A DNA stretch of 64,000 nt from Bilabrum cf. latius (GCA_965178125.1 OZ237747.1:1-64000); one strand, 5' to 3'; shown: positions 1 to 64,000, numbered from the stretch's first letter. A program made the numbers and translations. Notes: generated from the sequence alone by a model not told the origin.

Positions 1-247
1 ACCCTAACCCTAACCCTAACCCTAACCCTAACCCTAACCCTAACCCTAACCCTAACCCTAACCCTAACCCTAACCCTAACCCTAACCCTAACCCTAACCC
101 TAACCCTAACCCTAACCCTAACCCTAACCCTAACCCTAACCCTAACCCTAACCCTAACCCTAACCCTAACCCTAACCCTAACCCTAACCCTAACCCTAAC
201 CCTAACCCTAACCCTAACCCTAACCCTAACCCTAACCCTAACCCTAA
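1..247 (+). repeat. Terminal telomeric tract (CCCTAA)n; C-rich strand on +, chromosome end to the left
   Basis: 41 perfect CCCTAA units at 2-247. Confidence 0.95.
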
Positions 248-3200
248 ACCCTGTGAAATTCTTCATACACCCATATCGGCGCCGCGCGGCCAGAACGGAA
301 CCTGGGGAATATTTGGCCCATGTTTTGCCCCCAGGCCGTCCCGATGCAGTTTGAACGGTCTTCATATCACCTGTAGTTGCCGAGATCGTAGCACGTCGTT
401 TTTCGGTGTGAAATTCTTCATACACCCATATCGGCGCCGCGCGGCCAGAACGGAACCTGGGGAACATTTGGCCCATGTTGTGCCCCCAGGCCGTCCCGAT
501 GCAGTTTGAACGGTCTTCATATCACCTGTAGTTGCCGAGATCGTAGCACGTCGTTTTTCGGTGTGAAATTCTTCATACACCCATATCGGCGCCGCGCGGC
601 CAGAACGGAACCTGGGGAACATTTGGCCCATGTTGTGCCCCCAGGCCGTCCCGATGCAGTTTGAACGGTCTTCATATCACCTGTAGTTGCCGAGATCGTA
701 GCACGTCGTTTTTCGGTGTGAAATTCTTCATACACCCATATCGGCGCCGCGCGGCCAGAACGGAACCTGGGGAACATTTGGCCCATGTTGTGCCCCCAGG
801 CCGTCCCGATGCAGTTTGAACGGTCTTCATATCACCTGTAGTTGCCGAGATCGTAGCACGTCGTTTTTCGACAAATATTGAAGATGAAAATATTTTTTCC
901 CCGACCCTGTCCCTGACTTTATATTAGATACCCTAACCCTAACCCTAACCCTAACCCTAACCCTAACCCTAACCCTAACCCTAACCCTAACCCTAACCCT
1001 AACCCTAACCCTAACCCTAACCCTAACCCTAACCCTAACCCTAACCCTAACCCTAACCCTAACCCTAACCCTAACCCTAACCCTAACCCTAACCCTAACC
1101 CTAACCCTAACCCTAACCCTAACCCTAACCCTAACCCTAACCCTAACCCTAACCCTAACCCTAACCCTAACCCTAACCCTAACCCTAACCCTAACCCTAA
1201 CCCTAACCCTAACCCTAACCCTAACCCTAACCCTAACCCTAACCCTAACCCTAACCCTAACCCTAACCCTAACCCTAACCCTAACCCTAACCCTAACCCT
1301 AACCCTAACCCTAACCCTAACCCTAACCCTAACCCTAACCCTAACCCTAACCCTAACCCTAACCCTAACCCTAACCCTAACCCTAACCCTAACCCTAACC
1401 CTAACCCTAACCCTAACCCTAACCCTAACCCTAACCCTAACCCTAACCCTAACCCTAACCCTAACCCTAACCCTAACCCTAACCCTAACCCTAACCCTAA
1501 CCCTAACCCTAACCCTAACCCTAACCCTAACCCTAACCCTAACCCTAACCCTAACCCTAACCCTAACCCTAACCCTAACCCTAACCCTAACCCTAACCCT
1601 AACCCTAACCCTAACCCTAACCCTAACCCTAACCCTAAACCCTGTGAAATTCTTCATACACCCATATCGGCGCCGCGCGGCCAGAACGGAACCTGGGGAA
1701 TATTTGGCCCATGTTTTGCCCCCAGGCCGTCCCGATGCAGTTTGAACGGTCTTCATATCACCTGTAGTTGCCGAGATCGTAGCACGTCGTTTTTCGGTGT
1801 GAAATTCTTCATACACCCATATCGGCGCCGCGCGGCCAGAACGGAACCTGGGGAACATTTGGCCCATGTTGTGCCCCCAGGCCGTCCCGATGCAGTTTGA
1901 ACGGTCTTCATATCACCTGTAGTTGCCGAGATCGTAGCACGTCGTTTTTCGGTGTGAAATTCTTCATACACCCATATCGGCGCCGCGCGGCCAGAACGGA
2001 ACCTGGGGAACATTTGGCCCATGTTGTGCCCCCAGGCCGTCCCGATGCAGTTTGAACGGTCTTCATATCACCTGTAGTTGCCGAGATCGTAGCACGTCGT
2101 TTTTCGGTGTGAAATTCTTCATACACCCATATCGGCGCCGCGCGGCCAGAACGGAACCTGGGGATGCAGTTTGAACGGTCTTCATATCACCTGTAGTTGC
2201 CGAGATCGTAGCACGTCGTTTTTCGACAAATATTGAAGATGAAAATATTTTTTCCCCGACCCTGTCCCTGACTTTATATTAGATACCCTAACCCTAACCC
2301 TAACCCTAACCCTAACCCTAACCCTAACCCTAACCCTAACCCTAACCCTAACCCTAACCCTAACCCTAACCCTAACCCTAACCCTAACCCTAACCCTAAC
2401 CCTAACCCTAACCCTAACCCTAACCCTAACCCTAACCCTAACCCTAACCCTAACCCTAACCCTAACCCTAACCCTAACCCTAACCCTAACCCTAACCCTA
2501 ACCCTAACCCTAACCCTAACCCTAACCCTAACCCTAACCCTAACCCTAACCCTAACCCTAACCCTAACCCTAACCCTAACCCTAACCCTAACCCTAACCC
2601 TAACCCTAACCCTAACCCTAACCCTAACCCTAACCCTAACCCTAACCCTAACCCTAACCCTAACCCTAACCCTAACCCTAACCCTAACCCTAACCCTAAC
2701 CCTAACCCTAACCCTAACCCTAACCCTAACCCTAACCCTAACCCTAACCCTAACCCTAACCCTAACCCTAACCCTAACCCTAACCCTAACCCTAACCCTA
2801 ACCCTAACCCTAACCCTAACCCTAACCCTAACCCTAACCCTAACCCTAACCCTAACCCTAACCCTAACCCTAACCCTAACCCTAACCCTAACCCTAACCC
2901 TAACCCTAACCCTAACCCTAACCCTAACCCTAACCCTAACCCTAACCCTAACCCTAACCCTAACCCTAACCCTAACCCTAACCCTAACCCTAACCCTAAA
3001 CCCTGTGAAATTCTTCATACACCCATATCGGCGCCGCGCGGCCAGAACGGAACCTGGGGAATATTTGGCCCATGTTTTGCCCCCAGGCCGTCCCGATGCA
3101 GTTTGAACGGTCTTCATATCACCTGTAGTTGCCGAGATCGTAGCACGTCGTTTTTCGGTGTGAAATTCTTCATACACCCATATCGGCGCCGCGCGGCCAG

Positions 3201-6200
3201 AACGGAACCTGGGGAACATTTGGCCCATGTTGTGCCCCCAGGCCGTCCCGATGCAGTTTGAACGGTCTTCATATCACCTGTAGTTGCCGAGATCGTAGCA
3301 CGTCGTTTTTCGGTGTGAGTGTGAAATTCTTCATACACCCATATCGGCGCCGCGCGGCCAGAACGGAACCTGGGGAACATTTGGCCCATGTTGTGCCCCC
3401 AGGCCGTCCCGATGCAGTTTGAACGGTCTTCATATCACCTGTAGTTGCCGAGATCGTAGCACGTCGTTTTTCGGTGTGAAATTCTTCATACACCCATATC
3501 GGCGCCGCGCGGCCAGAACGGAACCTGGGGAACATTTGGCCCATGTTGTGCCCCCAGGCCGTCCCGATGCAGTTTGAACGGTCTTCATATCACCTGTAGT
3601 TGCCGAGATCGTAGCACGTCGTTTTTCGACAAATATTGAAGATGAAAATATTTTTTCCCCGACCCTGTCCCTGACTTTATATTAGATACCCTAACCCTAA
3701 CCCTAACCCTAACCCTAACCCTAACCCTAACCCTAACCCTAACCCTAACCCTAACCCTAACCCTAACCCTAACCCTAACCCTAACCCTAACCCTAACCCT
3801 AACCCTAACCCTAACCCTAACCCTAACCCTAACCCTAACCCTAACCCTAACCCTAACCCTAACCCTAACCCTAACCCTAACCCTAACCCTAACCCTAACC
3901 CTAACCCTAACCCTAACCCTAACCCTAACCCTAACCCTAACCCTAACCCTAACCCTAACCCTAACCCTAACCCTAACCCTAACCCTAACCCTAACCCTAA
4001 CCCTAACCCTAACCCTAACCCTAACCCTAACCCTAACCCTAACCCTAACCCTAACCCTAACCCTAACCCTAACCCTAACCCTAACCCTAACCCTAACCCT
4101 AACCCTAACCCTAACCCTAACCCTAACCCTAACCCTAACCCTAACCCTAACCCTAACCCTAACCCTAACCCTAACCCTAACCCTAACCCTAACCCTAACC
4201 CTAACCCTAACCCTAACCCTAACCCTAACCCTAACCCTAACCCTAACCCTAACCCTAACCCTAACCCTAACCCTAACCCTAACCCTAACCCTAACCCTAA
4301 CCCTAACCCTAACCCTAACCCTAACCCTAACCCTAACCCTAACCCTAACCCTAACCCTAACCCTAACCCTAACCCTAACCCTAACCCTAACCCTAACCCT
4401 AAACCCTGTGAAATTCTTCATACACCCATATCGGCGCCGCGCGGCCAGAACGGAACCTGGGGAATATTTGGCCCATGTTTTGCCCCCAGGCCGTCCCGAT
4501 GCAGTTTGAACGGTCTTCATATCACCTGTAGTTGCCGAGATCGTAGCACGTCGTTTTTCGGTGTGAAATTCTTCATACACCCATATCGGCGCCGCGCGGC
4601 CAGAACGGAACCTGGGGAACATTTGGCCCATGTTGTGCCCCCAGGCCGTCCCGATGCAGTTTGAACGGTCTTCATATCACCTGTAGTTGCCGAGATCGTA
4701 GCACGTCGTTTTTCGGTGTGAAATTCTTCATACACCCATATCGGCGCCGCGCGGCCAGAACGGAACCTGGGGAACATTTGGCCCATGTTGTGCCCCCAGG
4801 CCGTCCCGATGCAGTTTGAACGGTCTTCATATCACCTGTAGTTGCCGAGATCGTAGCACGTCGTTTTTCGGTGTGAAATTCTTCATACACCCATATCGGC
4901 GCCGCGCGGCCAGAACGGAACCTGGGGAACATTTGGCCCATGTTGTGCCCCCAGGCCGTCCCGATGCAGTTTGAACGGTCTTCATATCACCTGTAGTTGC
5001 CGAGATCGTAGCACGTCGTTTTTCGACAAATATTGAAGATGAAAATATTTTTTCCCCGACCCTGTCCCTGACTTTATATTAGATACCCTAACCCTAACCC
5101 TAACCCTAACCCTAACCCTAACCCTAACCCTAACCCTAACCCTAACCCTAACCCTAACCCTAACCCTAACCCTAACCCTAACCCTAACCCTAACCCTAAC
5201 CCTAACCCTAACCCTAACCCTAACCCTAACCCTAACCCTAACCCTAACCCTAACCCTAACCCTAACCCTAACCCTAACCCTAACCCTAACCCTAACCCTA
5301 ACCCTAACCCTAACCCTAACCCTAACCCTAACCCTAACCCTAACCCTAACCCTAACCCTAACCCTAACCCTAACCCTAACCCTAACCCTAACCCTAACCC
5401 TAACCCTAACCCTAACCCTAACCCTAACCCTAACCCTAACCCTAACCCTAACCCTAACCCTAACCCTAACCCTAACCCTAACCCTAACCCTAACCCTAAC
5501 CCTAACCCTAACCCTAACCCTAACCCTAACCCTAACCCTAACCCTAACCCTAACCCTAACCCTAACCCTAACCCTAACCCTAACCCTAACCCTAACCCTA
5601 ACCCTAACCCTAACCCTAACCCTAACCCTAACCCTAACCCTAACCCTAACCCTAACCCTAACCCTAACCCTAACCCTAACCCTAACCCTAACCCTAACCC
5701 TAACCCTAACCCTAACCCTAACCCTAACCCTAACCCTAACCCTAACCCTAACCCTAACCCTAACCCTAACCCTAACCCTAACCCTAACCCTAACCCTAAA
5801 CCCTGTGAAATTCTTCATACACCCATATCGGCGCCGCGCGGCCAGAACGGAACCTGGGGAATATTTGGCCCATGTTTTGCCCCCAGGCCGTCCCGATGCA
5901 GTTTGAACGGTCTTCATATCACCTGTAGTTGCCGAGATCGTAGCACGTCGTTTTTCGGTGTGAAATTCTTCATACACCCATATCGGCGCCGCGCGGCCAG
6001 AACGGAACCTGGGGAACATTTGGCCCATGTTGTGCCCCCAGGCCGTCCCGATGCAGTTTGAACGGTCTTCATATCACCTGTAGTTGCCGAGATCGTAGCA
6101 CGTCGTTTTTCGGTGTGAAATTCTTCATACACCCATATCGGCGCCGCGCGGCCAGAACGGAACCTGGGGAACATTTGGCCCATGTTGTGCCCCCAGGCCG

Positions 6201-7825
6201 TCCCGATGCAGTTTGAACGGTCTTCATATCACCTGTAGTTGCCGAGATCGTAGCACGTCGTTTTTCGGTGTGAAATTCTTCATACACCCATATCGGCGCC
6301 GCGCGGCCAGAACGGAACCTGGGGAACATTTGGCCCATGTTGTGCCCCCAGGCCGTCCCGATGCAGTTTGAACGGTCTTCATATCACCTGTAGTTGCCGA
6401 GATCGTAGCACGTCGTTTTTCGACAAATATTGAAGATGAAAATATTTTTTCCCCGACCCTGTCCCTGACTTTATATTAGATACCCTAACCCTAACCCTAA
6501 CCCTAACCCTAACCCTAACCCTAACCCTAACCCTAACCCTAACCCTAACCCTAACCCTAACCCTAACCCTAACCCTAACCCTAACCCTAACCCTAACCCT
6601 AACCCTAACCCTAACCCTAACCCTAACCCTAACCCTAACCCTAACCCTAACCCTAACCCTAACCCTAACCCTAACCCTAACCCTAACCCTAACCCTAACC
6701 CTAACCCTAACCCTAACCCTAACCCTAACCCTAACCCTAACCCTAACCCTAACCCTAACCCTAACCCTAACCCTAACCCTAACCCTAACCCTAACCCTAA
6801 CCCTAACCCTAACCCTAACCCTAACCCTAACCCTAACCCTAACCCTAACCCTAACCCTAACCCTAACCCTAACCCTAACCCTAACCCTAACCCTAACCCT
6901 AACCCTAACCCTAACCCTAACCCTAACCCTAACCCTAACCCTAACCCTAACCCTAACCCTAACCCTAACCCTAACCCTAACCCTAACCCTAACCCTAACC
7001 CTAACCCTAACCCTAACCCTAACCCTAACCCTAACCCTAACCCTAACCCTAACCCTAACCCTAACCCTAACCCTAACCCTAACCCTAACCCTAACCCTAA
7101 CCCTAACCCTAACCCTAACCCTAACCCTAACCCTAACCCTAACCCTAACCCTAACCCTAACCCTAACCCTAACCCTAACCCTAACCCTAACCCTAAACCC
7201 TGTGAAATTCTTCATACACCCATATCGGCGCCGCGCGGCCAGAACGGAACCTGGGGAATATTTGGCCCATGTTTTGCCCCCAGGCCGTCCCGATGCAGTT
7301 TGAACGGTCTTCATATCACCTGTAGTTGCCGAGATCGTAGCACGTCGTTTTTCGGTGTGAAATTCTTCATACACCCATATCGGCGCCGCGCGGCCAGAAC
7401 GGAACCTGGGGAACATTTGGCCCATGTTGTGCCCCCAGGCCGTCCCGATGCAGTTTGAACGGTCTTCATATCACCTGTAGTTGCCGAGATCGTAGCACGT
7501 CGTTTTTCGGTGTGAAATTCTTCATACACCCATATCGGCGCCGCGCGGCCAGAACGGAACCTGGGGAACATTTGGCCCATGTTGTGCCCCCAGGCCGTCC
7601 CGATGCAGTTTGAACGGTCTTCATATCACCTGTAGTTGCCGAGATCGTAGCACGTCGTTTTTCGGTGTGAAATTCTTCATACACCCATATCGGCGCCGCG
7701 CGGCCAGAACGGAACCTGGGGAACATTTGGCCCATGTTGTGCCCCCAGGCCGTCCCGATGCAGTTTGAACGGTCTTCATATCACCTGTAGTTGCCGAGAT
7801 CGTAGCACGTCGTTTTTCGACAAAA
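248..7825 (+). repeat. Telomeric higher-order repeat, unit ~1397 bp = 4 x 155-bp monomer + 60-bp linker + (CCCTAA)118-119; about 5.5 copies
   Basis: Satellite blocks at 248-930, 1639-2285, 3000-3688, 4403-5085, 5800-6482, 7197-7825. Telomeric tracts at 931-1638 (118 units) and 2286-2999, 3689-4402, 5086-5799, 6483-7196 (119 units each). Confidence 0.97.
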
Positions 7826-8263
7826 CCCTAACCCTAACCCTAACCCTAACCCTAACCCTAACCCTAACCCTAACCCTAACCCTAACCCTAACCCTAACCC
7901 TAACCCTAACCCTAACCCTAACCCTAACCCTAACCCTAACCCTAACCCTAACCCTAACCCTAACCCTAACCCTAACCCTAACCCTAACCCTAACCCTAAC
8001 CCTAACCCTAACCCTAACCCTAACCCTAACCCTAACCCTAACCCTAACCCTAACCCTAACCCTAACCCTAACCCTAACCCTAACCCTAACCCTAACCCTA
8101 ACCCTAACCCTAACCCTAACCCTAACCCTAACCCTAACCCTAACCCTAACCCTAACCCTAACCCTAACCCTAACCCTAACCCTAACCCTAACCCTAACCC
8201 TAACCCTAACCCTAACCCTAACCCTAACCCTAACCCTAACCCTAACCCTAACCCTAACCCTAA
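7826..8263 (+). repeat. Innermost long telomeric tract (CCCTAA)73
   Basis: Perfect hexamer repeats joined directly to the last 155-bp monomer without the 60-bp linker. Confidence 0.95.
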
Positions 8264-9707
8264 CTTCCGGATGGACCACTAGGCGAAACCGCTCCTAGAA
8301 GGTTTTCACCAATTCTGCGGAACCGGCGCCGCATCGCATGATGACACGCCCAAATTACCGTGTAGGACTTCTATGATCCAGAGCTATCGAATGATATAAG
8401 TCTCGATTTGTGAATCGAAATTTGAATTTTCGCCAACCGCCAACCTACAAGTAGCCCTGGCACAGCTGGGTGCCAACCGCCAACCTGGGCATATCTCGCT
8501 CAATATTGGAAATGAGTGCCGCCAACCAACCATAAATCAGCTCTACTGATCAAGGGCTATCTAAATATATATAATGTGCGGCGTTTTTTTTTTTTTGGTC
8601 AAAAAAAGGGCGTGCCCCGATCCTAACATGACCCCCAGATACCCTAACCCTAACCCTAACCCTAACCATCAAAGTGATCTACTCATCGACACGCATCCGA
8701 TGGGACCACTCAATATCGACTCCGGATGGACCACTAGGCGAAACCGCTCCTAGAAGGAGTTTTCACCAATCCTGCGGAACTGGCGCCGCGAATGCCCAAC
8801 CAGGGCACACAAGCTATGCATACCATATTGTTGGCCATTTCTGATAACCACATAGACAATCAAACGGCCATTCGTCTTTGAACATGCCTAAAACGACCTG
8901 CCAAAATCATCCGCTCAACTGGTGACCCTAAACCTCCCCATATCTCACTCAATATTGGAAATGAGTGCCGCCAACCAACCATAAATCAGCTCTACTGATC
9001 AAGGGCTATCTAAATATATATAATGTGCGGCGTTTTTTTTTTTTGGTCAAAAAAAGGGCGTGCCCCGATCCTAACATGACCCCCAGATACCCTAACCCTA
9101 ACCCTAACCCTAACCTAACCTACCAATGGTGTCCATGCATATCGACTCCGGATCTACCCCAAAGCGTCACACGGCCCTGACGGATTTCACTGACCCTGCG
9201 GAACCGCGGCGCCGCCACACCTGACGCCACCTGACGTGTGTTCCCTGCGCTCCACGTATCTCAATACATCATCTGCATCGAAAACCAAATATCAAACGCT
9301 CATCTGTAGATCTGTACATGCACGAATGTACAACTGCGTTTGAGGGCTGATTTTGCCAAACGCAGTTGCGGGAAAAAGTGCGTTTGGCCCCATATCTCGG
9401 CCGCAACACATGCAATCGCTGCGTTTCAAGTGTCTAATCGTATGTACACATCGCGGGGCACACAATGGTGTCCATGCATATCGACTCCGGATCTACCCCA
9501 AAGCGTCACACGGCACTGACGGATTTCACTGACCCTGCGGAACCGCGGCGCCGCGGAGAGTTATGACCCAACTCAGAATTGTAACCTAGGTTTTCAAGCA
9601 TGCACTATCAGAATATATGGGTCTTGTTCCCTAAAGCAGGCTAGCGTAAAAGCCGAAAATGGCCGACCCTAAGTATAAGTTGACCCCCTGATACCCTAAC
9701 CCTAACC
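8264..9707 (+). repeat. Three related subtelomeric modules (A 8264-8641, B 8668-9089, C ~9124-9693), each ending GATA followed by 2-4 CCCTAA units
   Basis: A and B share a ~150-bp 3' end (8490-8641 vs 8939-9089) and a 5' segment (8266-8332 vs 8721-8789). C has an internal ~90-bp duplication (9124-9215 vs 9463-9554) and shares the ATATCGACTCCGGAT (with B) and CTGCGGAAC..GGCGCCGC motifs. Confidence 0.85.
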
Positions 9708-10097
9708 ATGTGTGCGCCAGTGGGTGGGTGGGGCGTGGGCGCCCTGGGTGGTGACATGGGCAGAGGGCAGGTGTGCCATGTGTGCGCCAGTGGGTGGGTG
9801 GAGCGTGGGCGCCCTGGGTGGTGACATGGGCAGTGCGCAGGTGTGCCATGTGTGCGCCAGTGGGTGGGTGGAGCGTGGGCGCCCTGGGTGGTGACATGGG
9901 CAGTGCGCAGGTGTGCCATGTGTGCGCCAGTGGGTGGGTGGAGCGTGGGCGCCCTGGGTGGTGACATGGGCAGTGCGCAGGTGTGCCGTGTGTGCGCCAG
10001 TGGGTGGGTGGAGCGTGGGCGCCCTGGGTGGTGACATGGGCAGAGGGCAGGTGTGCCGTGTGTGCGCCAGTGGGTGGGTGGAGCGTGGGCGCCCTGG
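9706..10097 (+). repeat. G-rich 70-bp minisatellite, ~5.6 copies
   Basis: Unit CCATGTGTGCGCCAGTGGGTGGGTGGAGCGTGGGCGCCCTGGGTGGTGACATGGGCAGTGCGCAGGTGTG with few substitutions. Confidence 0.95.
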
Positions 10098-10278
10098 ATG
10101 TTGACATCGACGTGATTTCTGGTGTTATACCAGGCTAATTTCAACCATTAGGAATAATTAACTTGCAACGTGGCTGTAGCTAAGGCGCGGCGCCGACCAA
10201 CGATGCGAGATTCGGAGCCGACCACGACGCGCGAAGCACAACGTGTGAAACATATCAACCGAGTTGTCGTGGCTAACT

Positions 10279-10668
10279 ATGGATCTTGGCACCATGATGA
10301 TTGTACCAATGCTGTGCGTGCTTGCAGCTGGCTTGTAGCTGCATTACATCAAGATCATCTTCGCGTTCATTGGGAATGCTGCCAAATCCAAGTTTCTGCA
10401 GGCGGCCTCGCTTGGCCCAGCGACAGACTTCGTGCATCGCGCCGCAAAGTACGTCCACCCGATTCTGTCTTCTGTGCTTGGAGTCGGAAAATCTGGTACC
10501 CTCTCGTTCAAGTTTAGCGATGTGCTGACAATGGCAGCAGTGGTGGGAATGGCTTACCTTGCAACGCAGCTGGTCTCCGGCGAGGAGGAGAACTCGAAGC
10601 CCAGCAAGGGAAAGAAGAGCGGCAACAAGGTGCCCAAGGCTTCTAAGGAAGGCAAAAAGAATGATTGA
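10279..10668 (+). CDS. Small membrane protein with Lys-rich tail (129 aa, one in-frame TAG at 10336)
   Basis: MDLGTMMIVPMLCVLAAGL*LHYIKIIF... runs into ORF 10432-10668; two hydrophobic segments; TGA stop. Confidence 0.7.
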
Positions 10669-10793
10669 TTGCATCGCTGCCGCGTTTTGCCGATTGGTTT
10701 GCGAGGCGATGGTAATATCAGTTTCGATTTGACAGACAGTTAGCTTTGACAATCACGCGATCTCGCATACAACACCGTTTCTACAAACGTCTA

Positions 10794-13700
10794 TCACTCC
10801 CCACTTGTTTTTAGAAGCTTCGCTGCTTTCTGCTAGGCTTGGCTCCAGTTGCGTCTCAACGCAGCAAGCGTGCCAAAGATCTCCTTTGGGGATGTCGTCG
10901 CGTCCTGGCGAAGGTACCTAACAAGGCCCGCAAAAGACCGAAGGGCATCGTCATACTCAGCGTTGAGCTGCCTGACGAGCCCCGATGCTTGCTACGTGAA
11001 CAGGGGCAACCGGAGCCTGGCGAGGTGATCCAACTCGGAAGAACTACGAATCGATGCCATCGACAAGGGTTTAGGCGAACCCTGGTGCTGGTCGCCACCA
11101 GAGGGAATGCTTGCGAGGCTTACCCCGGATGCTGCTCGAGCCGGTCGAGTTCCCGCGTTTGAGCCTGGTTCGCTGCTTGCTTCGGCAGCCGTGTCCCCGC
11201 CCACAGCCATCCCCCCTGTCCCGGCCGCGCTGGTCGAGGACTCGGCGCGGATCCGCCCCGACCAGGACCCCTCTGCCCTGATCTGCTCCCGCACGGCCCT
11301 CTCTGCACCCCTAAGCCCGGTGGAGAGCGTCGCTTTCATGGCGTGCAGGTCCTCGAAGGTGAACAGGCTGGCCTCCTGTGCGGAGCCCAGGCTGCTGTCC
11401 ACGTCCAGAGCTGACAGGTGCTATGCACCGGCCCTGGCGGCTGAATCGGCCAAAAACTGCAGGGCGGTAGTCTTGTTGTCGAATGCCTTTGTCTGCCACG
11501 CCGCTTTGACAGAGTCGAGGATGAAGCCCTCGCGCAGCTGCTGGTTCCCATTCATGCGCTCGGCGAGAGACTGCAGTCCAGACAAAAGCTAGCGCAACGC
11601 TCTGCTGCTCCTCGCCCCGGCGATTGCACCATGGATGACCCGCATCTTGCTCCAGCACTCCCACAGCCTTCCTCCGAAGGTGGCTTGGAAGTGCAGCGCG
11701 CTGGCAGAGGCCATCGGGTTGGGCAGCTCCCTTAGCGCGTGCACGAAGCGCTCTGCCTCCGCGAGATCCTCCACCGGCCCAGAATACTGGCGCAGCGTAG
11801 CCAGCTCATCCTGCGTTGGGATGACCGATACTAGCAATTCCAAGCTTTCCACACTGAGCACTCCCAGATGTACCGTATCGACACGAGAAGCAGCTGCCGA
11901 CTCGGTATCACGGCACCCAGAAGTTGCCGCGATGACAGTGTCCTTCCCAGCAGATGAGAGCACGCACGTTAGCTCCCGTAGGCAAGTTGCTAGCACCCGC
12001 GGCTCGTGCTTTAATCGCTTGAGGGCAATCCCAAGATTGGTAGCTCGTTTGAAGTCCAGCAAGCGCACCTTGCCCTGCTTACCTGCCGTGGAAGAGCCAC
12101 CTGGTTTTGGCCCGCTGCCGAGTGCCCCCGTCCTTTTCTTGGATTTCTTCTTCCTAGTCATGGTAAACAGCTTCTCGAATAGCGACTTATCGAACCCTGG
12201 GATTAATTCGGCTAATCCTGACGGCTTGGGCCCCCTGATCGATTGGGAAGTAGCCACATCGTTCACCCACACACACTCCGCAGGTGCTGCTCGGACGGCT
12301 GCCTTCGAAACTGGCTTCAAAAAGAGCCTGCGCCTGACTAGCTTCCGCTCTTGCCGTTTCTGCTGCGCCCGGGCTTGGATCTTCCACTGAGCAAATGAGA
12401 AGCCGTGGAATCGCTTCGGAAGTGGCTTCTTTGGATCGCAATCCAGCACATCCGGAATGACGTTGGCAGCTTGCATGGCCTCAGCAATAACTTTACGCGG
12501 CTCCCCAGCCGCCAGTTGCTGGAAGAACGGACCGTAGCTGCTGTGCTTGGACAGGACAACCGTGAGATCCTCAGTGCTTGCCTTGGCGCGTGTGCCTTCG
12601 GCTGATTCGGCAGCCTTAAACGTTCCAGTTGGCACGGGCTTGTCCGGATCCAAATCTGCCAAATCTACATCAATACCCTCCGCTCGCATCTTTGCTTCAA
12701 CTGCTCCCATCGGAACTCGCATTTTAAGCATGCGGAAAAACCGTGCAAGCTTCGGATGATCTCTGGCTGGCCCAGTGAAGCTATCTTCGACCGCTTGGGT
12801 AGGTCGGCGTGAATCCATGCTCTTGCGACTACCCCCAGTCTTGCCACCCCTGTTCCGGATCTCTGCAAGGAGCCCTGACATGGGCCCAGCAGATTTGGTC
12901 TATGCAGTAGACTCATTTAGCACGACTGGTGGTCTACCTGGCCTGCCCGGCCCACTTGCTGGAGGCCTACCTGGCCTACCTGGCCTGCCCGGTCCACTTG
13001 CTGGAGGCCTACCTGGCCTACCTGGCCTGCCCGGTCCACTTGCTGGAGGCCTACCTGGCCTACCTGGCCTGCCCGGCCTGCCCGGTCCACTTGCTGGAGG
13101 CCTACCCGGCCTGCCCGGCCCACTTGCTGGTGGCCTACCTGGCCTGCCCGGTCCACTTGCTGGAGGCCTACCTGGCCTGCCCGGCCTGCCCGGTCCACTT
13201 GCTGGTGGCCTGCCTGGCCTGCCCGGTCCACTTGCTGGTGGCCTGCCTGGCCTGCCCGGTCCACTTGCTGGTGGTCTGCCCGGTGTACCCGAAGCGACTA
13301 GCTAACCCGAACCAGCCGCGTCGCTAGCCCGCTCAATGGACTACAATGCACCTCCACTCAGTGTTGGAATATCGCGGCTACTTGCCTATGTGGAGGTGCT
13401 GACTGCAAGTTGTGATTGCATCGACGCATCTCCACCTGTTGCTTTCTGGTCTTGCGACAACCCTAACATGCTTGCTGGCGGGGCAGGCTTGTGCCGACTC
13501 GGTGGAGCTGGTGGTTGCACGCTCAGATTGGAAGCTGCGACCACATGCAATGTACGCTTAGCACCACCTGAAAATGCAGCAAAAGAAGTTTCATGTTTCC
13601 CTATAGCCAGTCTTGATTCCTTCAGCACCTGGAGTACTCGATGTGCAGCTCTCGCACTGGCCATCGCATGGCTGACTTGGACATCTCTACCGGTGTCTTG

Positions 13701-16364
13701 CTACACTCGCGTGCTAATCAACTTAGCTGACTCCTCCAGGCTGACCGCGCCGTCGTCTATTTGCAAGATTGCTGGAAGCAAATCAACCTCCATCCCTAAA
13801 ACAGCGGCTGCTGCGGCTGCGGCAGCAATCGCGGCAGGCGGTCTCACCGCCTGGACGGTTCTAGAGGAGTCCGCAGCGCCTGATGTTCCTGCCGCAAATG
13901 CCGCTTTTGCATCCATTCCATCTGAAATCTGACGAACTAGGCGTTCAATAGCAGGTCGACTTCCTTCCGGGCATTGCTGCTTCCAGTCACGCAGCAGCTT
14001 GTTGATGTCAGGTGCAAGTGATGCGTGCAGGTCTGACGCAGATGGCGAGCGGTGTGCGTGGAACACCACGCTTTGCTGAAGCCCCCTTTCATCACCTAAT
14101 TCACTAGCGCCCCCCCTTCCTTCGAGTCCATCCTCATATCCATGTTTGAGGCTAGGCGAAAATGTGCTTTCAAGCGCTTCGATAGCTCTTCGGGAAGTGG
14201 ACTCAGCGGGTTGAGGCGTGTGCATACCGCTTTCCAGCTGTTGCGAAGCAGCGGCGGTCGGCGATGCAAAGCCGCTTTCTTCACTAGATTGTGCTTGTGA
14301 TGCCGAGTCGATCCGGCCTTGAACCGTATGCAAAGCGTGAAACAGTGGCTGGAGTATCCTGCGAGCCTCTCGCTACGCCTCAAGGGCCGGGGCAGACGCA
14401 AACAGTCGAGCACGTGGATCCCTGCTGGCTGCTTGAATCGGCGACACTACTGCATTTCTGGACTGCAAAAGCCTTAACAGGCATTCTGCATCACGTTGAC
14501 TGATGGCAGGCGGCGGTTTGTCTGTGCGTGCATCATGCAGCTGCACGGGATCTGTGCTCGCGAGACCATGGCGGCTACGCCCATCCGTACTGATTGCTTG
14601 GTCTGACTGCAGGCCTGAGGTTGATGACGATTCGCTTGGAATACCAGCTGCACTGGGTGGGAGTGACTCTATTGGATCCTGAGCAGAACTAGCTGATTGG
14701 AACGCAGCGCCATCGTCGTCGCCAGGCCCGGCGCTTCCTTCCGACTTGAGCGGCATGGACCCGATTCCAGACAGGAAGGGGTCTCGCAGCAGCTCGGCGG
14801 CCCCAATCATCGAGTTCCTGGATCGCTACAGGGCAACTACCATCGCTGCTTCGCTTACTTCGGGGAAGGAGTGCCTGAGCGTCATGATGCCGCCCACGTC
14901 AGGAAACACGTGGTGGGTCGAGCTCATCACGCTGATCCCAGTCTGCAACGCCTGTGTTCCGGCTAGTCCCGTCCATCGGTCAAGAGAAAACTGCCCCTAT
15001 TGCTCCATTTCGGCCAGCAAATCGCCAGGGGCCGCTCTGAGAATGAGGTTCATCTCGAAATCCCTGGCTGGCACGAGATCAGCGCGGAATATGTCGACGT
15101 GGTCCTCCCTCAAGGGGATCACCTCCAGCTGGCCGGATGGAAGCATTGAGGTGTGCAGTGCAAAACGAGCAAGAAGACCGTCCGTGCTACCGCCGTGTGA
15201 TTCTCGATAGCGGCTGCTTTTCCTCTTCAACCGGGGGCCCCCTCCCATGGTTCGACCAGCGCTGCCGCCCCCTTGTGCCCGGCTGCTCCCCGCACCACTA
15301 GAAGGGCCGATCTCAGGATCGTCATCCGACCAAGCACCCACGCTTGATTCATCGCTTTCGCTGCCCGTGCCACTAGATGACCCTGCATCTGCTGCTGCAG
15401 CGCGCCTGAGCCGCCGTCGCATGCGTGCCCCCGCCGCATGGAGCAGCTCGGCTGGAGCACGCAGGTGAATCTGGACATCGCCACACACAGGCCGACCGAC
15501 ATCAACAACTAGAAGGCCTTCCATCCAACCGACCGTGGCCCCCCCGTCTGCCCCAGATGCCGCCTCCTGTTCCAGAGGGTCGGCAGAGCCGCGTGCCTGG
15601 GCACCACTGGCAGCACGCACTTCCTAGCGCTGGGGGAGCGACGAAGAATCGAACACTTTCAAACCGTCCTAATAGATTTCAATAAATGGCGGCGGAGCAT
15701 TCAAACCCCCAAGCAGCCCGCCCGCATTGATCAATAGCCTGTCAATTATGTGGACGCGCGGGCGAGACGGTTTCGTAAACAGCGCGCCCAAATTCAGAAG
15801 CAGATACCTCCAGGAGCGCATAAGCTTTAGCGAATCCCTACCCAGCCTCGCACGAGCAAATAGTTGCAAAGATGACGCAGTGTCGTGCCGGATCCCTGCA
15901 AACACAAGGTATGCAGCCACAATGAACCCCGACAGTCGTACGCCGTCCGAGCAGCTGACGATTGCGACGTGTTTAGGGTGCCAACAAAGCCATGCATGCA
16001 GCGAGTAGCAAGCGCTGAAAGTGTCTTTTATGGATGGAACCATTTCCTTGCTATCAGCGCGAAACATGGGACGGAAATGCAGGACTTGGCCGCCTAAGTG
16101 GGCGTTGAAGTCTAGCTCGTCATCGTCGGCGTCGGAAAAGTTAAAAAGCAGGAAGTTATCATCAAACCGCCTTCGAATAATAGCCGACATGCTTTCAATT
16201 GAATTGATACGGCCATCTGCTTCAAACTATCCCATGACATAAATCCTAGGCGTCACCTAGGTGAGGTCCGTGGATTTCTTCGTTTCGTGATGTCTTGACT
16301 AGTGGTGTGGGCCGCTGAGACTCGACTGGCTGGCACCAAATAATCCACCGAACCAAAACGACAT
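10794..16364 (-). CDS. Formin with N-terminal PTEN-like and C2 domains, atypical FH1, WH2-like and CCDC53-like motifs, and FH2 (~1856 aa, 17 in-frame TAG)
   Basis: One frame without TAA/TGA joins ORFs 15669-16190, 14997-15620, 14373-14810, 13701-14333, 13386-13664, 11589-12881 and 10992-11402. PTEN-like [32 protein letters not shown]2 PFIEIY*DGLKVF; FH2 [41 protein letters not shown]. Confidence 0.9.
12929..13282 (-). repeat. Coding tandem repeat (PPASGPGR[PGR]n) in the FH1 position of the formin
   Basis: Modular repeats of CCACTTGCTGGAGGC and CTACCTGGC/CTGCCCGGC on the + strand. Confidence 0.85.
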
Positions 16365-16588
16365 ATCAGGCCATCGAGTATGCCTTCAATACATCCATTT
16401 TTGTTGTAGTTTCAATGCTTTGCCAACGGTTTGAAGTGAGGTGCAGTTTCACACAACAAAATCGTACTTTACCAAGCAGCCCCAAAGAACAGCCCTGGCA
16501 CAGGAAGACAGCACAAGACAATAGGAAGCCTACCAAGTCACTTGAAGTGATTCCAGATAACAAGTTAAGGGATAGTAGAGAAAGAGAT

Positions 16589-19207
16589 ATGTCATCATGG
16601 AGAGGAGCTGCGTGAGTTGTCGCGATGCAGTTTGATTTTGAACACGTCTCTCGATAGCAAAAGTTTTGGCCACAGCCGGTGATGATATCATAGAATTCGG
16701 TCTAGCTCTTGCATTTGCTGCGTATTGCAGGTCCCGCGGAGCCCCAGCCGGCGCTTCTGGGGAAGGCAAGTTCCCAAAGCGTTCTGGCGGGCAGTCTGCT
16801 TTCGGCGGCAGCAAGAGCGGCAGGGGTGGGCCCCGCGATGGAGCCGCGCCAGAGTCAAAAAGTGCGTTTGGATCGTCTCCCCGACCATCTGGTGGAAGCA
16901 AGTTTGGCGGTAAGGGGACATCGGAGCGTTCGGCATGGGCAGAGAGAGGCAGTCGCCCGGCAGGGCGACAGGAAGCACCCTCTGCATTCCAGACTCGCAC
17001 GGTCGGCCCTAGTGCCGCAAAGCCAGTTGGGGGAAGGCAATTTGAGACATCATCTGCATTCGGGGGATCGAAGCGGTCAGCCGATGATGCGCCGAAATCG
17101 GCGTTCGGAGGTTCAAAGCGGCAGGAGACTGACGCTTCTCGATCGGCATTCGGGAGCAGCCGCCGCCCCCCCGCGGGCGACTCGCCAGCTTTCTCCAGTC
17201 GAAGGGCGGATGCCCCGCAGGCGTCATCTGCGTTCGGCAAGCGACCACCTGCAACGGCTGGTAGCAGCGCATTCGGTACTGCCAGGGCGGCCGGGAAACC
17301 GGCGGATGCGGGGGGATTGTTCAGCAGCAAGCGACCGGCGCAGGATGGGGGATCGAGCGCGTTCGGTAGATAGCGGCCCAGCCGTGGTGCGCCCGACGCT
17401 GGAGGTATCTTCGGGTCAAGCCGGCCCTCGCAGGACCGAGGTGGCAGCACTGCCTTCGGGTCCTCCCGCCCCTCGCAAGACTAGGCGAGCAGCGTCTTTG
17501 GGTCGTCCAAGCCTCGTCAAGGAGGTGCTTCTGGCGGGACGTTCGGCTCATCCAGGTTCGGCTCGTCCCGCGGCGGCTCGAATGCAGGCGTGCCCGAGGA
17601 GGTGGTGGAGGAGGTGCAGCAGGTGGCAGTGCCCAAGGCCCTGCAGAACGCGCAGAAGCAGGCAGGCGCTTCCTCGGCCGATGTGTCGGTGCAGAAGGGC
17701 CCGACTGCGGACAGGAAGTTGCTCGAGGAGGCCGCTCAGCTCAGCCCGAGCGTGGCGATGTCAACATTGAAGGCTAGCGTGGACGGCATGCTCCGTGATT
17801 TGGCAACCACCATGGACGTGGATGGGGCTGTGCGGCAAATCGTGGATGCCGCCAGGGGGTCTGGTATGGCAGAGTTCCGCTCGGAGCTGGTGCGCATGTC
17901 AGCGCGTTTCGCTGCCGATGCAGACAACGCTGCTGTTCGCGTGCGTGCGGCCCAGCTGTTCCGCGTGCTATTGGAGGGGGCCTCTGCGCAGGAGCGAGAG
18001 GCAGCCCGCAAAGCCGAGCGCAGGGCCAAGAAGGGCAGGAAGGGCGCCAAGGGAGGGGCGACGGGGGAGCGCGCTTTGTCCAAGGAACAGATGGAGCCGC
18101 TTGTGAACCTGGTGCAGGTGTGCACTGGCATCGAGTCAGTGGATGCCTAGATCGGGGAGGGAGCAGGAGCTGGCGCAGCTTCAGGAGCCGGAGAAGAGGA
18201 TGCCGCGAGCCGCAGGATGCACCTGGCGCAAACACTGGCGATTCTTGTGCAAGACGGCGTGTTGGATCGCCGGGGCGTGCCAAGCGAGGGCACGCGGGAT
18301 CTCCTGAAGCTTGCGGGCGTGCGCGGCGTGGTCGATCCTGCCGTGGCGGCCGCATCTGGCATTGATAGCGCATCGGCCGAGCAGATAGCTAAGGAGACCG
18401 TGGATGACTCTGCCAGGGGCAAGGATGCTCTGGCGGCGCTGCAGACACGCCTGACAAAGTATGAGGAGGCCGGCTTCGTCTTCCCTGAGGCGGACATTGC
18501 TGGAGCTCTCATGCAAGCAGCAGCACATGTGAGTTTCCGACGCATACCATCCCGCCCGTCTCGCACTGCGCATGCCTGCCGTTCCTATTGATGCATACCA
18601 TAGCACACCGAAGTGGCGGACCCTAAAAGGGCTACGATCAGAGCTTGGTCCGCCGCGCGATTGAGGATACCCCGTGCTTTCCTAAGGGTCTGAAGGAATG
18701 GCTGCGAGTTTGCAGTTGTCATCCGTGCGCCTTCTTGCTAGCATTATACCTCTTCTGACAGTTTGCAGCTTTGCACTCTCTCCGTCTTTGCATCCTTCGC
18801 AGCACGCGCTCGCCAACGGAGAGCTCACGGTGAAAGCGCCCTGGCTCGGTGAGTCTGCCTTTGGGGCGCTCTTCGAGGAGTTGCTGTGGGAGAAGACTGG
18901 AAGCGCGTCCGCAGGGCTGCATGCTTTGCAGGGAGTGCTACACGAGGCCGATTTCCCCCCTCACGTGCTGGAGGGCACCATGCTAAAGCTGTACCGGGAG
19001 GAGATAGTGGAGGACAAAGATTTCTTGCTCTGGGCCTCGGATACGACTAATGAGACGGCTGGCAAGTCCCGTGCGCTCTCGCAGCTGCCCAGGTTCTTGC
19101 AGCGAGTGAAGGAGGACATGGAAGAGGATGAAGAAGAGGATAGTGATGATGATGAGGGGGCGGACTCCGGCGAGAGCGATGCAGAGGAGGACGACGACGA
19201 GGAGTAA
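16589..19207 (+). CDS. Translation-factor-like protein: SAFG-repeat N-terminus, MA3-like helical domain, C-terminal W2 (eIF4G/eIF5-C) domain with acidic tail
   Basis: Introns 16612-16730 and 18529-18802 (GTGAGT..CAG). TAG at 17371, 17482, 18148. W2-like AA-box LKLYREEIVEDKDFLLWA..FLQRVKEDMEEDEEE; TAA stop. Confidence 0.75.
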
Positions 19208-19372
19208 ATTGAATCAGCCTGATAATTCAGAGTGCATGATACGCGACAGAATAAAACACGGAATGGATCCAATTTGAATTCACATAAACTCCCAATTCCG
19301 ATTGGTCTCTCAGTGCGAAAGACGAAGCTGCTGTGCTGTAGCAAGTGCTGCCGCTCGTACACCTCGTCGATC

Positions 19373-20371
19373 TTAGCCCATCTTCATCGAAGCTAGCAAA
19401 TTCTGTTGCTTGGCATCATTGATGAAGTCGGCTATTTCCTACACATCATCCAAGAGATCTACACACGGTATAGATAACACCTGGGGCCTCGCATTGACAT
19501 CGACGAAGCAGATATTGAGAGTGTCTATGCTACCACAGCTTGTCGGACTGAACTGGACCTCTACATCTGCCCTAGACAAGTACATATTTTCGATAGTCAT
19601 GTCCAACAGGCTAAGAAGCTGCTAGTACCTAACAACAACATCGCCAGACTTGAAAACAAGCACCCCTTCTTGAAACTCCCCGTTTTGTAGTCGTCTGCTG
19701 TGCTCGTCGCGGGCTAGGTACGCCAAGTACACGCAGTAAGCGCATGCTCCTACCCTGCAAATACACAAGCACGGTTGTAACGAAGTCAATGTCTCTCCAA
19801 GATAGGCTAAGCGGGGCTCGATACGATTGCGATACAGTCCCAGTGGCTTATCCTCACATGGCTAGACACCCCACAACCAAGAGGCCTGCCCGGGCTCCAC
19901 CCGAGCTGGCAGCACCAACACTTATGAGCAGAATGCCAAGTGCTGCGCCGCCCCAGGCTGAGTACCAGAAAGCAGGCGGATACCGCAAAGCTGCCTAGAA
20001 TACCTGCAGGAGGATACATTAAGGCTTCGAGGTGGCATCCGGCTTGCGTAACCACGGAAACAAATACAATTTGCACAACCAGCCCGAAATAACATTGTCA
20101 GAAAGGATAGCTGTGGCTAGGATCTGTGTGAGGACACCGGTGCAGCCGGTTGGGACAAATGAACGATGCTAACATGGGTACCATCGGGTAGTATTTCGTC
20201 TCTAGGTTCCGCATCAAACTCATCAAGCAAGTTTTCGGCTATTGCCATAAGTTCAGGGATGCCTTCGATGCGATCGTGAAATTGTTTTAATCCTGTATCT
20301 GATTTATCTTCAATCATCTTCGTTACTGTACAATGCATTGCATTGCACTCTAGCTGTGGGTTCTGATCCAT
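19373..20371 (-). CDS. Hypothetical two-TM membrane protein (3 exons)
   Basis: Exons 20371-20174, 20003-19858 and 19754-19373 splice in frame (GTTAGC/GTGAGG..CAG). Hydrophobic GGAALGILLISVG and GLLVVGCLAMVGACAYCVYLAYL; in-frame TAGs; TAA stop. Confidence 0.6.
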
Positions 20372-20466
20372 TCTGGCGTCTGACTTTTACTAGACAGAGT
20401 GGCGGTTCTCATCGCTGAGGTGTACAGCGACAGTAGAATGCATGATCATTGAATTTAGTTGCGGTG

Positions 20467-22047
20467 ATGGACGGAACAATGAGTGAATTACGGGGCTTTT
20501 CAATGAAAGATGCTGCCGAGCACGCCTAGCAGCTTGAAGCGGCTGCTAGAAGCTCACATGCCTCCATGATCATGTTGCATGCTCAGCAAGCACCTATGCT
20601 GCAAGGCAAGAAGGCTTTGAATCGAATCATACGAGCACTACTTGATGAGTGGTTGGCTCTAGCTGTGCCACTCGCCACTGCGGCTCCACTACGAACTACA
20701 GTGCCGAAGGGTTGGAATGATGTCCCTGTTCCTGCTGTCCGGATAGGGAGCATATGTGGCATTGATGTGATTGCATGTAAAGCACCTCTGGGGAACAGAT
20801 TCTCTCATAAAGTCCCGAAGAAGCATGCATGGCGCCCTGACCTGGCGGCAACTCTGCGACTGTACTCGATTCGAGCTGTCGTCGATCTAACCCTGGCGCG
20901 GGACCAATCGTACTGTTGCATGAGCGAATTCGGTCCAGGCATCTGTGGGTACTTCAAAGTACCTCTGGAATCACGAAGGAGTGGCGGTCCAGGGACATCC
21001 GAGCTACATCTGGCTGTCGCCTTGCTTCGCCGGGCATGCACCATGTCCGCAGCCCCCCTGGAAGAGCGGGCTGGCACGGCAACACCAAGCGAGACTGGAT
21101 CGAGTATCACAGACAAGGTACAGTGTAAGGCTGTGGGATGCCAGGTGTTCTGGCAGCATGCTGACCAGTGCGTGGGTGCTCGGGAAGCACAGAGCAAGGC
21201 CAGCGTGTCTGCTTCGGCCGTCGGAGTGGGTGCTTGGGAAGCATAGAGCATGGCCAGCGTGCCTGCATCGGCCGCTGCGAAGCAATCTATGCCTACTGAG
21301 TCAAGTACTGCTACCGCCAGATCCGGTCGCTCGGCGCTGTGCTGGTAGCCCCGTTGTATTTCAGGGCATGCGAGGGGGCACGTGTGCAGCATCGCGTCCC
21401 TGCGGCACAGGCTCCTTGAGGCCGATGAGAAGCACGGTAGGAAGCCTGCGGTGCTCCTGCACTGCACCCACGGCATGCACCGGACTGCTCTCGTCTGGTG
21501 CTTGCATAAACTCACTCAGACAGACCGAGCTCCGCTCAACGAATTGGCGGCCTCTAGCACAGGGTAGAAACGAGCTGCTGCTCTGACTGCTGCTTGCGAG
21601 GCGTCAAGCCAAAGACGGTATCAGCCGGTGCCCGCGGGCCCGTCCAGCAGTCGCACCCCTGCGGGTGACACGCCCCGCGAATCTGGGGTAGCAGCTTCAG
21701 ACTCCGCCCCTGGCCCTCGATCCGGGCAGGAGAGTGGCGCATCGCACCGCAGGGGCCTGGAAGAGGGCAGAGGCGTCCCTTTGGTCACGATACCCGCGAA
21801 GAGGAAGGCACAGGACTGCATCGAAATTCAGAGTGCTGGTCCGAAGCCTGAAGCAGCGCGCAAGCGCAGGCGCGTGGAGGATGCCGCCAGCGACAGGCTC
21901 CTGACAATGAGGGAGGCTGCTATGGATGCACTGAAAACCTTTCAGTCTACGAGAGGGTGCCGATTCCAGTGGCCGTTGGAATCCCTAGCCGAGACGTTGG
22001 CACGCGCAGCACTGGCTAGCAACCGTGAGAGGGGTGGATCGTTTTGA
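20467..22047 (+). CDS. Cysteine-phosphatase RNA 5'-triphosphatase family protein (DUSP11 / capping-enzyme TPase-like)
   Basis: IACKAPLG..F...VP....W.P, AVVDLT and catalytic loop VLLHCTHGMHRT. TAG at 20527, 21244, 21346, 21565; TGA stop. Confidence 0.75.
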
Positions 22048-22103
22048 TAGACATCCTTAGGGAATATCAGACAACTGTGCACAAGTCTCCGAACAAGCGC
22101 AGT

Positions 22104-22584
22104 TCAATCATCTTTTCCAGAGGCTTCACCCTGCTTTTCAGCGGCCTCAGCTGCCTCTGAGGTACTCTTTCCCTTCGTTGCTGACCTGGCTGCCATGTAC
22201 TGGTCAAGTTCAGAGTCCATGCGTTTCTTGGCTTGTTCAGGTATCTGTATAAACATGAAAGGAGCGTGCCGTTGGATTCAACAAATGGCGATCACACATG
22301 TGAGCTTGGCATTGGCAAGCTCAGGCGACGTCGCTCACCCTGCTGAAATACTTGTCCAGTTCATCATCAAGGGATTTCGGGTCCGAGTCGGAGCTCTTCC
22401 CAAACAGTGGCTTCCCCTTCGGCTTCACTCTTTTGCCGGATCTTTTCACCGAGCCAGCCTGCGGCATGGAAGTGTTGCCTCCTCTCTTGCGTTCGCGCGG
22501 TTTCTCTGCAAAAAACAATGGGTACTGAGCAAAGCTGGAAGAATGAAAAAGTAGACACGCATGGACGGAAGTTGACAAGTCCAT
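22104..22584 (-). CDS. Small protein with duplicated FoP/CHTOP C-terminal (UAP56-binding-like) motifs; 5' end uncertain
   Basis: KSLDDELDKYF and RMDSELDQYMA joined across intron 22245-22338; TGA stop. Confidence 0.6.
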
Positions 22585-23107
22585 TACATACTGGGCATTA
22601 TTAGTGTGAACGGCAGCTACAATAAAATTGTTGGAGTAAAGAACGTTCTTTCAGGTTCCTTCCACGAATCGTTCGTTCGTTCGCTGGGCAGTGGCCTCAA
22701 TGGATGCAGTATCGACCACGGGCTGCTGGACCACGGCACGCACGGTGCTGATCCGTCTCGGCCCCGGGCCCGTCCAGCATCCCCCCCTTTCCTCCCGGGC
22801 CACAGCCACTGGCAGGAATTGATGTCGCCGCCACCCGGATATCCGTCACGAATTGCTTTCACTGATTGCTGTGATCTGGCCGCAACTTTCCTAGGATGAA
22901 GGGAATCCCAGGACTTTTGCAATCCCACTAATGGGATGATTAGTCCGCTCATGGACGGAATAGAGTGCAGCTCCAGGAGACACGCATCCTGCTTTGGTAC
23001 GCTCTGCACTGCGGGCTCCACGAGAGGCCCGCCTGGCAGCCGATCGCAGTGCCGAAGTATCCGCTACTTAGTGACCACGGACGAAAACAAAACATTGGAT
23101 CCGCTGG

Positions 23108-24187
23108 TCAGTCGGGCTTGCCCGCTGCATGGGCTGCAAAGTACTGGAAGGGGGGCCTACCCGGGACTCCCTCCATGCGGTGTCCCACTAGCTCGAATCC
23201 AGCCATTGGCAGTGAATAGGGCAGGGCATCAGAGCCAGTACCCACGCCCTCGCAGCTATCGCGCGCATTCCGCACTTCCAAGCACTTGCGGGCCATCGAT
23301 GCGTTGAATCTGGTCATGGGGTGCATGGAGGAGGCGGCAAGGTCCTCGGGGGTCATCCACTGCGCCGCCTCGATCTCGTGGCTGCACTTCGTGATGGGTG
23401 GGGGCTGCTCGGAGGCGTCCTCTGATGGATGGCTGCTAGAGGGCAAGGGCTAGCCGTCCTGCAACAGCTCCAGGAGGGCGATAAAGTACACGTCTGCGAG
23501 GTGCTGCGGACCCACGTCAGGCAAATGCCGGAAGCCCAGCACCGAACAAAACTTGGAGTGCACCCCGGTTTCCTCGCGCACTTCCCGCTCTGCACAACTA
23601 CCTATGGATTCCTTCCGATCTAGCACACCTCCGGGCAGCTTCCAATTGGTACGCTTGCCAAAATCTTTCACTACCAGCAGCTTACCGCTTGGTCTGTGAA
23701 GGACGATCCCGCCGACGGCAATCTACGTGTGCGGCGTAGCCGGGACTCTCTGCGAGGTTTCGGACATATGTACGCAATCTCAACACATTGTTGGTGCGCC
23801 TCAGGCTGAATATGCGTACTCGTGGAGAAAGCTTCAAGCTCTAACATCCTCTACATCGGGTCGCAGCCACGAGTACATGCGAATGTGGTCGTCGTGTATG
23901 CTGTGCGCAGAGAACCCAGCCGCTTTAAGGCTAGCTGCAATAGCTCCGTACTCGATTGGGACCTCAAGCCACAGTGACTGCAATCCTTGCTCGAGCGCAG
24001 TCTCAGTAAGAGCTTTGGGCCACTCTGGGGCGAGGCCCTGCAAGTCACTCCAGGAATCACGCGGTACAGCTCTGGCGGCCTAGAATGGCATCTTCTCGAA
24101 CCGCACAGGCGGGTACGCGGAGCTAGTAATACTTCGCGCGTGCTTGCATACTCGCAACAATCTACGATGGAAGCATGGTCGATGCAT
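23108..24187 (-). CDS. Nudix hydrolase, NUDT6-like, with putative mitochondrial presequence
   Basis: Nudix box WKLPGGVLDRKESIGSCAEREVREETG; N-terminal LWLEVP..GF..H..MYSWL; intron 23750-23845. TAG at 23723 (PHT*IAVGG, cf. NUDT6 SHQVGVAG) and 23450; TGA stop. Confidence 0.85.
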
Positions 24188-24330
24188 TGGGGATCACTCG
24201 AATGACTAGATCTACGCCGCGCACTTGCCGCAGCCTAAACTACACCTTACTTAATATTCGAGCAAATCCGACGACGATCCTCCTTTTCTAATCCCTCTCT
24301 ACAGAATAACGTGTGCCGACAGTGCCACAC

Positions 24331-25374
24331 ATGGTGCGGCTATCGTTAAGATGTATTCTATTCTTAACGGCTGCTAGTACGGTGATCGGTATGCAGTCTC
24401 CTCAGTACCGGCTGGATAAGGATTGGCCGGACTGGGGCTCGCACAAAGACAAAATCTAGAAAGTGACTGCAGTTGCGATTGTTCCAGGGCACTTTGAGTT
24501 CGCGTTTGTTCTTTAGCGCGCTCCTGGAACGGAGCCAATTTACTCGTTTGATCTTGACAGCGGGAAAATGCTGCGCGAGCCGTTCGGATCAGCATTCATC
24601 TCTTCGCCGCACGGCGCCCATGTTGTGGGCCCGCTTGCGAATGGCAGCTCATTCCTGTACGTGACTGATGTAGGCGACGGCAAGCAGGGCCATGCTATTC
24701 ACATGTTTGAAGTCCACGCCAGTTCCACTGGAACTACCGTGCCCGCGTATCTGCGCACCTTCGGCACCGCTGGCCAGGCCGGAACCGGCCTAAATCCGGT
24801 GCAGTTCGGAGCCGTGGCTGATGTCGCAGGAGACCCTGGTGTCCCGGAGTACATTTATGTCGTAGATGGCGATGGTGGTCCGAACAACCGTCTGCTAAAG
24901 CTAAACGTCGTGTCCGGTGTGGTGGATTGGCACGTCGGGGGCCCAGCTCCGGGGGCAGGTCGCGGGGCCTTCAATGTTCCGCACAGCGTTGCGCTACAGC
25001 CTGCCACTGGTGGAGCTGCGGCCCGGCTGTGGGTTGCGGACCGCTCGAACAACCGGACGGTGGCGCTGAGTATCGCCGGGGAGTGGCAAGGGCAGTGGAA
25101 CTGCACGCGCCCAGGGATGCCCTGGGGCGTGCGCGTGGATGCGGCTCGGTAGAGGCTGCTCGTGGCGGATGGGCTGGTAGGCCGCATCGTTGTGGCAGAC
25201 TTGGCTGGTCAGGAAACCGGCCTGCCAGCTGCCTGCGACGTGATTGGCACCATCGCGGCTGGGCCTGGTCCCTCGCATCCCCATGAGATGGCCGTGAGGC
25301 AGTCGACCGGAGATGTTCTGCTGGCAAGTGTCGGGGATCCGACGTCTGCGAAGCTATTCCGGCGCGAGCAGTGA
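24331..25374 (+). CDS. Secreted NHL-repeat beta-propeller protein (NHLRC3/PAL-like)
   Basis: Signal peptide; YRLDKDWP, FVL*RAPG, IYVVDGDGGPNNRLLKL, FNVPHSVAL, LWVADRSNNR. TAG at 24457, 24514, 25150; TGA stop. Confidence 0.85.
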
Positions 25375-25482
25375 TCCCGGGGGCTGCTCGCGACGAATCT
25401 GGTTCCGGTTTGTCAAGGCCGCCCTATACAATCAAGCGCACATACCGATAGTTTCTTCCAGTTTTTTTAAAAAAAATTTCCA

Positions 25483-26361
25483 ATGTCCGCCACAGACTTA
25501 CATGGAGGGTCTGCCGGCTGCAAGCGGTCCAGGCCTCTTGGTGACGGAGGTGCTGGATCCACTGCAAAACGACCAAGAGTAGGAGACCTGAGAGCCGAGC
25601 CTACCATTCTGTTGCTGGTGTGTGATATGTAGGGGAAACTCCTGCAAGCAATGCCGCAAAGTAAAGCTATCGCCAAGGCTTGCTGCGACTTAGTGCGAGG
25701 CGTCGCTGCTGTGGGGGTCTGCAAGGTGATGCTTACGGAGCAGGCACCTGCAAAGCTTGGTCCCACTGCTGCCACAATCAAGACCTGTATCGAAGAAGTT
25801 CATCGATACGCACAAGCACCAGTCGAAGTCCACCCCAAAACCTGTTTCAGCATGCTGGGGTGCGAACCAGTTCGAAATGCCTTAGTCGGTGGTCCGAGAG
25901 GATGCAAGGTATCTGATGAGGACACATGGGATCATGTCATCATTGTGGGCATCGAGACGCACATTTGCGTGCTTCAGACTGTCCAGGACATCGCTGTGCT
26001 GCTCCAAGCCGAGGACGGACAAGCGACAGGCCCCACCGTACCAGCGGGGGCAACAGCGCCTTCCTCGCTTGCAGCTAGTAGCAAAGCACCGATCCCCGAC
26101 GAAACTGCTAGTCACGCATCGACCACCCGGAATTCTACCCGCATTCACGTGATTCTGGATGCAGTGTGCTCACAGCACTCCGGTGAGCGCAGCATAGCAA
26201 TCGATCGCATGCTGCGGCTGCCTCGCGTGGTTGGCAGCACTGTAGAGACGTGCCTGTTTGAGTTAATGCAAAGCGCCGACCACCCCAGGTTTAGGGAAAT
26301 CTCAAAGCTGGTGCGCGCGCGACAGGCAGACAAGGCTGCGTCTGGGTTAGTGTCCTTGTGA
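25483..26361 (+). CDS. Isochorismatase domain-containing protein (ISOC1/2-like)
   Basis: TILLLVCDM*GKL (family motif CDMQE), TEQAPAKLGPT, KTCFSM, VIIVGIETHICVLQT, LFELMQSADHPRFREI. Confidence 0.9.
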
Positions 26362-27178
26362 AACTCCGACGGCGCGAATGAATGCGGCGAAGCCGACTTT
26401 ACCCGCTTCACAGCACCAGCGCTTGAACCTAGACTACAGATCATATTTGTTCCTTCAACCACACCCATTGGCTCATCCTAACGGCTGCTGCAATTCGCAC
26501 TGGTTGGCAGTTACCAAAAAGAAAATTCCTGCCCCCGGGCTTCACCCCGAACGACTGGTTCTTCACCAGCCCACCTGAATGCGGTATTCATCTGACACTA
26601 CGAATGTACACGCCACTTTCCCAATGCACGCGACTGGCCTTGTCGATGCATGGCTTCCTGCTTCTGTTTCCCGCCCTAGGGACCGTGTGCTTTGCTCCCT
26701 GCATTGCCACCTTTGTCCTATCCTTTCAGCTTGCACGCGCCGGTCCTGGCCGACCTGCCGTGCGCCCCATGTGTCCACCCGCCTGTTGGCCCTCTGCGCG
26801 CTGCTGGTCGTGCAGCCCGCTGCCACTCGTGTCTCCCTCGTGCCTTACACCTGGAGCCCCCTTCCTCCCATTGTGTTCTCCCTGTTGACACCGCACTATC
26901 GTCGCCTGTGCCGGTGTCCCCTCTGTTCTTCTCCACCTCCTGTCCTCCTGCGCCCACCTCGTCTTCCGGCCCACCTCTGCTCCCCGTCACTTCAATCCTG
27001 ATGTCCGAGTACATATAACATGAGCTGGCCCGGGGGCTGCAGCAAGCAGGACTCACAAGCATCTCGGAGGGGAGAACGTTCATGAACCCAGTCACCGTGT
27101 ACGCGGCGTTCGATGGAGCACACTTGCTAGATTTGATAAATCTTGAGCCGAGCGTGCTCGATTATTTCGTGATAATAT

Positions 27179-28473
27179 ATGAGTGTAAGCTGCCGCTTTG
27201 GTTTTGTGATCCCATGCTTCGGTGCCATGCACACAGCCTTCACCGTTGTCGCGTAGCAGTGTCCCAGGGGTTTTAAAGCAGAAGGCTCTTGCCGCAGGAC
27301 CGGAAATATTTAGTGTTTGGTGGTAAAACGGGATGGATAGGACAGGCGCTTGTTCAGCTGATTGATTAGCAAAAAGTGAGGCCAATTTATACAGGACACC
27401 CTCTCCAGTTCATGCATAGCAACGCCCGTGAGCCTCCTGAACTACCTATTGGAATCCTGCAGGCATCTGGGGGTAACGTCGATGTAATTGCTGCAGATAG
27501 CAGGCTGGAGAATCTCTCTGAAGTTGCATCAGAGCTCGATCGCATCAAGCCAACGCATGTATTGAACGCCGCAGGCCTCACTGGGCGTCCGAATGTCGAT
27601 TGGTGCGAATCCCACAAAGCAGAGGTGGTTCGTGTTAACGTGGTCGGCACATTAGGCCTGTACGATGCATGCGAGACACGCGGCATCCATTGCACCTCGT
27701 TTGCCACAGGATGCATCTATTCGTACGACGAAGCGCACCCGATGGGATCTGGCAAGGGCTTCACCGAGGAAGATCCCCCGAACTTTGCAGGCTCTTTCTA
27801 CTCGCAAACTAAAGGATATGTGGATCAGCTGACTGGAACGTTCCCGAAGACGCTGCTGGTTCTCCGGCTGCGCATGCCAATCAGCGACGACTTGAGCCCG
27901 CGCTCCTTCGTGACCAAGATTTGCAAGTATCGCAAGGTCGTTGACATCCCAAACTCCATGAGTATTTTGCACGATCTGCTACCGCTGGCTCTACGAATGG
28001 CGAACGCTGGCCTGACTGGCAGGTACAACTTTACCAACCCCGGCGTGATCTCGCACGGAGAGGTGCTCGCCATGTACCAGCGGCACGTGGACCCGTCCTT
28101 CTGGTGGGAGCATTTCACGCTCGAGGAGCAAGCCAAGGTGCTCAAGGCGCCCAGGTCAAACAACGAGCTGGATGCCAGCAAGCTCAAGGCGGCTGCGGAC
28201 AGCCTGGGAGCCCCCTTGCCGAGGATCAAGGAGGCCTTCGAGGCGTGCTTCGTCAGGATGGCGGCCTGCCTCAAGGAGAGGGGCCAGCTGCCGCCCCCTC
28301 CCATGAAGCCACCCAAGGAGGAGATGGACGCGGCCATCAAGGATGCACATGCCTCCACCGCCGACGAGATGGTCCGAGCCGCGCAGGCCAGACTCGAAGC
28401 GGCCGAGAAAGAGAAGGAGTCCAAGTCGGTTGGGGCTGGGCCGGCGGCTGGGGGGGCCGCGGGTGGCGTGTGA
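27179..28473 (+). CDS. UER1: NDP-4-keto-6-deoxyglucose 3,5-epimerase/4-reductase (rhamnose synthesis, NRS/ER)
   Basis: KYLVFGGKTGWIG, KPTHVLNAAGLTGRPNVDWCESHK, ATGCIY, FTEEDPPNFAGSFYS, LRLRMPIS, NFTNPGVISH. Introns 27185-27297 and 27376-27462; TAG at 27367. Confidence 0.92.
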
Positions 28474-28844
28474 TCGCTTCTCGGGAACTAAAGTGAAAGC
28501 CAATTTGTGATTTAGTTCCTACGTATGCTATACACATGCTATTACGGGCCGGACTTTTTGCCGTTGGTGATACCATGCCAGCTGCAACAGCCCCAGTGGC
28601 GCTGGCTGGTGGGGACGGTGCGGTAGTACCAACAAGTTCTTCAGTCCACGTAGCGATATGCAGAGCTACGAATTCCGCAACCACGCATAAGCATGTCATG
28701 TAGACGCTCAGTGACGGCTCCACCTTGAAGGGCAGCTAGATCTAGCAATTTCGCCTCCTCGCCGGTGACTGCACTGCACTGTACTGCAGACGGTGCGCAG
28801 CGACGTTGCATGCGGTTGTTTTTTACTCTATAGCACGCGGTCAA

Positions 28845-30980
28845 ATGCGATCCTGCATCGCTATTGCATTGCCAGCAGCAGTGGTGTGTGGTTGGATACC
28901 AGTGCAGTACGACCATGTGGCCCCTACAGATCCCACATGGCAGCATGGCTTCGACTTGAAGGTGAATCGGATCTTGTAGAGCAAGGACTGGCAGCCCCCG
29001 GGTGGCACTGCGGGCGCAGAGTGCAGCGACTCGTACTTTGATCTTGATCAGGGTAAATACACGTGGCCAGCTCTGCTTGCCGGCATGTTCAAGGTGAGGA
29101 ACGATACGCAGGCCTTGGAACAGTACATCAACAGGAATGCAAGCTACAATTCGCTGGGTGCAGACGGATGGCTGGACACCAAAAAGTGTGGAACACTTCG
29201 GAAGCCGTTCAATGCGATCAATCTGGCGACATATTTTGCGGTTGTGAACCGTCTGGGCCTCTTGCCGAATAATTAGACGTCACGTTTGCGGTGGATGATG
29301 GCTCGTGAGGGTTGGGGCTCTGCCACCAGGCTATCGGGCCATCTCGACGAGATTTGGTACCTGTCAGAGTTTGATAGTGAGAACTATATTCACATGGCCC
29401 GCGTGGCCGGGCTCATCTTTGCCGAGCAGCTGCCAGAGGCCGCCGGGGTGCCTGGCGGTCCCGATCCAGACGCCTACCCTGTATTTCGAAATTTCTTAGC
29501 GAATGCGGCGAGGGCCTGGCTGCATGCAGGCAGGTTGGAATGGGACAGCCAAAACTACATCGCCTTCAACATCTAGCCCGCTCTACTCGTGTTCGAGTAT
29601 TCCAAGTCTAGAGAGGCGAGGGAGCAGGCCCGTGCCTTGCTTGACTGGCTCTTCCTGACAAGCGCGCTCAAGCACCTCGACGGGTGGCAGATCGGACCAG
29701 ATGCAAGGGCCAAAGATGTGGCGGCGGACCCCTTCAGCGGAAGCGCATGGGCGATGCACTGGCTCTACCTGCGCGACGCGAGCAGCCCGGCGCCCTTCAC
29801 GGACGAGCAAGCCGTGTCCCGCTTCAGCCTCACCCTCCTGGGCCAGTTCCCGTGGTCCTCCTACAAGCCCCCGCAGTAGGCGGTGGACCTCGTTGCGCGG
29901 CGCTACAAGACCCCGGTGCTGATGCGCAACGCGAAGCCGTACTACAGAATCGACGCGGGGGATTACCGCGACTGGCGGGGGGACGGCGGGAGCATGGGTC
30001 GTAGGTTTGAGTTCGAGACGCTCTTCTTGGAGCGCAACTACACGCTCGGCTCCCTGGCTGCGGGCAGGCCCAACGGTCTGTACAACTGGCAGCAGCCGGG
30101 CCTGTACGGCGCGGGGCAGCTTTGCTTCTCGGAGCAGAGCGTCTGGCGGCTGGGTGTGCAAAGCTCCGGGGAGGCAGGCAGCGGGCAGTCCGTCGGCGCC
30201 AAGCAAGTCTTTGGGAACAGCGGCCTCCCGGATCTGAGCGGGCGTTCTCCCTGGGAGTAGATCGGCTAGGGGCGCAACCAGCTGCTGCGTGTGATCAGCG
30301 GCATCGACTCGATGTGGACTGCCTTTCCCAATGGCACGACGGACGTGTTGCTGGAGCAGTTTCCCTCTGGAGGACCGCAGGCAGTGGCAGCATTCCAGCA
30401 CGTTGACAGCGGGGTCTTCGTGGCAGTGCTCCCGTTTGCTTCCACCGGCAAGCCCTCTACGACCCCTTACCACCGCGCCCAGGCCGCCGCGCTGCAGGTC
30501 ACGTGGCCGTTCAGGAACGAGTCCATCGGGGCTCTGGCGCTCGTGGTCGGCACGCAGGCACAGCACGGTTCGTTCGACGCATTCAAGGCATACATCCACG
30601 CCTCTGCCAAATTCGATCTCGTCCAACCGTCACCGGGTGCGGGCCAAGGCGGCACGCTGGCCCTTGACCTGCCTGCGCCTGGGCAGGAGGAGGAGGGAGG
30701 GGGCGTGTCTCGGCTGCAGGTGCATCACACGGGGCTCGACTCTTCGTTCATGATGGTGGACGGGCAGACAGTCTCTCCTGCCGGTGGCATGCCGGAGGTT
30801 ACCTTTGAAGGCAACGCCCTGGACTTTGCCAGCTTCGATTCGTACGGCGTGGTGGAGGGCGACCCCGTGCTAGAGCAGCAGTGGGGCGTGGGAAACCTTA
30901 CCGTCAAGACGGCCTCGGGCGGGTATCGAGTGCGAGTCGATGGAATCTCAGGAAAAGCTTCATTTTACGAGGAAGCTTGA
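28845..30980 (+). CDS. Secreted intronless ~711-aa protein; possibly polysaccharide-lyase/heparinase-like fold
   Basis: Signal peptide MRSCIAIALPAAVVCG. One frame joins five supplied ORFs through TAGs at 28977, 29274, 29574, 29877, 30258, 30267. Motifs EFDSENYIHM, GRLEWDSQNY, SPWE*IG*GRN; TGA stop. The fold call is tentative. Confidence 0.7.
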
Positions 30981-31157
30981 TTCGGCTTGCTGCCCGGCCC
31001 GTAGCAAGCGACCGGAGCGACGCCAAGATGCACACTGCTGGCTGTTTCGGAGCTGCTGCTCTATACCTACGGGTACGAGCGGTTCGCTGAGAAATCACCA
31101 ATGTCAAGACACAGCTGTCAACAGAATTCCCCACAATTTAATCAATTTGGATCCGAG

Positions 31158-33168
31158 TCAAGGAGAGGGGGGAAGCGTCGCAGACAGCCCGGCCAGCCCG
31201 TCATCGTTCCCGCCGGACAGCGCCTGCAGCGCATCGGAGAACGAATCCAACCCAGGCCTGCCCCGGCCCCGTCCTCGCCCCGCGAATCCGCCCCCACCAC
31301 GCCTGCCGTAGCCTCTCCCACCGCCGCGGTAAGCCCCCCTCTAGAACCCCCTGCCTCTGCCCCTACCGCGCCCTCGGCCTCGACCCCTGCCCCGCCCCCG
31401 CCCCCGCCCCGGAGCATACCCGCCGTACTGGTTAAACGCGTCCATATCCATACCTAGAAGCGCAGCAGTGGCTGCCTGCATGTCGTCCTTGCCCTCAGTG
31501 CCCTGACTTTCTCTCTCGCCGGGCCCCAGGCGGCTGCTGCTGCTGCTGCTCTTCTCGCCCGCTTGCTCCTTTGGTGCAGTGGTTTCTGCATCCTTCTGTG
31601 CATCTCCACTACTATTTTCCCCACTGGCCTACCCCTTGTCCTACCAAGCTTTCTACGCACGGGCCTTGGCCGCGTCAAAGTCAAAGTCCGCCTCCAGGGC
31701 CAGGCTGGGCCCGCCGAAGCCATCACCTGCTGCACTCCCCCCCATTCCTCGACCTCGACCGCGGCCCCTACCCCTACCCCTGCCACGCCCACGCCCACGG
31801 CCGCGCCCACGACCCCATCCAGTGCCCCACGAAGGACTCTCGTCTTCCTACTGGCTGCTGCTGCTGCCAGGCACGCTACTCGGGAGCCCGGCATCCAGGC
31901 TCACCACATCCCTTGCCCCTGTCCTCGCCGCGCTGCCACCGACTGGCACCGCGCTCGGAAGAGCCGCATCAATCGAGACAGCCCCACGAGGAGCACCCCC
32001 GCCGTCGCCAGCCCCCCGCCCAGCTCCCCTTCCCCTTCCGCTCCCCCGCCCAGCCCCCCTCCCCCTTCCACTTCCCACCCCAGTAGCCAGGTCCCAGACC
32101 TTGGCCTGCTGCTCGGCATCCACGCCATCGCCCTCCCAGTCCCCTCCACTCGCCCACGCAGGGCCCTCCTCATCGGCAACTGCTGCGACGCCTCCGCCAT
32201 TCTCCTCCTCTTTGTCCTTGATCCACTCCCAGCCGCTAGCTTCCCCAGACTGGTTCGTGGAAGCCCCGCTCGATGTGCCCCTGGCCCCAGCCCCCAGCTC
32301 CACAACGAGACCTCCAGTGCGGGCGCGCTTGGCAGCCCGATCCACCAGTCGCTCCGCAGCTCCTCCTTGCTGAAAGCCGCTTCGGGAGGCTGCACCACGG
32401 AAGGAGATCGGCTCGGAAGCGGCCCTGCTGCTGCTGCTGCTGCTGCTTGGGCCATCTAAAGCGCTCGTCGCGCCTTCCTTAGCTACAACCAGGCTATTGC
32501 TTGCATGCGGGGACACTACTGCATCGGTCTAGTCTTTACTAGAGTCAATCGTGTCCCTGGGCCTCTTGCTTCCCGGTCGAGCTCCTTGCTGGCGCTGAAT
32601 CGCGCTCGACTCGAAAGCACCCTGCAAAAGGTGCTACGGGCCACGGCGACTAGACGAATTCGTCTTCCAGGAGATGGCCTGATCGCTCGCGTGACCTACC
32701 GGGCTAGCATCAGGTGCGGGCGGCTCAGCAGGAACAGGGGCAGGCTGCCGGCCAGCTGCTCTGAGCTGCGCAGCCTATATAGCTTTGGATGTACCGAGCT
32801 CATTAACTTCCTGCATGAAAGTTGAAATGAATTTCATGAACTGCCTGGCCATTTTTGCTAGCTCTGTATCCTCGTCGTCCACGCCACCGATTACTTCCCC
32901 AGTTGCTGTCTCTACTTTCTTGATGTCCTTAGTTGCCGCCACCGCAATTAGGTATTTCTGCGATACGTACGAGTATTGAGGGCGAATATAGACGATCCTT
33001 GGCAAAAGAGCATGATTTCACACAAAAAGCTGCCCTCCTTACAGCAATTTTGTCGTTTTCCTCAGCAGATGAGTCATCGGGGTCAATGCGGCGGAGGTAT
33101 TCGGCTGTTGCCTGCTATAATGCAACTTTTTCATCAGACCGAAGCTTCTTTTGAAGTTTTAGCGCCAT
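31158..33168 (-). CDS. RG/RGG-rich RNA-associated protein with PWI-like N-terminus and FDF motif
   Basis: Intron 32958-33042. N-terminal EYLRRIDPDD..IAKYLIAV..FMKFI; three (GR)n tracts; EADFDFDAAKA; multiple TAGs; TGA stop. Confidence 0.65.
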
Positions 33169-33436
33169 TTTTGAGTCGAAAAGAGTGTGTAGCCTCATCC
33201 GGAGCAGCCATGTTGCGACCGCTTTGTCGTTCGTCACAGGTTGCGACCGCAGCCGAACGGCAAACCAAGCAGACTCGGCGACGTGACCGGTGGCAGGGAA
33301 AACCCTGTTTCGACAGCGGATCCTGAAGCGCTGTTGTTATTTTCAATAAGTTGATTGACTCCTGCGAAGCTCTGTGGATCTACTTGTAGATCTAGCGGCG
33401 TAAGGTTCTGCTGCACCAATTCTGGCGCTGACCCCC

Positions 33437-36400
33437 ATGGATCGCGGATCTCCCGGTCAAGATGGTCGAGCGAAATCCTCTCGCAAGAAAGGAAGAAAAC
33501 AAAAAGCGACGTCAGAGGTAGGCTCTGTGTTAGGGGCTGTAAGCGTAGCCTCATTTGCGCTCGGGAGCTCAGCGGTATCAGTTGCACCCCCACCGGAAGA
33601 CGTTCAAGACTCATCAAATCCGAGGACCAAGGAGCGGAGGAGTAGCTTTGATGCAGATGATCTAGTAGATGGCGGTTCAACCTCACCAAAAGGATCAGCA
33701 CGATCCGAATCTTCTGGCAATCTGGCACCAGCTGGCTTGTCAACTGCAGACATTATCGCAGAGAGAAGCAAGGCCAGGAGACCAGTGAAGCGCTTCACAT
33801 CGTTGTCGACAGTCGCAAGCGAATCTTACACTCCTGGATCCCCGGCTGGCGGCGAAGACTATGATCAGGAGTTCGGCCACAGCGATATGGACCAGACACA
33901 ACCGCGGCCAGCCGTGCCACTGATGAAGAGCGCGAATCGGCCAAGGCCACAGCCACACGCGCATGCGCTATTGACTTAGACTAGTGCATCTCCAGAGGCC
34001 CACCGTGAGTCATCCGAGCCTGCTGGTCGATCTCCTGAGGATCCCCTCGCCGGTCGGTCCTTGAGGGGAGGCGGGCGATCTCCATCCACTGGCACTGGCA
34101 CTGGCAGCAGTGGCCCTCGGGGCAACGCAGGCAGCAGCAACGATTCGCCGCTAGACGCCCCCCCAGGCATTGTGCCACGGGCCGGTTCCTCGAAACGAGG
34201 GGGGCGAGGCACCAGGCAGACCAGCAGTGCCCGCCATCGGGGTCACGGTGCGCCGGTGCCAGTGGAGTCTCGCTCCGTGGGAGGGGGAGGCCCCCGGAGA
34301 GGCACCCCTCCCCGCTCGCGACTCTCCGGAGCCCGCAGTGTAGCGTCGCAAGGGCCCTCATCAGGGGGGAATCGAGCCAGTAGGGCACCGCAGGGAGGCA
34401 GGGCTAACCCTCGCGCGTCGTCTGGGTCAAGGCAACGGGCTGCAGGAGGCAGGGCCCACGGGGGGTCCAGGCCAGCGGGTGCCCGACTGCTTCGTGGGCG
34501 GAGCAGTCGGAGCTTGCGCAGCGAGGCCAGCGAGTCTGCGTCTGCCGTTTGGATGGAGGTGCTGTCGGAGGCCGGCCCAGCCTCTGAAGCCGGGACCGGG
34601 GTGGAAGGGGCTGCAGGCGGCCAGGGTGCGAGCAAGTCCGTTGTATCGGCGCGAGGGGGCGGGGGAGACACGGGCACTGTGCTATCTGCGTTAGACGACG
34701 ACATCGAGATGGAGCGCCGCAGATTGCTCAATGACTAGCGGTAGGCCGAGGCTCAGGACGCGGCCAGGAGGAGGGACCGGCTGGAGCAGGCATCGGAGGT
34801 GCGCAACTCGGCAGTGCAGCAGAGACAGCAAGCGGCCAGAGAGGCAGCAGAGCGCAGGATTCGGGGGGCAGCAACACAGACCGCAGCGGTGTCTGCCGGG
34901 ATTCAGCCCTCCACACAGTCTGCCGTGATTAGTGAAGGTACACCGGGGCACGTGCCAGTGGTGCGTGCAGATGCTGACTCGCCCAGGCAGCGAAAAATGC
35001 AAGGGCAGGGGGTACGGCGGGGCCGCCGGGGCTCCACCCAGTCCTTGTCTTAGAGTCCGCGGCCCACCAGCAGGTCGCGCGGGAAGGCATCCGTGGATCG
35101 AGCTCGGAGCACAATTGGGTCGCCAGGCCGCGGGGACGGTCTGGGTCGGGCTGGTCGGCCGCACTCTGCGCAGCGAACTCGCCGCGAGCGGGCGCAGGCA
35201 CGGTAGGTGCTTGGTGTTGGGGGAAGAACCCGGAGCCCGGGGAGTGTCCGAAGCGCGAGTCGAGGCAGCGCGCGAGACGGCGTTGCCATGCCTCAGCGGT
35301 CCGTATCGCGGAGCAAGCTCACTGCCAGGCGAGGCAGCGACGCAGGGGTCCAGCGGCGGCCGTCAAGAGGCACCCCTCGGGGGCGGGGAGGCCGTCGCGA
35401 CTCTTCTGCGATATCGGTTGCAAGTGCAAGAAGCTTGCGCAGTGAGCGAGCGGGTGAGCGGGGACATGTATCGGAGACGCAGGAGGAGGCCAAGGAGCGA
35501 CGGCGGGCGGTGTGGGACATGCTGGCTGCTGAGAGTCAGGCGGGAGATCGGCGAGCCGCGGAGGAATAGGTGAGGGCAGAAGTGAAGCAAGAGGAATAGC
35601 AAGAGAAGCAGAGACGTGGCGATGCGACAGACGCGACTGCTGCCGAATCGTCATCGCCCCCAGCTGGAGGAGCGAAGAAGAGCCGCACTCGTCAGCAGCC
35701 ACTGGGACACCCTGGCACTAGCCAAGAGGTTCGAGGGAACAAGGCAGCCACCAGCACTGCCGGTGAAACAGTAAGCGAGGCAGCGCCTGCAGAGCAGCGT
35801 CCGGCCCAAGCACCATCCGGAACTGAGGGAGCCCAAGACCCGTGGGCCCAGGTGGCCCTGGAAGTGGACGGCGACCTAGCGGCACCTCTGCAGCAGGAGC
35901 AGGGCAAGGGAGGGCAGCCGCTCACGGGGGAGCAGCGGGAGGCTTTGGCCGTACTGCAGGCGGCCAAGCAGCTAAGAGCGCGGCAGCTGTCCTTCGAGCA
36001 GTTCCGCAAATCCGCACTGGCTGGGCTCAGAGACGCGGCGCGAAAGGTGCAGCTAGCATAGCGCAAGGTCGAGGACCAGCGCTTCATTCTGACGGGCGCA
36101 GCAGCGAGCACGGGTCTTAAACCGGGATCGGCGCACGACGCCCAGCCGAACGGGTCTTCACTGGGCCAGTCGCAGGGCGGAGGCACCGGTACTGAGCGAG
36201 GCGGCAAGCATTTCGTGCTGGGCTCCACGGCGGGACCTGCATCTCCAAGCACAGTAGGCCCATACGCCTCGGCGCCAGCACTCCCTGGAACGCAAGGGGC
36301 TATGACGGGCTCATTTGGATCGTCTGTGCCGTTGGGAGCTGGCTCCCCAGACGGGTTCAGTCCAAGAGTAGGACCGCACGCACAGGTGCTACAGGAGCTG

Positions 36401-39400
36401 CGCGCCCGCGCCGGGCTCCACGGGCCTGCCCCCGCCCCCGTGGGAGGACCCGGACAGCATTTCCACTACTACTTCATCGGCGGCTCAGCGGGGAGCCCCG
36501 CTCCGGGGAGCATGCCGGGTCTTGGCATGTCCACGAGGAGCGGAGTGGACCCTGTTGCGGTGCAAACTGCGCTGGCAGCCCTCGGGAGCCCACGAGGACC
36601 GAGCCGTGCAGGGGTTGCCCAGGGGATGGCAGGTGGCACGCCGGCTAGCCCGCGCCCAATGAGGCGCGCTCCATCGAGGCCAGGCAGTTTGAGCCCGCGG
36701 GGACCGGTCGCTTCTGGCCGAAACAGCCCGAGCGGCAAGGTATTCACGATCCAGTTCCCAGGCTAGCGCGAGCAAGAGCACACTTCAAGACGTAAGCAAG
36801 GACGAGAGCTTAAGCGTGGGCAAGTGCAGCGGCAGGAGAAGGAGAAGGAAAAGGAAAAGGAGAAGGAGAAGGAACCTGCGGGTCAGATACAGGGAACGAT
36901 CCATCGTGCGGAGAGCAAGCACGATGAGAGCGACGGTGAAGATGCGGGGGATTGGACAAATTCTGACTCAGATGACGATGATCCAGACGGAAGCAAAGCT
37001 GCGAGGGCGATGGCCGAGCTGATCCGGAGAAGAGAGCAGGCGCTGCTTTCATCGGATAGCGACAGAAGGACGACACGGCCCATTAGGCCGCGCAAGAAAG
37101 GTGCGCGCGCCCCGCCCAAGCGCCAACTCGGGCAGCAGGCACGCTCTGCAGGGGGTGAGGCACCAAGAGGCCAGCAGCGCACGCGCGGCGGGGGTGTTCC
37201 GAGTCGGGCCCAGCAGCTGTAGCAGCCGAGTGCCGACACGCCACCCGGGGGAAGTCCACCGATCCCGCTCCCACCGCACTTGCGGCACCATGATGCTGCG
37301 AGCAGCCCGGCGGGCGCTCACGTGCCGCTGCCACGCGCATCTGGACGCCCCATCGCGAGCGCATCACCACGCAGCCACTCACACCAGGCCCCACCTCCAG
37401 GCATGGATCTGCATGCACTGCGACGGCTGGGCGCAAAGGGGCAGCAGCAGCGGTCTACTCCGAGCGAACAGGTGCTGGCGCTGCGGCAGGGCTTCAAGAG
37501 CGCTTACCGCGACAGGGCTACTGGTGGGGCCCCACAAGCAAAGCCCCAGCCGCATGCTTAGCAAGAGGCTGGGGCGAATCTTACCCCACCGCAGTCGGCT
37601 GCTGGGGAGGGACGGGTGCCGAAGGTGCTGCAGCAAGCTGCGCAGAGGCGGCAGCAGGAGGAGGAAATGCGGCGCAAGAGGCAGGAAGAGTAGCAGGCCG
37701 GAGGCAAGCCGATTAGCAAGCGCAGGGGTGGAGGCAGCAGCGAGGAAGAAGACGACGACGAGGACGGTGCAGGCGATGAAAGAAACGGCGGTGGAGCGGA
37801 GCCGGGGGGCGGCAAGAGCAGGAAAGCACATCAGACTCCAGAGAAGCGCAAGAGCTTGGCAGCGGCACTCGTGGCCGGGCTGGCCCAGTCGCTCGGAGCG
37901 GCCGAGCAGGAGGATCACGAGGAGGACTCCCCTGGGCTGCTTGCGAGGGCACGGGAGCATGGCGACAAGGCCCGGGAGAAGGCCGGCCGGTCCCGCAGTG
38001 TGGGCAAGAGCGCGATCAGCGTGTTTAAAGGCATAGCCAACCTGGTCGGTCTCCGCAAGAGCAAGACGCAGCGCGGGCCCCTGGGCAAGCAGCCCTGGAT
38101 GGATGAGCTGAAGGAGCGCTGGGACAGCGTGTCAGCCTGGGAGCACATTTCAGGGAACGTGCCGCCGGACTGCCTGGTCCCCGAGCCTGCCCCCCCGGTG
38201 CGTCCTGAGGGGCACATCAGGCTGGAGGGTGACGACGACGACGAAGACGAGGAGATGGGGCCAGGAGCAGGGGGCAGGGGGGGCTGGGGCGACAACGACT
38301 CGACCGCCACTGGCGGCTCCACAGCGAGTGCACGCCGGCAGCGCATTGGGCTCCCGGCGGTGGGCGTGAGCATTCCCATGCGACTTGATGTGGTGCCCAT
38401 GCCCGGGCTGGACGAGCGCAGGGAGCCCGTTCACTTCCCTGATGATTTGAGGAACACATGGCTGTACGGTGGCCAGCGGCCCAACCCCAAGCGCAAGGCA
38501 AGCGAGATCTAGGCCCAGGCCCAGGCGCAGGCAAGGGGTTACGGCATCGGTGGGGCGGTAGACCCGGATGACGACTTTGACCACGACCCTGGGTATGGAA
38601 GCGGCATCGCGGGGGGCCAGGGTGGGTCTGACGGAGGGCAGCAGGGGGGTGGTAAAGGTGGCGCGGTGCTGCCAGGTGCCACCAGCCGCGAGCGGGCGGC
38701 CTGGGCGCAGGCACACCAGGAGGAGGACGACCGCAGGCGCAGGCTCAGTCGCACCCGCAGCACTCGCGGGTCGCTGGCAGGTGACGCACACGAGTCGATG
38801 CTGCCGTCGGGTCAATCGGAGGCTGGGGCCGCCAGAGGCCGGCTGCACTCTGTTCCCGAGGGCGAGGAGGGGGAGGATGAAGAGGAGGAGCTGGACGAGG
38901 AGCGGGAAGCAGACGAGCCGGCCCACGTGGCTGGCCCATCGGCAGCAGGTCCATCGGCAGGCTATCGCGACACGGGGGAGGAGGAGCAGCATGGACACGG
39001 GCACGGGCATCGGCGGCGAGGATCCGCGGTCAAGCTGCGCAAGATGGGCATCGAACCGGGACTGCTGCCGGGGGAAGTACCCGCCCAGGCAGCGGCTGCC
39101 ACAGGGGGGCGCACGACTTCGAGTCCGAGGCGAGAGCAGGGGCCCGTGTAGCGTCGAGGAGGGACAGGGACAGGGACAGGGGCTGTCGCGCTGCCGTCAC
39201 AGGCACGGGCGGCAGAGCGTGCCAGTGCCAGTGGCTCAGGGAGGGGCAGGGGGGCGGACCGTGGAGTGGCCGGGCGAAAGGGGGAGGGGGAGTCATCGAT
39301 GGCGACACCAAGAGGCGAGGAGAGCCCTGCAGACACTGGCAGTGCGGGGGCTGATTACCCCGATCGTGACGGGGGCTCGTCTGTCAGGAGCGGAGCGGGC

Positions 39401-39442
39401 GGCCCACCCAGCCGTAAAGTTGCGAAATTGCTTGGAATTTGA
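33437..39442 (+). CDS. Very large (~2000 aa) low-complexity, disordered/coiled-coil hypothetical protein
   Basis: Ten supplied ORFs share one frame and are separated only by TAG; no TAA/TGA until 39440. TAG contexts include EVKQEE*QEKQ and EI*AQAQAQ. Confidence 0.75.
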
Positions 39443-39485
39443 TGCATAATGGAGCCTACAGGACAAATTCACAGGCTACACTGCA

Positions 39486-40102
39486 TCAATCAGACCCTTC
39501 CTTCTTCATGGTGCCCTCTTTCTTGCCCTCGACCGCGCCAGTGCCTGGTGGCCAGGTGAGCTGCTGCCCCCCGATCACGTGGATATGCAGATGGCCCACA
39601 CTCTGGCAGCCGTGCTCACCGTCGTTGATGACCACGCGATACCCAGAGTCAATGATACCTTCCGCTTTCGCGACTTCAGGAACTGCTAGCATGAGCTGCC
39701 CCAAAACTTCGGCGTGCCGCTCGGCTGCGGTACAAGCAGGCAGGTAGGTCAGGATGCTGATGCAGTCATACCCGTTGCGACTGGCCAGCACGAATATACA
39801 AGTACATCTGCACATAGACTCACTTGCTTTGGAAAGACCAGTGAGGCCATCACGCTTCTTAGGGATGATCAGTACGTGATTTTTTGCTACCGCGCTGATG
39901 TCTCGAAATGCGTACACCCAGTCATTATCGAAGACTTTGGTTGAGGGAATTTCACCGTTCAAGATTTTGTCAAACACTGTCGCTGGGCCGCCATCCGAAG
40001 CTGCTGGGTACGGGCAAGCAATGTGAAATGATTGTTCGTGAGGATTTCATTCGCGTCTGCTATCACACTCGTCGTGACCTTACACTTTGCTACAGCTGCC
40101 AT
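39486..40102 (-). CDS. HINT1: Histidine triad nucleotide-binding protein (HINT family)
   Basis: TVFDKILNGEIP, AFRDI...A..HVLIIPK, GYRVVINDG..GCQSVGHLHIHVIGG..WPPG; two GT-AG introns; no TAG. Confidence 0.9.
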
Positions 40103-40264
40103 GAGTCTAGTTGACAATGTCTGTCGAATCGCTACCGCAGATCGGCGGCAGACAGTCCTGAATCTATGCATGCAACGGTGGCAACGAAAATCTTTTCTGC
40201 GCGCCTGGAATGAAGATGAAGACCGTACGACGATTCTATCGAAATCAAACGGATATTTTTCGTA

Positions 40265-40984
40265 ATGGCAGGCCTGCATGCAGCAAATAAATTGTTGCTA
40301 GCAGCAGCTGCAGATGGGAATCTTGACGAGGTGCAACGCTTAGTGAAGCTGGATGGAGCCAGCGCAAATTCTTCAGATCCAAGCGGGACCACTGCACTCC
40401 ACGCGGCCGCAATGACCGATGACTAGGACCTCGCATCCCTCTTGATTGATCTAGGAGCATCGGTGGAAGCTCGTGAATGCCCCGAATTGGGTGGACATAC
40501 GCCCTTGCTGACAGCTGTCCTGCAGGGGGCCGAGAGCGTTGCCGAGGTGCTCCTCGAAGCCGGGGCTGCTCCAGATGCGCCCGAGGCAGGAAGCAGGATG
40601 ACCCCCTTGCACCACTGCGCTCGGTTGTCAGATAGGCCGCAGTCAATTGCCATAGCCCGGCTGCTGCTTGAAGGGGGTGCCGACGCGGATGCGCTGGATG
40701 CCGCGGGCTGCAACCCGTCGTTCTATGCCCGCAAGGCTGCCGGGAGGACCATGCCGGGGGCCGCTGGCAGTGGCACAGATAGTGAAGGCGTGATAGTCAC
40801 TGAAGCCAGCGGTGGCGCGGCATTCCTCTCCCTGGAAGGAGTGGCGCTGCCCCGAGCGCCCTCGGTGGAGGAGAAGCACACGGGGCTGTCAATGCGGCTG
40901 CAGGCTCAGATGGCGCTCGGGGTCAAGCCAGGGAAGGGGCCGCCCGGCGGGAAGAAGAAAAAGAAGAAAGGCAAGAAGAAGTGA
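40265..40984 (+). CDS. Ankyrin-repeat protein with poly-Lys tail
   Basis: AAADGNLDEV, GTTALHAAA, GHTPLLTAV, MTPLHHCA; TAG at 40424 inside an ankyrin repeat. Confidence 0.88.
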
Positions 40985-41102
40985 TTCAACATACCATCGA
41001 TTCTAGGTCAAAACAACAGCGGCAGCGCTTCGCCAGTGCACAAGCAGCCCCCTAGTCCACCGATCCCACGGTGCACGCAACCCATTTTTCCTACCTTTCA
41101 CC

Positions 41103-42044
41103 TCACCCCCTGGCGCCTGTTTTTCGCTGCGGAACCGACCCGGACGTGCCTCTTCGAGCCAACGGTGATCCACTGCTCCCAACTGCCAGCCCGCCCGCCG
41201 CCTTGCCCAGCGGAGAGCCCGAGGAGCCCGTGCGCACCGCCGCGCCCGCTCGCGGGCTGCCGCTGCCGCTGCCGCTGCCGCTGCCCGCCCGAGAGTGCGC
41301 AGTGAGAGTGGCGCGGCGGCCCCGCCCCGCTGATGCATCCCCCGATGCCGAATTTGCTGCCCTATGAATCACCTCCACCAGCGAGCTGACGGGAGACTGG
41401 CCCCCCGGCTTGAGCCCCATCTCCGCCGCCAGCTCGTCCATCTCGTCCTCCTTGAGCGGGAGGGCGAAGCTCGTCATGAGCTGCCGAATGCGACCGTGGT
41501 CCATCATGGCGAGAGTGGCTGGTTTGTTTCCAGGAGCCAGCACAGCCAACGCGCTCATCATTTCAAATTCATCCAGCGGGGGGTCGGACGCGCACCGGGC
41601 CGTGACCTCAACGGCAACTCGAAGCGGGACTCGCATCTCTGCGACCGCTTCCATGGACGTATCCAATGGCCTCAAATTCTCTAGTGCACATAGACCTTGA
41701 ACCTACTAGCTAGTGCGGTCGTGGCCAAGATGTCTCAACAACTTGACAAGGCCAAACAACGAGATGCCTTCGCCGCCACCATCCTCTGCTTCCACCTCCA
41801 CGTCGAGGCCTTCCGACCGCTGCTGGTCGAGGATGTCTTTAAAGCACTTCTCTACCTTTTCCGTGTCTTCATCACCCAGTGGTCTCTTTAAAGGGCGGCC
41901 ACGCCGTCGACCTGCACGAGGCGTCCCGGTCTTTTCCAAAAGGCTGCCATGGCTGCTTCCGCGCTCTAGTGCAAGCGGCTGTGGCACACCTTTCCTAGAT
42001 TTAGGAAATCTGGCTGTGCTTGCTCGCTGCAATGGACTGGCCAT
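41103..42044 (-). CDS. Divergent calmodulin/myosin light chain-like EF-hand protein
   Basis: EKVEKCFK, LVKLLRHLGHDRTS**VQGL (tandem TAG-TAG at 41703-41708), IRQLMTSFALPLKEDEMDELA. Confidence 0.55.
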
Positions 42045-42154
42045 TTGAGAATTGATGGCCCAGAAACCGAGATCCACAATATCTGTATTTTTTATTTGTA
42101 GCGTTCTATATTACGCATCGACCCGTGGACCAAGCGAGTACTATAAAGCGGAGG

Positions 42155-43285
42155 ATGTGGTCTAGTTTGTGTGTTTTCTCTGCTGCCATACTTGCCGCAT
42201 CGGCGGTACCTTTGTATAAGCAGTGCGATCGAAGGTGGGGAAGCAATTTTATGGGAGTTGTTGGTAAAGTTCGTGAAGACGATACTATTTGCGATCAAGG
42301 CTGTGCGATGTCGAGCGTATCCATGGCTCTGGCGTCGCTTGGCGTTACAATAGACAACAATGCTGTGAACCCAGGGAGCTTGAATGACTGGCTACGTTCC
42401 AATGCTGGATACGTGTGTATCGATGATGATTGCTGCAACCTCGTGCTTGACGCTCCCTCCAGAATTCCAGGTTCCCCTCTGCGGCTGATCGGAGAAAAGC
42501 CCAAACCTGATGCCACGACAATTTAGCGGGAGCTTCTATCCGGGAAAACCGTATTTGTGGCTCACGTGCGCAACAACAGCCACTTCGTTTTGGTGACGGG
42601 TGCCAAGTCTGCGACCGTTTTTGAGGTAAACGATCCGTTCTATAACCAGACAACGTACAAGTATAGCGATATTTCCGACATGATCATGTACTCGGTTGCG
42701 GGTACCGGGCTGGGTAGCCTGCGGGGTGGTCGTCCGAGCGTAGTGTCCGACGCCCCACCGCTTGGCACATCTGTGATCCCTTACCCGATGCCTCTGTGGA
42801 AGCAGTGCGACCCTCGGTGGGGCGACGACTTGATCGTCTCACAGACTGTCTGCTAGGTGGGTTGCCTGATGAGCTCCACCTCTATGGCTCTGGATGGCCA
42901 CAAAATCAGGATCAACAACGGCACGGGGAGCTACACAGCCACGCCCGGCTCGCTCAACACTTGGCTCAAGGCAAACGGAGGCTACACGCAGGGCAACGAC
43001 ATGGAGGAGAGCGTGGTGCCCCACGTGGATCCCAGCCGGGTGCAGTGGCCTGCTGACGGCATGCACCGCACGAATGACTTGAGCCCAGCGCAGGTGCAGG
43101 CCATGCTCAAGGCGGGCCGACCCGTGATCGCCAACGTGATGCACGGTGAGCATTTCGTCCTGGTCGTGGGCTGGGACGCAGAGAACGAGGACACCCTGGT
43201 GGTGAATGACCCGGGGTTCGACCGACACACCTACTCGTTCAGCAAAGACGTCGTGGGATGGAGGCTCTTCGACATGAAGTTCTGA
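42155..43285 (+). CDS. Secreted protein with two tandem peptidase C39-like domains
   Basis: Signal peptide; duplicated PLxKQCDxRWG..TxCxxGCxMSSxSMAL..PGSLNxWL..HFVLVxG..VNDP. TAG at 42524 and 42854. Confidence 0.85.
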
Positions 43286-43350
43286 TCGAGTGTTGCTGCG
43301 AGGGGTGCGGGGATTCGCGTATGCGGGGCGCAGGGAGCTGGGTGGAGCAG

Positions 43351-43500
43351 AGAGAGCTGTAGGGAGGTTGGGGGAGGGGGGAGAGGGAGAGCTGTGGGGA
43401 GGTTGGGGGAGGGGGGAGAGGGAGAGCTGTGGGGAGGTTGGGGGGGGGGGGGAGAGGGAGAGCTGTGGGGAGGTTGGGGGAGGGGGGAGAGGGAGAGCTG
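43351..43500 (+). repeat. G-rich ~35-bp minisatellite (about 4 copies), G-quadruplex-prone
   Basis: GAGAGCTGTGGGGAGGTTGGGGGAGGGGGGAGAGG repeated between convergent genes. Confidence 0.9.
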
Positions 43501-43618
43501 GCAGCAGCCTGTCTGTGTTTCGGCCTCTGCGTTTTGCGATGCCTATCACGATCACGATGCTGGGTCCCCTTGCTTTTGCGTGGTGTGCATGAGACGATGG
43601 CTTTGTGCTTTTCATGTA

Positions 43619-44468
43619 TCAGTCCTCTGCTAGCAGTCGCGCAATGGCAGCGTCAACCACTGCCCGGTGGGTTCTTGGAGTCAAGCCACCGACGTTGTCA
43701 CCTTGTGGAACATCGGCTTGAACCCCTGCCAGTGGGGCGGGCAACCTAGTGCCAGCCGCTGGCATATGGTGCCCCGGCGGCGCACCAGCACCGAACCCTG
43801 GCATGAACACCTATGCACCGCTGTATCCAGCCGGATGCACGCCTGCCGATGCCTAATGGATTGACCGCACGCCGCTGGATCCGACCATGCCTTGCACAGG
43901 CCCCACCTCCGTTTGGCCCTGTTGCGCGCGAACGGGCGGCTACATGTCGCCTCCCATTCCAAAATCCCCGTGGCTTCGCGCACCTTTTGCGTATGACGAT
44001 ATTCTCTCGAGACTCTCTGGTTTTGAACTTGGCTGCTGACTGCCGACAGCAGGCAGCTCCCGCTCGCCAACGCCGTCACGTTCTGTTCGCTTGGAGGACT
44101 TGCTCTTTCTTTTCCGCTTCTTATCACTGCGAGTCAGCAAATTGTGTTCGAGGTTTTGGCATGTATTCGCGGCAGAATCCGAAACGGTGCGTGCAGATAC
44201 GGAACAGAGCACCTTACACTCGTCGCTTTGCTGCTGCTCCCGCGTATTCTTCTCTTCGGTACAATTCTTCAGCCAAGTAGTCTGCAAACTAGGATTGCAT
44301 TTCTGCCCTTGTCTTTTCCATGGCAGCACCAAGTTCAAAGATTGCAGACTTTGGGGGCGGCAGGGTTGCTTCCAGCTCGTCTCTGTTTGCTGGCTCAGCA
44401 CCACTTGCCCCCGTATCTGACCCAGAGTCAGAGCCAGAACCACTTGATAAGTCTTCACTGTCAGACAT
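43619..44468 (-). CDS. Hypothetical protein (2 exons)
   Basis: MSDSEDLSSG...; putative intron ~44128-44216 (GTAAGG..CAG) joins ORFs 44289-44522, 43940-44458 and 43619-43810 via TAGs; TGA stop. Confidence 0.55.
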
Positions 44469-44647
44469 GTATATTTTGCTGTCGGTGGGGGGATGCGTTT
44501 GACGTGTTTGGAATTCGATCAAACGGCCATCTAGTTGCGAGCACTTTTGACTGTCTTCTCGAATCGATCCGATCTGTCCGTCTGTCCTTCCTCAGGCGAG
44601 GAGGATGTCCATTCACAGGCATGCTTCACAGCGAATAAGGTCGTACA

Positions 44648-46892
44648 TCACTGGATCCAGGGCCTCCAAGCGTTGTATGGCTGCGAGGTGTTGCCCCGAG
44701 CGCACTTGGCGCACCAGTAGTCGGACCCTTGGAATGGAGGCTCCCACTGCATGGGGGTCACCATCTCGCGCGAGTGGGCCGCCAGACGGTCCAGTAGCTC
44801 CTGGTGGATGCTCTGCATGCCCGGATTGTTGATCAAATTGGAGCGTTCGTTGGGATCGGCCGTCAGGTTGTACAGGTACTGCTGCCCCGTGGGCGCGTGC
44901 TTGCCCGCGTCCCAGCACTCGGTGAGCAGCTTCATGGCCCCGATGCGCAGAGCTGCCTTGGGCTTGCCCGCCTGGCCATCATCGCACAGGGGGTTGATGT
45001 TGTAGAGCATCTCAGTGCGGGTACGCGGGCCATCAGGGGTGGCGATGTCGGCCCACACGTTGTGCCCGCTGAATCCGGGCTTGACCGGGCTGGGGTCACC
45101 TGCCAGCGAGAGGACGGTGGGAAGCAGGTCAGTGACGTGGACCAGTCGGTCCGACTGTCGCCCCGGCTGCTGGATGCGCCCCGGGGCCCACACGATGGCT
45201 GGCACGTTGGTGCCGCCCTCCCACAGCTGCGTCTTCCACCCCTTCTTGCTGCGGTGATAGGCGGGAGGAGGGGTTCATGTAGGGGGGAACAGATGTGAGC
45301 GGTACAGTTGACCATGCGGGGCGTTCTGCATGGTGCGAGGGTACCTCACGGGTAGTTGCGGTGCGAAAGGTACATGTTGTCAGGGCCTGCGTCGAGGGAG
45401 CGAGACAGCGACAAGGGGAGTAGACATTTAATACTAGACTGCCTGGTTCTATGCCAAGGCATGCTGGCTTGAGTAACGCGGAGGGGTGGGGGGGGGGGGG
45501 GGGGTTGAAACAGAGGGTGAGTTTCGTCGCAGTGCGTGTGCTCACCAGTCTTGGTATCAGCCGTGGGCGGCGCCCCGTTGTCAGAGGCGATGATCACGAC
45601 CGTGTCCTCCGCCTGGCCGCTGGCTCGCACCGCGTCCATCACCGCCCCGATGGCGGCATCCGCAGCGCTGATCATGCCGCAGAGCACCTGCAGGTGCGGG
45701 TCGTTCTCGAGTTCGGGATACAGCTCTGCCCACTTGGCAGGCACCTCGATGGGGCCGTGCACGTTCTGCAGCGGGAGGTACATGTACCACGGGTCAGCGT
45801 CTGTGCCAACCGAGGCGGCCTCGTTGGCCTTGGCGCCCTGCTGGTGGATGAAGCTCGTGGCGTGGTCCTGCAGGAGGGTCAGCGAGTACGTGCCCTTGGC
45901 GCTGATGTCGATGTCCATGTCCTTGTACCAGTCGTACCCCATGCCCTGGGTGGCATTCGGGTTCCACGGAGGGCTTGGATCATCGGAGGTCGCCTCTGCC
46001 TCTGCCTCTGCCTCGGGCCAAGATCGGATGGGGCCTTCGGGGGCGTCGACTGGGGGTTTCGGCGGTGGAATGTACGCAGAGCAGTTGCTCGAGATGTGGG
46101 TGTAGTAGCTGCCGCAGCCCTGCGAGTACCCGGCCCACTGCGTGAATCCGCGACTTGGGGGGAGGGCCCGCGGGGAGAACATGCCCAGGTGCCTGCGGTG
46201 TGAGGAGGTGCAGGGCAGGGGGGGCACAGGGAGGGGGTGCCAGAGTCTATGCAAGGAAGAATAAAAGTGACGGACATGTGGCTGCGGTCAAGCTTGGAGG
46301 AAACAAACCGCCTGTCCGTGCCTCACCACTTGCCAAACATTGGGCGCTCCTTGTATCCCATCGGCTCGAGCCACTCGGGGAAGAACTTGGCCTCGGAGGT
46401 GTTGGGCCCGAGGAAGGGTGCCCATGGAGTATCCCAATAGATGACATTGGATTGAGTCCCGATCTTGGTCGGGTATTGGCCAGCCATGAGGGCCGACCGT
46501 GTGGGGGAGCAGATCGGCTACGTGTAGTAGTGCATTAGAGTCACCCCTTCATCCGCGACGCGCTGCACGTTGGGGGTAACCAGATGTCTCGATGAGTTGT
46601 ACGGGGATAGCTCATTGAATCCCATGTCGTCGATCAGGATGTGCAGTCTGCGATGCAAGGGTCGGACAGTGCAACGAAACGAGCCTTGCGTGCGACGCGT
46701 GTTCCATCGGCACCAAATGCTCTCATGGACAACTGTATCGGACAAGCGAGGATCATGAGCAACATTATATAACTTGATGGAGCAGCACCCTTCGCTTGGT
46801 GCACGTTGCCGTTCTCCTTACATGTTCGGCTTGCGCGCCAACGCGCCTCCCGCGACTAGAGCGCTTGCAACTAGCGTTGCAACAGTTTTCAT
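44648..46892 (-). CDS. Secreted arylsulfatase (ARSB/I/J-like), multi-exon
   Basis: Signal peptide; KPNILHILIDDMG; sulfatase signature YYT*PICSPTRSALM (CxPxR, TAG at 46518); FGKWHLG; QNVHGP; ASDNG; LWEGG; LYNLTADPNE. Confidence 0.93.
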
Positions 46893-47085
46893 AGTTTCGC
46901 ACACAGTATAGTAAGAGCAGTCCTGCGAGTTTTCTGGATGGATCTTTCTGTGATGAGCTTGGTGGCGCGCAGAAACTAGTGGATAGCCCGGCGGGCCGTC
47001 GTCATCACAGCAGGGGAGGCCAGCCGGGCCAAGCATTAAATCTGCACGAGTGTGCAAAACATGACCTGCAAATCATAAGGATACT

Positions 47086-50073
47086 ATGAAGCAAACGACG
47101 ACCCTGATATGCACTGCGGTCCTCGTGCTCATCCTCGAAGCGAGGTTTGCAGTCCCTGCGACGGCTCTCCCACCGCAAAGTGCCCAGCGACAAGCTAGCC
47201 AGAATAGTGTGGCAACTCACCATGCACTAGTTGAGTTGTACCCTAGCAACACGTCTGAATCGTCTGACGACCCTTCACAGGACGATCACGTGTTCCTGTA
47301 GTCATCTGCGTGGAACCAGGCTGCCGCCGGCCTGGGCCTTGGCCCAGACATGTTCATTTAGCCGCTTGTCAGTGGTATGCTGCCGGGATCGGTATAGGAT
47401 TTCATCCAGAAGCTCGGCAACTGGCTTGCCACGACAGTGCCAGCCAGGCTCACCGGTTTCTTAACTGGGCAGGGAGACGAGCACAGGCCCATTGCTATTA
47501 TTTGGATGATCATTGACATCGTGCTGATGATTCTCCAAATGATGTACGATATCACGGTTATGGCGGTCCGTCTGAAACAGCAGATAATCGACATTTTGCT
47601 CAAGCTGCGAAGGGCGGCCATCCTCATGAGGGCTGCGGCTAAACAGGCCTAGTTGCGAGCCGAGGCAGAGGCTCAACTCGCAGTAGATGCCCCCCGGCCT
47701 GGGTTCCCCGGCAGTAAACCGTCTGGAGCGCCCGAGGGGGGTTATCCCGACGGCGAAGCCCCCTCGTTGGGCGCGGACGCCCGCGATGCAGCAGCAGCAG
47801 GGCAGGCCCAGAGCGAGGACCCCCTCGCTGCCCGCGCCCGTGGGGCGCTCCAGAACGCAGCAGAGGCAGCGCTAGCCGCCAAGGCGCTCGGCTCTGCTCG
47901 ATCGCTCGGGGACCTCGCCGCAAGCGCGCGGCAGAGCTCCTCGGCAGCGCGTGCCGTGGCAGCCGCGGTCCAGTCCAAGGCCGTCTCCCCCGCGCTCAAG
48001 AGACAGCTGCATGCTGCCTCGCAGGGCAGTCGGGAGGCAGCCAGCCAGGCCGAGGGACTGGCAAAGAGCCTGCAGCAGGCGGCAGATGCGCTGGGCCAGG
48101 AGGCGGATGCGGCCGTGCTGCAGGCGAGGCACGCAGCGGGGGCGCTGGCTGGCAGCCGGCCGCTGGGAGGCGACCCGGAGGACTTGCTCAGGGCGCTGGC
48201 TGGGCAGGAGGGCGGTGATGGAGAGATGGGGGTGGAGGATCGGGGGAGGGGTGGGCCGTTGGACGGGGCTGCTGGAGGTTCTGCTGGTGGGGTGGATGGC
48301 GCTGGGGACGGTCGGCTGGTTGAGACCTAGGCAGACCCGTGGGCGAGTCTGATTGGAGCGGGAGACCTGGCGGGGGACACAAGGGAGGTGCAGAGGGATG
48401 CAGCAATCGTTCCTGTGTTGAGGGCTCACGGGGACCGCGAGGATGGCGTGCTGCTGCTGCTGCAGGGACGAGGTGTAGAAGCAGGCGCTGGTCCGGTGGG
48501 AGGTGGGGAAAGCCACAATGGTTGGGGCGAACCTGCACCCACTCCAGTGCGCGTCGATGATGGAGATGCGCGGGGATCTGCGGCGAGTGCATCGCTGTTG
48601 CTGCTGGAACAGCAGGCCAGCGCCAGGCCTGTGTTGCTGGATGCGGTGCTGAGGCTGAGATCTGCAGCCCAGGACATGCAGGAGACCCATGACCGTGTGG
48701 TGGTGCACCATGGGCTGCAGGCACCTAGTGCCGAGTAGGAGGCTCAAGTATCGGATCAAAGGGGCGAAGGAGAGTAGCTTCCATCGATAGGAGGCCACTC
48801 TGGGTGGAGGCAGAGTCGGGGCATGGCGCGGGGGAGCCCCTGGACCCCGTGGAGGAGGCAGCGGCGCGAGGGCCCCGCCAGCCAGGGGCCCAGTGCTCGT
48901 GAGAGTGACAAGAGCGTGCCAGCTTAGGGTATGGGGCAGGCAGTGCTGCCGAGCGAGTCTCTCCTGCAGACCACTGCAGGCGCGAGCAAGCCCTTTTTGT
49001 TCCCCAAGATGGAGGACCTTGAAGAGTACGGCGCGATGGGCGCCATGCAGCGGGCCATGGTTGACTCGATGGTGCACACACTCACTGCCTCCGTGGGTGC
49101 GGACGTCACCGCAAAGGCCTCCCGCGCGCTGCATGCAGGCGTGGTCGAGCACACAGGAAGGGAGGTCGCAGTTCGACTGGGCGAGGCTGTCGCGGCATCA
49201 GGGGCGGCGGGGGTGGCTCCCGCGGCGGAGGCAGCTGTGCTTTACGGCGGCGCCTCCGGTCTGCTCCGAAGTGCGACCCCGGCCGTGGTGCAGCGTGCCT
49301 CCAGAGTGTTGCTGGACCGGCTGGCAGCACGCCTGTCGGGGGCCGTGGCCCGCAGCACCAGCGAGGTGCTCTTTGGATCGGAGCGCATGGCTGAGGGGAG
49401 AGTGGCTGACACCCCGGGGGGGGCTGATGTGCCGGGGGGCGCTGCAGGGAGGCTGGCGAGGAGCTTCCTGGCGCGTGTGATGGGGGGCGTGGCCAGCGAT
49501 GGATGGTCTGAGAGCGGGGAGCTAGATATGGCGGCGCAGGGGATGCCACACAGCGCCCCAGCCTCGCCAAGCACACGATGTGCGGGATGCTTGGCCAGCA
49601 GCTGGATGCGCGGGGAGGCACGGCACTGGAGCGGGCCACGGGCTGTGTCGGCCGATGCCCAGCAGGACGCTAGAGACGTTGTGGGGCAAGACGGCAGCAA
49701 TCAGGAGGAGAAGAGGCAGGGCAACAGGAAGGCACTCAACTTGCTGGGCACTGCCGAGTGCAGGCGGGTGTGCGCGGCGGCCTCAAATTCGACATCGCCT
49801 GGCTTGGAGCATGCCGTGCTGAGCGGCATGCTGAGTGGTGACGCGAGCTGGGCTAGCGCTGGGCAAGAGGGGGCCGCACTGCGGAGAGAGGTCCTGCGAA
49901 GGGCCATGGCAGCCGTGGCCACGACGGATGGCCGCATGCCGCCCGCATCAGGACCCAGGGTGGGCCCGGATGCCGTGGCCTTGCTGTGGGCGCATGCCGC
50001 GATTGAGGGCAGTGATACTAGGACCATTCCTACGGAGGTTTCCTGGGGCAGCGAGAGCGGGGCTGGCGGATGA
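47086..50073 (+). CDS. Secreted/membrane Ala-Gly-rich hypothetical protein (~995 aa)
   Basis: Signal peptide; single frame through several TAGs (e.g. 47299, 47359, 47650, 48328, 48736, 48925); TGA stop. Confidence 0.7.
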
Positions 50074-50170
50074 AACAAGGCGAAGGCAAGCGGGCCAGCC
50101 AGCCTCCGATGCAACTCGGAATACTCCAGGCCTAGATTTACGCCCGCGCAGCGCCATAGTCAAGTGTACG

Positions 50171-51850
50171 ATGCAATCCCATCACGCATTCGGTGAAATA
50201 CCACTTACACCTGTTGAAGACAGCATGCCAAATTCAGTCGCCAGAAAGCCCCCATAGGCAGCTGGACTTGACCGCAAGGCTGCGTCTGCTCCTGCGAGGC
50301 GACCACCTTTGCAGCTGCCCCGCCGTGAAGAAGTAGCAGCAATGACAGAGTCGAAGGTCAACAATGATGATCTGTATGTGCCACATGATTCAACGAGGGA
50401 GACTCCGTAGCGGCAAGATGGCGGTACCACCCCCGCATCAAGCAACAGCCAAAGGAACGCCCCCAAAGGTGTTGTACCCGGAAGAATAGGTGATCAGCAG
50501 TAGCATGCCTCTCAATACTAGGTGGCTCAGCAAAATGGCCAACCAATTGGTGCATTATCACCTGCAGTGGACAGATATCCATACGGAGCACTCGGCGGGC
50601 AGGTCGGAGGCAGTTTTTCGCAGTATCCTCCCTATGCCGGGGCTATCGGAGCTCAAGGATAGTATGGTATGTATCAGCCAGGTTTTAATATCTACGGTGG
50701 AGGGTTGTAGCAGTAGGGAGGACCGCAATGGCTTTAGTCGCTGCACGCTGCTGCGGGTGGAGCAAGCGCAGTCTCAGAGCTGCTCCTTGCGACGTCGGAG
50801 GTGTCAGCACGGAGTGCATGGGCCCTCCTTGCTTTGTTGGAACGGGTTGGATTTGGGGCTGCCCGCGTGCTCGCATTTGTGCGTGCCAAGCCTCCGGTAG
50901 ATCCACGGACCGGCCAACCGTCTATGTCGCCCGAGGCATTTCAGAGGCACCGCAAGCATCTGCTCGTGCGGTGGGCAGCTGGACTTGTGGTTGCGGCGGC
51001 CGCAATCGGGCTGGTGCGTTGGTGTCTGTCCGCTTCGCCGAAAGGCAAAGGTGGAGCGGCAGCGGCCCCCGGACAAGCAGGGGCATCCGCTGGCGGCTCG
51101 GTCACGGGGCGCCGGGTGTGGCGACTGCTGTGGGTCTCTGCGGCTGTGGGGGCGGCAGCTGCGGCTGGATTTGCGGCCCGGGATGCAATGGGTCGTGTTG
51201 GTTCTGCCAGCGAAGGTTCTGTGTCTGAAGCCGAGGCGGGTGGTGCCGGTGCTGGCGAGGAGCAAGGCGGGTCAGGAGAGGGGGAGGGAGAGGGGGAGCG
51301 GGCACTGGCAGGGCTGCCGGCCACGCTTCGGCCAATCGTGCGCGCGATGCCGGGCGGGCCTTGGGTCGTCGCCCGTCTGCAGCGAATGCTCCGCCTGGCG
51401 CGGCGGGTGGCAGCAGTGGCTGTGGAGGCCGTGCTGTCCGCTGCCGGGGTGGACGAGGAGGGCCCGGGGGAGGAGGTGGCAGCGGGGGCGAGGCAACCGG
51501 TAGGGGCACAGAGCACGGCAGGGGCAGCACCAGGGGTCGGGATTGCATCGGTTGGCCACCATTGGCAGGCAGCCCAGCTTGAAGGAGCGCGTTCGCTGGG
51601 CACTCCGTCGGCGGGCAGGCCTGTGCTCTGGTCATTACCTGGTGGGGGGAGTCGGAGTGGGATCGAGGTACAGGAAGGGGCCTTTAGAGGCGGGCCAGTC
51701 GACCAAATGGATGTGATTCGCAGTGGAACACCAGGCGGAGGGGGGCTCTCTGCCATCTTGAGGGGGGCGGGTGGCGCTAGCAGCGCTGCTTTGGAGCAGG
51801 AGGCTATCTTCCACCACTCAGTGACTGGACCAGGGAGCAATCCACTGTAA
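50171..51850 (+). CDS. Possible plant-type PEX13-like peroxisomal membrane protein
   Basis: YG-rich segment (YPYGALGG, YGMYQPG, IYGGGL) followed by WL*SLH..SELLLAT..ALLALLERVG and TM segments; 8 TAGs in the first 570 nt; TAA stop. The CDS is well supported, the identity is tentative. Confidence 0.5.
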
Positions 51851-51982
51851 TAGCGAGTCCATTTTACTCTACTTTGCATTAAGTGCTCGTAATCCAGTTG
51901 CACTTAAATAACCGGAACAAAAATCCACCAATCAGCGAGAAATCGCGATTTGATTCTGCTCGCTCAGCGAAGTCAGTCGAGA

Positions 51983-53515
51983 ATGTCGGCGCCAACATCC
52001 GTGCTAGATACGCTTGGGAGTCATTTGTAGCTGCCGCGGCTCTCTGGCTAGCGGGATACGAGCGAAGTTATCGGTGGGAAGCGGGCCGTGTTGCTGCTCT
52101 TCTCCGCGCGGTGGTGCCCTCCGTGCAAGGATTTTGCTCGAAAGCTGGCAACGTGGTACAGAAAGAATAAGGATAAACCTGACCAAGAAATAGAGATCGT
52201 ATTCGTGTCCTTAGATCATTCTGAAGCCGAGTACAGTCGGTACAGCGGCAGCATGCCTTGGCCAGCGTTACCCTGGAGTGCCGCTGTGAAATGCAGGGAG
52301 GCCCTAGTAGGCTAGCTTGGTGTTGGAAGCATCCCTGCAGTTGTGGCGCTTGACCCCGGCGGAAAGCTTCTCACGACAGACGGCCGCAGAGTCGTGGACG
52401 TCGATCCTGATGCTGAACTGTTTCCTTGGACAGACACGCTAGGCTCCGTGCTGAGAAAGGCTGGACCTTTGCTGATGCCAGATGGCACGATAGGCCCTAC
52501 CTTTGACTAGCTGCGACTGAAGCACCAGCATATTGCTTTGCACTTTTCAGCTGGGTGGTGCGAGCCGTGCCTGGCATTCCGCCCGGTGCTGCTCGACTGG
52601 GTGAAGGCACGCACCTCTCCCGGGGGCCTTGACCTCGCAGTGGTACTGGTCAGCATGGATCGGGACGAGTTGGTCTTCCACAAGGCCCGCGCCGAGTACC
52701 CGTTCCCCGCGCTGAGCTGGAAGGCGCGGCGAGTGGCGGGAGACGCCGGTCGCCTGCTGCGTGTCATGGCGCTCCCCACGACTGCCGTGATAGAGTCCAG
52801 GACGGGGAAGGTGCTCACCACTAGGGCAGCTGATCTCATCCGGAAGGAGCCCGCCGGATTCCCCTGGCCGGCCCGTCCGGTGGAGCCCCCTTTCACGGTT
52901 TGGCGCCGCGCACTCGAGTTCCGCTACACTGCTGTCCTCCTGGTGGACCGCTGCACAAACAGACACGCAGAAGATGTCGCGAGAGAGGCTTTCGCCGCGG
53001 CTGCGGGGCGCGTGTTCGATGGCGACTTGAAGGCCCGTGGCAGCGGCATGCAAGCGTGCGTGTGCGGGGCCGAGGACCCGGAGACGAAAATGGTGCGGAA
53101 AGTGACGCACCTGCGTGACGCCGCTGCTTTGGCCCGACACAGGGCCTCGTCCGGCAAGGGGGAAGATGCATCCCCTCGTAAGGGGGCCGCCGGGGGTGCG
53201 GGGAGTGGGGACGGGTCGGGGGCATCGGCAGAGGGCAAGCGGGAGGAGGGGCAGGTCGAGGTCGAGGGGTAGGGGCATGGGGAGGGGGAGGGGGAGGGGG
53301 AGGACAACGAGGGGTCGGTGGAGGACGAAGAGCTGCAAGTGGTAGTGCTGCGTCCCACCACCGACCAGTGCTGGTACCTGGGCCCGAGGTACAAGGGCAA
53401 GAGCCAAGCCGCTGGGGCCGCCAGTGGGGCAATCACCGCTGCCGGCTTGGAAGAATTTTTTCGAGACATCCTCGGCGGGAAAATCGAAGAAGAAGCTGTT
53501 AAATTCGCAGAGTGA
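51983..53515 (+). CDS. Nucleoredoxin/tryparedoxin-like protein with two thioredoxin-like domains
   Basis: LFSARWCPPCK..EIVFVSLD..MPWPALP and HFSAGWCEPCLAF..VLVSMDR. TAG at 52028, 52049, 52313, 52508, 53270; TGA stop. Confidence 0.88.
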
Positions 53516-53671
53516 TGATGAATTGTTGGGATAGAATTGCGTTGGGTCAGAAATTCAGGATCAAAATGATCAGGCTGAATCGGGGGGGATCTGATATTTT
53601 GTGGACTCAACTCAAAAGCGCACGCTATCACGAAGAAACATCTGGAACGAGGGCCCGGGACCTACCAGACT

Positions 53672-54331
53672 TCACGCTTCAGCTGCAATGGCCTAAACCA
53701 CCTAAGCTCCACCCTGGGGACCCATTTCCCCCTGGGGAGCGTCAGCGTTCACGTTCCCTCCGGCGCCCGCTGCCGGCACCCCGTCCTGCTGCCCGTTCTG
53801 AGCCAACCCTGCCTTCACGTTGGCGATCGCCACGGCGAGGTTGTTGTTTTCGGCTGCCCCTACAGCCAGGCTGGCAAAGTCCTCCCGGACCGCCCTTGCG
53901 AGCGCCCGTTTGGCCTTCGCTGCAGCCCTCCTCGATCCCTTCGAGACAAAATCGAGGATCCTTGAGTGGTCCTGCATGACCCGTGAGTACATAGTGTGGT
54001 ACACACGCTGTTCCCCGCGCACGTGCTGGTGCTAGGCGGCAACGGAGAGGCGAGCCTTTGCCACAGAAGACCACGAGAGGCGTGCGTTGGCCGGACGAGT
54101 CGAAACCCGCCGCCCTTTGTCCTCCTACCTCTTCTTCCGCAACTTGTCGAGCACCTGCAGGAACTCGACCGACTTCTCCCCGATTCCCCCCAACACGTCC
54201 ACCACAAAGGGTACGACCCGCACGCCACTACGTACCGCCCCACGTTGAATCGAACCTCTTTTATAGCGTGCTACTCTGCATTGAATCTTGTTTTTTTCAA
54301 TAACAAGATTCAATTTCGAGAACGCTCCCAT
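53672..54331 (-). other. Short ORF resembling the C-terminal part of a non-LTR retrotransposon restriction-like endonuclease (possible truncated or domesticated element)
   Basis: VVPFVVDVLGGIGEKSVEFLQVL resembles the FxPxxxExxGxxGxxAxxxL end of RLE domains; frame open via TAGs; no RT in the window. Confidence 0.35.
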
Positions 54332-54388
54332 TGATCGCCGCAGGTCCGGCTGTATCGATTATCCGCTTGATTGCTAACACTTAGTACT

Positions 54389-55746
54389 ATGTCAGGCTGG
54401 GGTGATTCTGGTGGCGGTGGCTGGGGATCAAGCGGTGGCGCTGGAGATGCATGGGGCTCTGGCGGAGGCCAAACTGGTGGTGGCGGAGGCTGGGGTGCAG
54501 CTTCCGGAGGAGCGGGGGGATCAAGTGGGGGCTGGGGAAGTTCAGGAGGTAGTGGCGGTGGGAGCGGAAGTGGTGGGGGGTGGGGTTCGGGTGGAGGCTC
54601 CCAGAGTTTGCCAGGCGCAGGAGGCAGGGATGACATTCAGTTTCCATCGCCAAGCTCGGGAGTGCCTGACACTATTCAAGAAATATAGTGGAGCCCTAAT
54701 GGCAAGTTTGTCGCTTGTGGCTCATGGGATGGCAAGGTGAGAGGTTGTCGTGCAAGGCTTGGGCGGTTTCATCGCACCATGATACATGTATGTCTGAGTA
54801 CGTCTGACTTGTCTTCACTTATGCGCAGGTATATATTTATTAGGTGAACGGACCCGGAGGCGGAGGGCCCCCGGTTGTATTCTAGACATCGATAGATACG
54901 AAGTTCCCGGTGCTGGACTTGCAGTGGGTGGACGACGCCAACGTGGCTGTCGCAAGCGCAGGCAAGTCTGTGCAGCTGTGGAACCTGCAGAAGGCAACCA
55001 ATGTTGTAGTGGGCGGGCATGATGCACCGATTAAGTCACTGCGAAAGTTCTGGATGGGGCAGCAGCCAATGCTGGTGTCTGGCGGGTGGGACAAGTGCAT
55101 CAAGTATTGGGACCAGCGGCAGCCGGGCAAGGCCCGCGAGGTTAAGCTTCCCGAGCGAGTGTATACGATGGATGCGAAGGGCCGCACGCTGGTGGTGGGG
55201 CTGGCAGAGCGCCAGATCGGCATCTTCGACCTGCAGGCGCCAGACCGCCCACGCCGCGAGATGCGCTCCCCGCTCAACTACCAGACGAGGTGCATCTCGG
55301 TGGCATCGGACGGGCTGGGCTTCATCCTGGGCTCCATCGAAGGGCGGGCCTCCATCAATTACGTGGATGCGGCGCACGACGACAAGCGCAGGTTCCAGTT
55401 CCGGTGCCACCGCGTGGACAACAACGCCTTCCCTGTGAACACGGTGGACATGCAGCCCGGTGACCGGTTCAGAGACGCCTTTGTGACCACTGGGGCGGAC
55501 GGTTCGTTCGTTTTCTGGGACAAGGAGAAGAGGGTGCGGCTGGCAAACCCCTTCATGCACCCCCGCAACCTGCCGGTCACCACTGCGAGGTGGAGCCCGA
55601 GCGGAGCGCTGCTGGCGTACGCGCACGGCTACGACTGGCACATGGGCATGCGGGGGTTTAAGCCGGCCGAACAGCCCGTCAGCATCCACGTGCACCCTGT
55701 CGCGGACAAGGAGCTCACGTACGTGGATGCCAGCAGGGGTTACTGA
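54389..55746 (+). CDS. RAE1: mRNA export factor Rae1/Gle2 (WD40) with GW-rich N-terminal extension
   Basis: DTIQEI*WSPNGKFVACGSWDG; intron 54737-54828; HDAPIK, SGGWDK, LPERVYTMD, SPLNYQTRCI, GSIEGR, FQFRCHR, FWDK..R.RL, AYAHGYDWHMG. TAG at 54686, 54841, 54883. Confidence 0.93.
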
Positions 55747-55988
55747 GGACGAGGAGTGGTCCCCGAACGGTTCCAGGCAGCGGCTGTTGGTTGATAAGCG
55801 ACTTCTTTACAGACATGGGTTAGGTTAGGAGTTAATTGCTACGTAAGATGATGCATTCACGCCAGCATCCGAACCGTGCAGGTGCCAAGCATACCCCGCC
55901 CCCCGCTCCCACGACCGCGGTCCTGTTGGATGCCGGAGTTGGGACGGGCAAGCACGCTGCCTGCACACGCCTTCTCACCCGGAGGCGC

Positions 55989-58619
55989 TCACTCGAAGGG
56001 AATGACGAATCGCTCTCCAGCAGCCCGCCCACTCGTTGCCCCTGCCGCCCCTCTCTCCCCCTTCCCTCCTCCACGAGCCAGGCCGGCCGCCATCGCCTCT
56101 ACCGCCCTGCGGCCCGCCTCCCTCAGCCGGTCCCGCGCGTCCCCCGGCAGCCACCCCACTGTGTCTCTGCTCCCTGCAGACAACTCGAACCGCCCGGCAT
56201 GCCCCCTCACCGCCGAGTCCGCCAGCGAGTCCCGCACGCCTCTCTCCAGCGAAGGCAGCGCCACCCGCAGCACATCCCGGTCCTGGCTCACCAGCCGGGG
56301 GTCCAGGCCCAGCGAGGCCGGGGACACCACTCGCAGGCCGGCGATGAAGCCCTCCAGCGGCACCCTGACGCTGCCGGATGCACCACCCACACTGCCTTCG
56401 CCCAGCGGCCTGCCGTCCTGCGCCAGGTACTTGCGCCCCTCGGCGCGAGCGTCTGCCTCGCTGCCCACGCTCGATGAGCGGGCGCGCACCCTGGTTGGGC
56501 TCCGGTACCCAGCGATGGCTGCGTGTGCATTATCCCCACCCTGCCCCTGTCCCTGTCCCTTGCGTGCTTGTGTAGCGAACTGGATGTCGCTGTCGCTGTC
56601 GCTGACGCTGTCGTCGCCATCTCCGCCCTCGTCTCGCCTGCGCCACAGATCAGTCGCATCGATGGGCTCCGGGCCCGCCCCGCTGAGCAGCTGGTCCACC
56701 ACTGCCCAGCACATCCCTGTGGTCACCGGCTGCAGCGAGAACCTGAACTGGGCTCGGTACTCTGGGCGGATGGGCGCGGCATGGCTGGGGCTGACGGCTG
56801 AGGGCGAGCCAGACCCGTCGGTCAGTCCCATCGCAGGCTGGCTCGACGCATCTGGGCCGGGTGCAGGGGATGAGGAGAACGACGAGGAAGAGGAAGAAGC
56901 GGACGAGGAGACACCGGGGCGCGCAGGGTCGGCCTGCCGCGGGCCAAATGACGAGTGCGCCCTGCGCTTGGCAGCCTGGATGATGCCGGCGTGTTCCTTG
57001 AACTCTGCGTTGGCTTTCACCAGCTGCAGCACCCTGCTAGAGGCATCCCGCCTCGGGTCGAACCCCCGCCGCACCCAGCAGTTTCGGAAGGGGTCTTTGC
57101 TGAGCAAATAGGCCACCCCAGGTAGGAACTGGGCCAGCAGCCCGGGGACACGGTCCCTCGCAGGCAATCGCCCGCTGGGCATCCCGTCCAGCAGCGGGGC
57201 GAACCGATCCCCGTCCACGAGCGGGAAGAGGGTCTCGAGAGCGCCCTGGGGCCACACGGGTCGAAGCCGCAAGGCCCTCTGCAGCGCCACCATCAGCCGG
57301 AAAGCCATCCATTTGCTGGGAGGACATTCCCCCACTGGGGCGGATACGCTCCCAGAGGGTGAGGAGGACGCTGCCGAGGACGAGTACTAGGACGAGGGTT
57401 CCCCCCCTGCCTCCAGCCACCGCTGCCAGTCCGCAGGTGGGTGCTCCGGCGGAATGCTCTCCTCCACGAGGCCCTCTGAGTGCCTGAGCCTGTGCCTCGC
57501 CACTGCCTGCACCTCAGCAGATGTGAGCAGGGGCACTCCGGGCGCACTGTCAGCACCGGGCACTCCCCCCAGCCGCAGCCCACTGAGACCCACCGACCAC
57601 TCCGCCCTGGATGCAGCCTTCCGACGGATGGCGCTCCCGCTCCGTGGCGGCTGCTTGCTGTACGGGACGTCCTGCAGCCTGGTGGGCGGGAGCAAGTGGG
57701 CAGGCGGGGGGAAGCCCGGCTGCAGCACGCCCTGCAGCACCTGCCAGGGGGCCCCGCCCTGTGCTCGCGACAGCCAGTACCGCCCCCCCTTTGCAACGGC
57801 AGAGCCACCCTCCTCGCTGCGGTCATCCGATGTGGCCAGCCCATCTCCGGCGGCTCCCATCCGGAGAGCGCGCACTGTCTCGGCCACGCCTCGGGCCGCA
57901 GCCCAGGCGGTCGCAGCGGTGGCCTCGGTGGCGGTACTACCCAGCCGGCCGCTGCGGTCGTCTCGGCGGGTTACAGGGCAGCCCAGAAGCTCCGCGGCTA
58001 GGTCATGCGGGTCCACCGCACTTCTGTCAGCACCTCCAGCACCCGAGCTTCCTTGCCGTGCCAAGAGCTGGGCTGCCAATGCGCCTATTGCACCCTTTTC
58101 CTCGGCATCTTGCGTGCCAGCCGACAAACGGCCTAAACCTGCGCTAGTTTTACCCACACTGCTCCGAATTGCGCTTCCGAGCAATTGCGCTGCCATTTGT
58201 GGGAGCCGTGGCACCGCCCCAGATCCTTGATCCAAGGCCTAGAACGAGCCCAGCTTCCCAGGCCTGTAGTTCCCGCCATTTTTCTGAATTGTTTGTTCTG
58301 GTAGGACTTGCTGATCACAAGGCTCGTCAAAACGCTGCTGTCGATCCGCAACCCCGAGCAATTCGCCAGCTCCGGACGGGCGGATTCGAATTACAACAGC
58401 AGACACCGGGGCCGAGATCGCACGGCATGCCGAACTCTACAGGTCAAGTGGACGAACATGTAATTTGGCGTTACCAAGGGGTGCGCAAGCCTAAGCGAGT
58501 CCTGCGCTCCCACCAAGCAGGACTGCTGCTGTTTTGCTGCCCGCTACTCGAACCGGCAAGTTGATCAACTCAAGACGCCCGACCGGATACTCCAGGGGAA
58601 TCGAAATAGTGTCTGACAT
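55989..58619 (-). CDS. GTF3C5: RNA polymerase III transcription factor IIIC subunit 5 (tau95/Tfc1)
   Basis: N-terminal INLPVRV..AAVLLGG and ELLGVA...F..PCDQQVLP; tau95 motif LPGVAYLLSKDPFRNCWVRRGFDPRRD..R.LQ. TAG at 58491, 58437, 58239, 57387; TGA stop. Confidence 0.8.
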
Positions 58620-58681
58620 CTTCAAACAAGCAAAGCCAACAGCTGGGGCACTGGTCGGTAAATGGACGAGACCAGCGGTGG

Positions 58682-59634
58682 ATGGCCCAGAAACACGCAC
58701 TTGCCTTGCCTCCATGGCGCCGCGCACGGATGCGGATGCCGTTGGTTCCGCTACTGTCGTGGTGGTGCCGAGGCAGACAGACCAACAAACTAGCGGCTGG
58801 GCGAGACAAGTACGAATCATCTGACTTCGAATCGACTTCTGCATATAACTACAAGTTTCATTGGCTTTCGCGGGGGAGACATCATTTTGTTGCAGTCGGA
58901 AAGATGCATTCTACTAGAAGGCATAAGGCCGGCATCACCGAGCACCAGGTCGAGCGTGCTATCCTTGTGTACGCTGCCGATGTCAATTGGAGCTGGACTG
59001 TGTTCATTCAAGAGGCAATCTACAATTTTTTCGGGCATCTAGCCGCTGGTTTCATCTGGATGCGCCATGGGACAACCGGGCTGCAAAATCGGGCCTTCGA
59101 TTGCACTTGCTTTGGGTCTGGGCACATAGTCGTGATAATGCAGGCTGCCATCCTGCTGCTATCTATTTTATCTCTCACTTTTTTCGTCGCTGGGCGCGTG
59201 CTGCACGGGTTCGATTTTGAAGTCTCAGAGAGCGAGGTTTTGCTGGCCTTGAGCCTCAACATTTGCCGCTGCTTGACAATTGCGACAAAGTATGGCTTCA
59301 TGCCAAAGCCAGTGTACAAAGGGCTGGATAAGAGGGTCATGAGCGTCGAGTCGCGGTCCGAGTATCTTCTCCTCGGTGGCTGGTGGGCGCCCAGAAAAGA
59401 GCTGCTTTATAGAGAAATGGAGAAGGCCTCGGCCAGGCACGACCCTGAATTCGATACGCGCCTTGTAGTCTTCGAGACGAAAGAAGCGAAGCAGGCAGCC
59501 CTGGATGCCATGCGCTAGTCCCTCAATTTTTTCATTAAGATGGAGAGCGGCCGGCTCGCCCCTGACATCGAGCAGGAGCTGAGGTACAACAACGCCGCGT
59601 GGCAGCTCAAGTGCCAGCGAAACAAGGCCTAGCG

Positions 59635-59665
<31 letters not shown>

Positions 59666-61840
59666 CGGGGCGACGATTCGATTGAGATGCTAGCCCAGGC
59701 CCGCTCCCCCAGTCCCAAGGTCGAGGACGAGCACGAGCGAGCACCGCAAGAAGAAGAGGTAGCAGAGATGCAGGGCCCCTTGTCCTCGCTGGCGCTGCTG
59801 GCCAAGGACATGGGACCTTCCGCCGTGGAGTGGATGAGAGCCATTCGGGGCAGGAGGGCGCAGGAGCAGGCTGCCGCGGCAGCAGGGGGGACGGGTGGAG
59901 CCCGGGGCGAGGGGCAGCCACATCGCTCGGGCGCAGGCCGAAGCACGCACAACCCCTTGTAGCAAGCGGCCGGGGGCGGCAGCTAGTCAGCAGCCCAGCA
60001 GAGTGAGAAGGACGCACCGCTCGCGGGCTTCAAGCCGACCTCCCCTGCGCTGGTGGTGGCTGAGGCGCAGGGGAAGCGGGCGCGGGCTCGAGTTGCGCAC
60101 CAGCAGCGCGCTGCTGACTCGACCTTGTGCCAGTTGCTGGACAACACCGAGACGGGGAGGGACATCTGGAAGAAGGCCATGGCGGCCAGACACGCCATTC
60201 CGGCGAAGCTGTTTGCCTGGCACACTGTGGGCAAGTGCTACATGGAAGAGCCCTCCGTCTGGCTGTCTATCTTGGCCAAGGTGGTGGCCCTGATCTTCGC
60301 AGCGCTGCCTATCGCCGTGCGCATGGGACTGGATATTCCCCCCTTTGGCACCACCCCGCTGTCTGGCGCGGCGATCGTTACTACCATGATGCTCTCTGGT
60401 TTTTGCGCACACACCACAGCGCTCTACTGCTGCGTGGGGGCTCTGGATGCCTCCCGCCGCTTGCAGGTGCAGCTGGCCATGAGCGAGCTCATCGACCTCA
60501 AGAGGGACGGAGTTGCGGACGCGCGCATGATGGTGCAGTCCGTGCAGGCAGACATCGACTGCGAGAGGAGGCAGGCCGCCGCTGCAAAGGCGGGCCTGAG
60601 CTCGTGTGGCCCTGCCGGCGATCGGCGCCGCTCCTCGGGGCCTGGGCTGGACCGCAGGAGCACGCTGGACCTCTCCACGGAGCTGCAGCGTAAGGTGATG
60701 GAAAAGTCCATCGCGCACACAAGGCAGCAGGGGGGCTCCACGGGGCCCTCTGTGCTGCAGGCGGCTGCGCTGGGAACTGCTGGCCAGGGTCTAGCCAGCG
60801 CAGGGCAAGACGTAGCAGGCCTGGAGACCGACCTGGAGGGCAGTCTGCACACCATGTCATCCATGCCCCGTACCAGGAGGCGCATGTCCGTGCTGCATGA
60901 CGTGGCTCCGGGCATTGAGGTGGACAGCGACGAAGACGACAGCGATGGAGATTCGGGGGGGTTGGCGGCGGGGAGCAGAGCGGCTCCGGCGCAACGGGGC
61001 TGCGGCAACGGGGACAGTCGCCGGGCCCGCGCGGAGACCACCGGTCTGTCCAATGCCCTTTTGCGCGTTGGCGGCCGGCAGATGGCCCCTCCCGCGCGCT
61101 CGGAGCTGCTGGAGAGCGGCGCCCAGCTGTCTCAGAGCGCTGCTGCCCGATTCGTGCGAGACGAGTTGAGGACGCTGAGGCTGCCGCTGCTGCGCCCTGG
61201 CAATGTGGAGGCCTGGTTCCAGGTGAGGCGCGTGTGCTTGGACACGGGGCGGCTGTACGAGCGGCGCATCACGGCCAACGGGGGGCTGTACCTGGCTTTC
61301 GCATTGGCCAACCTGGTGGCTGTGTTCGTGATGGTATTTACCGAGGCGGGGGTGGTGGTGCGACTGGCAGAGACAGGCAACGTGTACGATCTGTCCAGGA
61401 GGGACCGCGTGCTGCTATCTCGGTTCGGGATCTTGGTGCTCTCCTGCCTGCTGCTAGAGCTGCTGTTCAGCCTGACAATCATCGCGCAGGTGGTGCTGGG
61501 AGCCATGTCCAACGAGGAGGGGACCATCCACTGCGACCGCATAGTGCAGGCAGAGGCAGTCGTCACCGAGCTCAGGTTCTCGCCCCCTACCGTGCTGATG
61601 CTGCTCGCAGCACAGCTCGCCAAGAACTCCGTGGATAGGGTTGCTCTACGCCTTGGAGCAGTGGCCGACGCATGCAACGTGGCGGCGCGGCGCATTCGTT
61701 CTGAGCTGGACGTGGAGCCGATGCGCATCCTGGGTCTGCCCGCATCTTTCGCGCTCGTGAGCACGATCGTGTCTGCGGCGGGGTCCGGGGTGGTGGCGGC
61801 AGCATCTGCAATCTCTGACACGGTCTCGCAGCAGGCGTGA
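58682..61840 (+). CDS. Multi-pass membrane protein, PHTF-like (7TM ion channel superfamily); start uncertain
   Basis: About 7 hydrophobic segments; LRLPLLRPGNVEAWFQVRR..DTG and C-terminal PMRILGLPASFALVSTIVSAA resemble PHTF motifs. TAG at 59516, 59630, 59663, 59960, 59984; TGA stop. Confidence 0.6.
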
Positions 61841-62069
61841 CTCGAGATGCATGCGAGTGGCTCGCGTGGGTCCGGAATATGACTCCGGATTTCGTGCGGC
61901 AGACATCGACTGCGAGCGGAGGCAGGCCGCCGCTGCAAAGGCAGGCCTGGTACATATCCGGGTGTTTGGAGGATTCTACATCCGGATTGACACGCTTAAC
62001 CTAGACTTCTAGCTGATTCAAACTGTTCGCAACCGAGGGGTAGCTACCAGGCTACGCTTGTATCTCCGA

Positions 62070-63597
62070 TTATTCGGCACCTGTGGCACGACCCTCTCCA
62101 CCGCCCACCTGCTCCCCCAACATGAGACCCCTGATGTCCAGCAGTTCCTTTGGCACGCGCGCCTCGACTCGGTTGAATTCCACTTCCCAGGCGGCCCCTT
62201 CGCCTATCCTCCCCTCCTCCCCTTGTTCCCTGCCCTGCCCGTTCCCGTCCAAGCAGGCAGCACCCGACCGTTGGACGCGATGGATGCGCACCAGGCCTGC
62301 TCTGCTTCCACTGCCGGCAGCTCGCGGGGCCGGCGCCGCCCCCGACACGGTTGGAGGGACGAAGCTGACCTCGTCCTCATCCTCCTCCTCGCAGAGCTCG
62401 GCACTGAGGGAAAAGGCAGGGTGGCGACAACTGGCGTGGGGCGGTGTCCGGTGGCCGATGGCATGCGAATCGGCTCGCTGCTCTTTCACGACCAGTCTGG
62501 TCTCCCTGTCCCTATCTGCCAGCAGCCCACACCTTGCCTCCGGACGGAGAGGCGCGCTGGGCACCGCGATCACAACTCGAGGGCTAGTGAGAAGAGATCG
62601 TCCATCCGGCCTAGTGCGCCGCCCCCACAGGTTCTTGACCCTGGATACCCGCTCTGCTGCGCTCCCAGCAGTGCCAAGGGCCCCTTTGGCGCCTTTCTGC
62701 TGCCTGCCAACGGAATCGGCACGACCTGCACTGCCCGCCCCGCTGCCTAACTCAAAGGGCGCCAGACTCTCGATGTCCGTGCCTCGGTTGCGCGCCAGGC
62801 TGTCTGCTTGTGCCTATAACGCTTTGAAACCGGCCCTCACCCATGCTTGCATCCTATGCTACGGCGGTTTATCGCCCTGTGGCAAATCGTGCTGGGTGCC
62901 AGAAATTGACGCACCGGAGCTGCTGCTGTCTCTCGCACCACCCGAGGCTTTCGGATTCGTCGAAGTCCCGCTGGTAGCACCAGCATTGAGATCTTCCTCC
63001 TCGTGGGGTCCTGCAAGTAGGGCGTTTGCGGCACGGTGCCTGGGCGTGCCTGTTCCAGCAAGCAGTCCGATGGCTCGATGAATGAGTGCGTTCTCGACGC
63101 TGGACCACCCCGCTGAGTGGACACTGCCCCTGTCTCTATGAGCAACTGATTCGAATGGAATTAGTTGGTCAACTCCAAGTACGGCAATGTGATGACGGTG
63201 GCTTGAGGCCGCTGATCCGGCACGCAAGACGCTGTGCATGATCGCTCGAAGCGAATCGCATTCACAGACGTTCACACCGGAGGCTTCAGGTGGACATACT
63301 TCTGAGCCCCGCTAGTCACTTAATGCAGAATCTTGGCAAGATCCCCCTTGGATTCGCTTCATGGCTGACAGGTCCAAGCAGCCTTGGCTGCTGCACAGCA
63401 TGGAGCAGCTGCCTTCGCCTTTGCGATACTCAAAATTCAGGCGGAGCAACCAGTCGATCGCAATACTTTTCCGTAGACTGCGCTTGTAAATACGAATTGC
63501 CGGAAACACGACGCATACTACCAACAATCACAGCTCCGTGCGTGAGCCAAACAGGCCATGCTCACTCAAAACAGTCGCCCTCCAGTACCGCCGCCAT
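62070..63597 (-). CDS. Hypothetical protein (2 exons)
   Basis: MAAVLEGDCFD|LRKSIAIDWLLRLN after a GTGAGC..CAG intron; frame joins ORFs 63312-63527, 62859-63275 and 62070-62573 via TAG; TAA stop. Confidence 0.55.
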
Positions 63598-63739
63598 TGT
63601 TGCCTCAATAGCCGAACCAAGCGCAAATGGATCGATAATATTTGAATTGGCTGTTGCTCAAGCCGTATGCCTGTGTTGCCCACTGCGGTGACCACAAGCC
63701 AATGATTCTTTGGTCGATTTCGGAATTCGTCCCCCTCCC

Positions 63740-63820
63740 GTGCCCAAGCGTGGGAGGGGGGGGTCCCACGCTTGGGCACCCCTGCCCAAGCGTGGGACCC
63801 CCCCGTCCACGCCTGGGCAC
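63740..63820. repeat. Nested inverted-repeat cluster (four alternating arms of TGCCCAAGCGTGGGA)
   Basis: Arms at 63740-63755, 63764-63779, 63783-63797 and 63806-63820, separated by G/C runs. Confidence 0.85.
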
Positions 63821-64000
63821 CCTACGCCTGGAGCAGTCATCTGACTGCTCCAGCTAGTAGTTTAAAAGATGTTATGAACTCTAAATAAGATAAAGCTCAC
63901 ATACTCTTTACCGAGATGATTGAGGATCATATGGTCGCGGACCGGCCTGTGTTTGGACCAGCGGAACAGACCCATTTGGGGACGACGAGGATTGGCCCCA

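Follow-up and report, generated by a model that had tools for sequence, protein, structure and literature searches.

The nuclear genes on a 64,000-nucleotide stretch of DNA from Bilabrum cf. latius (GCA_965178125.1 OZ237747.1:1-64000; hereafter the window) very probably read UAG as an ordinary glutamine codon, with UGA as the main and UAA as the minor terminator. Such a code, in which UAG is Gln and UAA and UGA are stops, is the one formerly listed as NCBI table 15. It had been proposed for this DNA in an earlier note, and tests of the mRNA, of the residue at TAG and of the exclusion of TAA from reading frames all agree with it. The window carries a nuclear chromosome end, marked by a telomere and subtelomere (1..8264, unstranded) in which (CCCTAA)n arrays and a 155-bp repeat, present four times, take turns. 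Its GC content is about 60% (52-66%), its telomere repeats are TTAGGG and its GT..AG introns measure 87-274 nt. A high-copy element at about 26.0-27.4 kb gave no Rfam or Pfam match.

TAG occurs within reading frames that exclude TAA and TGA

Across 21 gene models holding 13,830 codons, TAG stands in frame 105 times beside 427 CAG and 145 CAA codons, a share of about 15% of Gln codons, and internal TAA and TGA both number 0, as the earlier note had claimed. Together with the spliced sulfatase this makes 22 genes, a small, single-window sample, of which 18 end in TGA, 4 in TAA and none in TAG. The TAA stops lie exactly where the note had put them, at 19205, 19373, 51848 and 62070. Its tally of four TAA ends without any TAG end therefore stood, and its 23 TGA ends became 18 in 22 genes. 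In-frame TAG, which it had reported for 25 of 27 models, was found in all models when upstream exons were included, although the number of models differs and the figure is now 22 of 22. Annotation under the standard code would thus break nearly every gene.

Among the models are an RGG-rich ORF of 564 codons (31158..32852, minus strand, 8 TAG), an ankyrin-repeat protein (40265..40984, plus strand, 1 TAG), a 313-codon ORF with 2 TAG side by side (41103..42044, minus strand) and a 995-codon ORF (47086..50073, plus strand, 8 TAG), all ending in TGA. Two TAA-ended genes are defined by ORF evidence only: a 640-codon ORF (49928..51850, plus strand, 8 TAG, TAA at 51848-51850) and a 443-codon ORF (62070..63401, minus strand, 3 TAG, TAA at 62070-62072). 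Between positions 10001 and 64000, stop-to-stop ORFs of at least 500 codons number 15 with TAG as sense and 1 under the standard code, and this excess of long ORFs is far beyond chance.

The reading frame of 16 single-exon CDSs (11,919 codons) holds 94 TAG, 0 TAA and 0 TGA; their two off-frames hold 107 and 93 TAG, 31 and 53 TAA, and 163 and 217 TGA. In the 50 codons past each of the 22 stops (1,100 codons), we counted 8 TAA, 19 TGA and 11 TAG, which compared with the CDSs gave Fisher P values of 8e-10 for TAA, 3e-22 for TGA and 0.37 for TAG.

These counts bear on whether the genome uses an ordinary UAR=Gln code (NCBI table 6), where UAA and UAG would both be Gln and TAA would be scarce from high GC. 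A GC-rich genome would indeed make TAA rarer than TAG, and most known stop-to-Gln codes alter both codons (PMC5304391, excerpts). However, the CAA/CAG ratio predicts about 36 in-frame TAA where 0 were observed (Poisson P 3e-16), and TAA is present in the off-frames and past the stops at the counts just given. When TGA was taken as the sole stop, in-frame TAA was confined to ORF ends or a spacer, including a cluster in the spacer 3′ of the 640-codon ORF, and TAG was dispersed along whole genes. Furthermore, one of the four TAA-ended genes has its stop directly past the W2 domain and acidic tail that form its C-terminus, an end that matches those of its homologues. TAA is kept out of reading frames, which excludes the common UAR=Gln code, and we give that reading hardly any chance. 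The code with UAG alone as Gln accounts for these genes.

TAG is retained in mRNA

Among the RNA pieces listed, at least 37 of 44 TAG sites are covered, all of them unchanged, in spliced contigs from two other studies. The RNA nature of the runs concerned (X5-X7) was inferred from their spliced joints, which are GT..AG or CT..AC and which a DNA run (X4) lacks. Over 20 kb compared, five letters differ and none of them is at a TAG. For the formin with an FH2 domain (10794..16364, minus strand, 1856 codons, end TGA; Pfam FH2 E 1e-33), the RNA contigs are colinear and show no letter change across any of the 17 TAGs; the earlier note's count of 17 in-frame TAG and zero TAA or TGA in this gene was right. 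The RNA contig over 20401-22029 likewise has 0 letters changed, within a 526-codon ORF that contains an internal tandem duplicate (20467..22047, plus strand, 4 TAG, end TGA).

Two of the TAA-ended genes are spliced. One is eIF4G2/DAP5-like with the C-terminal W2 domain (16509..19207, plus strand, 3 exons, 3 TAG, end TAA at 19205-19207), a gene based on spliced RNA contigs, Pfam W2 and PDB 3d3m/3l6a; the other has no family assigned (19373..20300, minus strand, 3 TAG, end TAA at 19373-19375) and shows CT..AC joints in RNA contigs.

At the level of contigs, in which rare variants are lost, the TAGs are thus neither spliced out nor edited, since spliced RNA contigs retain them, and a systematic error with CAG in the reads, which the earlier note had named as a way to be wrong, was not seen: the DNA run and the RNA-type runs both match the window at TAG sites. 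It could still be asked if the TAGs reflect sequencing or assembly error, UAG-to-CAG editing, unrecognised introns or pseudogenes. No point in support of such an artefact or of non-translation was found in the analysis, and against it, besides the matching runs and the unchanged formin contigs, ORFs stay intact up to 2001 codons and a relative conserves the same genes, which also bear TAG. Pfam domains in the window genes extend across in-frame TAGs. We regard an artefact as having next to no probability and treat the TAGs as translated codons.

The residue at TAG is very probably glutamine

The six Gln-site motifs quoted in the earlier note were all located at the places it gave, and at every strongly conserved column tested, TAG stands opposite Gln. 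In the isochorismatase-like protein (25483..26361, plus strand, end TGA), the single TAG lies in the CDM-Q motif and lines up with Q in 3 of 3 cases. The single TAG of the spliced ARSB-like sulfatase (44648..46700, minus strand, end TGA), in YYT-TAG-PICSPTR, faces Q in 1fsu (ARSB) and H, C and H in three others. Similarly, the NUDIX (NUDT6-like) site (23108..24100, minus strand, 2 exons, 3 TAG, end TGA) has Q in NUDT6 and V in plant NUDT7, and the formin FH2 site LR-TAG-LL has Q in FMNL3 and DAAM1 and S in mDia1. These four sites bear out their reading as Gln positions. An 814-codon protein of unnamed family (28536..30980, plus strand, 9 TAG, end TGA) could be aligned with 6 homologues, whose residues at TAG columns were Q in 6/6, Q in 6/6, Q4 E2, Q3 E2 and A4 V2. 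The likelihood taken over A1 and A2 was best for Q (-16.8), with K next at -22.6, 5.8 log units lower.

Repeats inside the genes point the same way. CAG stands opposite TAG in the tandem duplicate of the 526-codon ORF, the (QA)n repeat of a low-complexity ORF of 2001 codons (33437..39442, plus strand, 14 TAG, end TGA) opens with TAG in the place of Q, and the poly-Q run of a membrane-protein-like ORF of 1052 codons (58682..61840, plus strand, 5 TAG, end TGA) reads (CAG)9-TAG. Of 210 residues adjoining a TAG, 21 are Q, compared with 4.9% overall (P 0.002).

Other TAG sites face other residues or fall outside alignments. In the nucleoredoxin-like protein with two thioredoxin-like domains (51983..53515, plus strand, 5 TAG, end TGA), TAG sites have L, L and K/R in distant homologues, at unconserved columns, and TAG sites in FH2 have K/D, S and E. 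The TAG of the 3,5-epimerase/4-reductase-like gene (27100..28473, plus strand, 3 exons, 1 TAG, end TGA) is inside a variable insertion. The NHL-repeat protein (24331..25374, plus strand, 3 TAG, end TGA) matches mostly designed proteins; one of its TAGs faces T, and the FVL-X-R site lies outside the alignments. PDB alignments of Rae1 begin downstream of its TAGs, and the search for a solved-structure relative of the double peptidase-C39-like protein (42155..43285, plus strand, 2 TAG, end TGA) found none. Where distant homologues have non-Gln partners, in the nucleoredoxin-like protein, in FH2 and at the A/V column of the 814-aa protein, the columns are all of low conservation, a usual finding for true Gln codons.

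A relative shares the code

A metagenome contig (L001) from a relative has the same gene order as the window, and its Rae1 is about 71-76% identical to the window Rae1. It holds 11 in-frame TAG in 1,177 codons with 0 TAA and 0 TGA. CAG or CAA stands opposite TAG at 8 of 18 aligned sites, with Gln the commonest partner, whereas other codons pair with CAG/CAA at 70 of 2,398 (2.9%; P 2e-8). True Gln codons do so at 32 of 110, from which TAG is not different (P 0.27). The relative therefore uses the same code, making this a trait of a clade and not of a single strain. A metagenome scan with the formin as query found no relative.

The partners at the remaining 10 of 18 TAG sites are R four times, A twice, and K, T, E and G. 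Together with the E, K, R or L opposite some TAG sites in homologues, this might suggest a non-Gln meaning for UAG, such as Glu, Lys, Leu or Ser, and UAG=Leu and UAG=Ser do exist in other eukaryotes (PMC11687900, excerpts). Against such a reading, the invariant columns are all Q, Q has the best likelihood, TAG matches CAG in the duplicate and takes the Q place in the (QA)n repeat and the poly-Q run, and Gln is by far the commonest orthologue partner. We find a non-Gln residue scarcely credible and retain Gln.

The gene ends of the relative address a further reading, in which UAG has a dual meaning, as sense within genes and terminator at some ends, in the manner of the context-dependent codes of Condylostoma and Blastocrithidia. 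The sample of 22 genes from a single window leaves room for it, and a TAG lies immediately 3′ of the TGA or TAA stop in 3 of the 22. Nevertheless, TAG ends none of the 22. Rae1 (mRNA export factor; 54389..55746, plus strand, at least 2 exons, 3 TAG) and the TFIIIC Tau95-like gene (55989..58844, minus strand, 4 TAG) end in TGA in the window and in the relative alike. The 814-aa protein ends level with P0001-P0004, the four homologues without a C-terminal extension, and in the formin a TAG lies 13 codons ahead of the TGA with the FMNL3 alignment running across it. A dual meaning is quite improbable on this sample, though UAG may still end an occasional gene outside these 22.

Discussion

For the mechanism, we propose that a tRNA-Gln with anticodon CUA, which would pair with UAG and not UAA, decodes UAG, and that eRF1 may have lost UAG recognition and kept its reading of UAA and UGA. 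A tRNA-Gln(CUA) is known from UAR=Gln organisms (PMC5304391, excerpts). Scans for tRNA and Rfam families in the window and in L001 and L002 gave no match, and the window contains no eRF1 gene. A chromosome-scale assembly would make it possible to read directly which suppressor tRNA, and which changes in eRF1, separate UAG from UAA, and a high-quality genome, transcriptomes and a relative that shares the code should allow the mechanism and its age to be resolved without new sampling. Each new UAG-only lineage tests whether a tRNA-Gln(CUA) and particular eRF1 substitutions recur.

The epimerase-like gene has its best named matches in a cryptophyte (66%) and in diatoms (about 61%). Rae1 has one relative at 76% with all other matches at or below 47%, and its tree neighbours are environmental sequences. 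A further independent lineage of UAG-to-Gln code is plausible, since stop usage is unlike that of Iotanema and the genome features are unlike those usual in ciliates. We put at about even the stronger statement, that this is an unreported, independently evolved UAG-only-to-Gln code in a GC-rich clade of at least two species, neither ciliate nor fornicate, with UGA as main terminator. A literature search, scant on subscription journals, found no paper describing such a code in a matching organism. If an independent, non-ciliate and non-fornicate code is true, no earlier case of this kind would have had an assembly at chromosome scale.

Comparison with known codes

The earlier note had called UAG-only reassignment rare, in agreement with the excerpts of PMC5304391 and PMC11687900, where it is known in few lineages and UAG and UAA nearly always shift together. 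The fornicate Iotanema spirale has the same three codon meanings as found here, with UAG as Gln and UAA and UGA as stops; UAG was never seen there as a terminator, as here (0 of 22 genes), and in both its frequency at Gln columns is close to that of CAG/CAA (PMC5304391, excerpts). In contrast, its gene ends are 104 UAA and 15 UGA, compared with 4 TAA and 18 TGA here (Fisher P 2e-10; PMC5304391, excerpts). Set against Iotanema, a GC-rich sequence with TTAGGG telomeres is a feature of the genome described here.

Ciliate macronuclei are AT-rich, with telomeres of G4T2/G4T4 type. The ciliates with a comparable code are Protocruzia tuzeti and two phyllopharyngean lineages, in which UAG alone has shifted to Gln and UAA is a stop, as here (PMC11687900, excerpts). 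Relative to them, this genome differs in that its chromosome end spans 64 kb or more and has TTAGGG repeats, a GC range of 52-66% and GT..AG introns of 87-274 nt.

UAR=Gln codes are used by many ciliates, hexamitin diplomonads, some ulvophytes, oxymonads and Amoeboaphelidium (PMC5304391, excerpts); these share the change from stop to Gln, but unlike here TAA is also sense. Finally, UAG is uncoupled from UAA, as here, in the rhizarian exLh (UAG=Leu) and in Scotinosphaera (UAG=Ser) (PMC5304391 and PMC11687900, excerpts). Compared with Leu in exLh and Ser in Scotinosphaera, the evidence here favours Gln over every other residue.

TAG lies inside reading frames and ends none of the genes

Under the standard code, the interval 10001-64000 yields one stop-to-stop ORF of at least 500 codons, as it does when TAA is read as sense, compared with 14 when TGA is sense and 15 when TAG is sense. 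ORFs near 2,000 codons (2012 and 1863) arise only with TAG as sense. The Pfam domains found in the ORFs are FH2, W2, NUDIX, NHL, isochorismatase, epimerase, ankyrin, peptidase-C39-like, thioredoxin-like, WD40 and Tau95.

We built 21 gene models from introns observed in RNA and later added the ARSB-like sulfatase (44648-46700, minus strand), a spliced gene of three blocks, for a set of 22 genes. The 21 models comprise 13,830 codons, including 105 TAG, 427 CAG and 145 CAA; internal TAA, which if common genome-wide would, according to the earlier note, indicate an ordinary code reading both UAA and UAG as glutamine, was absent from them, as was internal TGA. Of the 22 genes, 18 end in TGA and 4 in TAA; none ends in TAG. 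All four TAA stops placed by the earlier note (19205, 19373, 51848 and 62070) were matched exactly by the models, and each of the six TAG motifs it quoted was located in the window. For some genes the first-ATG start used in the model probably lies too far upstream. Adjacent ORFs overlap at their predicted ends at 49928-50073 (the 995-codon ORF at 47086-50073 with the 640-codon ORF at 49928-51850, both plus strand) and at 58682-58844 (the Tau95-like TFIIIC gene at 55989-58844, minus strand, with the 1052-codon ORF at 58682-61840, plus strand).

TAG is retained in spliced RNA

Four sequencing runs (X4-X7) were compared with window positions 10701-30700. The DNA run, X4, was colinear with the window, while X5-X7, from two other studies, contained eight GT..AG or CT..AC joints missing from X4 and were therefore derived from spliced RNA. 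The formin gene (10794-16364, minus strand) showed no changed letters and no gaps under RNA contigs 10726-12981 and 13245-16384, and all 17 of its TAGs lay under the listed RNA pieces. Across the nine gene models of this interval, such pieces covered 37 of 44 TAG sites and kept the TAG at each; only five letter differences were reported over the 20 kb, none at a TAG. Introns, editing and sequencing error are thus excluded as the source of TAG at RNA-covered sites, where the contigs are spliced and unchanged, at the level of contigs that may still conceal rare variants.

TAG is read as glutamine

For homologue alignments TAG was translated as X, so that the alignments stay unbiased. The glutamine enrichment expected of aligned columns was present at conserved sites: Q stood opposite X in 3/3 solved homologues of the isochorismatase (CDM-X) and in 6/6 homologues at both FNI-X-PAL and IG-X-G of an 814-aa protein (28536-30980, plus strand). 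Elsewhere in this protein we found Q in four and E in two (WE-X-IG), Q in three and E in two (LLPNN-X), and A in four and V in two (PPQ-X-A). The FH2 site LR-X-LL faced Q in FMNL3 and DAAM1 and S in mDia1; the sulfatase site YYT-X-P faced Q in ARSB and H, C and H in three others; and the NUDIX site HT-X-IAVG faced Q in NUDT6 and V in plant NUDT7. At TAGs in unconserved columns, the opposing residues were L, L and K/R (nucleoredoxin), K/D, S and E (FH2) and T (NHL). In a likelihood test trained on the same alignments, using the homologue residues opposite each query residue, Q scored best for TAG (-16.8), followed by K (-22.6). No Pfam hit was obtained for the 814-aa protein, whose family is unnamed; its metagenome relatives are 35-44% identical, and one of these homologues (P0006) is assigned PF18962 in the precomputed Pfam list.

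Three internal repeats, which are independent of any homologue, point the same way as the homologues, to glutamine. In a tandem duplicate, GCT-CGG-GAA-GCA-CAG-AGC of one copy corresponds to GCT-TGG-GAA-GCA-TAG-AGC of the second. The sequence of a (QA)n repeat is TAG-GCC-CAG-GCC-CAG-GCG-CAG, and a poly-Q stretch has the codons (CAG)9-TAG. Residues adjacent to TAG were Q in 21/210 cases, compared with 4.9% overall (P = 0.002).

TAA and TGA are not sense codons

With TGA taken as the sole stop, long genes hold many evenly spread TAGs. TAA falls in frame in two places only: at codon 14 of a 2027-codon ORF, ahead of the ATG of that ORF, and in a spacer separating two genes, where it forms a cluster. 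Across 16 single-exon CDSs, the coding frame contains no TAA or TGA and 94 TAGs; the two off-frames contain 31 and 53 TAA and 163 and 217 TGA, and TAG is similar across all three frames (94, 107 and 93). The 50 codons 3′ of 22 stops include 8 TAA, 19 TGA and 11 TAG (Fisher test against CDS: P = 8e-10, 3e-22 and 0.37, respectively). Were TAA a glutamine codon used at the CAA/CAG ratio, ~36 would be expected, and none was observed (P = 3e-16). The eIF4G2/DAP5-like gene (16509-19207, plus strand) ends in TAA directly after its C-terminal W2 domain and acidic tail. Being missing from frames, present off-frame and 3′ of stops, and terminal in this gene, TAA is therefore not sense. It is most simply a stop codon, with two of the four TAA-ended genes known from ORFs alone.

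An in-frame TAG directly follows the stop in 3/22 genes (10791-10793, 22048-22050 and 51851-51853), after TGA twice and TAA once. Such TAGs may be vestiges of former TAG terminators or tandem stops, or, the sample being small, a product of chance.

A relative with the same code

An exhaustive search with a TAG-free exon of Rae1 (54389-55746, plus strand) returned one protein at 76% identity; all others were at or below 47%. The match lies on a metagenome contig, L001 (4,597 bp, GC 54.5%), on which, just as in the window, Rae1 precedes a Tau95-like gene in convergent orientation. The L001 Tau95-like ORF has 10 in-frame TAGs. Its Rae1 has one, past which homology to the window Rae1 runs on, and the TGA stop of Rae1 is common to both. 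L001 is less GC-biased than the window, because CAA and CAG are about equal in its two genes (28 and 25).

Codon alignment of the window with L001 gave 18 TAG sites, counted in both directions. The partner was CAG or CAA at 8/18, among them all those with conserved flanks; at the other sites it was R (four sites), A (two), or K, T, E or G (one site each). Other sense codons paired with CAG/CAA in 70/2,398 cases (2.9%; P = 2e-8 against TAG), and true glutamine codons paired with glutamine in 32/110, from which TAG did not differ (P = 0.27). The relative carrying L001 shares the code of the window.

Chromosome end and layout

Positions 1-8264 consist of (CCCTAA)n arrays interleaved with a 155-bp repeat, and are therefore telomere and subtelomere. 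The telomere is not simple: ~120-unit CCCTAA blocks alternate with four copies of the 155-bp repeat, in five to six units of ~1.4 kb each. Positions 9706-10107 hold a 70-bp tandem repeat. Beyond the subtelomere the window is gene-dense, with GC of 55-66%, and ARAGORN and Rfam found no RNA genes in the window. Between the isochorismatase and epimerase genes, 26040-27380 is a high-copy dispersed element without Rfam or Pfam match; X4 DNA depth is ~5,000-9,000 there versus ~80-90 elsewhere, all runs show numerous loose ends, and RNA depth is high.

Comparison with known codes

We conclude that the code observed in the window is real, as the earlier note had read it: RNA, homologues, repeats, L001 and codon counts bear out UAG as glutamine, with UAA and UGA not sense. 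According to PMC5304391, tRNA-Gln with anticodon CUA decodes UAG and not UAA, and is one mutation from tRNA-Gln(CUG). In this organism tRNA-Gln(CUA) would read UAG as glutamine, and eRF1 would have lost recognition of UAG.

With its TTAGGG telomere, its high GC and its ordinary introns, the window does not match the usual features of ciliate macronuclei. Our literature search, partial in coverage, found no published report of a UAG-only glutamine code in a matching organism. The window is a new case of a known, rare code type, and its UAG-to-glutamine code is probably of independent origin. PMC5304391 and PMC11687900 report UAG-only reassignment to glutamine in Iotanema spirale, in Protocruzia tuzeti and in two phyllopharyngean lineages, and UAG as leucine in a rhizarian and as serine in Scotinosphaera. 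The window differs from Iotanema in its gene ends, which are UAA in 104/119 cases in Iotanema and TGA in 18/22 here (P = 2e-10).
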